Translations under genes and position numbers: made by a program
The notes under the pieces: generated by a model
Told to the model about the DNA's origin: nothing
Databases searched by the model: none
Seen by the model: only the letters and a program-made list of their open reading frames with translations
DNA from: Octopus bimaculoides
Taxonomy: Eukaryota
Assembly: GCF_001194135.2 (NCBI RefSeq)
Contig: NC_069004.1
Span: 1,893,639 to 1,957,638 of the forward strand
Direction: 5' to 3'
Length of the DNA stretch: 64,000 nucleotides
Shown here: in pieces, positions 1-64,000 of the stretch
Position numbering within the stretch: position 1 is the stretch's first letter
How the letters are laid out: every line of letters starts with the position of its first letter

Positions 1-171
1 TTCATTAGTCTGTCATTACCTTCAGGAATGTGATTGGGATGTTCTGTGTGTGTGTGTGTGTGTGTGTGTATTGTGTGTCCCTGTATGTAATTATAAGAGA
101 ATGGTGAGCAAATACTGTTGTTGGCTCTCAGACCAGTTGTGCCGTAGTATGACCAAACAAGAGGGACAGAA

Positions 172-208
<37 letters not shown>

Positions 209-603
209 CAGAGACAGTGGTTAAGAATATTTACCTCCTGCCTGTATGGATACAATGTCCTTCCTTACTGTAGTTATGTAGTCTTAAAAGAACTTATTGC
301 AGGAAATATGGGACATAGGCTGGTCTCCATATGAGAGCCTAACTTAGGAATACAGACATTTCCAAGTTTTTGTCAAGTTTTGTGTGTAATTTTGTGATTC
401 TCTTTCTGCACATACAGTTTTATTTGAATGTTGTTGGATGTATTAAATCTTCACACACACACGCATACACGCACACACACACGCATACACGCACACACAC
501 ACTAACACATGATTTTGTATTTAAGAATGTATAAGAAAAAGAAATACAGAAAGATAACCCACATGTGGGTAGCTGTTTATATGCTCTCTCTCTCTCTCTC
601 TCT

Positions 604-641
<38 letters not shown>

Positions 642-658
642 GTAGCAANNNNNNNNNN

Positions 659-705
<47 letters not shown>

Positions 706-776
706 GTAGCAATTTTGCCAGTCAACTTCCCATAACTTCTGTTCCTTATGTTCGCTCCTTGTCAAATCTCCATATA

Positions 777-839
777 CTCCGTATATTACCTATAAATCTC
801 CGTATATTACCTATAAATCTCCGTATATTACCTATAAAA
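777..839. repeat. 21-bp minisatellite x3 (CTCCGTATATTACCTATAAAT)
   Basis: Three near-perfect adjacent copies read directly. Confidence 0.9.
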
Positions 840-1324
840 ATAGCAAATACACCCATAACTCATAGCTGGAATTGTTAAATTTCATGTCATTGATTGAGTT
901 CGTTTTTTTTTCTTTTTTCTTTTTTTTTCCTTTTTTGTATTAATTTGCGCCAAAAAATGAAAACCAGCTGATAAAGTTAGCTCAATGCTTCCCATTGGTT
1001 AAAACCAGCCAATCAGCACAGCTCCACTTGGTCATGTTGCTCTGAATGAATGGAGACTCTGAAGAGTAGTGACAATTCTTTAGTCTTGCAGATCACAAGG
1101 TAACTTCAATAATGCTTGGTGCCATCATAAAATGCATCCGGCATATTTTGTAAAGCTACCACAAGATCCATTATTGGTTTAAGCCCCTTTTCTTCTCATA
1201 AGATGCTCAGTATCTTGAGAGAACCAGATGACTTTTTTGGTTGAGTACACGAGACATCCACTGTGCTGAAACCTTTGTAATTGTTTTGGACAACACCAAA
1301 GGGATTGTCGACAAATATAGCTCG

Positions 1325-1367
<43 letters not shown>

Positions 1368-2781
1368 TCTTCTCCTTTTCCACATTGCACTATGAACGGT
1401 CATGAACCTTTTCCTTATGTATGTATGTGTTCATGTGAGTGTATGTGTGTGTGTTCATATGTATGTGTGTATGTGTGTACGTAAGCATGAAGCATCATAT
1501 GGTGTTCAAATTGCAAAAAGAATGTAAAAGCAGCTACGATAGCCCTTGTGTCTTATGGGATTTTTGTTGAAGAATTTGAGCAGAATGAATGAGGGGAGAA
1601 AGAAATATACACAGTTATATGTTTTTATATATATATATATATGTATATATGTATATATACACACATTGACATACATACAGAAACATATGTAGACACATAG
1701 ACACACACACAAACCCGTATATAAAGTTTCACTGACTCACACATATGTATACAGAAGTACACATGCATATAGAAACGTATGCAAAAATACACATACACTC
1801 CACATACTAAGCTGTATATACAACTTCACTGATTCACACACACACACACACATTGGCACTCGACAGCAAACATGTACAAAAGTGCACATGTATATTCCTC
1901 CACATATTAAGCTCTCTAACGAAGGTTTCAGATTCTATGAACCTGTAGCAGTAATAACCATTTGTAAGGTGAGATAGGAAGAGAAAACAAATAGAACGGG
2001 AGGAAATGGCATTATTGCAGGAACGATTTTAGAATTGGCAAACATCCCTACCAGTTCAGCTGAGCTATTGAGTAATTCTGTTTCATTGTGAAACATCGAA
2101 TCACTGAATCTGCTTTGTTCCTCTTTATTTATTTATAGTGTTTCTCGCTAGTGTAACGCCTGTTGTTGTATTGCTATTTGGTTTTGGTAATTCTGGCAAC
2201 CGGTTAACCATTTATCTGCTGTCTTGCATAACCATCATCCTCTTTTTTTTAATTCTTAACATTGTTAACAAGTGGTTAAGCTAAGTTGCTGGAGGTTTTT
2301 TTGTCATTTTTGCTAGGTTTTTTTGTCATTCTTGTTACTGTCCTTGGATGATAGTTATGCTGAGGCACTGTGTTGAAGTGTTTATTCAATTAAAACAGTT
2401 CCCAGTGCTCATTGCAGTCTACTGCTTGTTTTATTAATCTCTCTTTGTTGAACTGTTAAGTTTTATGACATAAAACAGACACAGAAACCATTCATAAATA
2501 TTTATGGCTACACAAATTCTATGGTTAAGCATAATATGTTCAGATTTTCAACATTAATCAGGACACTTTACTTGACACTAAATATATGCACAGACCATGA
2601 TGAATATTAAATTATTGATGATCTCGGATAAAAGTAAAGTCATTCATGTATATCTATCATAGTTTTCTTGAGAAGGTGTTTGGTAGAATAACTTCCATAT
2701 GGTCTCAAGAAAGTCGAACACTATACTGGATGTTGTTGTTGTTGCTGTTGTTGACTCCTGATCCAAGAGGCCTGCGATTAA

Positions 2782-2975
2782 CACTTTAGCATTCAGGTTA
2801 CTCTGTCAAACATAAGTTTAGTCCCCTTATCGTGAATCAAGCATTATCTTGTAGCTTCAATATTTTCATGATGTAATTGTTTATTTTTTGAATGATATTC
2901 TAGGGTAGGTACAACACTCTGGATCTGAACTTTTTGAGCTTAAAAACAGGGAGAATATTTGAGCTGGATATAGTC
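2782..2975. mobile_element. piggyBac-type MITE family 1, truncated copy in opposite orientation
   Basis: TTAA|CACTTTAGCATTC...; aligns by eye to the reverse complement of 22198-22423 (aagcattatct, tgtttatttt, aaaacagg-agaatatttg). Confidence 0.65.
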
Positions 2976-3883
2976 ACTTTCTCATTTATAAATCAGAGAC
3001 TAGTTGTCACTTTGAAAACTGTATATTTCGAATGGGAATTTGGCAGCGCCACCTCTAGCCAAACAATTATTCTGTGCTGATGAAGGTAAATAACCTAGAA
3101 ATCGCGATACACAGATATTGTTCTGAGCTGAATGGGGGTGCTAGATTCTCTTGTTCGAAAATATAAGGACACAGATCATATCATATAGCCAGCTGGAGAC
3201 GATGTCTCCTGGGGCTAAATTACAGCAACATTCGTCCTAAACCAGGACTGCCATGTTATGTTGGCAAACAATCTTTTCTCCAAAAGTAATTTTGTAATGG
3301 ATATGACCAGTTTAAAGCATTCCAGACATTGATAGATTAACCCAGTAGCAAGATTAGGATGATGTTACTTGCCCTGCATATTCAGGGGATTAAGGTAGAT
3401 TTTTCATGGATTAATCTTTTGGTTCTTCCCTAAATACATTGGAAATTTGTTGGTTCAGATTGCAGTTTCTTTTTCAAAAGTGAAACCTGCCAACAGCCTT
3501 GATTACTTAACACTTTTATCATCACATTTTTCTTAAGATACACAGCTTTCGTTTCAACTGATTTTCAAAATAATCTTTTACTTGTTTCAGTTACCAGACT
3601 GCGGCCATGCTGGGGCACCACCTTGAAGAATTTAGTAAAATAACTTTTGCATGATTCAGTTGGTATTTAAAACCTAAAACTTCCATGAAATTTTGATGGA
3701 AGATTTTTAATTTACATAGCTTTAAAACAGGAAATTTGTAACACAGAACTGAATGTGGTTCCATGCAAGTCGCTACCAAGAGGATTAAATAAAAAATATT
3801 GTGCAAATGAATACAACAGCAGTGAACAGAAATGAAAAGCTTTGACTAAAAATACATTTTTCGTTTTCTTTTCTTTTTTACAG

Positions 3884-4020
3884 CCAAAGCTGCTGGATTC
3901 TTGTGTGTCTTAGGAATCGGTCTAGGAATCGGTTCACTTTTGATCTACCGCTTATTCAAGAAATACCAATGTTCAAATGACTTGCCAGATAAATCTGACG
4001 ATGAATGCTATGTACGTCTG
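3884..4020 (+). CDS. Internal coding exon encoding a Gly-rich transmembrane/signal-anchor segment; probable 5' exon of the OTULIN-family gene
   Basis: Strong acceptor (ttttcttttcttttttacag|) and donor (CTG|gtaagg). Only one of three frames is open: (x)KAAGFLCVLGIGLGIGSLLIYRLFKKYQCSNDLPDKSDDECYVRL. Phase 1 in, phase 0 out, matching the phase-0 acceptor at 39529. The link across the ~35.5 kb intron is inferred; the start-codon exon was not found. Confidence 0.65.
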
Positions 4021-4821
4021 GTAAGGAATATTTACTATTTCTACTAATTCTACCAAAGCTCTTCTTACTGTACACTTCTACTAACGGTATCCATATATAT
4101 ATATTTCATGTGTTTCTACTGTATGTATAAACCTAATTTGTTATCATTTCAGCACAAAATATTGAAATAATCATTAAAAAAATTACTTAAATATTGTTGA
4201 TATTACTAATATTTTACTGGTGCTAAGGCAACAAACTGGCAAAATCCTTAGCAGACCAGGGGAAATTTTCAACAGCATTTCATTCATTTTTATATTCTGG
4301 GTTCATATTCTGTCAAAGTCGACTTTACCTTTCATCCTTTCAGGGTCGGTAAAATTAGTACCAGTTGTGCACTGGGGTTGACGTTATCGACCTACACCTC
4401 CCCTGGATTTGCTGGTCATGTGCCAAAATTTGGAACCAATGTTTTGTTGATTCTACTGTTAACAATACTGTTTCAGAATGTCCTCATATTGTTTTGAAAG
4501 GCAAACACACTCTGCCATTTAACTCTCTCATCTAACCATCCAGAGATTATCATCAGCTGATTAGCTACTGACTCCACAGTGGATGACTAAGACAGGACCT
4601 GTAACAGGAGTTCAACCAGTACATTGGGCTGAGGCCTGCAGGACTAAGGAGATCTCTGTAATTGTCTGCTGTCTCACACACACACATACATGTGCAGATA
4701 TACACATACAGATAAAGAGAGAGAGAGAGAGAGAGAGAGATTACAATTATTAATTGAACACAACTGATGCAAACACTTTCCATCTCCTCAGACGCATAAA
4801 AAGAAATATGGTCACACACAT

Positions 4822-4861
<40 letters not shown>

Positions 4862-6413
4862 GAGGGAAGAAGAAAATGAGAGAGAGAGAGAGAGAGAGTG
4901 GAGAGGGAAGAAGAAAATGAGAGACACATTAAAACGTCTGATGTCAACTAAATCAGTGTTGAATCAAAGATGCCAAATAAGCAGCACCAAAACAGCTGTG
5001 CCAAGATGTCTCGTATCTCTCTCTCTCTCCAGTTCCCAACTGATGCTTCTTCTTCAGCTAGAACATCTAATGTTGCAGTTAGCTTTAAATCATTTACCTT
5101 GGTTTTTTCTTCCTACTTTCCACATTTATTTACCTTTATTCACAACAAAGACAACATTTCAACAAAGAATTCGGAACAGTCCACCAAATAATCCTTCCTC
5201 CCCTACACAAATAATAATCAATAGATCTCAATCCTACCCACCATCATTTAATAACATGTACCAGCAACAAACCAGGTAGGAGCCCTAATTTGGTCACTCA
5301 ACTTGCAAGAAATAGCAGCCAAATATCCCTTTGAGCACACCCTACTGTCTTTATCCCTTCAACTGCAAAATTAAATTTCATGGTTGTTCCAGTAATGATG
5401 TTAAACCTCTTTCAAAAAATAGAATTGGTATTTTCTGCAAGTCACGTTGCTTCAATAAATTTGACATATTTCAACAAAAAATAGTTCCAAACATGACACT
5501 CCCCAACAAAAGCTAGATTGATGTGTAAAACCACTGGCAAAATCGCTAACACGCTGAACAGAAAGCTTCGTAATATTGCGCCTGTCTTTACGATCTGAGT
5601 TCAGCTTCTGCTGAGGTTGACTGTGATTTTTCATCCTTTCAGGGTTGATAAAACAAGTACCTGTTAAGCACTGGGGTCGATGTAATCGACTTATCCCCAC
5701 CCCCAAAATTCCAGGCCTTTGTGCAGTTTAGGGTAATCGAATTTTGGGTGGATATATCTGATTTCTGCAGTAAAAGGGTTAAAAGTAAAATGACATGTTG
5801 GATAATGTTCGTAGTTTATCATTTCGTGGATGGCATTAACTTTGTTCGTTTCATATTGAAAGAAAAGAGAAACAGAAAAGGTAAGAGTTGCCTCCCTTAC
5901 CTCCTTTTTCTTTCTCCTTTCTCATTCCGTATAAATGACTAATTAACTGTTAATTTATCCTCTTTTAACAGCGGACTAAATAGTCTTATAGCATATTTTT
6001 AATCCTAATGTAAACTAAGAGGAGGAACTGAAATTAATTATACCGTTGATTGAATAGATCAAAGTCATTTTATATATTAAAAAAATTGGCTCGACATGCG
6101 ATTAAAAAGAGTGTTCCTGTAATATTATTATGTACTGATTTTGTTCTTTATTTTTCTCCATATTTTTTTACTGTTTCTTTTGTAAAATATATTCTGTATC
6201 ACTGAACTATTTTATAGACTGTTCTAATTATGTAAATTACTCGCAACACCATCGTTTTGTATTTATATATCTATATGTGGACTATTTATAACACATACCT
6301 ACCTTTCCTGTTAAACTCTCCAGCTACTGTATAAAATAGGATTGGTAAAATACCACCAGAACATATAATGTACTATTAAGTTCTACCCATTATAACTTTG
6401 TTCCCCACCCCAG

Positions 6414-6465
<52 letters not shown>

Positions 6466-8213
6466 NNNNNNNNNNNNNNNNNNNNNNNNNNNNNNNNNNN
6501 NNNNNNNNNNNNNNNNNNNNNNNNNNNNNNNNNNNNNNNNNNNNNNNNNNNNNNNNNNNNNNNNNNNNNNNNNNNNNNNNNNNNNNNNNNNNNNNNNNNN
6601 NNNNNNNNNNNNNNNNNNNNNNNNNNNNNNNNNNNNNNNNNNNNNNNNNNNNNNNNNNNNNNNNNNNNNNNNNNNNNNNNNNNNNNNNNNNNNNNNNNNN
6701 NNNNNNNNNNNNNNNNNNNNNNNNNNNNNNNNNNNNNNNNNNNNNNNNNNNNNNNNNNNNNNNNNNNNNNNNNNNNNNNNNNNNNNNNNNNNNNNNNNNN
6801 NNNNNNNNNNNNNNNNNNNNNNNNNNNNNNNNNNNNNNNNNNNNNNNNNNNNNNNNNNNNNNNNNNNNNNNNNNNNNNNNNNNNNNNNNNNNNNNNNNNN
6901 NNNNNNNNNNNNNNNNNNNNNNNNNNNNNNNNNNNNNNNNNNNNNNNNNNNNNNNNNNNNNNNNNNNNNNNNNNNNNNNNNNNNNNNNNNNNNNNCATCA
7001 ACACGTATTGTTCAGTTTCAATTGCAAGTTGGTACCATCTTACCATTCAAGTGTGGGGAAAAGACCAAACATAAAATGGTGGTGGCAGTGGGGGGGGGGC
7101 AAGGGTGAGAGCAGCAATTTGTGGACTTGGAAAGGTATGAATATCACCACTTCCCATATTCCTCCACTGCAGATCCAGCACCTTCAGTAAAAGACTGTTT
7201 GTATTTTGTAGGTTCAGAAGTTTACTTCCCAACCACATGGTTCCAAGTTCAATCCCACTGCTTGACACATTCGGTAGATGGAAACTGAGAGAATCCCTTT
7301 GTATGTGTGTTTGTCCCCCATCACCGCTTGACAACTGGTGTTGGCTTGTTTACATCCCCATAACTTAGCAGTTATTCTAAAGAGATTGATAGAATAAGTA
7401 CCAGACTTTTAAAAAAAGAAGGGGGACAAGAAGTGCTGGGGTCAGTTTGTTTGACTAAACCTTTTAAGGCAGTGCTCCAGCATGGCTGCAGTCACATGAC
7501 TGAAACAAGTAAAGGACGTTTCTTTTTTTTTCTTTATCTTTCCTCTTGTCATTTAAAAAATGTTAAATTTTCATAAAATTTCCTGTCAGACTTCATTAAA
7601 CTTCCAATTTTATTTAAGCACAAAAAAAAAAAAAAGACAATAATTCCTTCTGGAATTTGCTACACGGAAGTTAATTATCAAATATTTCTTCCTGTATATG
7701 GTGTGGCGATTGTTTCTCCTTGAAATAGTTTCTTTTCAAAATCATTGTTGAAAATATCAAAAGTGTTTCTGTCTTGAATGACTGGAAGATTGTTTCTTTT
7801 AGGGAGATATTTGCGTTAATCCACAGACACGGGTTAAATAGTGAGAGGAAACGGCCTCTGAGTGACTGTTCCCAGGGAAATTACACTCTGCAGGTACCTG
7901 GGAATATTGTTGACAGCTAATGATCAACATGACAGTAAAAGGCTACAGTAAAGAGTTTATTTTCATTTGAGGTTACGGCAAGGAGCATGTTTTTTATCAT
8001 ATAACACAACTACTTTGTACTTTGGACACGGACACACACATACCTATATAGGTATATTTACATTCATATATATATATATATATACACACATAAATACATG
8101 CACTCACATAGATACATACATATATATATATATACACACATATACATATAAATATACATACATATATGTGTATGTGTGTATATATATTATTAGATAATAA
8201 ATCAAATGGTATA

Positions 8214-8266
<53 letters not shown>

Positions 8267-8655
8267 GTATATATGTATATAATATGTATGTATCCATATA
8301 TAATACATATATATACACACCCACAAACACACAAACACACACATACGTATGTCCTCCTCAATTGTTTCACGTGAGAAACATTTTCTTTTCTCTTTAAATG
8401 TGGGCAAAATAATTACCTTTTTCTGTTGTGAAACGAGCTAAAAGCAAAGCGGGGAGGGTCACGTTTGTGTGCAGGCCTGATAAATGGACTTCATTTGATA
8501 GGGTGTGAAAAGAGAATCCTAACGACAGCTCATATGTCTGTCCACCTTAACCAAACCAATGATTAATTTATGTTGATTTTTTTCTTTTTCTTTTTTTTTC
8601 AATAACATTTTCCTGGCATGAAATCATTACAGATTTGGAATTCTTTTATTCTTTC

Positions 8656-8689
<34 letters not shown>

Positions 8690-9589
8690 TTCCTTTCCAC
8701 GTTGTCATCAGCAGTGACAATAGTAGGAGTTGTTTGAAAGGTGTAACACACACATTTAGACAAAAATATTCAATGTTGATCCAAGCAGTCAGCCCGAATG
8801 GATTTTTAAACTTTACTAGACATGCTCGTAGTTTGTTCTGTTTGGCAAATTTGTAAATGTGAACTCCAGGTACTTAAAGAACACACACACACACACACAC
8901 ACAAACACACACTTATTTTCACTGGGTTTATTGTCAATATATTTCATCATAAGACGTAAGGATTAATATCAAATGAAATGGCTTTTTCCTGTCCGAAATT
9001 CCACAAGTAAGTATTCGAGTTGTTTATTAAAACATTTCTATTGCTGTGAGAAGTGTCTGTCTGTTTGTCTGTCTGTCGGAGAATTATTCGTTTTCCTTGA
9101 TGCAGTTAATGAATGTTAGTTATTACAGGCTGTGTGTCTGCGTATAGGTATTGATCTATGTATGCGTTTGCATGTGTGTCAGTGGGTTGGGAGACAAATC
9201 GAGTTTGCATGTGTGTGTGTGCATGTACGTGTGTGTGTGTATAAACAGATTTATTAACCTCATTCAGTAGATTATAACTACGTCAGCTGTTACTAAAAGC
9301 TTTTCGAAGACTTTATTGATATTTAGAATCAATGCAATAATAAACATCCAACATGAGTAAATGGGGACAGAAGCTGTTTGTCTTTGCTTTTGGCTTTTAT
9401 TTGTCTCAGTCATTGCGCTGTGGCCAAGCTGGAGCACAATCTTGGAGGGTTTCAGTGGAACAAATCCATCCCATTTTTTTTTTTCTATAAAGTCTGGTAT
9501 TTATTTTATCAGTCTCTTTTGGCAAACTGTTACAGGGGCATAAACAAACCTACACAAAGACACACACCTAGATTTACATATATATATAT

Positions 9590-9792
9590 CTGTTGAGATA
9601 TTCTGTTTCTTTCAATTATTTTAAATATAACAAAGAATGTAGTAAAATAACTTAGTTATCATTAAGCTAGTGTTAGGAACATAAACTGTGACCAAGGATT
9701 GGTGGAAGATTTTAATTCAAAACTTATGAAAACAAAACATTTGTACTACAGAGCCAGAGGGGCTTTCAGCCGGGTTGGTATCGAAAGGATTA
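9590..9792. mobile_element. piggyBac-type MITE family 2, 5'-truncated copy
   Basis: Shares gctagtgttaggaacataaa, ggtggaagattttaattca and tttgtactacagagccaga with 44932-45151; ends ggtatcgaaaggattaa. Confidence 0.65.
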
Positions 9793-12780
9793 AAACAATT
9801 TGGTTTAGACTTGCTTTAAATCATAACGAGTGATTAGTCATTTATTTCGTTTAATTTCCTCCAAACACACTGGTTAGCTTAGATTATTTGCATTGCTAAA
9901 TCTCAACAAAAGTGCTTAGTGTTATGAAAATTCCTGGTTAAATAGAGCATGGACTTATTATTTACTCAGTTTTTAATGCATTGATTGTAGATTATGAGTA
10001 AACAACTTTACTGTATTATTTATCGAGACTTGCTCTCTTTGAAGAAGCAGATCAAAGGAACAATTTCAAGTTGGCTGACCCCATCACGCATTACATTACT
10101 GTTGTGGGTCTTAGGACTCACAGGGTCAGTTACCTAGACCGAGATCACATTTCTGCCCCTGCCTCAACAGGACACCAGTCCATTGCAGCTTCACTCATTT
10201 ACAGATGAATGGACTGGAGCAATGAGAGAGAGGAAATATTTATTCAACTAAAACCCTTGCTTAAAATATTCACTGTCATGAATAGCCACCCAGATGATTA
10301 AAAATTTGGTATACGCAATTGAGGCAGTATTAAATTAAAGTAGCTATCTGTGTATCATACTCAATGCATGCAAACTGTCAATAGGCCAGCTACTGCAGTA
10401 TTTGTCTTGAGATAGCATCACTTATAGAAGTTCTGTGTTAAAAACACAATAAATATTAGAGGGAGAGACGACAGTTTACCTCAGCAGAGGTCTGCAAGAG
10501 CATTTCAGATTTATTTCAGCCTTTTTAATGCATTTCTCTGAGAATCTTGAGAGTGAATTTGGTAGATGGAAACTTAAAGAAGCCTGTCATGTGTATATTT
10601 AGACAGATAGATAGACAGACAGGTAGATAGACAGACAGACAGACAGGTAGATGTGTGTGTGTCTCCTTTGTCTCTCCTTTGTCTTGTATCTCTTTTGTCT
10701 TGACATCATACAAAGGATGTCATTCATTCCTAATACACTGCGAGAACAAATCTGACCATGGAGAAATATCACCTGGCTTGGAAATAGGTGAGGGTTGGCA
10801 ACAGGAAGAGCATTCAGTTGTAGAAAATTTGCCTCAATAAACTCCATCCAACCCAAGCAACCCTTTAAAAATGGACAATAGAATTACATGAAACTGTAAA
10901 ATGAATGCAGTGCCACAAAGATGGCTTGAAAGCATGTCATTAAATCCTCAATACAGGATTATGTTAGAGATATGAATCATTGTCTATGAAGAATCAAATT
11001 ATTGAAGTACTATTTCCTACACTTGTCTATGGAGGAAACAGTTTCCCTAGAAATCTCACATTTGGAATTTCTGATTCATAATTTTCAGTGATGCTCCAAT
11101 ATGTAGCCATCTTTCCTCACTCGATCACAATTCGTTCAAATTATAGCCGGGTCAGGGGTTTCCTCTTCTCATGTCTTTATGACATTACTCTTAAGAGTTC
11201 ATTCATGGTAGTGGTGGTGATGATGATGATCACAACAGCAGCATATATATTGATTGGAAGAGTCCATTTTAGAGGGAGGGAAATACCAATGGTTGATGAA
11301 TATAATGACTGGAAGAGCTGATTTTAACCAGACAGTTTTGCTGGATAGGGTAGCTGAGAGAGAGAGATAGAGAGACCCACCCCCTGCAACAATTTTATCT
11401 CCAGGGCTCATTATCATCTTCATCTTCATTTAACATCCACTCTCCATGCTGGCTTGGGGGTCAGATGGTTTGACTGGAGCTGATGAGCCAGAGCTGCACC
11501 AGGTCCCAGTCTGATTTGGCATGGTTTCTACAGCTGGATGCCCATAAAATATATTTTGGATGTTATTTATGTGTGTAATTGTAGTGGTGGTGCTGGTGGT
11601 GGGGGTAGTTGCTGCCACTGCTGCTGTTTCTAATTAGTTCACTTTAGCAACCCACTAGAACGACAGAGAGGAACTCATACAAAGCACAGGGGGAAACCCA
11701 CCAGTTCACACATGTGCCATCTATGTGAGGACCACACCTCACACATATCAGGTCTTTCTATGTTTGGTTGTGAGAATCAAGCAGTTGAAATATGTTACCC
11801 TCCTCCTTCCACTCCTTGCCAATCTGTTATTCTATATCCTGGTTGTTTTCATGTTTTAGTAGCTCAGCAACAGCAACAAAAGGGCTTAGCACCAACCCAT
11901 GTGATGTAAAATAAATGCGGTTTTCCCAGAATTTTCTCTCTTTTTTTTTTTTTAGGGTATTTATTCCCCATGCATATGCACAATGCTTGGATCTAGGAAT
12001 GCAATTGTTTTTTTTTGCTAGTGTTTGGAGAGAGGCTATGTGTGTGTGTGTAATAATTTTTTTGTTTGTCTGAGATAGATTTGGATAGACAGTAATGTTA
12101 TTTTCATATGTAGTGATAATATATATATATATATANNNNNNNNNNNNNNNNNNNNNNNNNNNNNNNNNNNNNNNNNNNNNNNNNNNNNNNNNNNNNNNNN
12201 NNNNNNNNNNNNNNNNNNNNNNNNNNNNNNNNNNNNNNNNNNNNNNNNNNNNNNNNNNNNTATACACATATATATACTTCCAAAGGGGGGTAGAGAGAGA
12301 GAGAGAGAGTTGTTTGTAAAAGTTTCGACCTGAAGTAAGAGTTATGTGAAGCTCTTACGTAAGTGTGTGTGTGACTGTATGTTTAGATGGTATACCTGTG
12401 TATAATGACTAAATGCATATATAGAATCGTGTGTGTGTGTGTGTACCTGTAAGGAAATGTGTTTCTCCAATGCTTCCCAACTACAAATTCTCTTACAATT
12501 AATATCTCCATCAAAGCCAATGTTGGATCCTCTATGCAATTTTCTTTTTTTTTTCTGTTTTTTTTTTTTTGCTAGATCTGCTCACATTAGCAACCAAATA
12601 CCCTTCAAACCAACCGCATCATCATCATTTAACATCTGTTTTTCCATGCTGGCATGGGTCATTTGATCTGGAAGGGGCTGGCCAGCCGGCGAGCTGCATC
12701 AGGCTCCAGTTGTTTTGGCATGGTTTTTACAGTTGGTTGTCTTAGCAACATTATAGACCCCCACCTCACCCGAGGTGACA

Positions 12781-13075
12781 ATAAGCTACAACATACATAG
12801 ATCAGAGCTGAGCCTCTATGCCCATGTTGCACTGAGCCCTATAGTATTTATACTGGGCCCTATAGTATTTATTTATTAACAAAAAGCCACAACATACATA
12901 GATCAGAACTAGGCCCCTTTGCAGGCAAACCAATGCACTGGGCCCTATAATATATATTTATTGACAATGAGCCATAGTGTACATAGGTCAGAATGGGGTC
13001 TCCAGACCCATGAGGCCCCTTCTCTGGGCAAATCAATGCATTGAGCCCTATAATATATATTTGTTGACAATAAGC
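12781..13075. repeat. Degenerate ~90-105 bp tandem repeat x3
   Basis: Recurring aagc.acaacatacatagatcaga, gc.aa.caatgca.tg.gccctata and tatttattgacaat motifs. Confidence 0.7.
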
Positions 13076-13993
13076 CTCAGGGAAGCATATGACATGTAAG
13101 GTCCTGACCTGGAAGAGGGGACAACCTGGAAAAATAGCTGGAAGTGAGAAGCTGAGACAGAGCTGAAAAATTAGGGATCCAACTGGAAAGAAGGGGAAAA
13201 GACAGTCTAGGATCAAGAACAGTGGGGAAAAAGTCATCAATGGCCTACGCTTTAATTGGGAGCAAAGGGCTTAAGTAAAGCAAAGGCACAATGAATAACG
13301 TTATGAGGTCCTAGACAAAGCCTAAAAAGAAAGGATGGTCATGGCTGGAACACATTTCATCATAGGTCTGTTCAAACCAGATTGATCTGGAGCGAAACAA
13401 CAACAGCAACAATCAACTTGATTAAATTCAGGATTTATCAGTGAACCATTCCACTTCTAAATTCAACCCATTCATGACACATCAACCTCTCTGCTTCCCG
13501 TGACCTCCAGCAAACAGGATTTATAATCCTGCATTGTGAGGCCTTCACCTTGCCATTTTGTCAAACATCCTTCACACCCCTATATTCCACATTGGACTTA
13601 CCTCTAACTTGAATTTCAACTCAAAACTATCCCCATTACCAATCGCCAATGTCCCTTCTCTTGAAAGCAATGGAAAAAAATAATGTATCTATGTGTTGAG
13701 ACTGTGTAGCTATGTACATATGAGTTTTACACTAACATGTGTGTATTTGTATGTGTTTGTGTGTTTGTATATATGTGTGTGTGTGTGTGTGTATATATAT
13801 AGTGAGTTTACACGAATAGACATGCATACATATTGTGAAGTATACACTAACACACACATACACACACAGTTATATGTTAGTGGTGGATGCCTGCCGTTCA
13901 ATGATGAGGATTCAGCTGGATTATCTGTCCCTGAATTAACATCTAAGTGGTTGAGTATTCCACACAATGTAACAAAGTTCTGCATATTAATAT

Positions 13994-14032
<39 letters not shown>

Positions 14033-14199
14033 CACTGCCATAGGCACTCTGCCAAAACTGACGTTGGAGGCCTCAAGCAGCTCATCAGATCCTGTCAAAC
14101 GATCTAACCCATGCCAGCATGGATAACAGGCATTAAATGATGGCAACAATGGTATATATATATCTACACACACACACACATACACACACACACACACGT

Positions 14200-14283
<84 letters not shown>

Positions 14284-14690
14284 GTACATATATTTTTGCA
14301 TGGTTGTTTCGTTTTATAATTATTTCTGCTTTTTCTCATTATGTCTTCCCCACCAGTCGTCGGTTTAGAATTCGCCAACATTTCCGTGCACTTATTCACA
14401 GACTCGGCGCAGGATGTGGCCATCTCTGCACCACCCCTTTGGCATGTAAGCAGGTGTGTATTGGTGACGTAGAAACTTTGGCCTTTTTTTTTTTTTTACA
14501 CTTCCCCGACCACCACCACCACCACCTCATCTTGTTTTTTTTTTAATTTTTACCCCCTCCTCTCCTGCCTCTGTCTCCCTCTTTCTAAATATATGTGTAT
14601 GTGTGTGTGTGCATATTTTACATACACATACACACACATATTTATAAATAAATACATATTTTGATATAAATATATATATTTTATATGTAT

Positions 14691-14721
<31 letters not shown>

Positions 14722-15344
14722 ATTTAATGTCCATTTTCTATGCTGGCATAGGTTGGAGATCTTGACAGGAACTGGCACGGTCAGAGGCCACACCAATAAA
14801 ATAGATACACGGTGTCTCTGTATGTATATGTTAGTCTCATATTGATATATACACACCTATCTGTCTATCCATATATATAAGACATTAAAGATAAGAATGG
14901 AGAATTATACATCCTCAAAAGCTTTTTTATTACAGTATTATATGCAATGCATTTCCTTCAGATCTCTGTCCAATATGTGTTTCTACTGCATCGATATTCT
15001 AAGATGTGGCAAAACACCATGTAATCATTTACTTTAAGCAATTTCCTGGAGTTACAAATCATTCAGTGTGGTTGGCCAGAACCTGGATTGTACTAAGGTA
15101 CTTGTAAGCTACCCACTCATGAAATTGTAAAGATCTTTTGGACATTGACTTATGAAGAATAAGCTGCAAATTTTCTGGGATTTTTTTTTGTAATATTTCC
15201 GTTTGTTGCGTTTTTGTTTAAATTTTTGGTATATATATATGTAGATGCGAAACCATTGGTCACTCTATGAGCGGACATAAACTTAATTACTCTGTGTGTG
15301 ATCATCATCATTTAACATATATATCTATATATATATATATATAT

Positions 15345-15580
15345 ATATATTAGTGGCTGGACATATTTTTGTACCACATTGCTTGTGCGGGTGGCACATA
15401 AAAGCACCCACTACACTCTCTGAGTGGTTGGCGTTAGGAAGGGCATCCAGCTGTAGAAACTCTGCCAAATTAGATTGGAGCCTGGTGTTGCCATCCGGTT
15501 TCACCAGTCCTCAGTCAAATCGTCCAACCCATGCTAGCATGGAAAGCGGACGTTAAATGATGATGATGATGATGATGATG
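15345..15580 (+). mobile_element. Repeat family C: retroposon ending ...ccaacccatgctagcatggaaagcggacgttaaa(TGA)n
   Basis: The same 3' end and (CAT/ATG)n tail recur at about 11430-11560, 12620-12740, 14690-14760, 19770-19960, 48770-48950, 50150-50340 and 53555-53740. Confidence 0.7.
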
Positions 15581-16430
15581 ATTGTAATAGACAGTGTATA
15601 GATAATGACCTTGTTTCCACACATTGGTAATTATTCTATCAGTCTCTTTGCCAAACTGCCAATTTATAGGGATGTAAACACCAGTTGTCAAGTGGTATTG
15701 GAGGACAAACATAGACACAAAACACGGACTTCCATATATATTACATACATACATACATATATACATATATATGATGGGCTTCTTTCAGTTTCCATCTAAC
15801 AAATCTGCTCACAAGGCTTTGGCCTGCCTGAGGCTATACTAGGACTTCAGACACTTGCCCGAGGTGCCACGCAGTGGGAGTGAACCCAGAACCCCTCTTA
15901 CCACACAGCCCTACCTGTGCCTCACTATATTTATCTTTAATATCTAAGTAATCTTTATTTAATTAGAGAAGCAATGTTGCATTATGTTATTTATGCTGAC
16001 ATCTGTTGGATGTATCTACCTGACATATGGCCCGTTTTGCCTATTTAATATCTCTCTCTCATCCTAAGTCTTTTTGTAAACTCTGTCTGCGGTTGTACAC
16101 CTACACATCTGCTTCAGATTCTTCGACACATACTTCTTTAATCAAAGTTGCCTCTGCTTATGAAGTAAGACACTCCAAACAACTGATTCCGTTGCAGTTT
16201 TCACCGCTTCTTGTCGGAGAACGTTGCTGAAGATGTTACAATTCTTTTCTCGAGACATGCAAATTTGTTTTACATTGTTTCTTCATTTCTGTCTGTTCAG
16301 CCAACCACCCTATTCTAGCTTTTATATAAGCATAACTATCAAATACTGTGTGTGCGCACATGTGTGTGTGTGTGTGTCTGTGTGTCTGTGCACATGCACA
16401 CAGATAGATAGATAGATAGATAGATAAGAT

Positions 16431-16473
<43 letters not shown>

Positions 16474-16613
16474 GTAGGCATGTAAGTAGGCAGGTAGGTA
16501 GGTAGATAGATGGTATATATATGTATGTATCATCCACTCTCTCATCCTCTCCCATGATCTTCTGCCCTCATCCTCTCTCTTATGCTCACCTTCTTATTCC
16601 TAGAGAGTTTACT

Positions 16614-17611
16614 NNNNNNNNNNNNNNNNNNNNNNNNNNNNNNNNNNNNNNNNNNNNNNNNNNNNNNNNNNNNNNNNNNNNNNNNNNNNNNNNNNNNNNN
16701 NNNNNNNNNNNNNNNNNNNNNNNNNNNNNNNNNNNNNNNNNNNNNNNNNNNNNNNNNNNNNNNNNNNNNNNNNNNNNNNNNNNNNNNNNNNNNNNNNNNN
16801 NNNNNNNNNNNNNNNNNNNNNNNNNNNNNNNNNNNNNNNNNNNNNNNNNNNNNNNNNNNNNNNNNNNNNNNNNNNNNNNNNNNNNNNNNNNNNNNNNNNN
16901 NNNNNNNNNNNNNNNNNNNNNNNNNNNNNNNNNNNNNNNNNNNNNNNNNNNNNNNNNNNNNNNNNNNNNNNNNNNNNNNNNNNNNNNNNNNNNNNNNNNN
17001 NNNNNNNNNNNNNNNNNNNNNNNNNNNNNNNNNNNNNNNNNNNNNNNNNNNNNNNNNNNNNNNNNNNNNNNNNNNNNNNNNNNNNNNNNNNNNNNNNNNN
17101 NNNNNNNNNNNNNNNNNNNNNNNNNNNNNNNNNNNNNNNNNNNNNNNNNNNNNNNNNNNNNNNNNNNNNNNNNNNNNNNNNNNNNNNNNNNNNNNNNNNN
17201 NNNNNNNNNNNNNNNNNNNNNNNNNNNNNNNNNNNNNNNNNNNNNNNNNNNNNNNNNNNNNNNNNNNNNNNNNNNNNNNNNNNNNNNNNNNNNNNNNNNN
17301 NNNNNNNNNNNNNNNNNNNNNNNNNNNNNNNNNNNNNNNNNNNNNNNNNNNNNNNNNNNNNNNNNNNNNNNNNNNNNNNNNNNNNNNNNNNNNNNNNNNN
17401 NNNNNNNNNNNNNNNNNNNNNNNNNNNNNNNNNNNNNNNNNNNNNNNNNNNNNNNNNNNNNNNNNNNNNNNNNNNNNNNNNNNNNNNNNNNNNNNNNNNN
17501 NNNNNNNNNNNNNNNNNNNNNNNNNNNNNNNNNNNNNNNNNNNNNNNNNNNNNNNNNNNNNNNNNNNNNNNNNNNNNNNNNNNNNNNNNNNNNNNNNNNN
17601 NNNNNNNNNNN
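16614..17611. other. Assembly gap (largest)
   Basis: Run of N. Other large gaps at 6466-6995, 12136-12260, 28173-28307, 37995-38406, 56969-56993 and 57680-58537; most abut microsatellites and could hide exons. Confidence 0.99.
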
Positions 17612-18984
17612 NTTTTTTTTTTTTTTTTTTCTGTTTTTAATCCTCATTAAAAAGCTTTTCTGCCAGCCTCTTTGCAACGGATACCTTAACTGTTTAAAGA
17701 GAGAGAGAGAGAGAGAGACTGTTTAACTCATTTTAAGAAGCTCATCCCTTTTATTTCTTTCCACCCCTTTTGGTATGTGAGCTCTGCATCTTTTATTGTT
17801 AGTCATGTGTGCGTGTATGCATCTGTACGTGTGTATCTAGTGCCTGTGTGTATACACCTGTAAATATGTGTTTGTGTGCATATGTGTGTGTCATATAACT
17901 TTGCTACATCTAGCATCTACTCTCTCTCTATCTCTCTCTCTCTGTCTGTTCCCTGCTTCTAGTCAGTCTGATAGGGTTTCAGTTTCGTTCTCACTGCAGT
18001 ATAAATAGATCAATGTATTTTAAGACTCAACAAAGTCTTTTTGTGAATATCCTGTTAAACATTATGTTGAATAAAACTATCCACTGGAATGCCACAACCC
18101 AAGTAAACATGGCAGTGTCTGAAGAGTCTCCATGTTTCTGAGGCAAGATTAATCGTACGGCACCAAAGCATACAAAGATACACAGTTTCAAATCAGACAG
18201 TGTTGCATCACTCCAAGATGTACTTCCAAAATTTCTCAAGAAACATTAGTGGAACCTATGCAAGGGTTAAAGATGACCGAGTGCTCTACTGCTAAGGCTG
18301 TGAGAAAATGCACCCAGCTCACTCTATACAAAGGGGTTGGGGATACGAAGGACATCCAGCCATAGAAATGAGATTAAATGACACATACAACCAGTAGTCT
18401 TTAGAAATTGTGGCTCCCAATAAGAAATAACTCATCTGATCCATGCCGCCATGGAAAGCAGATGTAAAATAATGACAATAATGATGCATTTTCTCACATC
18501 ATGCTGAGCGTATTTCGTCATCGCTACATTGTACATTGAATTTCTGCCCAGGTCGACTTTGTCTTTCATCTATTCAGGGTCGATAAATTAAGTACCGGTT
18601 GCGTACTTGGGTCGATCTAATCGAGTGACCCCCCCCTCCCCCCAAATTCCAGGCCTTGTGCCTATAGTAGAAAGGATTATTATTATTATTGTTGTTCTTG
18701 CTATTATTAGTCACCATGTATTCCAGTTTTTGGAATAGTTACACCTTAGGCATCTCTGCCTGTTGTAGAGGACATAAAAAACTAATAAACATGAAGCAAT
18801 GTTCTCTGTGTGTGTGTGTGTGGATGACAGTGATCTGAGGATGGTTAATGGTGTTTATGTATGTGAAGGACAGGTTGCTTGTACTCTATTATAGAAAGAC
18901 TCCTTTGCCTTATAAGTTCACTTTGACAGTGAAGTATTATTATATGAGTGAGAGAGACTGACTCACAGCTACTTAGAGAGGAGG

Positions 18985-19072
18985 AGAAGAAGAAGAAGAA
19001 GAAGAAGAAGAAGAAGAAGAAGAAGAAGAAGAAGAAGAAGAAGAAGAAGAAAAAGAAGAAGAAGAAGGAGAA
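18985..19072. repeat. (AAG)n trinucleotide microsatellite
   Basis: Long near-perfect run; produces the poly-Ser ORF 18973..19332. Confidence 0.95.
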
Positions 19073-20145
19073 GGCGTTGTCAGAGAGCAGTAAAGAAAAT
19101 TAGTGTGTGTGAGTTTGTGGCTGGTTAAACAGACTGAAAGAGAATGTGTGGGTGTGTGCAGAGGATTGTGTATGTAAGCCATGATGTGTGAGGGGGCAGT
19201 GTATTTGTAAGAAATGGAAAGTAGGTGTAGAGGGAGTGTGTGTGTGTGTGTTTTGTGTATTGATGGTGTTGATGTTGCAATAAATATGCTTCTGCTTGAG
19301 AAAGATGAGAGACAAAGAGAAAATGTTGGCATCTATGAATGTGTGCGTATGTGTTCATTGATAGATATTTGTGTATATATATATAAACAGGATATAGGTC
19401 TGTATGCGTGTGATTATAAGATTACATGTTTTCATACCGGCATGGGTTGGACAAGTCATCACTACCAGGTATCAGTTGCTATTTTGTATTGCTACTACAG
19501 TTAAACATCTCTCTCTCTATATATATATGTATGTATGTACTTGTATGTCTGTGTTTGTCCCCCCACTATTGTTTTACAACTGGTGTTGGTGTGTTTTCAT
19601 CTCTGTAACATTAGCAGTTTGCCAAAAGACACCAATAGAATAAGTACTAGGCTTAAAACCAATTGTCCTGGGGTCGATTTGTTTGACTAAAGGCAGTGCT
19701 CCAGCATGGCCACAGTCAAATGACTAAAACAAATAAAAGAATAACAAATTGGTAATACTTTTCATGAAAAGTACTGGTGGTGGTTCTACATAAAAAGCAC
19801 CCAGTACACTCTGTGGAATGTTTGGCATCAGATCCAGCGGTAGAAACCATACCAAGACAGACAACTGGAGCCGAGTGCAGCCCCTGGTCTTGCTAGCTTC
19901 TGTCAAGTCATCCAACCCATGCCAGCATGGAAAATAGAAGTTAAATGATGAGGATGATGATGATGGTTATTGTGGATGATTAATGAGGATTCGTTTACTT
20001 ATAGTTGGTTTGCCCACTTTTGTAGTTCCGCCATTTTATGTGCAAAGAACGAAAGACAACCTTGAAATGTTTCCCAACATTCAGTTATTTGAATGTGAAA
20101 CTGAAAGGTGTGCCTTGATATGTTAAACCTTTATGTGTCAGCTGA

Positions 20146-20160
20146 CTGGCTGGCTGGCTG

Positions 20161-20197
<37 letters not shown>

Positions 20198-20202
20198 TTG
20201 GC
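20146..20202. repeat. (TGGC)n tetranucleotide microsatellite
   Basis: Read directly. Confidence 0.9.
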
Positions 20203-21239
20203 TTTAAAATGCCAGCTGCCCTGACTCACTCAATCATGCCTTTCTAATAACTAGAACTTTTCATTAAATTTGTAGCAATATAAACGAGGTAGGGGTGGTG
20301 GTAAGCAGTTTCATTAACATTTTGATAGATTACTACAGAGGGGTAAGAGACCATTGTTATAGTCAAGAGAGAGAGAGAGAGAAGGGTTGAAGAGGGAAAT
20401 TATTAAAAGTGGGAGCGGATCATCTCCACCACCATAGATGTAATTAAAATATCATAACTTATCGCTGCTTGGTTGCTTCACAATCAACAAGTTCCAGTTT
20501 GAACATTAATGGAAAGAAATCAAGTTTTTGTTGGGGTTTTGTTTGTTTTATTTTTCTGAGCTTTTTTTTTTTTTGCTATAAAGGTAAAAAAGAGATTGTG
20601 AACAACTTCTTAATTGTCTAAAGTAGAATAATTGCTTTTTATTTATCAAGAAAAACCACTGTACAAAAGAAAACAGAAAATTTCTATCATCACCATCATC
20701 ATCATTTAGCATTCAGCTTCTAAGCTTGCCTGGGTTGGATGGCTTGATAGGGTCAGATCAATTGGAGGACTGCATCATGCACCAATGTCTAGAGCTGGAT
20801 GCTCTCCCTGTCATCAACCACATTACAACAGAGTGTACTGGGTGTATATTGTGGGATCAGCACTGATGCTGATAATCACCTCTTTACTTTGCAGGGAACA
20901 AGAGAGATTGATGGGATTAGTGAGGAGATTAAAGAATAGGAACAAAAAGAGTTTAACTTTGTGGCATTTAGATTATTCTATCGAATGGGAGAACCCTTCA
21001 GTCATGAATAACCATGGCATTGCAAATAGAAAGTTCCGCTCCAAGGCACAAGTCCGGGTAAGGTGGCAGTAAAGGTAACCTCTAAGAGGGAGTGGCCTGA
21101 GTGGAGAAGAGATGGAGGTCTTGGAAAGGAGACATAAGGGGACAGAGTGGTAAGAAAAAAAAATAGTAAAATTGTAATAAAAAAAAAGGATAATCAGAAA
21201 CCAGGCAATCAAGCTCCTTCCATTATACATTGTCCCAAA

Positions 21240-21455
21240 GGCAGCGAGCTGGCAGAAACATTAGTACACCGAGCGAAATGCTTAGCAGTATTTCGTTTGT
21301 CTTTACGTTCTGGGTTCAAATTCTGCCGAGGTCGGCTTTGCCTTTCATCCTTTTGGGGTTGATAAATCAAGTACCAGTCACGTACTGGGGATCAACCTAA
21401 TTGACTGGTCCCCTCCCCAAAAATTTCGGGCCTTGTGCCCAGAGTAGAAAAGAAT
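21240..21455 (+). mobile_element. SINE family A, short-tail variant (representative copy)
   Basis: ggcagcgagctggcagaa...gggttcaaattc...ggggttgataaa...ccttgtgcccagagtagaaaagaat. Other copies at about 4225-4440, 5525-5725, 18500-18685, 44626-44830, 46575-46685, 47449-47660 (+) and 54610-54830, 56540-56745 (-). Confidence 0.85.
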
Positions 21456-22197
21456 GTGTCCCAGGGGATATTGATGTTCCCTCTTCTAAAACTTTTGTAA
21501 CACCCCAAAACACACACAAGATTACTAGCATTATGTGACTGGTCATGGTTGGAGTGTCTTTGATCATAGATCTACTGGATGAGGGCTGACTTTGACCTGA
21601 ACAACAACAACAACTGTAAATGCTGCTGCTGCTGCTGCTGCTGGTAAAGGTGGCAGTAGTGGTGGTCACATTGGTATTAAGTAGGTTTTGGTTTATTGTA
21701 AACATAAAACAGCCTTTTGTCAGACGATAAACAACAACAGTTGCATATTGTTTTGCTACAGTTTTTTATTTTGTATTTTAGACTTTGATTATTCTATTCT
21801 GAATTATTTGTCATAAAAACAATAATAAATAATTTCTTACGTAAAATAATAATTTCTTAATTTAAGAGAAAAAAAACAAAATAAGCTGAGCAATGATTAA
21901 TTATCTACATCTGCAGGGAGTTGTGGAATTTATTCTTTTATTGAAGGGGTGCTAGCTAAGAAACTGGAAAATGTTGCAATTAGAGAATGGTAACCAAGTC
22001 AGAAACTTGATCCACCATCACCACCATAACCACTACCAGTTGATATTACCCAAGGAGCCATGTGGCCCCTTATAAGCCACCTATTTTTAACAAGTAAGCT
22101 GCAGGGACGGCAGTAAGCTGGCAGACATGTTAGGGGCTTTTGATAGAATGCTTTGCAATGTTTATTCCAACTCCCAGTATTCTGTGTTTGACTTTAA

Positions 22198-22423
22198 CCC
22201 TTTAGCATTTGAACCATCCATATCCCACCCAAATATTCTACCTGTTTTATGTTCAAACTGGCCAGATCAGGCCTCTCACAACAACCCTACAATGTCATTG
22301 TAAAAATAAACAAGTTACCTCATCAAGATTTCAAAGCTATGAGATAATGCTTGGTGAATTCAAAACGATCTGAATAAATAACCATTAATTACGTTTGACA
22401 AAGTAATTTGAATGCTAAAAGGG
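22198..22423. mobile_element. piggyBac-type MITE family 1, complete, inserted into a SINE
   Basis: TTAA|CCCTTTAGCATT...AATGCTAAAAGGG|TTAA; flanks are the two halves of a degenerate SINE. Confidence 0.8.
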
Positions 22424-23999
22424 TTAAATCTAGCTCCATGTTCAACTTTCGCCATTTTAGGGGTCGATAAAAATGTGCTGATCAAGGGAATGGATTGCTG
22501 AAAATTTTGAAGCATTGGAAGAGATGCTTTGCATTATTTGTTCCAACTCCCTGTGTTCTGAGTCTAAGCTTAAATCTAACTCTGTGTTGAACTTTGCCTT
22601 TCATCCATTCAGGTAAGGCCCTCTTGGCAGCACCTTGGCCCCTGGACAAATCAAAGCATTGAGCCCTGGCGTTAGTTCACATTACTCTGTAAGGAGCATA
22701 GGCCCGGTTTCCCAGTTTCTCTGGCGTATATATATTCCTCCTTGGACAGGATGCTGGGCCACACGATGGAGATGGGTGTAGCCCCTCGCTTTACCCCTTA
22801 CCAGCTCCTGTCAAACCCATGCCAGCATGGGAAAACAGACGTTAACTGGTGGTGGTGGTGGTGGTTGTGTGGCGGTGGTGGTGGCCTTAATTGGGCTTGG
22901 GGCATATTGAATGTATTGTCTTTGTTTCCCTATAGTGTCAACGAGTACATAGCAAGACACTGGAGTACGTGTCCTTTTTCCAGATTAGTCAGCTGAACTT
23001 AAAAGTTGACAGAGGTGAGTGAGGTGAGTGAGGTGATTCAGTGGAGACAATGTAGGAAAAGTTCCTTTTGCACAGACAAATGTATTACGGATTGTTTTTG
23101 TTTTTGTTTTTGTTTTTATGGTAGAAACTGTGTTAGCCTGCACACAAACTTGCTATTTATCCCTCGTTAGCCATAGGTAAATCAAAATAATTATAATCCT
23201 TTGTGAGCAGAGAGATGACTGAAAGTAACTAATTATATTTCTTTACAAAATGCTATGCATGGCGACAGGGAGGCACTTGAAAAGGTATAAAATAGAAATA
23301 TTATTTATAATAAAGAAATTATTTTTATTTTCCTTCTTCCTTTTTCTATCTGAAGTGATTATTCTTGGTGAGTTAATTATAGTAATCTTATTTTTGTTGT
23401 TAATTTATTCCATTACTATTGTTGTTTTTATTCCATTATAGACTTGTTCCCTTTTAATTGCATGTAATAAATAAAGCAGGAGAAAGCAATTGTCTTCTTT
23501 TACTGAGTAATCTTGTAAAAGTGTGCAGTGTGAACAACTGTTATTGCACATGTAGATCTTCTAAAATAACTAACTGCAGGAGAAAGCCAACTTTAGCCAA
23601 GTTTATCTTAGGTTTATTTTTAAGCACCCCACTCCTTTCTCACAAATAGCTTTTAAACTGTTTTTATGTCTGCAAACATACAAGGAATATCAAAATCAAC
23701 TTTGGTAAATCTGTAGTTTTTCTCTTCTATTTTCGCTTTGTCTTTTTTCTTCTTTTCGGTTCACCTCCAGCCACCCTTTTCCCTATTTGCTCTCCCTGTC
23801 ATCTTCTCAGTCTCTGTTAAACATCTTGATACAGACAAACTTAACCATCCTGTTGCTGCTTTTTTTTTATTTCTTATTCAAGCAACACAGTGCTAGCTCT
23901 ATCTACCTTTCAAACAATCACTACCTTCCTTTAAACTACTATACAGCTCCCCATCTACTTCTTCTTCCCCTCCACTCTCTCTCTCTCTTTTTTTCTTTC

Positions 24000-24038
<39 letters not shown>

Positions 24039-24223
24039 TGCTTGAGACTTACCAAACTACTACTTTTTGCTGCCTGCTAGCATTACCAAACCTAACTAAC
24101 TACTAAGTTCTTTCATTCTTCTAGTTTTCTAGAATGGTATGAGGTTAGTTACTCTTCAAACAGCTCTCTAGATCTTAGCAACTGCTATGAAATAATTCCA
24201 TTTATATTGTTTCACTACAAAGC

Positions 24224-24547
24224 ATGGCCTGGAGATTAATTCAGATTCATGAAGGTGACAAATTAAATTTCCAACATAAGTTTCCAAACATCAGTACCAG
24301 TTTCCATGAAAGTAGCCAACATAAGTATAACTTAAAGCTTCCCGATGATAAATTCCATACTCGCTTACTTATGAACTGCAGTACAAGCTGGACTGCCGGC
24401 TATGGCTGTGTGCAGAGGAAAAAACTGAAAGGATTCAAAGTCTACAGGAGACGAAAGAAATACGAAAACGGGGACATAGTTTTAAACAATATGTTTCCTG
24501 CTAAAACTCGGTCTCTCTACATACTCTCCCGGCTTCTCCGGCAACTT
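24224..24547 (+). CDS. Candidate alternative first exon (or phase 0-0 cassette from 24245) of the OTULIN-family gene
   Basis: 108 non-repetitive codons from ATG (MAWRLIQIHEG...RKKLKGFKVYRRRKKY...LSRLLRQL) ending exactly at a consensus donor CTT|gtaagt in phase 0; CpGs locally retained; no family recognised. Confidence 0.45.
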
Positions 24548-24711
24548 GTAAGTAAACCAAACTCAAATTACTATTTCAGTTTCTGTTTTTCTTTTGCTAT
24601 CAATCTATATTCATCCAGTCAGATTTTCAAACTCCTTCTTCTTCTTCTAAGTACAGTCTTTCTCCTGTTTTCCTAAATGCAATCCGTTTCAAATCGAACG
24701 TAACCAGTGAG

Positions 24712-24890
24712 GCACAGGCATGGCTGTGTGGTTAAGCAGCTCAGTTTGCAGCTAGATGGTTTGGGGTTCAGTCCCACTGTGCAGCACCTAGAGTATATGT
24801 TCTTTACTACATAGCCTTGTGATTGAATTTGATCAACAGAAACTGTGTGGAAGCCTGTTGCATCTTTATGCATGCATGCATGCATGTATG

Positions 24891-24921
<31 letters not shown>

Positions 24922-25190
24922 GAGTCTTTGTGTTTGTGATTTAACACACACGCACACACACACACGTACCCACTGCTTAACAGTTGACATTGGTTTGTGT
25001 GTGTCCCCATAACTTAGCGGTTCAACAAAAAGACACCCGCAACATAAGTACCAGACTTTAAAAAAAAAAATTAAAATTAAATTTTTTTTTTAAAAAGCAT
25101 AAATACTTTCATTGATTTGCTCAACTAAAACCTTTCAGTCAGTGCTCCAGCATGACCACAGTCCAATGACTGAAACATCAAATAAAAGAT
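24712..25190 (+). mobile_element. tRNA-derived SINE family B with internal microsatellite (representative copy)
   Basis: Head tggctgtgtggttaag...gggttcagtcccactg, central (TATG)n/(CA)n, 3' part cataacttagcggtt...gtgctccagcatg.cc.cagtc.aatgactgaaaca. Other copies or halves at about 7195-7520, 19520-19745, 25590-25780, 27115-27270, 31325-31480, 32330-32560, 37505-37835, 42710-42850, 47676-47845, 50400-50550, 56845-56968, 60345-60930, 61340-61760. Confidence 0.8.
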
Positions 25191-26389
25191 TTTAAAAAAA
25201 AGAAAGAAAGAAAGAAAGTAGATAAAAGCTACCAACATTCATTTCTAGCCCTACAACTCTTTTTCTTCTATTACTACTACTACTACTGCTACTACTACTA
25301 CTGCTACGACTACTACTACTACTACAAACAGCTTTATCACTATTATTTTAACACCCCTACCGCAGTTATTGCTACTAACAATAGATCTTAGTTCCTTTGA
25401 ACTGATTGTCTTAATACACCCAGAACTTGCTAACCCATCTCTCTACCAGATGACTATGTTTGGAAAATGAAGTTGATATTCTTCAACAAAGCCATTCCCT
25501 TCAGTTCAATTGACCAGAGCTCCCAAATTTACCAATTCTTAAGTTTTGTTTTGTTTTCTTAACTATCTTTTACCTGTTTCCGTCATAAGACTACAGCCAT
25601 GCTGGAGCAGCACTTTGAAGAATTTTTTTTTAGTCGAATGAATCAACCCCCACCCCGGATTTATTTATTTATTTTTTCAAAGCTTGGTACTTATTCTATC
25701 AGTCTTTTTTTTTGCGAAAACGCTAACTTACAGGGGACGTAAACACACCAACACTGGTTGTCAAGCAGTGGTAGGGGACAAACAGTCAATCCAATCAATG
25801 GAACAGCTTGCTTGTGAGATCAATGTGCAAGCGGCTGAGCACTCCACAGACACGTGTACTCTTAACGTAGTTCTCAGGGAGATTCAATGTGACACAGAAT
25901 GTGACGGGGCTGGCCCCCTTTGAATTACAGGTGCAACTCATTTTTGCCACCTGAATGGACTGAGACAACATGAAATAAAGTGTCTTGCTCAAGAATATAA
26001 TGCACCACCAGGAATTGAACTCATGACCTTATGATTGTAAGCTGAGTTCCCCAACCACTAAGCCACGCACCTTCACACTGGGGTACAGATATATAAAAGT
26101 ACTCAATACATGTTTATACTAAGGGTGCACAAATTCTCATGTATGTTTTGTCCACATGTACAGTAAACAAGATTTCATATTTTCTGAAACAGGGTTTCCT
26201 TCAATCTTTTAGTCAACTGTACACACCAGTAGATTAATAAGAAAGGATTAATAACGATTTAATTTAGCACTTGATACACTTTCAGATAGTTAAGTGTCTT
26301 TGATGCTAATTACCATTTGGCATGCATCAGGAGGGTCTGTTTTGAAGTTAATGAGAAAGAATGCAAAACATGAGTCAAAACATATTTCT

Positions 26390-26790
26390 ATTTTTCTCTG
26401 TAGGATTGGAGTAGGGTAGAGAAAATATAAAGTTTCTCTGCAAGGCAGAGGTAATAGTAGCTTGATCCACTCCTAAATGCTGGTGCCTCATCTAGCATTA
26501 GCCATCTAATGCTACTCATGGTTTCTCCATTATCTTTTCTAATTGCCAAATATACTTTGAAAGGTACTAGTGAGAGAATGAGCTGTTCTGCTGGTGCCGG
26601 TAATTTTGAAGGAGTGCTCTATCTTGCTTGTTGATGTATCATTGGTGGAGACATCAACATCATATACAATTACTTTTGTTTTGTTTTTTTCTTCTTGGCA
26701 TCTGCCTTTAGGGAGGCAGAGTGCTATATTTTGACAATTACATGTTAGCTGCTTTATATTTTGGCTCGTTTGCAATCTTTGTACATTGCT
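26390..26790 (-). mobile_element. Penelope-like retroelement, degenerate GIY-YIG endonuclease region
   Basis: Minus strand TCNCQNIALCLPKGRC...VIVYDVDVSTNDT...EHSFK, then IRWLMLDEAPAFRSGSSYYYLCLAEKLYI; fits the Penelope pattern CNC....CPL.G.C...vIY...V / I.W.I.......C.LCL.EK..I. Confidence 0.65.
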
Positions 26791-27043
26791 GCAAGATGAC
26801 TGCGACCTAAGCTATTAATTTTTCAACTTTTTTTTTCCTGAATTTATTCATATGTGAGTCGACCAGAAACTCAATTAAACACAATTTAGATAACATGTAA
26901 CCATGTATGTTTTACTTAATACATGTGTGTGTGTGTGTGTGTGTGTGTAGTTTAGGATAATCAGTAAGTTGTCATAATAGGACTCAGTCTCAAATGCTGG
27001 ATGTCTCATTCTTTTGTTGTCATTTTATTATTATTATTATTAT

Positions 27044-27075
<32 letters not shown>

Positions 27076-27079
27076 TTTA

Positions 27080-27114
<35 letters not shown>

Positions 27115-27579
27115 CACAGGCACAGCTATGTGGTTAAGAAGTTTGCTTTCCAACCATGTAGTTTCAAGTTCAATCCTGCTGTGTGCCACCTTGGTCAAGT
27201 GTCTTCTACCGTAGACCTGGATCAATCAAAGCCTTGTGGTTGGATGTGGTAGACAGAAAATGAATGAAACACATCATGATCATCATCATACATCATATAT
27301 GTGCAGCACATTGGTTGCACTACACCATATGCCTTCCTAATTAAGCGTTAGTCCTCCACCTGCCTTGCCACTCTTGCTTGACCAGTTCATGGCATTGTCC
27401 ATCCATTGTGTTCTTTGTCTGCTTCTTGATTTACTGCCCTCTACAATTCCTTCCATGATAAAGTTTTCCAAACCTCTCCTTCTATGACAGATGAGCTTTT
27501 GTTTTTCCACAATATTCAGGAGTTGTCGTCTTTCACTTATTTATATATACACACACACACACACACACAGAAACATTAT

Positions 27580-27626
<47 letters not shown>

Positions 27627-28924
27627 CAAACATTACATATATATAAATACACACACACACACACACACACACAAATATCGCCAGCCTTCATCCCCCACCC
27701 ATTTTACAATTTATTTGACCAAGCTTGCACAGGTGGTCAAAACTTCTCCAGCAACACATCACCAATCAATCAATCTATACATACAGGCTGTCCATAACTT
27801 ATCTTTACAACTTCCACAGTTTATCGTCAAGATGTGTTGCGTGTCACCAATGGAATCCATGTAGGAGTGTTCTGGTGTTTTAATAAAACTCTATTTGTTT
27901 CTCAATAAACTCTGTTGAGTTATACTTGCTTTAAACTTTTTTTCCTGAATTTTTCAAATTGTAAAACTAATTTATGGACACACTATATATATATATTTAT
28001 TCTTAGTAGAGTAGCCGAGGTCAAAACGAGAGAAAAAAAGATTCCTCCCTCCATATTTTTAAGAGGTCATGGGCCAACAGGTTTTTGGGGTCTGACGATA
28101 CGCCGTAAAGCTAAACCTTTTATTATGGACGGGAAACCTAAGATAATCCCATAAACCGGCCTTCGCTATTTANNNNNNNNNNNNNNNNNNNNNNNNNNNN
28201 NNNNNNNNNNNNNNNNNNNNNNNNNNNNNNNNNNNNNNNNNNNNNNNNNNNNNNNNNNNNNNNNNNNNNNNNNNNNNNNNNNNNNNNNNNNNNNNNNNNN
28301 NNNNNNNTATATATATATATATTTATAGGTTGATTTTTTTTTATTTCCAAAACGAGTAAAAATCACATACACATACATTAGATAGATAGATACATACATA
28401 CATACATACATACATACATAGATATGCATGTATCTAATACGTTGTGCGTGTATAATGTTCATTTAATGAGAAAGAGAGTGAGAGAGAATGTCTGCATAGT
28501 TAGAGTGACATGATTAAAGGGGAATAAATCCGATCGACTGACGAACGAAAACTGATGGCGTCGTCTGCACGTCTATAAGAGTTTATTCTTTAGCCCGTTT
28601 CTGTCAATAGACTGCGGCCATGCTGGAGCACCATCTCGATGAAGAGCTTTTAGTCTTTGGGTAAAAGAAAATACAGGAGGATCAGTTATGATTTTATCTA
28701 ACATATTCCCCTCTCAGATTCACACGCTTATTACACCGGTCCTTCAGTTTTTCTAAGCCCTGTAAAAGAACTTGGAAAGTTGGGCTTCCAGCCAGGCTTT
28801 TCACAACACCCCACCACCCCGCATACACACACACACACACACACACACACTCTTACTCTGAGTGTATGGCTGTTCAATAAGAAGCAAAGGAAGCAGGGTT
28901 AACCTACTTAAGCAGAAAGAGGAT

Positions 28925-28960
28925 ATATACTCATACACACACACACACATAGATATATAC

Positions 28961-29034
<74 letters not shown>

Positions 29035-29082
29035 ATATATATATACATACATATATATGTATATATACACACATGTATATAT

Positions 29083-29125
<43 letters not shown>

Positions 29126-29148
29126 TAGATAGATAGATACACACGTAC

Positions 29149-29206
<58 letters not shown>

Positions 29207-29225
29207 GCGCATATATATACACGCA
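28925..29225. repeat. Compound (TA)n/(CA)n/(TAGA)n microsatellite (representative of dozens)
   Basis: Read directly. Similar arrays at about 8040-8350, 14000-14290, 16350-16510, 27545-27675, 37885-37994, 58640-58805 and 60540-60695. Confidence 0.95.
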
Positions 29226-29855
29226 CACATTGTGCCTCCTCTACTTTGTTTGCCTGTAACTTTCTTAAGAATTAAAAAAATGCTTATATTTTAACGAGAT
29301 TTTCCAGAGATACATTTCAGATTTCAGATGGTGTATATACTTGGGGTAGATTATAGATTATGTCAAGAAATGTTTGGTAGTTTTTTCTTTTTATTTTTTA
29401 TACTTTGCCCTTTTTCCAACTTTGCTTCCTCGTAAATTATTAGAAAAAAATTTTTAATGCAGTTTTCCAGAGATACATTTTTAGAGATTGTAGATGTGAG
29501 TGGGAGATGATAGTGATGGTGGTGGTGATGATGATGATGATAATGATCATATATAAACACACACACACATACATACATACACATACATGCACACATACTC
29601 AGTCTAATTGTAAAAATTATTTTGAGGTTAAAACTCATTACGAACAGAGAGCAGACAATGATTTCAAACTAGAATAATCTGAGGAAACTAGTAAATGTTT
29701 GTCATTTGGCAAGAGTAATGTAAATAATTTAAACTGCGAAGTAAAAAAAGTTTTGTCATGTGGAAGAAGAGAAACTAAAACATTTAGGGCAATGCTATTC
29801 CGTGTGAAAGATAAAATATCAAATTGGTTTGGTAAACTAAATGAATTAGGTGGAT

Positions 29856-29886
<31 letters not shown>

Positions 29887-30719
29887 ATTAGTGGTGGTGG
29901 TGGTGGTTTGGTAATGGTCAGAGCAAGGAGAAAATGAAAGGAGCCTTCTGAGTTTTAAAGGGGAAAAAAATGAAAATAAAACAAAAAGTTTCTTGTATAA
30001 AATTCATTCAACTCTTTCAATGTGAATCATTTTTTAATTTGTCATCAGCAACAGTTTCGTTAGTTGTGCAATATATATATATTTTTAGTATCAGTTTTCA
30101 ATAAACAGGATTTACATAATACTAGTTTTTTTGGGTTTTTTTTTTAGTTAACTAACTTTCTAAACTTATTAGTTCAAAGACTAGGATTTAAAAGAAAGGA
30201 AAGAATAAAGAAACCTAGATATTTGGTACTCAATTATGTCAGCCAAACTCAAGTTCATAAAATCTTTAAAATGGGTATCTTTACAGTTCTAAAAGAAGAA
30301 TGCTCTTGTTTTATATAAGGATCTCTTCTTCGTGACATTGTAGTCTCCAAGCCTTTTGCCCTTCACAGAAGCTTTTCTTTGTGGCCTCTGCAGCGCAGCA
30401 TAGCAGGGAGTGGGACAAAGAACTGGTTTACCCTTGGTGATGCTATATTGCAGGCAGCACTTTTGGGTCAGATATATAAGCTTGTATAGGACTGAGAGCT
30501 GGTAGGTCCAGCTCCAGCGCTACCCTGGGTACTGCACACTCTCTAACGACAACCACTGGGTCTCTGTATATCATTTGGCGGGTGTAGGAAGAATATGAGC
30601 TGTTGACCCTTTGTCTAGTCTGGTACCCTAATCACTCAGCCAATTGTTGATCCTCCATAGTTCAGAATATTTGTACTGAAAGTAAGTAGTATTTAAAGAA
30701 CTCGATTATAAACCAAATA

Positions 30720-30916
30720 CAAGGGAGTGCTGAAAACTTCTTGGCTTTAAGGGTATCATAAAAGGCCTGGTTGGAGGCCCAAACTTCCAACTTCTTTTAC
30801 AGGGCGTAGAAAAACTGAAGGAATCCTGCAATAAGTGTGTGAATACGAGGGGGATATTAACTGAGCCTCCTGTATTTTCTTTTACCTAAGGCCAGGAACT
30901 TTTCAGCACTCCCCCA
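30720..30916. mobile_element. Mariner-derived MITE (deletion derivative)
   Basis: TA-flanked ~30-bp TIRs (CAAGGGAGTGCTGAAAACTTCTTGGCTTTA versus reverse complement TGGGGGAGTGCTGAAAAGTTCCTGGCCTTA); internal GVEKLKESCNKCVNTRG resembles a mariner transposase C-terminus. Confidence 0.75.
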
Positions 30917-31523
30917 TACTGTATGTATTTAAAATACAATTGTTACAATGTGTTAGTGTTGTAGAAGCAAGCAATATATGAACTAATTCAGCCAAAGTCA
31001 ATACACTTCACTGATATTTCATTATTCAACTTGTTTAGAAACAGGTTATAGACATATATGTGAGGTCAGTACAAGTTATATAATTAGATCCACACAGTTA
31101 TATATTCAATCAGTAATTCTCAATATTTTGCGTTTCAGAAATGATATCACTAAATCATATTTTACAGATGCCTTTCTCATACATTAAAAAAAAAAAAAAA
31201 AAGAACATGGTTCATTATTATAATCATATTCTGCAGTAATTTATCCATTTTCTTGTAGTCTCTCATCCATCATGTGACTCTTTTGAGATATTTGCTTGGA
31301 TTAGTTAGTGCTCCCTGCTTTAAATATAGGCATGGGAGTGCAGTTAAGAAGCTTGCTTCCCAGTCACACTGTTCTGAGTTCAATCCCACTTCACAGCACC
31401 TTGGACAAGTGTCTCCTACTATAGCCCCAGGCCAACCAATACCTTATAATGAAATTTGGAAACTGTGTGTGTGTGTGTGTGTTAAGAACCATTTTATCAG
31501 ATCAACAGATCAACGCTTGTTAC

Positions 31524-31974
31524 CAGTAGCATAACTAGGGGGAGGGGGCAAGGGGGCACGTACCCCAGGCGCTGATTGATGTGGGGGGGGGGCGCCTCAT
31601 CAAAAGCATGAAAGATGAGACTTTAAACAATTGTATTTGTTTTTTGTTTTTTTTTTAATTTTTATTTCACATCTCATTTCACACATTAGGTTTTTTTAAT
31701 GTTTCAATTGGGGAAGCAGGTGCATTAAATGAATAAAATAAGGAGGTTTTGTAAAGGTAAACATTCAAAAAAATATGTTTTGAATTATAGGCTGTACCGA
31801 ACCAGCAGGTAAATGAACCCTGGTAAAGTATCAATTCCTAAAATATTGCTTGATAACGTTAATTATTGTAACAAATAAGTACCATATAATATCATGGATT
31901 TTGTAATGAGGGGAGGAACGGGGTGGCATTTTTTCGGCTTGCTCTGGGCACAGTTTAGCTAAGCTATGCCACTG
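31524..31974. mobile_element. hAT-like non-autonomous element
   Basis: Imperfect TIRs CAGTAGCATAACT / CAGTGGCATAGCT; 8-bp target-site duplication cttgttac (31516-31523) / tttgttac (31975-31982). Confidence 0.75.
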
Positions 31975-33055
31975 TTTGTTACATATAAGATCAGCAGAAA
32001 TAATCAGGGATCACAGAATAAGCAAGGAATGGCAACTATAAAACCTTCCTTCCCAACTTTCCAGTAAAAAAATAATTCTTAGGTACATTATCAATCGTCA
32101 CCTGAATGAATACTTAACCCAGAAATATGTTTTTGACCTTTATTCTACTCTTAAATATATCGTTCCTTCAATGGCCTCCACTTAACTGAACTTCCCTTGA
32201 TTGTTTCTATAGCCATCAAAAAATACACTCATTGTTCCTCCAACGTAATGCATGTACGTAAGAGCATGTACACGTGAGAGCATGTGAGTGCATGCACGCA
32301 CACGTGTGTGTGTGTGTGTGTGTGTGTGTTGTTCTTTTTTTAACTTTTCTACTTGTTTCAGTCATTGGACTGCAGCTATTTTGGAACACCACCTCATAGG
32401 GTTTGTTGAACAAATCGACCTTCGCTATAAGTCTGGTGCTTACTGTCAGTCTCATTTGCCAAACCACCAAGTTACAAGGATGTAAATAAACCAACACTGG
32501 CTGTTAAGTTGTGGCAGGGGGATGAACACAAAGACACACACACACATATGACATGATGAGCTTCTCACAGTTTCCGTTTGTCTTTGCTCGTCCTCAGTCT
32601 GGAGTAGCAATGGCCTGCTAGTTGGGGATGCCTGTCAAGCTCTCCTAAACATAATTCTAGTGAAACAAATTCACTGATTTCAAAAATAGAAAGAATACAT
32701 TTCTAAATCTCTCACAGAGATTTATGCAGTAGTGATGCCATAAAGTAGTTCTATGCTGTCAACTTAATGTGACAGTCCCATGAAGGGAATAATACTAATA
32801 ATCCTTTCTATTTTAAGCACAAGACCTGAAATTTTGGGGGTGGGGTTGAGTGATTACCTCAACCCTAGTGTTTTACTGGTACTTAATTTATCGATCCTGA
32901 AAGGATGAAAAGCAAAGTCAACCTCAGCAAAATTTGAACTCAGAGCGTAAAGACGGAAGAAATGGCACGAAGCATTTTGCCTGGTCTGCTGGAGGAGTGC
33001 ATTGAGATTCATCGATTTTATAGTGATGGTTCTTGTCAATTAGATAACGTATTAA

Positions 33056-33288
33056 GGCGGCGTGCTGGCAGAGTGGTTAGCACGCCGGGCGAAATTCTTA
33101 GCGGTATTTCGTCTGCTGCTACGTTCTGAGTTCAAATTCTGCAGAGGTCAACTTTGCCTTTCATCCTTTCGGGGTCGATTAAATAAGTACCAGTTAGGCA
33201 CTGGGGTCGATATAATCGACTTAATCCGTTTGTCTGTCCTTGTTTGTCCCCTCTGTGTTTAGCCCCTTGTGGGCAGTAAAGAAATAAG
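33056..33288 (+). mobile_element. tRNA-derived SINE family A, young full-length copy with long-tail variant
   Basis: A-box-like GGCGTGCTGGCAGAGTGG, B-box GAGTTCAAATTC, core tttgcctttcatcctttcggggtcga; direct repeat taacgtatt at 33045-33053 and 33290-33298. Confidence 0.85.
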
Positions 33289-33973
33289 TTAACGTATTTA
33301 TTACATAATCAACCTAGAAGGCATTTGGCTCAACGTCCTTATTTCATTAAGATGTCTTCGTCGTGTCGTGTGATCAATTAAAGTCTTTAGAACAGATTTT
33401 GAGGCTTCCTTGAGAAAGTTGTCTTCTAAACAATAGACAGATTACCCTTGACTCACATTTGCTGAAATTCACATAATCAGTTGTGTTTTGGGTCACGAAG
33501 CTTTAGAATCTAAAGTCATTAGGGAAAACTGCGGCCCGCTTCGTGAAAATGGTTGCTCAATGCCTGCTTTAGATATCTGTAATCACAAATATATATTCCC
33601 TCTCCGTTGTTAATGATTTGTAAGACTGAACCAGTTTACTTGTTGTTGTGGTTGACGTCGTTGCTATTATTGTTCTTGAACCCCAAATTTGCTTTAATTG
33701 AACAATACCTATCATCAGCGATGCCCATATCATGGCTATCCCCTCTTTCTTTCCAAAACATAATGCATAACATATATATATATATATATATATATATGTT
33801 ATCGTACATCTCTTTCCATGTTTGGGGATTGTTGTTTTTTTTATATACAAGTATTTCATTTGACGGAGACTTCGCTGTTATTTCTAACCGTTCGAGTAGC
33901 TGATATAGGGACCCTCCCCCTCCTTGGTCCGGCTTGATAATGCTGTTGAAATTTAGGACTGCGTTGACCCAGC

Positions 33974-34172
33974 TTAGGAATATTTTGGGGGTGATGGTGG
34001 AATTTGATAACTGCCTGGTATCAGTTGTTGCCATTGCTCATTAATATTCGTTTGTTGACAGAGGCACAAGACCTCGCTTTTGCTCATTAGCATAGCAGCT
34101 GATACCGTGATACCCACCGCTACCATTGTCACCACAATCACTAATGTTATAATTAACACACCATTAGTACCA
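33974..34172 (-). CDS. Possible antisense terminal exon: TM helix plus short tail ending in a PPxY motif
   Basis: Minus-strand poly-T tract then cataag|; GTNGVLIITLVIVVTMVAVGITVSAAMLMSKSEVLCLCQQ...QIPPSPPKYS*. No family recognised and no intact upstream exon. Confidence 0.3.
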
Positions 34173-34310
34173 CTTATGAAGTTTCAGAACAAAAAAAAAG
34201 AAAAAAGAAAGCTGTTAGATTTACTGTAGCAACCGACCGACAAACAACACCATTTCATCCATCCTGCTGTAGCAACCAACCCCCAACACCATCATCCCAG
34301 CGCTTTGAGT

Positions 34311-34882
34311 CAGCTAAGTTTTACTGCAGCCTAGTTGTTGACTTGGTATCCGCTCAGCCTGGCTGCGTTGGTTGTGGTATTGGTAACAGACACAGGAACG
34401 GTGTCGATGGTGCTCGTGGTTGTAGTGGTAGGTTGATACAAGTGACAGCAAGAGTGGTGGCTGTTGTGGTATTGATAATGCTTCGGCCATATGTAACATT
34501 TGGTAAACTGTTACCAATAAGCTGACAAGAAATTCTGGTGCCGTTGATTGTGATATTAGTAGACGAAGGTGCAGCTAAGTTTTACTGCAGCCTTTTCGTG
34601 AACTTATATCTTCTCTGATTGTCAATACTGGATTTGGTATTGGTAATAGACAAAGGAGATGTGTTAGTGGGCGTTGTGACAGTTTAACAGATGGAGTAGC
34701 ATCGGTAGTGGATCATAGGTCCTTTGGCCATATGTGGCATTTGGTAACTGGTACCATAAGTTAACTGGAAATAGTGACGGTGCTGTCGGTGTTGATTGAT
34801 ATAACTAGTTTGGAGGTGTGGCTTTCTTGGTGAATTGTTGTTGTAAGCCTATGCTTGTAGCAGTAAATGGTGGTGGTGAGAG
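34311..34882 (-). pseudogene. Decayed Thr/Ser-rich (mucin-like) sequence made of two imperfect ~240-261 bp units
   Basis: Fragments NTTTATTLAVT, YQPTTTTTSTIDTVPVSVTNTTTN and VTTPTNTSPLSITNT lie in shifting frames with stops; acceptor ttccctctctgttcacag| at 34883; identical 21-mer at 34311 and 34572. Confidence 0.3.
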
Positions 34883-37149
34883 CTGTGAACAGAGAGGGAA
34901 TGGAAGTGAATAGCAAGGTTCTCTTGTTGCCAAGCTGGTGCTGTAAACTAACATTCGTGATTTGGGGCGGAAATTTTCAGCTGATCAGACAGGCCGATCG
35001 TGTAGAGAAAGAGAAGAGCAACGTTTTTAAAATGTGTGAAAAAAAGACAAACGGAATGAAATTTCTTACAATTAATGGGAATTAGCTGACCACACTTAAA
35101 CACTACCTCATGTATGTATAGCACGTCTGTAACTTTTTATATTTAAATATATAATCTTGACGAAAGTTGTTTATCACCATTACAAATGTGTATATATGTA
35201 TCACCATATATATATATATATATATATATCACCGTTTATAATATATGCGCCTTCATCGCCAAATATTTGCTTGTGTCTCTGTGTGTGTGTTTGTGTTGGT
35301 GAATAATTTTTAGAATTAATCCTGCTTTCGATCCTATAAAAAAATATCAACTCCATTCAAGTGACCATGATCACCAAGGATATCAAAAGATAATTAACGC
35401 TGTAAACTAATCAGCAATAATATGCTACACTCTGCTTATTGAAGTATTCAATTCTTTATTCCATGTTTGAAAACCTTGTTCTTACAAACAAACACTGGAG
35501 AAATATATATTATACGCCACTTTGGCCATTTTTCTAATATCTTTGTCTCTTCCTTACCTCGTACATCAATTCTACTGTAATCATCTTTTACACTCTCGTT
35601 TATTCATTTGAATTTGTATATTACGCATCTTTTTATTTGTTTCTTTTTTATCTTTAACCCTGATAACACACCCTTTATTAGTTCGTTAGATAGATAGATA
35701 GATAGATAGGCGCATATACATAACATACATACACTAACACATGCCTTTACTTATCACACAGTCTCTCTGCTTTTGTATTTCTCAACATCCTCTACGAATC
35801 TATTTACCACACAACTCAACAAAGTTCACTTCGTTTGTAAGAATTTATCTCATTTCTCATCCATAATTCATTTATTTATCTCATTTATCAGTCCTCGTTT
35901 ATCACACACTAATTTTCCTATATTAAATTAGCATTTATTTGTTATTCTCTCATCTAATTAGACATGCACACCGCATGTACCACACATCTTTGATGCACCC
36001 ACCACACACACACACACAGCGCACAGCATAATTTTCGTTTCCCACACACATACGCACACACAAACATAGACATTCTCTCTCTCTCTCCCTCTCTCTCGCG
36101 CGCGCAGTCTTCTAATTCCTCTTCCAGCTCTTTGTTGCCTGACATGTTCTTTTGTTATTGTACAACCTATGCCCACATACATATTATGTGTCAGTCCTAG
36201 TTGAGATCTCTCGTGGCATATATATACATACACACACACACACACACAAAGATGTGTCATAACTATCCTCGCAGTATTATCTCACCCGCCTTATTTTGTT
36301 ATATAATAAAACTTCGCACAAAACAAAACGACGCAGTCGCGGCGGAATTTCGGAACTGATACCCCGTCCAGCCATCTCATGAGATAAGACAATATTTACC
36401 AGGAGCTGCATTGAAATTTTGGGGACCCCCCACACACACACCGAATTGTAATTTTTTTTTTATTATGAAATAAAGAAATACTAAAAACTGAAGGGAAAAA
36501 AACTAGGTTTTTTTTTTTGTTTGTTTTTCCATGAAGTATAATGTACCTAATCCGAAACTCGGCCCAGCTTTTTACTCGGTCGTTTGATCTGTTGGAAATA
36601 GCAGCCGAACTGAATCTCTTAATTTATAGTGTATTAAAAAAATATATATAAAGGAAGAACGCATAAGATAATGCGAAGTCTTACGTGCACGATGACTGAA
36701 AAGAAAAAAAAAGGAAGAGACAGTCACGGTTGGAACACCTTTGACAATAGATTGGTAGGTCTGCTGGATCGGAGCTAACCTCGAACTAAATAATAATGTG
36801 CGTCATAAATTCCCGTTGAATCGTTGCTGTTCTCCGACAATCCTTGCTTCGGAAATACATTTTGATAAATGCCGAAATCCATAGCATGCATACATTACTA
36901 AAACAATGGGAAAATGTGTGGGGTGGGTATTTATATTCGACTATCAACACCAGCAGAGAATTTTATCATTAATAAGACACCCAGTAATACTTTAGCGATT
37001 TAAAAAAAATGTAACAAGAATGTTTTCGTCGTCAACATTGTATTGTCCCGTTTTGAGTTGGAATCTCTTGTCCGCATATCCTCTCTCTGTGTGTGTGCGC
37101 TCAGTTACATCACATATTTTGACGGGATGGCTCTCTCTCTCTCTCTCTC

Positions 37150-37220
37150 TCAATGACATTCTTCCGGCATCTTGTCAAACATCTGTAAAATGGCTTGTGT
37201 CTCTTCCATTGGTTACATAC
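37150..37220. promoter_or_regulatory. Possible intronic promoter-like motif cluster
   Basis: CTTCCGG (ETS-like), AAAATGGC (YY1-like) and CCATTGG (CCAAT-like) within ~70 bp in a CpG-retaining region; motif match only. Confidence 0.2.
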
Positions 37221-37492
37221 GAAAAAATAATTTCAATATATGTTTTGGCAATCCAGTTAAAATGTAGGTGTATTTTTTTCTGAACATACATATGTTCAAA
37301 AATATGAGTGGACGAACAGAAGAAAAATGGCACTCAATACTTTTGGTTGGAGTTACATATGTTATTTAATAACGGTTTGACTCAGTTCCATGCAACTTAA
37401 AGTTTCAGAGGCTCATACAATTAATGTGGCTCGTCAGATGTTTGGAGACCAAGTTAGTGTTAGGATTATACATCTCACACTTGACCTTATGC

Positions 37493-37532
<40 letters not shown>

Positions 37533-37935
37533 CTTCCCACCCACATGGTTCCAGGTTCAGTCCAGTTGTGTGGTACCTTGGGCAAGCGTCTTCCACTATA
37601 GCCTCACACCAAAGCTCATCATATATATATATGTATGTATGTGTGTGTCTTTGACAACCAGTGTTGGTTTGTTTACATTCCCGTAACTTAATAGTTTGGC
37701 AAAAGAGGCTGATAGAATAAGTACCAGGCTTTAAAAAAAAGTAGTGGGGTTAATTTGTTTGGCTAAACCTTTCAAGGCAGTACCCCAGCATGGCCACAGT
37801 CCAATGGCTGAATCAAGTAAGAGATTAAAGATAAGGTTGCACCATATTTACCTGTCTGTGTCAGCCCTCACCACACACAAATATATATACACATACACAT
37901 ATATATTCTTACATATATATGTGTGTGTATGTGTA

Positions 37936-37979
<44 letters not shown>

Positions 37980-38522
37980 TACACACACACACATNNNNNN
38001 NNNNNNNNNNNNNNNNNNNNNNNNNNNNNNNNNNNNNNNNNNNNNNNNNNNNNNNNNNNNNNNNNNNNNNNNNNNNNNNNNNNNNNNNNNNNNNNNNNNN
38101 NNNNNNNNNNNNNNNNNNNNNNNNNNNNNNNNNNNNNNNNNNNNNNNNNNNNNNNNNNNNNNNNNNNNNNNNNNNNNNNNNNNNNNNNNNNNNNNNNNNN
38201 NNNNNNNNNNNNNNNNNNNNNNNNNNNNNNNNNNNNNNNNNNNNNNNNNNNNNNNNNNNNNNNNNNNNNNNNNNNNNNNNNNNNNNNNNNNNNNNNNNNN
38301 NNNNNNNNNNNNNNNNNNNNNNNNNNNNNNNNNNNNNNNNNNNNNNNNNNNNNNNNNNNNNNNNNNNNNNNNNNNNNNNNNNNNNNNNNNNNNNNNNNNN
38401 NNNNNNTTTCATGAGCCAAAATAGAAACGGGGTGGGGGAATGATTCCAAAAGGAAAAATAATTAACCCAAGGAGCAGCAGCAACACATTTCAACAGAAAA
38501 TAATAACAATAACAACAACAAC

Positions 38523-38558
<36 letters not shown>

Positions 38559-39528
38559 GAAAATAATAATAACAATAATAATAAGGGGTTTCAGGAGAAA
38601 GGTTAAGTCAATTACATTGACCCCAGTACTTAACTGGTATTTATTTTATTGACCCAAAAAGGGGACTCACACACACATAAGAACCAACAGTGTAAACAAT
38701 TATTGTTGCAGGAATTCAAAGGAGATGGTGTGCACTGTTGAGAGCAGGTCTAAATGTTTATGGTACCCAAATTTAGGGTTTAATTTTCATTAGGGCCGAC
38801 CTTCTCTTTCATCCATTACCATTGTATTCATTTAATGGACTCAGCCAGGTAAAGAGATGCTGCAAAGTTAGTCTAAGGATTTAAGAAGGACATGAGAAAT
38901 GAACTAACGAGTTTGATGAGGTGAACACAATAACAAACACTGTCGGTTGGCATGTTGTTTGAGCCCTTTTAGGGAGCAGATGTCATCAACACTTTTTCTT
39001 TCCATTGTTTTCAACTCTGGACTGTCTTTTCTACTTCTCTCCAGATGGATCCCTGTGTTTTCAACTCTTCCACATTAGCATGCCTCTTATGTTTCCCTGA
39101 AGAATTCCCTTCCAGATTTTGTTGGTTTTGAATTGTCTTTGATGCTTCCGTAGCTTTGCTTTTTACCAGGTAGGAGTCTTGGCCCTATACAAACTTGTTT
39201 TTACCCCTGGGAAAAAGTGGTCCACATTAGTCTCACCTCTATCAGCATTTGGGGGGAAAAGACTCTTAACAGGAGCTTGTACTCTGCTGGGATAGCTCTC
39301 AAGGTCATTGAAGCCTGCAAATCCCCCACACACAACAAACAAGGACTTGACCTTGTGGAGATAGACATGTAGACATTATAAAATTTATAAGAACAGTAAA
39401 ATGGCCTAAATGGATAGTTAAAATGGACAGAAAATCCAAGGAAATTTGCAGTAAGGATTGGTTATAGGAATTGCAAACAAAAATAATCTGTGACAAAACT
39501 GATTTGTGTTTTTTGTTTCTCTTTTCAG

Positions 39529-40999
39529 GAATCTGTTGACAGTGTTTTTCACAAGGAAGAAATGGGTCATGGTTACTCAAGCCATGACTTACCAGCCGCT
39601 CACTATACCCCCGATACGGGAGTTAGCTTTCTCTTAGATTCTCGTAAAGAAATACCAAACCAAGAAGCTGTACATATATCAGAGACCCCAGTTAGGCACC
39701 GCAAGTTGGGACCAATTACTCCTTCAAAAGACTGCTGCAAACCTGAAAATTCTACTGTTGATTCCGACATGAAATTGCTTCTGACTGATGAAAGATGGTT
39801 AGAAGCTGCCAGTGGTGGTGGTGGGCATCAGTCACAGGACGATGACTGCAGCATTAGTTCATGTCCACAATCATTCACATCATCGTTGGTGGGTAATTAC
39901 AGCCCACGTTCACTGAGGGAACGGAATCTGGTGATCGAAAACGACACTGACCGATCAGAAAAGACCAGAAGTACAAATAATTCACCAAATAAAGAAAACC
40001 CATTACCAAAGAATCCTCACAATGACAAGGTTAACATTAGTAAAAACTTGAAAGAAAGCAGTGTTTTGTTGACTCCACCATCTGAAGAGGACTCCCCTTC
40101 CTCACCTTATCAACCTCTAATAAAAAAAACAAAATTGTTAGAAGCTGATTCTGACAAAGAGGATGATAGTTCCGGAAGTACAAAAAATTATTTGAACTAT
40201 AACATTAGAGAGTCTCCTGATGATGACAATGACAATAGCATCTTTAGTGAGTTATCATTCTCATCAAAGAGCTTGAGTCCTCCTTCCAGACGGGACTGGA
40301 GTTTAGATGACGAAGAAAAAGATTTGTTGTCGCCACTATGTCACTCATCCAGTTTTGACCAATTTCCACAACTCCTGCTGCGACGGTTACGTGAATGTAA
40401 AAGTGTCTCCCCAGAATCTAACAGATCGATAACATCAGAGGATTGTCTCAGTCCAGACAGTCAAATAGAAGGAATTGTCCTTGAGCGCTGTGACAGCATC
40501 GATTCATCTATATTTGAGATAATTAACGATGTACCACAACAAATTGAAAAAGATGAGGTTTTGCGATTCCACGGCATCGAGGACGAACTACAAGATTTAA
40601 ATGATGAAATGGATGACTTAATGTCTGGTCTTTCTAATTTAAAATCTAAATGTTCAGGAATTAATCCTGAAGCAACAGACTTACAGAGACAGATGCTTCT
40701 ATCTGAACAAGCATACAATGCTTTACAGAAAGCGCGGTCCCACTGTGCAAAGAGGCCTGGGAGTTTAACTCCGGATTCTTCAATAGGGGACTTGCAATCA
40801 CCAGCAGATAACTTTTTGTCTTGGGACATGACAGATTTCCAACTTGATGGTTTATCTTATGACAATGAATCCAACGTGATTGGTATCTTAAATGAGCAAA
40901 ATTATGTGCCTTTTTCTGTGGACTCAGACAATAACTTTGACTTGTCTACACTCCAACATCCATTCCACAGTGATAATCAATACTATTCAGTTACTGAAG
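39529..40999 (+). CDS. OTULIN: OTULIN-family gene, large exon (~490 aa acidic, Ser/Asp/Pro-rich, probably disordered N-terminal extension)
   Basis: 1471-nt open frame (ORF 39490..41007) bounded by acceptor tttctcttttcag|GAA and donor GAA G|gtgagt; phase-1 end joins GA at 47304 to make Gly and continues into the OTU domain. Confidence 0.85.
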
Positions 41000-41339
41000 G
41001 TGAGTGATGTCTAATGCTGTCCTACTTCTCTTCTCTGCTTTGCTCTCATTCGCCAGACATTACTTTTTTTTAAAATTGCTGTTGTTCATTTACTTAATGC
41101 CCTATCACAGAACAAAATGATCTCTCTTTATCTATTCAAGGATTATATGACCAAATACATAAACTGTACATATGATCAATTTCTCGTTTATCTTGGCATA
41201 TTATTTTTAAGTGAGAGATGAGATTCTTTTCCAGCTGAAGACAACAATATGGTAACAAATTAGTTCGATAACATAATTACCAGCATTATCTCTTCGTAGA
41301 GAATTCTAAAAAAAATTATTATAAATATAAATGTATTTA

Positions 41340-41838
41340 CAGGGTGCAGTGAATAAACTGTCGTCTAAATTGGAAATAACACTGACATCTCATTTTAACA
41401 GATATATTTACCAAAATTACATAAAAATATCTTGAAATATTAAAGAGTAAATTTATTCAAGAAAATCGCCATTGGCTTCAATCATGGCCTCCAGACCACT
41501 TCGGAATCTCCTGCAACTCTTCTGGATGGTCTCCTTGTCTAAGTTGGTGAATGCTGCCATAATCTCTGCCTTCAGTTCATCTTTGGTGTTACAAGGAATG
41601 TTGTTGGTCTTTCACTCAACTGTGCCCCACACATAATAATCAAGGGGGTTGCAGTGTGAGTAGTTAGGTGGCCAGATGTTAGGGGTGATGTGGTTGCAGA
41701 AATTGTCTGACAGCCATGACTGGGTTCTCTTGCTTGTGTGGCATGGTGCAGAGTCCTGTTGCCGGACATAGGGTCTTCCAGCAGCCAACCTCTTGACACA
41801 GGGCAGCACTACCTCCTCCAGTCACTTGATGTAGGTCT
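41340..41838 (-). mobile_element. Tc1/mariner-superfamily DD37D (maT/mori) transposon 3' fragment
   Basis: Minus strand: ...VVLPCVKRLAAGRPYVRQQDSAPCHTSKRTQSWLSDNFCNHITPNIWPPNYSHCNPLDYYVWGTVE*KTN...ELKAEIMAAF...FRSGLEAMIEANGDFLE*; 37 residues between the last two Asp. Terminus TA|CAGGGTG at 41338-41346; internal stops. Confidence 0.85.
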
Positions 41839-42632
41839 CCATACAATCAAAGACACTTGCTCAAGGTCCTACACAGTGATATGGAACCTGACACCACCTG
41901 ATAATGAAGTGACCTCCATGTCCACATTGAAGCCATGCTTGTTTAAGAGTTAAATGTCTTTGCTGAAGACACCACAGTCGCTGTGGAGGAGAAATGATTG
42001 AGCATTGAATAACCCAACCAGCTTTCATATTCATTTATACTTTAAATTCATTATTCACAATTCAGAGATTTATTCAGACACGGTAATTAAATGCTGGATT
42101 GCTGTGAATTGAAAAGTCATCATAACCACTTCACTCTACAATGTCACAAAAACCATTTTAATTGCTTCACCTGGAAAAAAGAATATTAAAGATTATTACC
42201 ACACCTCTTTTACAGTTGAGTTGAAGTGCTTATGTAGGACATGCAAGATAATTTATCCCACTCAAATAATTAGCATAACATAAAGCGTAGTTCAGTCATT
42301 GTGTAATGATAAAATTATAATGATTAAGACATGAGTATTAACAAAGAAATTAAGCAATATGGGCTGAACAAAGTTGATAGTTTCATTTTGTTATATTAAA
42401 AGCCATATAAAAACCATACCAAAACTGACCTTATGCCAACCACTCCAAGAATGTAGTGGGTGCTTTTTACGTGCCACCAGCACAAGGGCCAATCAGGCAG
42501 CACTGGCAACAACCACAGTTGAATGGTGTATTTTACATGGCACTGGCACGGGAGGCACTCAAATGGTGCTTTTTACCTGCCACCAACACATGCATACATT
42601 TACATACTTACATATGTGTGTGTGTGTATATA

Positions 42633-42674
<42 letters not shown>

Positions 42675-42849
42675 CATTTACAACAGGTTTCTTCTTTTTT
42701 CTTTCTACCAACTCCATTTCCAAGGCTTTGGTTGGCTTGGAGTTATGGTAGAAGACACTTGCTCAAGATGTCATGCAGAGTCATTGGACCCCGCAAGACT
42801 ATATGGTTTGAAAGCAAGCTTCCTAACCACACAGCCATGCATGAGGTTA

Positions 42850-42901
42850 TACCACACCTGTGCCTATACCACACCTGTGCCTATACTACACCTGCGTCTA
42901 T
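42850..42901. repeat. 17-bp tandem repeat x3 (taccacacctgtgccta) at a SINE end
   Basis: Read directly; third copy diverged. Confidence 0.8.
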
Positions 42902-44114
42902 CTAGCTTGTTAATAAAGCTGAAACGGTTCAGTTATTAAAAACCTGCCACACATCAGTATCAACTCACCCACACATTCTTGTTTTCATTTCTTTCTTCCT
43001 CGATTTATCAATCTTTACTCTGAACTTAAGTCTTCAGTCAATGCTTTTATTGAATATCTTTGAGACAGGAGTGCATGCAGTATGCTCTTTTGCCATTGTT
43101 CTTCCTTACTTCTGTTTACCACTTGCTCACCCCATGAGAAGAAAAGTGCACATGAATACACAAACACAATAACATGTTTACAAGTTATATGCTTTCACAT
43201 ACATTTATGACTGCTTGTCAATTTTAGCTCAGTCAGTTTGACCTTGTTTAGCTACCACTGACCTTTAGCTGTAATTCTATTGGCTAAAAATTACAACTAC
43301 CAAAACTGCTTAAATATATTTAGATTGGTTAAAACCCGCTTGAAGTAGTTAGAAAATCTAGGAAAAAAACTAAATAGCTGAAAGTCTTCAGAGAAGAAGC
43401 CACCTCACCTTTGTGTAAATGTTTTGGCCCTTAATTCCTTATGTTCTAAGGGAGCCAGGCTGGGCTGCATCCTTGTCGTCACTCCTTGGTACTCCTCTGC
43501 TGCTACTTGTCTGCATTGCAACCTTCCTGGAAAGTTAAGGTGCCCTCAACCTATGTTGCAATCGGTACCAAAACCTAAATCTACCTTAGCAGAGACTAAA
43601 CACATGAAAGATTTCAGCCAATCAAATTACTTACTGCTTTGGCACATTTGGCAATCTCGTGAACAAGCATCTGAACTTCTTTCGTATTATAAAAAAGAGC
43701 TTTTCTAACATGTCTTTAAAGTTTATTTTCTGTCTCAGCCGGTCACTGCGCTTGGCTGAGAAATGGAATCTAAGACTTATCTTCAGATGAGTTGCAGGGC
43801 ACCTGGCCACTGTATACAATAAGTTCATTATTATTATTATTATTGTTATTTTTATCATCATCGTCATCATCATCATTTTAACATCTACTTTTCCATGCTT
43901 GCATGGGTCAAATGAAGTTTGTTGAGGTATGATTTTTTTATGGCCAGATACCCACCCCATAGCCAGACATGTTCTTACAGCATATTGGGAGTAAATGACA
44001 CTGCTTGTATAACAGTGATACTCGTTTACAACTTTTAAACAATGACAAGGCAAAGAGACAAACACAGAGAGAGACAGTCACACACACACACACACACACA
44101 TACANNNNNNNNNN

Positions 44115-44168
<54 letters not shown>

Positions 44169-44931
44169 GGTCCTCTTTTAGTTTCCATCTACCAAATCTA
44201 CTAACAAGGCTTTGATTGGTCCAAAGCTATAGCAGAAGACTATAGGCAGCATACAGTGGGAGTGAACCCAGAATCCTATGGTTGGTTAACAAACTCCTTA
44301 ACCACACATCCACATCTGCACCTGTCTTCTCATACATTCTCTATTGTTCTCACCTACTTGACAGGTTGCCATTAAATACAATGAAAGAACACACAAACAC
44401 ATACGTACTTCTTACCTCAATCTCTCACTGAATAGATAAGGTGAACATTTGAGCTACAGACGTATTCACTGTCACATTAAACAGTAAGCACATACATGCA
44501 CCCTCTTCGTTTCTTTTAAAGTATTTAGCTGTTGCTTTGTCTGATCTGTTGCAGTCAGGAACCATTAATTAAACTGTTGCAAAAATATGCTTTGCAGTAT
44601 TTGTTTTGGCTCAAGGCTGTGAGTTGGCAGAAACGGTAGCATGCCGGGCGAAATGTTTTGCAGTATTTTGTCTGTCTTTACGTTCTGAGTTCGAATTCCA
44701 TTGAGGTTGACTTTGCCTTTCATCCTTTGAAGGTCGATGAAATAACTACCAGTTGTACTCTGGGGATTGATGTAAACGAATTACCCCCATCCCCTACCTG
44801 AAATTTAGTACAGAAATTTGAAATCAGTATTTGTTTTGGCTCTTTATTTTCTAGGTTCAAATCTTGCAGAGGTCAACATCACCTATTGACCCTCCAGTCA
44901 AATACTGTTTGGTAGGGTGGGATCATGTTAA

Positions 44932-45151
44932 CACTTTTGTTACCATATTTATTTTGAGAGACTCTGTGTTTCTTTCAATTAATTTTAAGCATAACAAAGA
45001 ATTTAGTAAAATAACTGTTATTATTCAGCTAGTGTTAGGAACATAAATTGTGACTAAGGTTTGGTGGAAGATTTTAATTCAGAACTTATAAAAACAAGAT
45101 ATTTGTACTACAGAGCCAGAAGTGATTTCAGCTGGGTTGGTATGGAAAGGG
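44932..45151. mobile_element. piggyBac-type MITE family 2
   Basis: TTAA flanks at 44928-44931 and 45152-45155, ending GGAAAGGG|TTAA; second copy at about 9590-9792. Confidence 0.7.
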
Positions 45152-46985
45152 TTAATCAACTGACACCTTGGTTCAAATTTCTGGTCTTGTGCTTTTGTTA
45201 GAAATTATTCTTAAACAAGATGGAGGAGGGAGAGTTGGGTAGATTATTACCACAAAGAAAGTTATTTTTCATTTCTGGGCCTTTCCATATTTATATCTGT
45301 AACATTATAGCATATGTTGATATGATGATTAGAAGCTGCTGTTTGGCATCTCAGACATGCTGATACTTCACTCATGCTTGTGCATCACTCATGTCAGTGC
45401 TTTACTCATGCTAGCACCTCAATCGTTCTGCTTCCTCACTCATACTTGTGCCACAATAAAACACACCCAGTACAATCCATAAAATCATTGGCAAACAGGT
45501 GAAGAAAGTGTCGGGTTCAAGAGAAACTTTAGTCTTGCCTCACCAAGGACATGACAACATCTTTAGTTTTGGCGTCAAAGAAAAATGCACCATTTACACA
45601 CTATAAAAGGGTTCGGTGTTAGGAAGAGCGTCCAGCCATAAAAAGTAACACAAAATGATAAGACTTACAAGCATGGCCTAGTTGTCCCCATTTGTCCATG
45701 AAAATTGTGGATTCAAATAAAAACTGACTCAGACTCTGATCGCATATTCAGTTGACGTAAAATGTTGATGTACTCCCATAATAAAGTTAGTGCTATCACT
45801 AACCTGTTTGATCAGGTTCAATCAAGCCACCATCAGCCATTGTAGGTTGTATAAGAACGAAGTTGTTTATTTAGTAAAAAAGACTCTTGCTGACTTTATA
45901 CAATATAAATATATCTTGTAGGTATCGGCATATTTAGCTTACCCTATCGGATGCTAAACTATTTAGTTCTATTCATTTAGTGAGAAATGTGTAACTAACT
46001 TTAAACAATGTAAGCAGAAATGATAATCGTGGAGTGCATTCAAAAAATACACACACATAAATACATATATGTGCATACATTCACAGTAAACACCCATCAG
46101 TGTTTTTCCACATCAACGTTTTCCCATTTTCCATGTTACCCCACATTCATGTATATTTGACTTGTGTTTCTACAAAATTGCTGACCCAGTCTCTACAGCC
46201 TTCTTTTCCTTCTTGCTTTCAGACCATTTTACTGAAACCACAAACAAAACTCTCCCCTAAGTTAAGCAAAAACATTTTAGGTGTTTCAGTTGCCTTCCAT
46301 AGCTTTATTTTGTTTTATTATTCTCACATTTGGGTAACACTTCCTTTTTTTTTTTTTACTTAATATTTTCTTGTTTGACTCTTTTTATTTTTTAGTTTAG
46401 TCATCTTGACCAAACTTTTGCATGCAACACTCTTCAGGTTATGGAGCCAAAAAAAAAAAAAACAATTCTTTACATTTGCTTCTTACTTTAATCCTTTTAA
46501 GACCAACCTGCCTGAGACCGCTCCTGGTTTTATGATACAAACTTCCTGTTTCAAAGTGATCTAAATTAAAACTTTCCTTGGGTGGGGTTCGATAAATTAA
46601 GTACCAGTTGCGTACTGGATCGATCTAATCGACTGGCCCCCTCCCCAAAAATTTCAGGCCTTGTGCCTAGAGTAGAAAAGATTAAAATTTGCTTTGTAGC
46701 CATGTTTGCAGTTGGGGTCTTTGTAAAACTTGTCTTTTGCATGAACACATGGCTTATCCTGTAGATTATTTCTTTGGCATATNNNNNNNNNNATGACAAA
46801 TTATGTTTTGATAAGAACTTTGAATTGCTTGATATTATAAACAAATAAAAGAAATTATTTATACAGCAGAAGGTTATCTCAATTATTTTCTTCATAAATA
46901 TTGATATTAATTATTGATATTAATTATTGATATTAATTATTATTATAATAGGTGGCAAGCTGCCAGAAATGTTAGTTGTGTGCGA

Positions 46986-47017
<32 letters not shown>

Positions 47018-47303
47018 TTTGTTTTGTTTTGTTTTTATTTGTGGGGCAACAAGGCTACCATTGGTTCTGCAGTTTCAGCATCTTAACAGCAGGACCATTA
47101 GCTTCAGAATTCCATTGGTTTTAAAATTGGACTAACATAACAAAATAACCATCTGATTCTTATTCTTGTAACAACTGGAGTTCATTTTTAGGGCTTTGTA
47201 AGTTCTCAAATATTTAGAATTTAGTGTTTGCTTGCTTTTCTTTTTTCTTTTTTGATGGTGGTGGTCATGTTTTGTAAATCATTTATGGCTTCACATTTTA
47301 CAG

Positions 47304-47413
47304 GAACAGAAGATGATAAAAACATCATGAATGTAGGTCCTCGAAAAAATATACAAGAGTATGCTAAAAACCAATGGCGTGGGGAAACTCCAGAAGCTCA
47401 AAGATATCTCGAA
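47304..47413 (+). CDS. OTULIN: OTULIN-family exon, start of OTU domain
   Basis: ttttacag|GA ACA...CTC GAA|gtaagt; (G)TEDDKNIMNVGPRKNIQEYAKNQWRGETPEAQRYLE resembles the OTULIN/FAM105A stretch 'SV.pe.Di..Yc..EW(R/K)G.T' (recalled from memory, not searched). Confidence 0.9.
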
Positions 47414-48134
47414 GTAAGTATTTATGTTGTTGTTATTTTTATTTTGAAGGTGAACTGGCAGAACCGTTAGCACGCTGGACGAAATGCTTAGCGGTATTTT
47501 GCCCATCACTACATCCCAAGTTCAAGTTCAGCCGAAGTTGACTTTGCCTTTCATCCTTTCGGTGTCGATAAATTAAGTACCAGTGAAACATCGGGGTCAA
47601 TGTGATCGACTTAACCCCTCCCAACAAATTTCAGGTCTTGTGCCTAGAGTAGAAAGGGTTATTTTTATTTTGACATGGTGCTGGCATAGTCGTTACGGTT
47701 AAGAAGCTCTCTTTGCGACTACATAGTTTCAGGTTCAGTCCCACTGCACAGCACCTTGGGCAAGTGTCTTCTACTATAGCCCTGGGCCAACCAATGTGTT
47801 GTGAGTGAATTTGGTGAACAGAAACTGTGCAGAAGCTTAGCATACACATGCGTGCATATATCTTTGTGTTTGCTCCCACCCACAATTTGACACCTGTGCA
47901 GTACTGTTCAATTTAATGGTCTCAAGAGGCATTAAAAACATACATGCTGTCTGGAGATTTATAGAATTTATGAGAAGCAGAAGTGAAACATAAGCACAAT
48001 ATATCTAAGGCAGTCTATATCTAAATACATAAATCGGTCTATTAAGCAACAAGTTTTAACTTTTCATACTTTAATGAAGCTATCAAACTTGTATAACTTT
48101 TACTTCATAAACTTTCATTCTCTCCATATTTCAG

Positions 48135-48287
48135 GCTTATAATCAAGTACAACAGACTTTCGAATGCAACTACATACGAGTTATGCGTGGAGATAACTAC
48201 TGCGGAATTCGTTCCTGTATAGTTCAGGTGTTAATAAACGGAATTGCAATGAAACAGGAATTTGCCACAGCAGAAATTGTAAAGAAT
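48135..48287 (+). CDS. OTULIN: OTULIN-family exon carrying the catalytic Cys
   Basis: tttcag|GCT...AAT|gtaaga, 51 codons: AYNQVQQTFECNYIRVMRGDNYCGIRSCIVQVLINGIAMKQEFATAEIVKN. RGDNYC is the OTULIN Cys-loop; TGC at 48201-48203. Below the ORF-track cutoff. Confidence 0.93.
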
Positions 48288-49258
48288 GTAAGACAATATT
48301 TGCTATAATCTCAGCTGCAGAATGGTTTATGAAGTTAATTTTTCCTTCTATCTTTCCCACTTAGTCTGGGTTGAGCAAACCAATGGCTTGTAAATAGCCT
48401 CGCAAACAATAATCAGATTGGTGATGGCCACAGCAGAGATAGGCAAAGTTTAATCTAACCTTAGCATTTGCTGTTTTATCTTTAGTGCCGTACATCCCAG
48501 GTTTTGTGATTAATGAGCCTCGTAATACTGCTGGTATGTGTGTGTGTGTAGAGTGAGAGAGAGAGAGAGAGGAAGGGTGGCTTGATGTCATAGTTGTATT
48601 TTGGGATGTTGTACATATAAATAACTCTTGTTATTAATTAGAGGAGGGTGTAAAGGAGGCAAACTGGCAGACTTATTACAACATTGGACAAATGCCTAGT
48701 TGTATTTCTTTGACTCCTTACATTCTGAGTTCAAATTCTGTCAGGGTGAGCTTTGCTTTTCATTTCTTTCTCATCATCATTAATTAACATCCATTTTCAA
48801 TGCTGGCATGGGTTGGATGGTTTGATGGGAGCTGCACCAAGTTCCATTCATCTGTTCTGATATGCTTTATACAGCTGGATGCCCTTCCTAACGCCAACCA
48901 CTTTACAGAGTGCACTGGGTGCTTTTTATGTGACACCAGCACCAGTGCTTTTTTACATGGAACTGGGTTAGTAAAGTACCAGTGAAGTACTGGGGGTCAA
49001 TGCAGCCAACTAACCCCCTCCTCTAAATTACTGGCCTTGTGCCAAAATTAGAAAGAATTGTTAAATACTAAAGTGTGAGACGTGCATTATCTTACTAAGA
49101 CTGAATGTATTCCTCCATAATTCCAGTTCACTTTTTTGTTGTTAAGTTTTGACATTTCTCTTTCCTAATGAAGTCTAACTTTATTAATCCATAAAGTGTT
49201 GCAGCTTTCAACCACTCAAATGCTTACCTCAAGTTTTAAGCACAAAAAACATTTACAC

Positions 49259-49315
<57 letters not shown>

Positions 49316-49738
49316 ATATCTGATGACATGAAAGATGCAGGGACATATTAGCTTCATGCCAAATTTCAACAGTGCATATTCAGGGAACAAACAAATGTTT
49401 TTTAGTGCATCAAAGCAAGTAATATAAGCTCAACTTCACATAAAGGACCCAGGGTGAATATCTTTTTTTAAAGACATTTTTGGTGGGGAAAAACACTGCA
49501 AGTTATATATCATCAAGCATAGTAAACCTGTTACATTTACACAAAGCTAAAAAGTTTAACATTTCATAAGTCATTTTAATGTGTATTTTTTTTTTCTGTT
49601 ACTTGCATGCTTGGAAAGTTATATAGAATGTCATTGTCACTGCCTTGACCTTCTTAAAGTTAGATGTATATAATGCAAAGATTTGAAGCCTAGATATTTT
49701 CTCTGACATTCATCTAAATAATGTCTATACTTTTCTAG

Positions 49739-49861
49739 CTTTTAAACCAATATTTGGAGGAACCAGAATGGGAACTAAAGCGGTGGTCTTTTGCCAGGCG
49801 TTTAAACTACACTGATGTGAAAGAAATGCTGTTCTCCTGTATTGATGAATTTTATTCACAG
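49739..49861 (+). CDS. OTULIN: OTULIN-family exon (OTU helical region)
   Basis: ttttctag|CTT...CAG|gtactt, 41 codons phase 0-0: LLNQYLEEPEWELKRWSFARRLNYTDVKEMLFSCIDEFYSQ; fills the expected gap between the Cys-loop and the SRDTS exon. Confidence 0.8.
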
Positions 49862-50342
49862 GTACTTTGATTTTTATCTCTATACATAACTAAAATATGA
49901 GTTTTGGTGCTTAAGAAAGAAAAGCTTTTCAGTTTTCTGTCATTTTTCATCGAAGTCTACTAAACTGACATTGACCCTCTTACGAACCTCCTCTCTCTGC
50001 TTCATTTGTTGACCTCTAAATGCCTTTAGATGTCCATCTTAACACCTAACATCATTGTCCACATTTGTCAGTCAGTCTCCAACTAAAACCTGATTCAGTT
50101 ATTTTATGTTCTGTGCTGAAAGAGAATCACATATGTGTGTCATTATCATCATCCTCATCGTTTAACATCCACCTTCCATGCTGGCATGGGTGGGATGGTT
50201 TGACAGGAGCCAGCCAGGCAGAAACCTGCACCAGACTTCTGTGACTGTTTTGGCAGGGTTTTTCCAGCTGGATGCCCTTCCTAACATCACACACTCAGCA
50301 GAGTGGACTTGGTGCTTTTTATGTGGCACAAGCACAAGTGAG

Positions 50343-50382
<40 letters not shown>

Positions 50383-50620
50383 AGTACATACAAACAAACA
50401 ACAGGCTCCTTTCAGTTTCCATTTCCCAAATCCACAAGACTTTAACCAACTCAATACTATAGTAGAAGACAATTGCCTGAGGTGTCACACAGTGGGTTTG
50501 AACCTAAGACCAGATGGTTGGGAAGCAAGTGTCTTAACCACACAGCCACACCTTGATAGAGTTATTTCTTATTGTTTCTCGGCAGATAAAACAAATATTT
50601 CTTTCTTTCTTTTATTTCAG

Positions 50621-50887
50621 CATAACTTAGCTTTAGAGATGGACAAGACAGAGAGAGAAGACTGGGTGGAGGACCTCTTAAACAGAGAACCAATTGTTGA
50701 TATAAAAATAATGGAAGCTGCCAAATTGCTTATGATGCTTGATATAATTGACATTTATAAAAACCAACAAGCCGAAGATTATCCATTGTTCGTCCATTAT
50801 ATTTTTTCTCGGGATACATCTGACACTCCTGCAAAACTGTTGAAAAACATCCTGAATGCAGTCGGAGATTCTGGCAGTTTAGAACAG
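50621..50887 (+). CDS. OTULIN: OTULIN-family exon
   Basis: tttatttcag|CAT...CAG|gtatgc, 89 codons: HNLALEMDKTEREDW...EAAKLLM...YIFSRDTSDTPAKLLKNILNAVGDSGSLEQ; matches the family motif 'F(A/S)R(D/E)TS.dP..l..NhLN.VG..ggLEQ'. Confidence 0.93.
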
Positions 50888-51143
50888 GTATGCATCCTTT
50901 AGAAATGATGATTTGATTTCTTAAAAAAATAATAAAGTGTGAGGAAGAGGAGAGATCTAACTTTTGAAACAGGGCCTTTCTTGCCTGAAATATCAGTCAC
51001 TTCTTCATCACAGCAAATTTATTCCATCTGGTAAACTGCTTTGTTTCTTGTTTATTTTTTAAGATGTTTGAATGAAGAATTTTTTGATGGCCTTAAGATG
51101 AAAGTTGATCATTAATTGTTATGTTTTTTTTTTTCCTTTTCAG

Positions 51144-51323
51144 ATTGATATGTGCCTCTTAGGACATGCACTCGGTGTAAAAATAACGGTGCCTCGTCTA
51201 TATCGATATGGTAGAGATGATTTTATACATGGATTTCCTGATTTACTGAACCAAAATTGGGACGAGGTGTATCTCATTACCGAAGACGATAGACATTACA
51301 ACATTATAATAAAAGATAACTGA
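51144..51323 (+). CDS. OTULIN: OTULIN-family terminal coding exon with catalytic His and Asn
   Basis: ttttcag|ATT...TGA: IDMCLLGHALGVKITVPRLYRYGRDDFIHGFPDLLNQNWDEVYLITEDDRHYNIIIKDN*. EDDRHYN is the OTULIN His-loop (His 51294-51296, Asn 51300-51302). Confidence 0.93.
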   Translation: MDMCLLGHALGVKITVPRLYRYGRDDFIHGFPDLLNQNWDEVYLITEDDRHYNIIIKDN

Positions 51324-52989
51324 GAAGAGACAATTCTATGATTACATTTCTAATTCTCTGTCGTTATCTCTCTTCTCTGCTGATGATGATTGAGAAGAGA
51401 AGCTAGCATCTTGTTCATCAGCTGGGAATCTACTGACACACTACATGTGGAGGCAACAGCTATTCGCATCAGTCAACTGTACAAGCTGCTCTACTATATG
51501 CTGCTAGCTGACCAGTGGATTAAAAACATTACTTTACCGGTTGATTTTTGGATGAAGATAACAAGACCAAGCTACACGTAGACACTATATCGTACGTCCA
51601 CCACCCAGAAATGGAACCCACCTTAAACAATATGGCTGTGAAACATTAGCTTTTATTTATTTATTTAATTTTCTTTGCAAATTTTTTTTTTTTTTTAATC
51701 TTTTCTGTTTAAAATCACAACTGTGAAGATGGAAGAATCGGTGGAATTGGTTTCAAGTTACATGCAATGCAAAGGAAAGGAGGCACCAAGCAAAGACCAT
51801 AGAAATACCTGTTCCCCATGTCTATATCTGTTAAAACTGTAGTGAACACTGTTGACATAAATGGTTCAGTATCTTATTAGAAACTTTTTTAGTTTCTGTT
51901 GCTGAAGTATCTTGGGGAAAAGGCCAATGTATAGATAATTGGTAGATCATTGGTATAATTGAATGCTCTTGTTGCCAGAGATTATAAAACTTTTTTCCTA
52001 TTTTCAAGGACCATTTAAATTATGTGGCTACAAGCTTATCACTATTCAGTTTGGGTTACTTGTGAGGAAATCTATTTTAAGGACAAGATGTATAAAAGTT
52101 AACGCAAAAAACATGAATACACCTGTGCATTTTAAATGTTTCATTTAAAACAGGATTGTTTCTACTGATCTAAGAAACACCTTCTAGATGTCAAATTTTG
52201 CTCGATATACATATAATTCTTTAGATGTCACTGTTAACCTTATTTATATTTTTGATAATTTTTCGTATATAGTTGACATCAATTTAGTCGTAATCAAGCA
52301 GAACCTTTAATGGCAGGGTCCTGTTTCATTGACAAATGAAGAGGATTGCACGTTAGCAAATTTTTTAAATGTAACGACTTTTGGTTAGATTCTACAGCAG
52401 TGACTTTACAATTAGTTTTGTAGTAAATCAGATCTTTTATTCTGCTNNNNNNNNNNCTAGTTTGCAATCCTATCCCATCCACCCCACAAAAACAGCAAAA
52501 TCTAGCCTCCAGACACTAGATAAAGCTGGATGCATTTAAATACAGCACGTGTGTTTGTGGCTGTGTGCGTGTGCATGTGTGTGCGTGTGTGTGACGCTAC
52601 TCAGTAGCACATGTTGCGCTGAATGTAAATATCCTCTTGCTTCCTCTTTTTATATATATACATATAAAACATTTTGTTTATTAACTGTCTCAACCACTGT
52701 GCCTCTCCTTGTTGAAATACATTTGGGACAAAGATGTGTTGAACTTGTTGGTTACTGTAGTGTAAGAACTATGGTCTGTCTAGAACATTCCTATGAACAT
52801 GACATCTACTATTCTGTGTGCGAGAATCAAAAGCACACCAGTTTAGTTTATTTATCTGAAAAGGGTTGTTGCTTCATTTATTCAAATATAAATAAAGTAC
52901 ATTTTTTAAAAAGTGTCTGAGTGCTTGACTTTTGCTTTGCCTATAGATTTACAAAGATGGATTATATCAACCAATTTATTTGTTCCAAC

Positions 52990-53105
52990 ATGGAAGTGTT
53001 ACAAATAAGAAGCATGGAACAGACTACCTGCATCAGTTGTTAGCTGCCGAGACATTGCATCCTTTAAAACCTCCAAGCTTCCTGAAATTCGCCAACACTA
53101 CACCT
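52990..53105 (+). mobile_element. CR1/L2-like LINE 3' end remnant
   Basis: EAWNRLPASVVSCRDIASFKTSK...* resembles the 'WN.LP..VV....l..FK' C-terminal motif. Confidence 0.55.
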
Positions 53106-53874
53106 GATATCCCACACCCTCCATACACATGCACACATGTATATCATGACTCATACACTGTTCCCCTTTCTGACTTTTGTACATGATTCTATGTACTGTA
53201 CATGCACCTTTGATGAGTTGTGGTGCACCTGAGCACAATTCACAAGAATTTCATTATTATTATTATTATTTTGAACAGGCTGATTACAATATAGAAGAAG
53301 AGTTTTATAAGTTGGTTTTCCATGAGGAGTGTAAATTTGAGCAAAAGGAAAGGGTGGGGAAAATTTGTTACTTGGACTGAACGAAAGTAAATGAGGAAGG
53401 AATTAAAAGTTGCGAGAGCCAAAAACTCCTGCTTAATTAGGGAAAACCTTTGTTGTGTCTTCAATGCACTGCAAGCATATGTGATACATGATGACGACGA
53501 TGACACAGCTGAAAAGAGTAACCACACACACACACACACACACACGCATACATCATCATCATTGTTTAATGTCCACTTTTCTGTGCTGGCATGGGTGAGA
53601 CTGAATTTGTTGAGGTACATTTCCTATGGCCAGATGCCTTTCCGGTTGCCAACCCCTCTCAACTGTTTCAAAACTAGGTTATATTTCTCCATGGAAGACC
53701 GGAAATGAATAACATTGCTTGTATAACAGTGATGTTCCTTAACAATCATCATAGTGGCAGCAGAAGATGCTGTCGTTGTTGTAAAAAAAGATATCTCCAC
53801 TGTTTCCAACAGCAGAAATATCCACGAAAGAGTTATATATAATGAACTTATTGTATACAGTGTTCAGATAAGAT

Positions 53875-54135
53875 ATGGGGACATGCACCTTTGCAGCGCG
53901 TCCTTGCATCCACCGTTTGTCTGGCCCCATCTCAGCGAAATACTTCATCTGCTTGACACATGTGACATGTGTCCGACCAACACGAGCCGTCATCCCAACT
54001 GGTTCCCCAGAGAAGAGAACACGATACGCAGGACTCATTACGAAAAATCAAACAACATGACCAAACAATCTGAACTTGACCGAAATCCTACAGCAGGATG
54101 CATCACAGTTTCTGAATATCTCCGTTGGGTTGGTA
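53875..54135 (-). mobile_element. RTE-like LINE 3' ORF fragment
   Basis: Minus strand FRLFGHVV*...PAYRVLFSGEPVG....GRTHVTCVKQM, matching the 'LRlFGHV.R...P...vl...p.g.RprGRP...W..q' tail of RTE-type LINEs. Confidence 0.6.
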
Positions 54136-54355
54136 ATTGAGAAAAATTATTAAACGTCAAGTAGCAAGCAAGGGAGACAACTTCAGATATTGACGGTTGA
54201 AAAATATCAAACTTATTTTTAATAAATAATGAAATATACCCTTTATATTTATCAATAAACCTTATTTTTGGTACCATACAAAGCATTCTTTTTCTCAAAT
54301 AACTGTTTCTTTTTGTAGGCTAGTTACTATCGTCAGCGAGCAAATGTCAAGGTAA

Positions 54356-54362
54356 ATGGCAG
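54356..54362 (+). CDS. Candidate start-codon micro-CDS (ATG GCA G) of the second OTULIN-like paralogue
   Basis: aaATGGCAG|gtaaaa gives a phase-1 donor that joins GG at 63841 to read MAGRDDEKNV...; splice logic only. Confidence 0.3.
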
Positions 54363-55089
54363 GTAAAAAATATTTAAAGAAATTAAAGTTGAAGTCGTTT
54401 CCCTTGCATTTCAGGTCGGGAATGATGTTAGTTAAATTGAAATATTTTTATTTTCTAAATCACAAGTCAAGTTACTTTTCGTGTTGAAAGTAGAGAAAAT
54501 AATATACTTAAATGCATTCTGTTATTATTAATGAATGGTGATCTACTTGAAGCAACATAAATTGACAATAGTTTTGCTCTGAGATCGTTATAAAATAACG
54601 CTTTCAAACTAGGGCACAGGGCTAGCAATTTTAGGGGCGAGTGATAGTCGATTACATCGACTCCAGTGCTTGACTGGTGCTTCATTTTATCGACCCCGAA
54701 AGGATGAAAGGCAGAGCTAACATCGGCAGGATTTGAACTGAGAACGTAAGGAGCCGGAATAAATGCTGCTATACATTTTTATCCGGTGCGATAATGATTC
54801 TATCAGCTCGCCACATTTAATAATTGTTTCAAACGTTGACACAAGGCCAGAAATTTTAGGGGAGCAAGTTAGACGATAACCTCGTCTCCTGTACTTGACT
54901 GGTACTTTATTTTATTGGCTACAAAAAGATGAGAGGTAACGCTGAGCTTGGATTTGAACTGAGAACGTAAAGAGCCGTATCTGAATACTGCAAGGCATTT
55001 TGTCCAAAAATGGGACAGAGGACCAGCACAAATACGTACTGAGCGAAAAATGGTCATACATCAACATATTCGAGACTTGTGCTGCTGTA

Positions 55090-56110
55090 AACAAGACATG
55101 CTTCTGGAAGGCACTGAGGAGGGTGGAATTGCCAGTGTATGAATCAAAGCCTTCCCAGCAAGCACGAGAACCTCGTATGAGCCTAAAATGACATCATAAA
55201 AAATTTAGAGAAATGCTCCGAGCGGGTTACATTCGAAACCATGTACTTTCTTTCAAGGATAAAGGAGAGGTAGAACCAAAAGAATTATAGACCTACCACC
55301 TGCCTGCCAGCAATGTCCACGACTATTACCTCCATTGTTAGCGTGAGAATCTAAAGCTGCCTCTACAAAAACATATCGCCAGCAGAACAGAAGCAGTGTA
55401 AGAAAGGAAGCTACGGATGCAAAAACAAGCTTCTGATCAATATAATCGTATTATAAGAAGTTAAATCGAATAAAAGAAACTTGCTAACAGTATGGAATGA
55501 CAAGAAGAAGACAGTGTGCCCCGCTCTTGAATAGAGGAAGCCTCAAGATTAGCAGAGTCTATCAAGCAACTCTGAAATTGATCGCAGTATGAAGTGCTGG
55601 GAGACCGCTCTGAATCTTTGTTAAAAACAGAAAACGTGCGTCTTCGAATTAAAAACATCAAATATACTTCCTGAAGGAAAAAGCAACACACTTCAAAAAA
55701 AAAAAAGCGTTTGATAACCCTGAAACTCCACCTGTAGGAAACGGGGTGAATACCATTTGCTCAAAAAGAGTAAAACAAGCATCAAGATGCCGCTGCCAGC
55801 TTCACATGTAGAAAATTTGGGGAGTGGAGATAAGATAGTGCACGTGAAGTACTCTAAATTGATTTATACATCGACTAAATAAAGACACATTAAAAGTTTA
55901 AGACTGACTATAGAGACGGGTCTTCATAATCACTGCACAATATTAGTCTTGCAACCAGATCCTATCACCATCGCATCATCAAGGATGGAATGAATCTGCA
56001 ATACAGGATCTGTGGAAAAGATGGATAAATTAATTGCCACATTGTCTTTGGATGCGTAAAACTAACAGAGACTATATACATCCAGAAGCGTTGTACCTGT
56101 GGGCGTTAAA
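55090..56110 (+). mobile_element. Degenerate R4/Dong-like (RLE-type) non-LTR retrotransposon, internally deleted
   Basis: RT motifs KNYRPTTCLP and AEQKQCKKGSYGCKNKLLIN...KRNLLTVWND (55270-55510); C-terminal knuckle region SLATRSYHHRIIKDG...RICGK...HIVFGC (55945-56065); many stops. Confidence 0.7.
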
Positions 56111-56993
56111 ATATTGTCTTTGGATGTCTAAAACTAGCTGAGGCTTAAACTAGACATCCAGAAGTGGTTCAAGGCAGCGGTGTACCTGTGGGCGTTAATA
56201 TATTAAGATGGCTGAGAAGTAGGATGGATCGTCAGCCAAACACGGTTATTGACAATAAGAGATACGTATCTCTATGCAGTCAGATAAAAGCCAACAAGCC
56301 TATCAACATGATTAGTGAATGGTGGGGAGGTTATGAGGAGGGGAGAGGGATGCACCAGTACCTGGCTGGTGTTTTTTTTTTCAGCTGAGTACACTGGAAC
56401 AATAGGAAACGAAGTGCCATTGTTCAAGGACACAATGCGTCACACGTCCCAGGAATCGAACCAAGGACCTTATCATCATGAACACACCTTACCATTAGAC
56501 TGAGCACCGTAACAGCAACATCGATAACAACGTTAATTCTTTTTGCTTTCGACATAAGACCTGAAATTTTGTGGGGATGAAAGCAAGTCGATTCCATTAC
56601 CCCAGTAATCGACTGGTACTTATTTTATCGACCACAAAAGGATGAAAGGCGAAGTGAACCTCAGCAGGATTTGAACTCGGAAAGTGAAGAGCTGAGAGAA
56701 ATGCCGCAAAGCATTTTCCCTGACGAACTAACGATTCTGCCAGCACGTGCCAAGGGGGGATGTGGGAGATGATACAGACAGACATAAAACGAGGGGGTGG
56801 GGTTACACAGGAAGGGAATGATTTTAGGAAAAAAGTATACGATCTTTGCTTCCCAACTACATGGCTCTGAGTTCAGTCCCACTGCGTGGCACCTTGGGCA
56901 AGTGTCTTCTACCATGACCTCAGGCAGATCAAAGCCTTGTGAATGGATTTAGTAGACGGAAACTGAAANNNNNNNNNNNNNNNNNNNNNNNNN

Positions 56994-57035
<42 letters not shown>

Positions 57036-57361
57036 TCCGTGTGAAACCGGTTAGTAAGATCGGCTGTAATGGATCTTAATACTGCGGTTTACTTGAATAG
57101 GTGTTTAGAACTCATAACTCGGTGGGGAATCTAATGTACCTTGTTCCATTCACTGCAACTGTAGGTTCAAGTCCAGCCGAATACCCTTTTCTGTGTTATG
57201 AGGATAAAATGTGGTGCAAATATTTGTTACAGCATTTCCATTTCCAATTTGGTCGTACCGTTGCCGACTCATATTAAAGAAAGATTTATATATCCGATTT
57301 CATGCCATACTGAAGAATATTTAAAGCGTTTACAATATGTAGGCAGCTATTTCCGTTCGAC

Positions 57362-57594
57362 ACGTTCTTTACTGCCCACGGGGGGCTAAACACAGAGGGG
57401 ACAAACAAGGACAGACAAAGGGATTAAGTCGATTACATCAGCCCCATTGCATATAACTGGTACTTATTTAATCGACCCCGAAAGGATGAAAGGCAAAGTC
57501 GACCTCGGCGGAATTTGAACTCAGAACGTAACGGCAGACGAAATACTGCAAAGCATTTCGCCCGGCGTACTAACGATTCTGCCAGCTCGCCGCC
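57362..57594 (-). mobile_element. SINE family A, long-tail variant, near consensus
   Basis: Reverse complement closely matches 33056-33288 including the tail; CpGs retained. Confidence 0.85.
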
Positions 57595-58537
57595 CTAAAT
57601 GATATAAGTACCAGTGGTGCACTAGGGTCGATGTAATCGACAGTCTCCGCCATACCCCGCCCCCACCAATATTCCAAGCNNNNNNNNNNNNNNNNNNNNN
57701 NNNNNNNNNNNNNNNNNNNNNNNNNNNNNNNNNNNNNNNNNNNNNNNNNNNNNNNNNNNNNNNNNNNNNNNNNNNNNNNNNNNNNNNNNNNNNNNNNNNN
57801 NNNNNNNNNNNNNNNNNNNNNNNNNNNNNNNNNNNNNNNNNNNNNNNNNNNNNNNNNNNNNNNNNNNNNNNNNNNNNNNNNNNNNNNNNNNNNNNNNNNN
57901 NNNNNNNNNNNNNNNNNNNNNNNNNNNNNNNNNNNNNNNNNNNNNNNNNNNNNNNNNNNNNNNNNNNNNNNNNNNNNNNNNNNNNNNNNNNNNNNNNNNN
58001 NNNNNNNNNNNNNNNNNNNNNNNNNNNNNNNNNNNNNNNNNNNNNNNNNNNNNNNNNNNNNNNNNNNNNNNNNNNNNNNNNNNNNNNNNNNNNNNNNNNN
58101 NNNNNNNNNNNNNNNNNNNNNNNNNNNNNNNNNNNNNNNNNNNNNNNNNNNNNNNNNNNNNNNNNNNNNNNNNNNNNNNNNNNNNNNNNNNNNNNNNNNN
58201 NNNNNNNNNNNNNNNNNNNNNNNNNNNNNNNNNNNNNNNNNNNNNNNNNNNNNNNNNNNNNNNNNNNNNNNNNNNNNNNNNNNNNNNNNNNNNNNNNNNN
58301 NNNNNNNNNNNNNNNNNNNNNNNNNNNNNNNNNNNNNNNNNNNNNNNNNNNNNNNNNNNNNNNNNNNNNNNNNNNNNNNNNNNNNNNNNNNNNNNNNNNN
58401 NNNNNNNNNNNNNNNNNNNNNNNNNNNNNNNNNNNNNNNNNNNNNNNNNNNNNNNNNNNNNNNNNNNNNNNNNNNNNNNNNNNNNNNNNNNNNNNNNNNN
58501 NNNNNNNNNNNNNNNNNNNNNNNNNNNNNNNNNNNNN

Positions 58538-58569
<32 letters not shown>

Positions 58570-60559
58570 CCAGTGCACGAAACTGTAGGCCCTTGGGTCA
58601 CTCTAACTTCTGCCGATTATTAATAATATATAGAGATAGATATAGACGTGTGTGTATTATGTGTATATACGTATGTGCGTGTGTATATATATATATGTGT
58701 GTGTGTGTGTGTATTTATATTATATATATATATTTCTATGTATGTATATGTGTGTGTATGTGTGTATAATTATATATATATGTATGTGTGTGTGTGTGTG
58801 TGTACACTTAGACAAAATTTTGGCCGTTTGACATATTTTCGAATAAATGGTAGCTGCTGCATCATGTGAGCTTCTAGCTTTTAACTGTGGAATCTCTAAC
58901 GTAAAATTCGGCAACAAATCCTAGAAAGGATCTTTGATTGCTTTCAATTATTTCCCTCCTTGTTCGTATGAATGAGCGCAGCCAAAATCATTCTGCCATA
59001 CACCAGTTCTGCAGACCAATATTTCACACACCTACACTTTTAGCATCAAACGACCGCATCTTTTTCTAATTTTTTTCAGAGCAATTAAGAGCATGGAATT
59101 TATTGTTTAACACTAAATTCAACTTTGATCGAACATATTTATTATCATTTATTTCAGAGGTGACCAACAACTTTATTATTTTTTTCTTTATTAAGAGCTA
59201 CATGATATAATATAATGTAGCTTTTTTATTTTAGATGGTTTAGGGCAATTTTAGACTGTTATTTCTAGAGGGTTCGACCAACCACACAGAGGTACAGTCG
59301 TCGGCGGTTAAGGTTACAATAGAAAGTTGGGATTTATTCTGCGCACCAATCTCTTGAATCGCTTGAAGAAATTGGTGATCTTAAAGTATAAAACTCTATT
59401 TTCACTTTCACAAAAGAAGTTTTCACTCTTTTTATGAATCCCCATTAGTAATTTATCAACTTTTACATTGATCTGAAGCAGCTTAGCATAACCATGTAAG
59501 ATACAGGCGACTATGCTTAGAAACTGAGATTATTGGAGACGTCTTCTTGCTGCCCGAGGTTATAGGCCAACTGTACGAGAGTGACTAACACTAAAACGTT
59601 ACTGGTATTTCCTCCTACCTTTAGTGTTCTCGTTGTTTAGTACCATTAGTTGTGTTCTGTGATTATTTATTTCGTGGATCTGCTATTCCATAAAATAAAA
59701 ATACATTTGATTTGCTGCAAATTTCGCATATGTGTCTGGTGGTGAGCGAGCATTGTCCCCAAATTCTTCTTGTGTTATTATAATGAATGCTATCTCCATT
59801 TGTATAAAACTGCTGGTTCGTAAAACGATAGTTGTGTCTGTAGTTTAAAGTCTGAAACACGTCTGATTCATTTGCGTAGACGGGGCTGCACGGATGAGCG
59901 AAGTTAAAGGTATGTATCCTGCTAAATGTACGTTCCAACGGCGAACATCCCAACTCTTTAAATTCTTTCAACCTGTGACCAACGCGTCTTTTCAAAGCGT
60001 TTCAACTGTAATCCTCCCGTGGTTTTTTGAAGTGTTTCGACCATGACCAATGCGTCTTTTAAAAGCGTTTCAACCGTGATCGTCCCCTGTTCCAAATGTG
60101 ACCATCTTGTCTTTTGTTTATGTCCAAATCTTTTTTATGTCCCGCCCTACTCTCTGTGTGTCCTTCTCTCCTTTTAAGACACATTGGATAAGATAGTCTG
60201 AAATACCTGCCTGGAGAATGAAAGGTCGTATAATCATGGGAGGACAGCCTTTGAACATAGGTCGGAGACCATGGCGTTTATGCCTACTTTCACTTTTCAG
60301 CCAGCAGCTACTTTCATTATGGTGTGTGTGTGTGTGTTGTGTGTTGTTTTTCACTTGTTTCAATCATTGGACCTCGACCATGCTGGAGCACTGCCTTGAA
60401 GGGTTTTAATCAAACAAATCGATCCCACTACTTTTTGTTTGAAGTCTAATATTTAGTCTATCGGTTATGGGGACGTTCACAAACCAACACCAGTTGCCAA
60501 ACGATAGGAGAGACAAACACCACACACGCGCACACACATGTATATACGAAGCCTGTCGC

Positions 60560-60598
<39 letters not shown>

Positions 60599-60599
60599 G

Positions 60600-60649
<50 letters not shown>

Positions 60650-63600
60650 ACACGTGTGTGTATGTAATACGTCTATGTGTGTGTGTGTGTGTGTATTTCT
60701 TATCTTTTACTTGCTTCAGTTATTGGACTGCAGCCATGGGGTGGGGGTCATCGCTTGGAGGGTTTTAGTAGAAGGAATCAACTTCAGAACATGCTGAACT
60801 TTTCCAGTCACATGGTTCTGGGTTCCATCCCACTGCGTGGCACCTTGGGCAAGTGTCTTCTACCATAGCCTCAGGCCAACCAAAGACTTGTGGGTGGATT
60901 TGGTAGACGAAAACTGAAAGAAGCCTGTCATATATATTTCCTTAAGCAAGACACTTCATTTCACATTGCTCCAGTCCACTCAGCTGGCAAAAATTGAGGC
61001 TGTATCCATAATTCAAAAGGTCCAGCCCTGTCACATTCTCTCCCTGAGAAATGCATTTAGGGTCGGATGTCTATGGAGTACTGAGCCACCTGCACTTTAA
61101 TTTGACGAGCAGACTGTTCCGTTGATTGGATCAACTGGAACATTCCTCAACGTAACTGATGAAGAGCCAGGCAGAATGGCAAAACTTGGAGCAAAGCAAA
61201 TAATACTATCAGTAATGTCATGTAAAAGAAATTCAAAAACTTTGAGGGAGAACATGACATATTTCTTTTTCAAAATGGTGAAGCGCAAACCAAATAAAGC
61301 TGTTGATGATGTGACTTCAGCAACAAACACATGTCTGTTTCATCTTTCCCAATGTGCTTTACTTGATTCTGTCCTTGGACTATGGCCATGCTGGGGCACT
61401 GCCTCAAAAGGTTCTAGTCAAAGAAATTCACCCCAGTACTTATTATTTTAAAGCTTGGTACTAATTCTGTCACTCTCTTTCGCTAAACCACTAAGTTGTG
61501 GGGACATAAATAAACCAACACCAGTTGTCAAGCAGTGGTGGGGAGCAAATGCAAGCACAAAGGCACCCACAGATATAGACATATATATGTGTGTGTGTGA
61601 TGGGATTCTTTCAGTTTCCATCTACCAACTCCACTCACAACGCCTTGATCGGCTTGAGGCTATAATAGCAGACATTTGCCCAAGGTGCCATGCAGTGAGA
61701 TTGAGCCTGGAACCATGTGGTTGACAAGCAAACTTCTTACCACATGGCCACACCTATTCCTCAAAATTAGATGCATTAGAGCTTTTCATCCATCAAATCC
61801 ACTCTCGAGGTTTTGGTCAGTCCAAGGCCAAAGTAGAGATTTGCCCTAAGTGTGTGCACGCGCATGTGTGTGTGTATGTGTGCGTGCATGCGTGCAAGTT
61901 TTTTTTTATACAAGGAAAAGGATATCAGTGATTTGTTCTTCACTATTCAGCTACACACACACACACAGAGTCTGAAACTTTAGCATAAAATCACCATTAA
62001 AAGCAATTAATTTATATCTAATTTTTTTTTTCAACTTTTAGGAGATACTGGAAGAAAAGATTTAGAAAAAGGTAAATATAGCTACAACCTGCACACACAC
62101 ACACACAAACACACACACACATCATTTACTTAATTATTTATTATTTGTTGTTCTTAAGCATTTTTGTTAACATTTTTCATTGTCTGTGTAACACTGCAAA
62201 TAATTTTTTGACAATGTTCAATTTAAAAAAATTTTTTTTTTGTGAACCAAAAAAGTCCCTGTACCCCATCTTCACCCCTAAACATTGTTATTAGATTATA
62301 GTGAGCAATACATGCTTTCAATAAAATAATTAATAATGATTAATTTTTGCCATTAGAATTGTTGTTTTTTTAATTATAGTATTTTCATTCAAACATAAAA
62401 TGCTTTCTTCGTAATAATAATAATAATAATCCTTTCTACTATAGGCACCAGGCCTGAAATTTTAGTGCAAATATAGCAGATTATGGCCAATACAATCAGA
62501 ATCTGAAAGCAAAATGAATAAATTACTCATTGTGACATTCTTAAAACATTGCAAGAGGCACAATTTTAAGAAAATACCATCTAAAACTGTTTTCTTAAAA
62601 ATCAGCCATTACTTTTACACTAACCTGATATGTGCAGTAAATTAAGAAGGTACTATATTCGATGACGTACGAGACACACTTTTTTTCCCAAAAATGGTCT
62701 CAGTTAATCACCATTTTGAATGTGAATTCCTTGCCTTGTGGTTGTATTGCCAGCTAGTTTTCATCACAATTTTGTTATTCCCGTTTGCTTTTTCTCCCAA
62801 GATGACTAGTAAGGGAATAATGTAGTGAAGCCTAAATTTGAAACCACGAAGGTTTAGTATCTAGGATCGAACTACATCAGATTGGGCGACTGCCCTGAAT
62901 ACTAAACAATCACTTTGCAGCAATATTATTGGAAGTTCCAGATGTGACCACATAAATGGGGTCCATGAAAGCAAGAGCATGCCAGAATCAGTGCAGTGGT
63001 TAGAGAAGGTCCCAGAGAAGATCGATGACGACAAGATTCTTGGTCCCTGCTCGACTTGTGTTTAAATGAATCTCTTCACCTACAATGCACTTCTCCAAGC
63101 ATGTACCATGAACACCATATCATTACCTCTTACCACATATAAATAAGCAGCTTGCCAGTTCTTAATCAGAGGTGCACATAGGTGAAACAGACAGGTCCAT
63201 AAGAAACTGGTTCCCTGGTTGCTGCTCAACCCTGAGTTAAAGGAATCATTGACTGCGAAGAACAGTATTTCCCCACCTCTCACATGAAGCCATTCTTATC
63301 TGTCATTAATAAACTTCATTTACTGCTGGCAGGCCACAACACAGTCCTGATAGGCATCCGTGTAATTAATGTAAATATTGCGATAAGCACATATATAAAT
63401 AAATGTTTATCAAATACAGTTCAGAGTTTGTTTTAATGTGGGACAGCACGTAGGTTAAACCGCATATCAATTAATCAAGTCCTGTCTAGAAAGTCTCACA
63501 ATGGTAAGCCACAACATTCATAGCCAAGTCCAACATGTCTTTTAACCATCCATATAGGACTTCATACCTAAAGATAAGAAATGCTTACATGCATCTGTGG

Positions 63601-63840
63601 TATGCATATTGTTAATATGAAATACTTTCTGTTCAATGTCAAGTGTACACAACTGATGTTGTTTTAAATCAAAAAAGCTACCTATGTATCATACATGGTA
63701 GTTGGCACCCTCTTGTAATAATTGAAATTCATCTTCAGGATTTTATAAATTCTCAAATATTAGGAACTGATGCTTTCTTCTTTTGCTTTTGTTTCTTTTC
63801 TTTTTTTTTTTTAATTATTTGTTTTAATAATATTTTACAG

Positions 63841-63950
63841 GGAGAGATGATGAGAAAAATGTTATAAATGTAGGCCCCCAACAAAATATACAAGAATATG
63901 GTAAAACTCGATGGCCTAGAGACAACCCAGTATCTCAGAAATATCGAGAG
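63841..63950 (+). CDS. Second OTULIN-like tandem paralogue, first OTU-domain exon; gene continues beyond the window
   Basis: attttacag|GG AGA...GAG|gtaaat; same length (110 nt) and phase (1 in, 0 out) as 47304-47413. (G)RDDEKNVINVGPQQNIQEYGKTRWPRDNPVSQKYRE; 18/36 aa and about 80/110 nt identical by manual count. Confidence 0.85.
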
Positions 63951-64000
63951 GTAAATATTTATATCAGTATTGCTCGTTTGTTTGCTTTTTCACTTGTTAG

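Follow-up and report, generated by a model that had tools for sequence, protein, structure and literature searches.

Octopus bimaculoides LOC106875898, a predicted single-pass membrane protein with a seemingly intact OTULIN domain

Can one gene join a membrane anchor to a working OTULIN-type deubiquitinase? The question is raised by the Octopus bimaculoides locus LOC106875898, in a 64,000-nucleotide stretch of contig NC_069004.1 (hereafter the window), where an earlier note had proposed that a hydrophobic exon is spliced to distant exons for an OTULIN/FAM105 domain. Judged from its sequence, the gene pairs a membrane-spanning segment with a seemingly working copy of OTULIN, a deubiquitinase that strips off linear ubiquitin chains. 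We consider it probable that its product, co-orthologous to vertebrate OTULIN and OTULINL and of pre-duplication type, is a single-pass membrane protein.

Gene structure

A seven-exon model on the + strand spans positions 3884-51323 (Table 1). Its spliced product of 812 amino acids is contained, residue for residue, in RefSeq isoforms X1, X3, X4, X5 and X6 which, like the other RefSeq isoforms of the gene, are computed models. The protein reaches up to 945 amino acids and ends in ...IIIKDN. Exon A is entered in phase 1 and left in phase 0, and its product, (A)KAAGFLCVLGIGLGIGSLLIYRLFKKYQCSNDLPDKSDDECYVRL, comprises the transmembrane segment, a basic juxtamembrane stretch (RLFKK) and an acidic tail; splice flanks, translation and RefSeq match all agree with the earlier description of a Gly-rich hydrophobic segment followed by RLFKK and a phase 0 end. 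Its reading as the N-terminus has to be given up, as the exon is internal and is preceded by a 133-aa exon-1 region, encoded upstream of the window, which includes a conserved juxtamembrane domain. The exon-1 boundary (between ...CLGD and G) is backed by read-through ORFs P0285 and P0286.

The proposed junction 4020->39529, which connects the transmembrane exon to the OTU exons, is present in RefSeq models from three octopod lineages, namely O. vulgaris, O. bimaculoides and Argonauta, and the same splice is found in decapodiform intronless contigs of 3.0-3.9 kb from RNA-type assemblies. Intronless contigs that carry the whole ORF with this junction come from several sequencing runs (L001-L004, P0083 and P0115). 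Exon B (1471 nt; acceptor 39528/39529, phase 0) is 94% identical to its O. vulgaris counterpart, and exon E, missing from the earlier list, is 98-100% identical to octopod orthologues. None of the 11 runs of N in the window overlaps an exon, those closest to an exon edge lying at 46783-46792 (512 nt away) and 37995-38406 (1123 nt away). Since the spliced product is an exact RefSeq substring and is collinear with cephalopod cDNA-like contigs, the gaps conceal no constitutive coding exon.

Table 1. Features of the locus in window coordinates
Feature	Position	Strand	Evidence or detail
Exon A, second coding exon of isoform X1	3884..4020	+	AG/GT flanks, RefSeq match, tblastn with orthologues
Predicted transmembrane helix AAGFLCVLGIGLGIGSLLIY, 20-aa glycine zipper	3889..3948	+	hydropathy, conservation, arthropod homology
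Alternative 5' exon of isoform X7 (no transmembrane segment), RRFRIRQHF...PLACKQ	14358..14453	+	exact peptide match, tblastn; GT donor 14454
Alternative first coding exon of isoform X2 (no transmembrane segment), MAWRLIQIHEG...SRLLRQL	24224..24547	+	exact peptide matches; donor GTAAGT
Exon B, 490-codon Ser/Asp/Glu-rich linker with conserved short motifs	39529..40999	+	open frame, splice sites
Internal ATG, first of exon B, context GAAGAAATGG	39562..39564	+	isoform X8 start (MGHGYSS...)
Exon C, OTU domain start	47304..47413	+	Tyr91 and Trp96 equivalents in EYAKNQW, 47360-47377
Exon D with RGDNYC (48186-48203)	48135..48287	+	catalytic Cys codon 48201-48203
Exon E LLNQYLEEPEWELKRWSFARRLNYTDVKEMLFSCIDEFYSQ	49739..49861	+	phase-compatible AG...GT open segment
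Exon F, OTU helical arm	50621..50887	+	part of the seven-exon model
Exon G, EDDRHYN (51282-51302) and stop codon	51144..51323	+	Asp336 equivalent 51285-51287, His 51294-51296, Asn 51300-51302
First OTU exon of a separate short tandem paralogue without transmembrane segment	63840..63953	+	tblastn 95% identity, P0035 residues 25-62

The catalytic domain and its vertebrate relatives

The C-terminal domain matched Pfam PF16218 with 219 bits (E = 7.7e-65) over profile positions 3-265 of 265, and human OTULIN chains in phmmer with E = 6e-40. RGDNYC and EDDRHYN lie in downstream exons, as the earlier note had it, namely D and G. The domain aligns end to end with the catalytic domain of human OTULIN (FAM105B; MEROPS/Pfam Peptidase_C101), at 30-31% identity, and keeps Cys129, His339, Asn341, Asp336, Tyr91 and Trp96; in a 20-sequence alignment Tyr91, Trp96 (which we take to have a role in ubiquitin binding), RGDNYC and EDDRHYN are invariant. 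In OTULIN, Tyr91 coordinates the Asn and Asp336 is inhibitory (PMC3690481). The AF2 model of the domain (pLDDT 86.6) gave Foldseek TM-scores of 0.83-0.90 with OTULIN/FAM105A (0.84-0.89 with OTULIN structures) and 0.55-0.6 with otubains. The proposed union of anchor and putatively active enzyme in one gene is borne out, at the level of sequence, as to splicing, the full set of catalytic residues and an OTULIN-like fold.

An intact protease could still be specific for something other than Met1 linkages, such as a different chain type or a ubiquitin-like modifier. Its main role might also be that of a binding scaffold, as in mammalian OTULINL. The modest identity to human OTULIN would fit such readings, as would the differences at ubiquitin-contact positions (the Leu259 equivalent is Tyr, and NTQK is replaced by ETPE; numbering from sequence) and the lack of a PUB-interacting motif (PIM) that would link the octopus protein to HOIP. 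We regard them as unlikely nonetheless, given the invariance of the Cys/His/Asn triad, of the inhibitory Asp336 and Asn-coordinating Tyr91, and likewise of Trp96.

In the tree, the octopus protein is co-orthologous to OTULIN rather than its one-to-one counterpart, the OTULIN/OTULINL split being a jawed-vertebrate event. Human OTULIN is a soluble protein of 352 aa, recruited to LUBAC via an N-terminal PIM (Tyr56) and with a PDZ-binding motif at its end (PMC7862380); by contrast, the octopus protein has an N-domain, a predicted transmembrane helix, a linker of ~510 aa and no PIM. OTULINL (FAM105A) shares the OTULIN-type fold (TM-score of the octopus model to 6drm, 0.83-0.88) and, in the passage of PMC7862380 that cites Ceccarelli 2019, has an N-terminal hydrophobic membrane-localisation segment. 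Its anchor lies ~30 aa ahead of the OTU domain, whereas the long linker separates the two in octopus. In mammals OTULINL has no catalytic activity and carries Asp139/His350/His352 (PMC7862380) in place of the Cys, His and Asn found in octopus. The inactivation of FAM105A has been dated to the mammalian radiation (PMC5381560), and OTULINL of sturgeon (Huso) and lungfish (Protopterus) has a hydrophobic anchor together with intact RGDNYC and EDDRHYN. The division into a soluble active OTULIN and a membrane-bound inactive OTULINL, which the earlier note had ascribed to vertebrates, thus applies to mammals only.

The hydrophobic segment

The 20 residues at 3889-3948 have a mean Kyte-Doolittle hydropathy of 2.25 (19 residues), and are of transmembrane grade because their Hessa apparent free energies add up to a negative value (-0.55 kcal/mol). 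GxxxG pairs are formed by G7-G11 and G9-G13, in the numbering of the string first reported. A conserved domain of ~58 aa, from an exon outside the window, lies N-terminal to the segment. Between octopus and decapodiforms the transmembrane segment is 93% identical and the N-domain 76-78%, so that both outrank the catalytic domain (49-50%) in conservation. In hhalign, the mollusc and arthropod anchor modules matched at 94.5% (E = 8e-8). The 93% identity and this match speak against a hydrophobic stretch that arose by chance.

We weighed the possibility that the segment does not cross the bilayer and is instead a monotopic wedge, a kinked hairpin, or a helix that is buried in a core or serves oligomerisation; N-domain and OTU domain would then both be cytosolic. 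In water, its central GIGLGIG run destabilises a helix, and the AF2 model of the N-domain and transmembrane module, of low confidence (pLDDT 47), kinks and interrupts the helix at this run; also, the octopus flank charges are symmetric and the 134-residue N-terminal region has no signal peptide. However, 20 unbroken apolar residues whose Hessa sum is below zero suit a single span and fall short of a classic membrane hairpin, which takes ~30 residues, and Gly-rich GxxxG helices are common among true transmembrane segments. In most family members, moreover, a conserved Lys or Arg just N-side and Tyr-Lys/Arg just C-side bracket the span. We therefore judge a non-crossing segment very unlikely.

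Phyletic spread

The same architecture of N-domain, glycine-zipper transmembrane segment, long linker and intact OTU domain is shared by bivalves, gastropods, crustaceans and hemimetabolous insects. Genera whose intact OTU domain has the module ahead of it are Saccostrea, Mytilus, Patella, Littorina, Physella, Oratosquilla, Schistocerca, Nilaparvata and Frankliniella. The long homologues (for example Saccostrea XP_062617477, Patella KAK6191668, Mytilus XP_063401172, Schistocerca XP_046985769 and Oratosquilla XP_076045085) share with octopus the juxtamembrane N-domain, the pattern ...K-A-[AST]-G...LG[IV]G...Y[KR]L[YF], the long linker and a C-terminal OTU domain with RGDNYC and EDDRHYN. Those of molluscs additionally have the octopus-type internal MGxxxS and linker motifs; those of arthropods have a different N-domain and no MG motif. 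Their database titles are 'uncharacterized', 'OTULIN', 'serine-rich adhesin for platelets-like' and 'dentin sialophosphoprotein-like', and our literature search found no paper describing their anchor.

Since this build recurs across molluscs and arthropods, predicted membrane tethering looks like the normal form of protostome OTULIN and not an octopus oddity; nor is a predicted anchor with an intact OTU domain in one protein unique to octopus, given the other protostomes and the sturgeon and lungfish OTULINL. Mollusc and arthropod anchors are homologous, and therefore the suggestion that the combination is ancestral holds for protostomes. For bilaterians it finds no support: the hemichordate, crinoid, tunicate and cyclostome OTULINs examined have no such hydrophobic segment, and hhalign detected no homology (<1%) between the vertebrate OTULINL anchor and that of protostomes.

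Isoforms and the tandem paralogue

The anchored product is represented by X1 and X3-X6; isoforms X2, X7 and X8 lack the transmembrane segment, and a soluble paralogue lies beside the gene, both of them additions to the anchored form proposed earlier. The first nine residues of X7 have no match within the window. The first coding exon of X2 is also found in O. sinensis model P0006 and matches no Pfam family. The ATG at 39562, in a strong context, is the counterpart of a conserved mollusc MGxxx[ST] motif of myristoylation type, and its homologous Met is the first residue of a Littorina model (P0094) and of two ORFs derived from contigs (P0005 and P0017); in octopods the motif reads MGHGYS, with a His at +3 that the PROSITE myristoylation pattern disallows. 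The short tandem copy is the orthologue of an O. vulgaris otulin-like protein of 301 aa, the remainder of the gene lying past the window end, and according to the tree it originated within octopods.

The anchored form might then be minor or non-productive, the working products being the Met-Gly protein from 39562 and the short paralogue. The three RefSeq isoforms without the segment, the Littorina model and ORFs that begin at the same Met, and the position of this ATG as the first of exon B in a strong context speak for such an arrangement. Yet no part of the protein is better conserved than the transmembrane segment and N-domain, which surpass the catalytic domain, and their retention from molluscs to arthropods is hard to square with an isoform that has no function. 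Transcript-like contigs from several runs also carry complete ORFs in which N-domain, transmembrane segment and OTU domain are joined. A minor role for the anchored form appears quite unlikely. In that case octopus OTULIN would resemble its vertebrate namesake in being essentially soluble or lipid-anchored.

Proposed topology and mode of action

Our preferred reading remains a membrane-spanning OTULIN, in which the ~58-aa N-domain of X1 would be followed by the 20-residue glycine-zipper helix, the basic RLFKK stop, a disordered-looking linker of ~510 aa (residues 161-670) with conserved short motifs, and the C-terminal OTULIN domain. The helix would insert with the N-domain luminal or extracellular, although in X1 a stretch of 134 N-terminal residues would then need to be translocated with no signal peptide. 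A cytosolic place for the linker and OTU domain is favoured because the isoform lacking the segment begins at the conserved myristoylation-type Met-Gly. Use of the positive-inside rule to place the OTU domain in the cytosol is upheld as a family-wide trend only (flank charge +0.36 on the N side and +2.57 on the C side); in octopus itself, the 15-residue flanks carry +2 each and are not decisive. The opposite, type II insertion would keep the N-terminus cytosolic and turn the linker and OTU domain towards the lumen or the outside, with no action on cytosolic ubiquitin. The long His/Arg-rich N-terminal region of X1, devoid of a signal peptide, and the equal octopus flanks are compatible with it, but the linker and OTU domain are also made without transmembrane or signal sequence and are then necessarily cytosolic, positive charge is family-wide higher on the C flank, and a thiol protease with an Asp/Ser-rich linker of phosphorylation-like motifs is unlikely to function in the secretory lumen. 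We consider type II insertion extremely improbable.

With the cytosolic orientation that we favour, the OTULIN domain, which has every residue for substrate-assisted cleavage of Met1-linked diubiquitin, would erase linear ubiquitin solely near one membrane. Molluscs have a writer of such chains, as HOIP and HOIL1 orthologues have been reported in Aplysia (PMC9334734). Among the sequences examined, the PIM is missing in 13 of 14 from protostomes and present in 9 of 10 deuterostome OTULINs. Membrane tethering appears to substitute for HOIP-mediated recruitment. Alternative 5' exons that skip the transmembrane exon yield a form starting at the conserved internal Met-Gly, possibly N-myristoylated, and the octopod tandem duplicate provides a bare soluble OTU domain.

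Other membrane-associated or linear-specific deubiquitinases

USP30, in the mitochondrial outer membrane, and USP19, tail-anchored in the ER, are similar in that one hydrophobic anchor holds a cytosol-facing deubiquitinase on a single organelle surface; they differ in their linkage preferences and in their USP fold, which is unrelated to the OTU fold of the octopus protein. We know of no transmembrane-anchored, active OTU-family enzyme with Met1 specificity. OTULIN homologues of Rhabdochlamydia (P0049, P0050 and P0057), bacterial proteins that are presumably effectors taken from hosts, retain RGDNYC and EDDRHYN and have a hydrophobic N-terminal segment. SnOTU, an OTU-type linear-specific deubiquitinase of Chlamydiales (PDB 8cmr), is a distant match to the octopus model (TM-score 0.51).

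Exon structure and isoforms of the long gene

The window is AT-rich (37% GC), with many microsatellites and 11 runs of N. The exon that the earlier note had read as encoding a hydrophobic segment (exon A; coordinates are collected in the table) has an AG acceptor with a polypyrimidine tract and reads ...AKAAGFLCVLGIGLGIGSLLIYRLFKKYQCSNDLPDKSDDECYVRL, followed by a GTAAGG donor. It is as described there, leaving in phase 0. Exon A enters in phase 1 and therefore cannot be the first exon. The acceptor preceding position 39529 opens a 1471-nt exon, and we completed the model with a human OTULIN probe and phase-compatible AG...GT segments. The 812-aa spliced translation is contained, residue for residue, in RefSeq isoforms X1, X3, X4, X5 and X6 of LOC106875898, recorded on a 36-Mb contig and present in RefSeq as an uncharacterised locus. 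None of the 11 N runs touches an exon (the nearest lie 512 and 1123 nt off an exon edge), and orthologous proteins map exon by exon across the A/B and B/C junctions with zero unmatched residues. The exact RefSeq match and this mapping argue that no constitutive coding exon is hidden in the gaps.

The join of 4020 to 39529, which gives ...ECYVRL/ESVDS..., is also found in protein models of O. vulgaris (P0001 and P0013) and Argonauta hians (P0002), in the cuttlefish-type proteins P0003 and P0020 and in another decapodiform protein, P0004. The last three come from contigs of 3.1-4.1 kb, from several sequencing runs, which hold the whole 2.5-2.8 kb ORF with no introns; since the octopus gene spans >47 kb, these contigs represent spliced transcripts. 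The junction proposed in the earlier note thus has RNA-level support in relatives, while in O. bimaculoides itself the evidence is the RefSeq models. P0001 (CAI9739962.1) was dropped as a reference, as it is a chimeric-looking model in which the Cys exon is missing and the 3' end is made up of exons from the downstream paralogue; P0013 (CAI9739964.1, intact) and the O. bimaculoides isoforms were used instead. In Argonauta, the last exon of the long model P0002 is common to the short gene P0036.

The hydrophobic exon does not encode the N-terminus of the protein. In X1 (945 aa) 133 residues precede exon A, rich in His and Gln at first and then forming the conserved block PPLKGTLVLFPPSWDTLTQCWKEL...RKRLILYFVFRGTSFRVCLGD, so that exon A is internal. 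The N-termini of X1, X3, X4 and X5 had no match in 1-3883 or in the rest of the window; the 5' end of the gene is outside it. In other cephalopods, ORFs that read through the donor of exon 1 stop at ...CLGD/G, which confirms its phase-1 boundary. The first exons of X3-X6 are alternative, upstream and beyond the window. X2 and X7, in contrast, have 5' exons within the 35-kb intron, and the exon encoding the transmembrane helix (TM) is skipped. No family matched the N-terminal peptides of these two exons, which may be in-frame leader ORFs with true initiation at 39562. This position, the first ATG in exon B (context GAAGAAATGG), is the start of X8. Given the TM-skipping exons and the X8 start, the gene is predicted to yield both anchored and anchor-less proteins. 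Beside the anchored form described in the earlier note, TM-less isoforms and a soluble paralogue exist.

Features of the window and conserved motifs of the long gene (positions in the window)
Feature	Position	Strand	Basis or remark
Exon A, TM exon	3884-4020	+	splice flanks, phases
Exon B, linker	39529-40999	+	open frame, acceptor
Exon C, OTU domain start	47304-47413	+	OTULIN probe, phase-compatible splice segments
Exon D, RGDNYC	48135-48287	+	motif, OTULIN probe/phase-compatible segments
Exon E, not listed in the earlier note	49739-49861	+	phase-compatible AG...GT segment
Exon F, helical arm	50621-50887	+	OTULIN probe, phase-compatible segments
Exon G, EDDRHYN and stop	51144-51323	+	motif, OTULIN probe/phase-compatible segments
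X7 alternative 5' exon	14358-14453	+	RefSeq isoform
X2 alternative 5' exon	24224-24547	+	RefSeq isoform
Internal Met-Gly and second motif	39562-39636	+	homologous positions in database proteins P0085, P0267, P0250, P0225, P0086
Exon B motif GNYSPRSLRERN	39892-39927	+
Exon B motif SSVLLTPPSEED	40057-40092	+
Exon B helical motif RFHGIEDELQDLNDEMDDLMSGL	40564-40632	+
Linker motif 1, SLxGNxSxxSLxERN			conserved cephalopods-bivalves
Linker motif 2, SSVLLTPPSEED (same motif as above)			conserved cephalopods-bivalves
Linker motif 3, FxQxLLxRLxE			conserved cephalopods-bivalves
Linker motif 4, RRSxSLD-like site			conserved cephalopods-bivalves
Linker motif 5, helical IEDELxDIxxEF segment			conserved cephalopods-bivalves
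Short tandem OTULIN-like gene, exon	63840-63953	+	95% identity to residues 25-62 of 301-aa O. vulgaris 'otulin-like' protein
SINE-like repeat, copies including	4236-4394, 5589-5693, 21238-21406, 32843-33300, 44613-44783, 47455-47617, 54646-54761, 56585-56747, 57365-57598

A complete catalytic domain

The OTU domain matched Pfam PF16218 (Peptidase_C101) with 219.4 bits (cut-off 27; E = 7.7e-65) over profile positions 3-265 of 265, and phmmer against PDB sequences gave human OTULIN (E = 6e-40) and FAM105A (E = 1.8e-34). RGDNYC and EDDRHYN, already noticed in the downstream exons, align with human OTULIN and confirm an intact triad, equivalent to Cys129/His339/Asn341. Tyr91, Trp96, Arg-Gly-Asp-Asn-Tyr-Cys129 and Glu-Asp336-Asp-Arg-His339-Tyr-Asn341 are invariant in a 20-sequence alignment from chlamydiae to reptiles. 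In OTULIN, His339 is kept inactive by Asp336, which the proximal ubiquitin then displaces with its Glu16, and Asn341 is positioned by Tyr91 (Keusekotten et al., PMC3690481); Asp336 and Tyr91, on which this substrate-assisted catalysis depends, are conserved in the octopus protein. An AlphaFold2 model of the domain (pLDDT 86.6) gave Foldseek TM-scores of 0.83-0.90 and an rmsd of 2.3-2.5 Å to 3znv (OTULIN) and 6drm (FAM105A), against only 0.55-0.6 for the otubains OTUB1 and OTUB2. Judged by its residues, the octopus domain holds everything known to be required for Met1-specific cleavage. Human OTULINL, in contrast, is a pseudo-enzyme with a disrupted triad (Asp139/His350/His352; reviewed in PMC7862380), whereas the octopus protein keeps Cys, His and Asn.

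A highly conserved predicted anchor and its probable topology

By hydropathy the segment encoded by exon A, AAGFLCVLGIGLGIGSLLI, is TM-grade: its Kyte-Doolittle values average 2.25 and its Hessa free energies sum to -0.55 kcal/mol. The core of the earlier reading, the union of an anchor with an intact OTULIN domain, proved right at the sequence level. Identity between octopus and decapodiform proteins is 93% over the TM and RLFKK, 76-78% in the N-domain, 45-49% in the linker and 49-50% in the OTU domain. Such tight conservation makes a plain greasy anchor unlikely; a second helix, the protein's own or a partner's, probably packs onto its glycine-zipper face. A profile of the N-domain and TM module alone (A1), retrieved nothing but four fragments of this gene from a 5.8-billion-protein set, with no other proteins and no new taxa. 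AlphaFold2 of this module gave a pLDDT of 47 and a pTM of 0.25, from which a fold is not assignable, and Pfam searches of the N-terminal 219 aa and the linker gave only sub-threshold noise (DUF4692, E = 0.18; PigL_N, E = 0.02).

The positive-inside rule had been invoked to place the OTU domain in the cytosol. The trend across 28 family members agrees (mean flank charge +0.36 on the N side and +2.57 on the C side, the C flank being more positive in 17/28), but the argument is weak for the octopus protein, whose 15-residue flanks carry +2 on either side of the TM. A stronger argument is that the linker and OTU domain are also made without a TM or signal sequence, and so must work in the cytosol. 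This TM-less form, together with the family charge trend, favours an N-out, C-in topology for the predicted anchor; less probable alternatives are a monotopic wedge that does not span the membrane and insertion in the type II orientation. By analogy with OTULINL, the target membrane may be the ER.

An internal Met-Gly and a motif-bearing linker

The motif Met-Gly-x-x-x-[STAGCN] occurs once per sequence in 15/15 mollusc-type sequences, 55-90 residues past the TM. It is followed, 10-15 residues further on, by a second conserved motif (AHYTPDTGVSF in octopus, VYYSPQYGVAL in Littorina; consensus (V/A)xY(S/T)PxxGV(A/S)(F/L)). RefSeq X8 of O. bimaculoides, a Littorina isoform and two contig-derived ORFs start exactly at this Met, which has the look of an alternative start giving an N-myristoylated product. 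In octopods, though, position +3 of the motif is occupied by His, a residue excluded by the PROSITE myristoylation pattern and a poor fit to the consensus. Five short motifs are kept in the linker from cephalopods to bivalves, and suggest that it would be a regulated scaffold rather than a mere spacer. The exon B motifs GNYSPRSLRERN, SSVLLTPPSEED and RFHGIEDELQDLNDEMDDLMSGL, shared by cephalopods and bivalves alike, matched no Pfam family.

A predicted membrane-anchored OTULIN group in protostomes

The OTU domain, taken as query in an exhaustive HMMER search, found 315 proteins, among them many of 650-1270 aa that share the octopus plan: a short domain ending [DE]xxK, the segment A-[AST]-G-x-x-[CL]-x-LG-[IV]-G...Y-[KR]-L-[YF] and, after a long linker, an OTU domain at the C-terminus that keeps RGDNYC and EDDRHYN. 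Named members come from oysters, mussels, limpets, Littorina and Physella, and from mantis shrimp, locusts, a planthopper and thrips; the last four now put names to OTULIN-bearing arthropods, Drosophila being without OTULIN. The protostome TM-anchored group is defined in this analysis. The octopus gene has its juxtamembrane N-domain, a glycine-zipper TM with K/R before and Y-[KR] after it, the long linker and the intact OTU domain, the N-domain exon lying beyond the window and the parts from the TM exon onwards being seen directly.

In hhalign the anchor modules of molluscs and arthropods matched each other along the TM and its juxtamembrane stretch (94.5% probability, E = 8e-8). In contrast, either protostome profile against the vertebrate OTULINL N-terminus gave <1% (0.1-0.6%), which leaves homology of the two anchors unsupported. 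Their positions also differ: the membrane-localisation segment of OTULINL lies ~30 aa before the OTU domain, whereas some 590 aa separate the octopus TM from the catalytic Cys. A neighbour-joining (NJ) tree of OTU domains, a simple distance tree that gives the order of events rather than fine detail, tracks the species tree (molluscs monophyletic at 95%, arthropods at 98%). It places the OTULIN/OTULINL split within jawed vertebrates (99% bootstrap), with molluscs branching outside, so that the octopus gene is not 1:1 orthologous with vertebrate OTULIN and is, on these sequences, a co-orthologue of OTULIN and OTULINL. The module match and the tree following species argue that the anchor is ancestral for protostomes. 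To that extent the earlier suggestion of an ancestral state holds, but no protostome-type TM segment was found in the hemichordate, crinoid, tunicate, lamprey and hagfish OTULINs sampled.

OTULIN proper has an N-terminal PUB-interacting motif (PIM) that binds HOIP, in contrast to the octopus protein. No [DE][MLIV]Y stands anywhere ahead of the OTU domain in the octopus protein, or in 12/13 other protostome sequences. The PIM was present in 9/10 deuterostome OTULIN sequences sampled. It reads acidic-acidic-[MLI]-Tyr, lies just ahead of the OTU domain and was seen in hemichordates, a crinoid, a tunicate, cyclostomes and reptiles; in the database proteins P0044, P0052, P0058, P0047, P0063, P0039, P0268 and P0096 it is 45-130 aa before RGDNYC. 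HOIP docking and TM anchoring thus appear, from motif content, to be mutually exclusive, with a TM and no PIM in protostomes and a PIM and no TM in deuterostome OTULINs. The hemichordate OTULINs P0268 (Ptychodera) and P0096 (Glandiceps) are 900-1100 aa long and carry the PIM and MG[LT]S[HQ]S but no TM of the protostome type. The N-terminus of the Glandiceps model, multi-hydrophobic and unrelated, may stem from a fused neighbouring gene.

The earlier note had taken as established that vertebrates divide the family into an active soluble and an inactive anchored protein. This holds for mammals, to whose radiation FAM105A inactivation is confined (Vlasschaert et al., PMC5381560), but sturgeon and lungfish OTULINL break it. 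The proteins of Huso huso (P0042) and Protopterus annectens (P0043) go under the name 'inactive ubiquitin thioesterase OTULINL' but combine a hydrophobic N-terminal segment with RGDNYC and EDDRHYN; 'inactive' is probably wrong for both. An anchor with an intact triad is therefore not unique to the octopus gene. Squamate OTULINL (P0059 and P0061) keeps the Cys and ends in EDDRHYH, with His for Asn; one rodent OTULINL has lost the Cys. We predict that non-mammalian OTULINL would be an active membrane deubiquitinase. Candidatus Rhabdochlamydia has full-length OTULIN homologues (P0049, P0050 and P0057; 30-35% identity) in which the triad is intact and a hydrophobic segment lies at the N-terminus. 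They are probably host-derived effectors; a linear-specific OTU is known from Simkania (PDB 8cmr).

Knowledge of linear (Met1) ubiquitin signalling is almost wholly mammalian, with OTULIN soluble on LUBAC and OTULINL an unexplained membrane-bound pseudo-enzyme. The OTULIN of molluscs and many arthropods is predicted to be membrane-anchored, catalytically complete and without the HOIP-binding motif, a combination suggesting that the early role of the family may have been to erase linear chains locally, at a membrane. Anchored protostome OTULINs also give OTULINL an evolutionary context. A bolder scheme, which we consider rather improbable as a whole, would make them receptor-like TM deubiquitinases, in which the extracytosolic N-domain and glycine-zipper helix would link the erasure of linear ubiquitin in the cytosol to an intramembrane partner or to a cue from the lumen or the cell exterior. 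Membrane tethering would then be the original mode of OTULIN targeting, replaced later in deuterostomes by PIM-PUB docking onto HOIP, and the vertebrate OTULINL anchor would be a separate re-acquisition. The N-domain, TM, MGxxxS and linker motifs provide a compact, testable set. No description of the protostome anchored architecture was found in the literature; apparently nothing has been published on it, nor on the extreme conservation of the TM, the start at the internal Met-Gly or the TM/PIM dichotomy.

Tandem paralogue and remaining sequence

The exon of a short OTULIN-like paralogue lies ~12.5 kb downstream of the stop of the long gene. Its 301-aa O. vulgaris counterpart has no TM and intact RGDNYC and EDDRHYN. 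The NJ tree places the duplication within octopods (100%); the arrangement parallels the tandem OTULIN/OTULINL pair of vertebrates, but arose independently. Most long ORFs of the window are microsatellite or N-run artefacts; eight long intronic ORFs matched no Pfam family, and Rfam gave nothing. Both strands carry copies of a SINE-like interspersed repeat of ~170 bp, at least 11 in all, with 72-90% identity and all of them intronic or intergenic.

Follow-up and report, generated by a model that had tools for sequence, protein, structure and literature searches.

A short OTULIN-family gene with a rewritten α1-α2 loop beside its long paralogue in Octopus bimaculoides

OTULIN (FAM105B, peptidase family C101) cleaves Met1-linked diubiquitin exclusively, using substrate-assisted catalysis via ubiquitin Glu16, and is to our knowledge the only deubiquitinase described as having strict Met1 specificity. 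This specificity depends on the S1′ site, which orients the proximal ubiquitin. OTULIN is also a partner of LUBAC, through an N-terminal PUB-interacting motif (PIM) around Tyr56 (D-M-Y-R), and the human OTULIN and FAM105A genes are neighbours on 5p15.

The S1′ (proximal-ubiquitin) site of human OTULIN is formed by helices α1 and α2 (PMC3690481). FAM105A, or OTULINL, a paralogue of OTULIN without activity, has a motif for membrane localisation and the triad Asp139/His350/His352, and OTULIN genes are acknowledged in ‘a few non-chordates’ (PMC7862380). The ten best-ranked results of a literature search on OTULIN in cephalopods and molluscs made no mention of the protein. In this paper, we describe two OTULIN-family copies in a 64,000-nucleotide stretch of Octopus bimaculoides DNA (the window) and the sequence that follows it: a long upstream copy, c1, and a short downstream copy, c2, each with five OTU exons, E2-E6. 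All exons located in the window, as well as the conversion tract described below, lie on its forward strand (+).

The fold of human OTULIN is common to c2, with a TM score of about 0.9 to 3znv and 4ksj, and the two proteins are 32-33% identical over the whole OTU domain, c2 having equivalents of the catalytic Cys/His/Asn, Tyr91, Trp96 and Asp336. The sequences part after the Trp, where human OTULIN reads R-G-N-T-Q-K and c2 reads P-R-D-N-P-V. The HOIP-binding PIM (D-M-Y-R) of human OTULIN has no clear counterpart at the c2 N-terminus, and c2 is without the C-terminal PDZ-binding ETSL. The first exon of c2 is acidic and aromatic, with SEFEDLC in Octopus and LEYEDSY in Argonauta, and an alignment made by eye places no Tyr at the corresponding position in Octopus.

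The octopod pair resembles vertebrate OTULIN and OTULINL in that a second member is traced to duplication, and in that one member is membrane-associated and the other soluble, on the octopod side by prediction. The FAM105A structure 6drm is the top structural match of the c2 model. The two pairs differ in their active sites, FAM105A having an Asp/His/His triad whereas c1 and c2 both keep Cys/His/Asn, and in the octopods it is the copy with the membrane helix, c1, that carries the ancestral S1′ motif. In oysters (Crassostrea gigas LOC105343394 and C. virginica LOC111107600), a long form of 831-875 aa is like c1 in that a hydrophobic helix at the N-terminus is joined by an extended low-complexity linker to an OTU domain at the C-terminus. 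A short product of 292 aa, which clusters with the long form at 90% identity, has nothing but the OTU domain, like c2. The oyster products draw on a single set of OTU exons (W-R-G-Q-T) and are apparent isoforms, whereas octopods have two sets, of which the short one carries W-P-R-D-N. From this single oyster gene with long and short products we infer, by analogy, that octopods may divide long membrane-bound and short soluble roles between c1 and c2, and the locus offers an example of a partial gene duplication that may have split such isoforms between two genes.

Exon structure of the two copies

The E2 exons of c2 (63841-63950, placed by spliced mapping of the protein XP_052832307.1 and by translation) and of c1 (47304-47413) are each 110 nt long and share their phase, with two bases of a split codon followed by 36 codons. 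Both are bordered by AG and GT, with 5′ flanks ending in attttacag and 3′ flanks beginning with gtaaatatttat and gtaagtatttat, which fit gtaa(a/g)tatttat. Nucleotide identity is 72.7% (80/110) and amino-acid identity 50% (18/36; peptides TEDDKNIMNVGPRKNIQEYAKNQWRGETPEAQRYLE and RDDEKNVINVGPQQNIQEYGKTRWPRDNPVSQKYRE), 18 codons carrying a replacement and six a synonymous change only. The Y-x4-W pair is retained in both copies, c1 keeping the ancestral Y-x4-W-R-G-E-T, and NQWRGET is changed to TRWPRDN in c2. Homology at the DNA level reaches about 130 nt into the upstream intron (63711-63962 against 47164-47425, 70% over 263 nt, E ~5e-27). This likeness is not due to chance; the two parts of the window match collinearly in the E2 region only, their other matches being interspersed repeat, and no c1-type 5′ exons homologous to the first exons of c2 were found in the window. 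A first-pass annotation made from the sequence had described the c2 exon as a tandem OTULIN paralogue, produced by duplication of DNA and matching its partner in exon length, phase and splice flanks, with about 73% nucleotide and 50% amino-acid identity, 18 replaced and about six silently changed codons, and a kept Y-x4-W pair beside a new loop. Direct comparison, recounting and translation bear out this description, and the intronic homology supports the duplication.

The c2 E2 exon is coding exon 3 of XP_052832307.1 (P0007), a 301-aa RefSeq protein of O. bimaculoides named ‘ubiquitin thioesterase otulin-like’, which maps exactly to seven GT-AG exons of the locus L003 on chromosome CM046624.1 (GCA_001194135.2), where the L003 coordinate is the window coordinate minus 50217 and the window is 100% identical. 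The first coding exon of the RefSeq model (MKGRIIMGGQPLNI...; L003 10001-10043, window 60218-60260) and a 30-nt micro-exon (L003 11825-11854, window 62042-62071), encoding DTGRKDLEK and the first base of the Gly25 codon, precede E2 (L003 13624-13733). E2 supplies residues 25-61 of the protein, that is, two-thirds of the Gly25 codon and Arg26-Glu61, including Tyr44, Trp49 and the derived loop P50-R51-D52-N53. The remaining four OTU exons of c2 (exons 4-7, L003 14441-14593, 15496-15618, 16187-16453 and 17768-17947) are intact and lie 0.7-4.2 kb past the window end. Following the gene beyond the window, as the first-pass annotation had suggested, therefore shows that 63841-63950 is not a pseudo-exon, and it also brings in the catalytic Cys84, present in RGDNYCGIR.

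The exon at 60218-60260 is an alternative to the MATS... first exon of other species, and O. sinensis isoform X2 begins with MKGRKITGGQPLNRG, which is homologous to it. The peptide of the micro-exon is identical in O. vulgaris and O. sinensis; the micro-exon is skipped in O. sinensis isoform X3 and missing from the Argonauta model. In O. vulgaris, the first exon MATSSEFEDLCTTPR is carried by L001 10001-10043, and L001 10497-10596 aligns with window positions 58538-58637, right after an assembly gap of 858 N at 57680-58537. By synteny, this gap is expected to hold the conserved first exon of c2, MATSSEFEDLCTTPR.

Family membership is clear from several comparisons. P0007 matches Pfam PF16218 (Peptidase_C101) with 208 bits against a cut-off of 27, its residues 35-298 spanning profile positions 3-265 of 265, and it matches the chains of human OTULIN crystal structures with E ~1e-40, ungapped across E2, and FAM105A with 1.5e-33. 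When the AlphaFold model of c2 (pLDDT 89.8, pTM 0.87) is compared with the PDB by Foldseek, the top 18 matches are all FAM105A or OTULIN (E 1e-21 to 4e-18, target-normalised TM 0.82-0.92), and otubains come next at E ~1e-8. The catalytic Cys/His/Asn (human Cys129/His339/Asn341) are found in RGDNYC84GIR and EDDRH293YN295 in c2 of four species and in c1, encoded in c2 by exons past the window end and in c1 at 48135-48287 and 51144-51323. The equivalent of human Asp336, Asp290, is also present in c2, and Cys84, His293, Asn295, Asp290, Tyr44 and Trp49 all fall in alignment columns conserved at 90% or more. From its sequence, c2 is predicted to be an active soluble deubiquitinase. RefSeq already includes the gene; its paralogy, the conversion mosaic and the unique loop are new, and c2 is an ordinary member of a known family with one interesting, testable feature.

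The OTU exons of c1 stand at the 3′ end of a gene with a called product of 945 residues, which ends at L003 1106 (window 51323). E2 is followed by E3 (48135-48287, 153 nt, as long as c2 E3, with AG/GT borders and the catalytic Cys in RGDNYCGIR), E4 (49739-49861, 123 nt, its protein 100% identical to that of c2 E4), E5 (50621-50887, 267 nt) and the last exon E6 (51144-51323), which holds EDDRHYN, with the active-site Asp, His and Asn, and the stop codon; the OTU exon lengths of the two copies are equal throughout (110/153/123/267/180 nt). Two upstream exons with splice borders supply the long N-terminal part. A large exon of 1472 nt (39529-41000), with a 505-aa open reading frame, encodes a low-complexity linker that, over 264 residues, is 29% identical to the oyster long form; its identity to an Octopus long-form model, P0017, is 94%. 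An exon of 137 nt (3884-4020; AKAAGFLCVLGIGLGIGSLLIYRLF) encodes a hydrophobic helix that is 53% identical to the N-terminus of oyster P0009 (E 2e-5) and is a putative membrane anchor, its spanning of a membrane being predicted from hydrophobicity only. In the exhaustive family search, most best matches were 600-1250 aa long with a C-terminal OTU domain, and these relatives, taken with the oyster alignments, therefore indicate that c1 has the usual invertebrate architecture and that c2 arose by partial duplication, taking the OTU exons only.

The α1-α2 loop and the proximal-ubiquitin site

In the model of c2, residues 41-48 form a helix, residues 49-53 (W-P-R-D-N) a loop and residues 54-69 a further helix, with a block-mean pLDDT of about 97, and E2 encodes helix α1, the α1-α2 loop and the start of α2. 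This is the region that forms the S1′ site of human OTULIN, and the placing of the divergence beside that site by the first-pass annotation holds. In human OTULIN, W96A and TQK100-102AAA lower both activity and affinity for Met1-linked diubiquitin, while Tyr91 coordinates the catalytic Asn341 and Y91F reduces kcat 20-fold with KM unchanged (PMC3690481). Of the S1′ roles that the same annotation had given to Tyr91 and Trp96, that of Trp96 stands, the S1′ residues mutated in that study being Trp96 and TQK100-102; Tyr91 was examined there for its coordination of Asn341 (PMC3690481). The equivalents of both, Tyr44 and Trp49, are encoded by E2; across the family, the Tyr is found in 107/110 members and the Trp in 108/111.

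The sequence after the Trp was compared with 111 other family members covering the loop region. About 95% of them carry W-[KR]-G-x-T, and W-P-R-D-N is found in c2 only. At the first position after the Trp, 98/111 members have K/R, as does c1 with Arg, and c2 has Pro (0/111). At the second, Gly is present in 105/111 and in c1, and c2 has Arg (0/111); at the fourth, Thr is present in 106/111 and in c1, and c2 has Asn (2/111); and at the sixth, where 82/111 have K/R, c2 has Val and c1 Glu. The longer motif W-[KR]-G-x-T-x-[KR] (human R97-K102), a functional motif and not one that defines the family, is lost in c2 (W-P-R-D-N-P-V), and c1 (W-R-G-E-T-P-E) fits it except at the final K/R. Reading T-P-E, c1 also has no Lys at the position of human K102, and strict conservation of the S1′ site is absent even from the ‘ancestral’ copy. 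The c1 E2 of another Octopus, represented by P0017, differs from that of O. bimaculoides at 7/36 residues, including W-C-G for W-R-G; the c2 E2 of O. bimaculoides and O. vulgaris differ at 1/36.

It is plausible that the S1′ site of c2 binds the proximal ubiquitin differently from those of c1 and human OTULIN. The most likely mechanism is that c2 would act as an active soluble deubiquitinase with altered handling of the proximal ubiquitin, which is favoured because all catalytic residues are under strong constraint and the new loop is itself conserved. A further step, in which the target recognised by c2 would be another linkage or a ubiquitin-like modifier, or else Met1 chains handled with markedly different kinetics, while c1 keeps the ancestral activity, seems unlikely. 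If recognition by c2 does differ, the pair would be an independent invertebrate counterpart of the OTULIN/OTULINL split in which both members are catalytically competent. With its rewritten and conserved loop next to the ancestral loop of c1, c2 provides a natural loop swap for testing how much the loop contributes to specificity.

Age of the split, gene conversion and selection

The c2 proteins of O. vulgaris, O. sinensis and Argonauta hians all carry TRWPRDNPVSQKYRE, and its presence in identical form in the c2-type exon of Argonauta means that the split of c1 and c2 is older than the divergence of Octopus and Argonauta. E2 is thus not recently diverged, its derived loop being shared with Argonauta. 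Quartets with the cephalopod transcript P0018/L005 as outgroup agree: in E2, c1 goes with the outgroup, and the c2 copies of Octopus and Argonauta with each other, at 10 nucleotide and 7 amino-acid sites, compared with 5 and 2 that group c1 with Octopus c2, and the c1/c2 difference in E2 therefore predates the divergence of the two genera. Between Octopus and Argonauta c2, 30/36 residues of E2 are identical and 17/22 synonymous sites differ, which amounts to saturation. Third-position identity in E2 is higher between the paralogues (0.60) than between Octopus and Argonauta c2 (0.43), counter to the naive expectation for an older split, although this comparison covers 30 codons only.

The remaining OTU exons have a different history. 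Over E3-E5, quartet sites favour the grouping of c1 with Octopus c2 by 21 to 3, opposite to E2. Third-position identity between c1 and c2 of O. bimaculoides, which has the value given above in E2, rises to 0.90-0.97 from the end of E3 through E4 to the middle of E5, and is 0.63-0.70 in the second half of E5 and 0.77-0.87 in E6; between Octopus and Argonauta c2 it is 0.40-0.67 throughout. A very recent conversion tract between c1 and c2 covers 51251-51570, running from the last part of E6 for ~247 nt into the 3′-UTR. It holds 33 sites at which c1 and c2 of O. bimaculoides agree and differ from O. vulgaris c2, against 4 orthology sites, while the same counts are 1 against 38 over the next 190 nt and 1 against 29 in E2. 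These site patterns indicate that E3-E6 and the 3′-UTR have been homogenised by gene conversion, in part later than the split of O. bimaculoides and O. vulgaris. E2 lies outside the converted tracts, which makes its divergence seem far greater than that of the remaining exons, and the contrast between 50% protein identity in E2 and 82-100% elsewhere is largely due to the conversion mosaic and not to divergence aimed at E2 alone. The locus is thus a caution on calls of ‘accelerated evolution’ at the level of exons, as conversion elsewhere can make one exon look anomalously diverged. The conserved 3′-UTR gave no sign of a structured RNA (fold z-score -0.41; no Rfam matches, no tRNAs). In a relative-rate count over E3-E6, 16 residues were unique to c1 and 6 to c2 (p = 0.05).

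Substitution rates were estimated by the Nei-Gojobori method. Between c1 and c2, dN/dS is 0.25 over the whole OTU region (dS 0.334, dN 0.084) and 0.27 in E2 only (dS 0.885, dN 0.243). Between the c2 copies of O. bimaculoides and O. vulgaris it is 0.077 (dS 0.138, dN 0.011), and between those of Octopus and Argonauta it is about 0.03 (dS saturated, dN 0.083). Selection on c2 is strongly purifying at present. The ongoing relaxed or positive selection proposed in the first-pass annotation is not seen, the full-gene value between the paralogues being well below 1 and the values among c2 orthologues only 0.03-0.08; if either copy is less constrained today, it would be c1 and not c2. When the E2 changes are polarised by parsimony, the c2 stem receives 8 replacements and 2 silent changes, and the c1 branch 2 replacements and 1 silent change. 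The pattern for E2 on the c2 stem is one of an early burst, with an omega (dN/dS) of roughly 1, followed by long stasis; given its small size and its age, the burst does not discriminate between relaxation and positive selection.

Competing readings and copy number

As a whole, we consider it likely that c2 is an old, complete and conserved copy from a partial tandem duplication, with a loop that changed early and has stayed the same since. On this account, c2 is a short gene for an OTULIN-family cysteine deubiquitinase (291-301 aa). It would have formed by a partial tandem duplication, before the Octopus-Argonauta split, in which only the five OTU exons of a long ancestor (c1, about 945 aa, with a predicted membrane helix) were copied, and would later have acquired 5′ exons of its own. 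Soon after the duplication, about eight replacement changes would have accumulated in E2, centred on the α1-α2 loop, which in human OTULIN touches the proximal ubiquitin, and turning W-R-G-E-T into W-P-R-D-N, and E2 would since have been held almost unchanged. Exons 3-6 and the 3′-UTR of the two copies would meanwhile have been repeatedly homogenised by gene conversion, with E2 outside the tracts. All of this falls within known kinds of gene-family evolution.

A lineage-specific OTULIN cluster that is now under relaxed or positive selection, with a c2 of different ubiquitin-linkage specificity, is possible but doubtful. It would account for the replacement of the near-invariant K/R-G-x-T next to Trp49 by P-R-D-N, residues seen at their positions in 0-2 of 111 relatives, for the location of this change in an experimentally defined S1′ site, and for the 8 replacements against 2 silent changes in E2 on the c2 stem, where omega is roughly 1. 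It sits poorly with the low omega of c2 today and the identity of the loop in Octopus and Argonauta, as well as with the omega between the paralogues and with a ‘cluster’ of two copies only. Gene conversion outside E2 explains much of the contrast between this exon and the others, and the 8:2 count, being low and affected by saturation, does not distinguish relaxation from positive selection. The S1′ change can also be read as loss of function, c2 being a pseudo-enzyme or a scaffold deficient in ubiquitin binding, like vertebrate OTULINL/FAM105A. The marginal lead of FAM105A (6drm) over OTULIN in the Foldseek search agrees with this, and there is a vertebrate precedent for loss of activity in an OTULIN paralogue (PMC7862380). 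We nevertheless find this reading improbable, as c2 retains the catalytic Cys, His and Asn, together with Tyr44 (human Tyr91) and Asp290, unlike FAM105A, and its catalytic residues are conserved across a divergence at which silent sites are saturated.

Two further readings concern the gene itself. The c2 exons might be an alternative 3′ cassette of one long transcription unit, in which the 5′ exons of c1 could be spliced to either OTU block. In the O. vulgaris annotation, a product of 948 residues has its start beyond the upstream edge of the locus and uses the stop of c2, and in P0017 (897 aa) the N-terminus of c1 and E2 and E4 of c1 type are followed by E5-E6 of c2 type; such chimeric long-form models mean that c1 and c2 may not be fully independent transcription units, and read-through transcripts may occur. 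P0017, however, omits the exon of the catalytic Cys, and near-identical paralogous exons invite mis-joined models, which makes an annotation artefact likely for the chimeric long forms. Against a cassette also stand the conserved first exon that c2 has of its own in Octopus and Argonauta (MATS.E.ED), its second, alternative first exon, and the RefSeq annotation of O. bimaculoides, which has separate genes and a 945-aa product that ends at the c1 stop; we give this arrangement little credence. That 63841-63950 is a pseudo-exon, a dead duplicate fragment without a functional remainder, could be imagined from the window alone, where only E2 and the micro-exon are visible. With four more intact exons past the window end, exact mapping of the protein, intact orthologues in four species and the omega of 0.03-0.08, its probability is negligible and we reject it. 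The partial tandem duplicate with an early and then conserved loop change is retained.

A protein search with c1 as query returned ‘ubiquitin thioesterase otulin-like’ of O. vulgaris (P0001) and Argonauta hians (P0002), plus oyster proteins, and the cluster of P0001 also contains O. sinensis isoforms X1-X3 and XP_052832307.1 of O. bimaculoides. In a word-indexed protein search for c1 orthologues in O. vulgaris, O. sinensis and Argonauta, the c1 OTU query found only c2-type octopod and oyster proteins. The large c1 exon as query found only the cephalopod transcript P0018 (Logan SRR8281665) and one exon-only open reading frame, P0167, at whose locus (L004) there is no OTU exon within 10 kb. HAUS2 lies downstream at all three loci that were fetched (O. 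bimaculoides, O. vulgaris and A. hians), and in O. bimaculoides there is no third tandem copy between c1 and HAUS2, so that the ‘cluster’ of the first-pass annotation comes down to two genes. No OTU exons were found within 10 kb upstream of c2 in Argonauta; the 10-kb flanks of the O. vulgaris (L001) and Argonauta (L002) loci end a few hundred bases short of the expected end of c1. The first part of the fetched Argonauta locus repeats 392 nt of the c2 3′ flank (L002 958-1346 against 20551-20942, 96% identity), and this duplicated flank also aligns with the 3′ flank of Octopus c1, which points to a second Argonauta copy ending just outside the fetched L002 sequence.

Tract exchange and 3′-flank conservation

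The long upstream OTULIN copy (c1) and the short paralogue (c2) share a very recent gene-conversion tract at window 51251-51570 and L003 17875-18194 (L003 being the O. bimaculoides locus, numbered as window coordinate minus 50217), which runs from the 3′ part of the last exon through the initial ~247 nt of 3′UTR. Within it, 33 sites are paralogue-shared and species-specific, against 4 orthology sites, and the two copies are identical over the 100 nt directly past the stop codon. Several 3′UTR blocks of 17-25 nt, among them CTTAAACAATATGGCTGTGAAAC, are common to Octopus c1 and c2 and to c2 of Argonauta (window 51397-51650; L002, the Argonauta hians c2 locus, 19532-19820), and are kept between the two genera despite saturated synonymous sites. 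Such blocks could serve to bind miRNAs or proteins; a search for a stable RNA fold in the conserved 3′UTR found none (z = -0.41), and an Rfam search of it returned no match.

The Argonauta locus carries 392 nt of c2 3′ flank twice, at 96% identity (L002 958-1346 versus 20551-20942). The upstream copy of this flank, located ~9 kb before the point where c2 translation starts, can also be aligned to the 3′ flank of Octopus c1. Indirectly, this suggests that Argonauta has a second OTULIN copy, which would end just beyond the fetched locus and would have undergone its own local homogenization.

First coding exon of the short copy

An assembly gap of 858 N lies at window 57680-58537, and synteny with O. 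vulgaris would place the conserved first coding exon of c2 (MATSSEFEDLCTTPR) inside it. The RefSeq c2 model of O. bimaculoides begins instead at an alternative first coding exon (MKGR..., window 60218-60260), perhaps because the gap hides the usual one. Exon 1 occupies positions 10001-10043 in both the O. vulgaris c2 locus (L001) and L002, and its peptide includes a stretch of acidic and aromatic residues, which reads SEFEDLC in Octopus and LEYEDSY in Argonauta. By eye, the exon faintly resembles the HOIP-binding PUB-interacting motif of vertebrate OTULIN (EDLYR/DMYR), although the Octopus stretch, unlike that motif, has no Tyr.

Architecture and constraint of the long copy

A single gene, c1, takes up most of the window, with a called product of 945 aa, an exon for a predicted membrane helix (3884-4020), a 35 kb intron, a low-complexity exon of 1.47 kb (39529-41000) and five OTU exons (47304-51323), its N-terminal ~120 residues being encoded 5′ of the window start. 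Oyster proteins of 831-875 aa have a matching architecture. The short, OTU-only oyster products P0003/P0010 (292 aa) and the long P0009 (875 aa) look like isoforms of one gene, because both fall in the same 90%-identity cluster, and octopods may have split such forms, the short into c2 and the long into c1.

In the annotation of other Octopus assemblies, long-form products (the 897-aa model P0017 and the 948-aa product at L001 1-21782) join c1 5′ exons to c2 3′ exons, and one such product is missing the catalytic-Cys exon. The c1 OTU exon E2 of P0017 reads W-C-G, against W-R-G in O. bimaculoides c1, and differs from it at 7/36 residues, which together hint that the less constrained copy is c1, not c2.

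The window introns are full of an abundant short interspersed repeat of ~200-230 nt, whose many copies (33052-33283, 57365-57598, 21240-21455 and 47449-47669 among them) are 73-90% identical, and of long (TA/CA)n-type microsatellites; N-gaps number 11 (3124 bases altogether).
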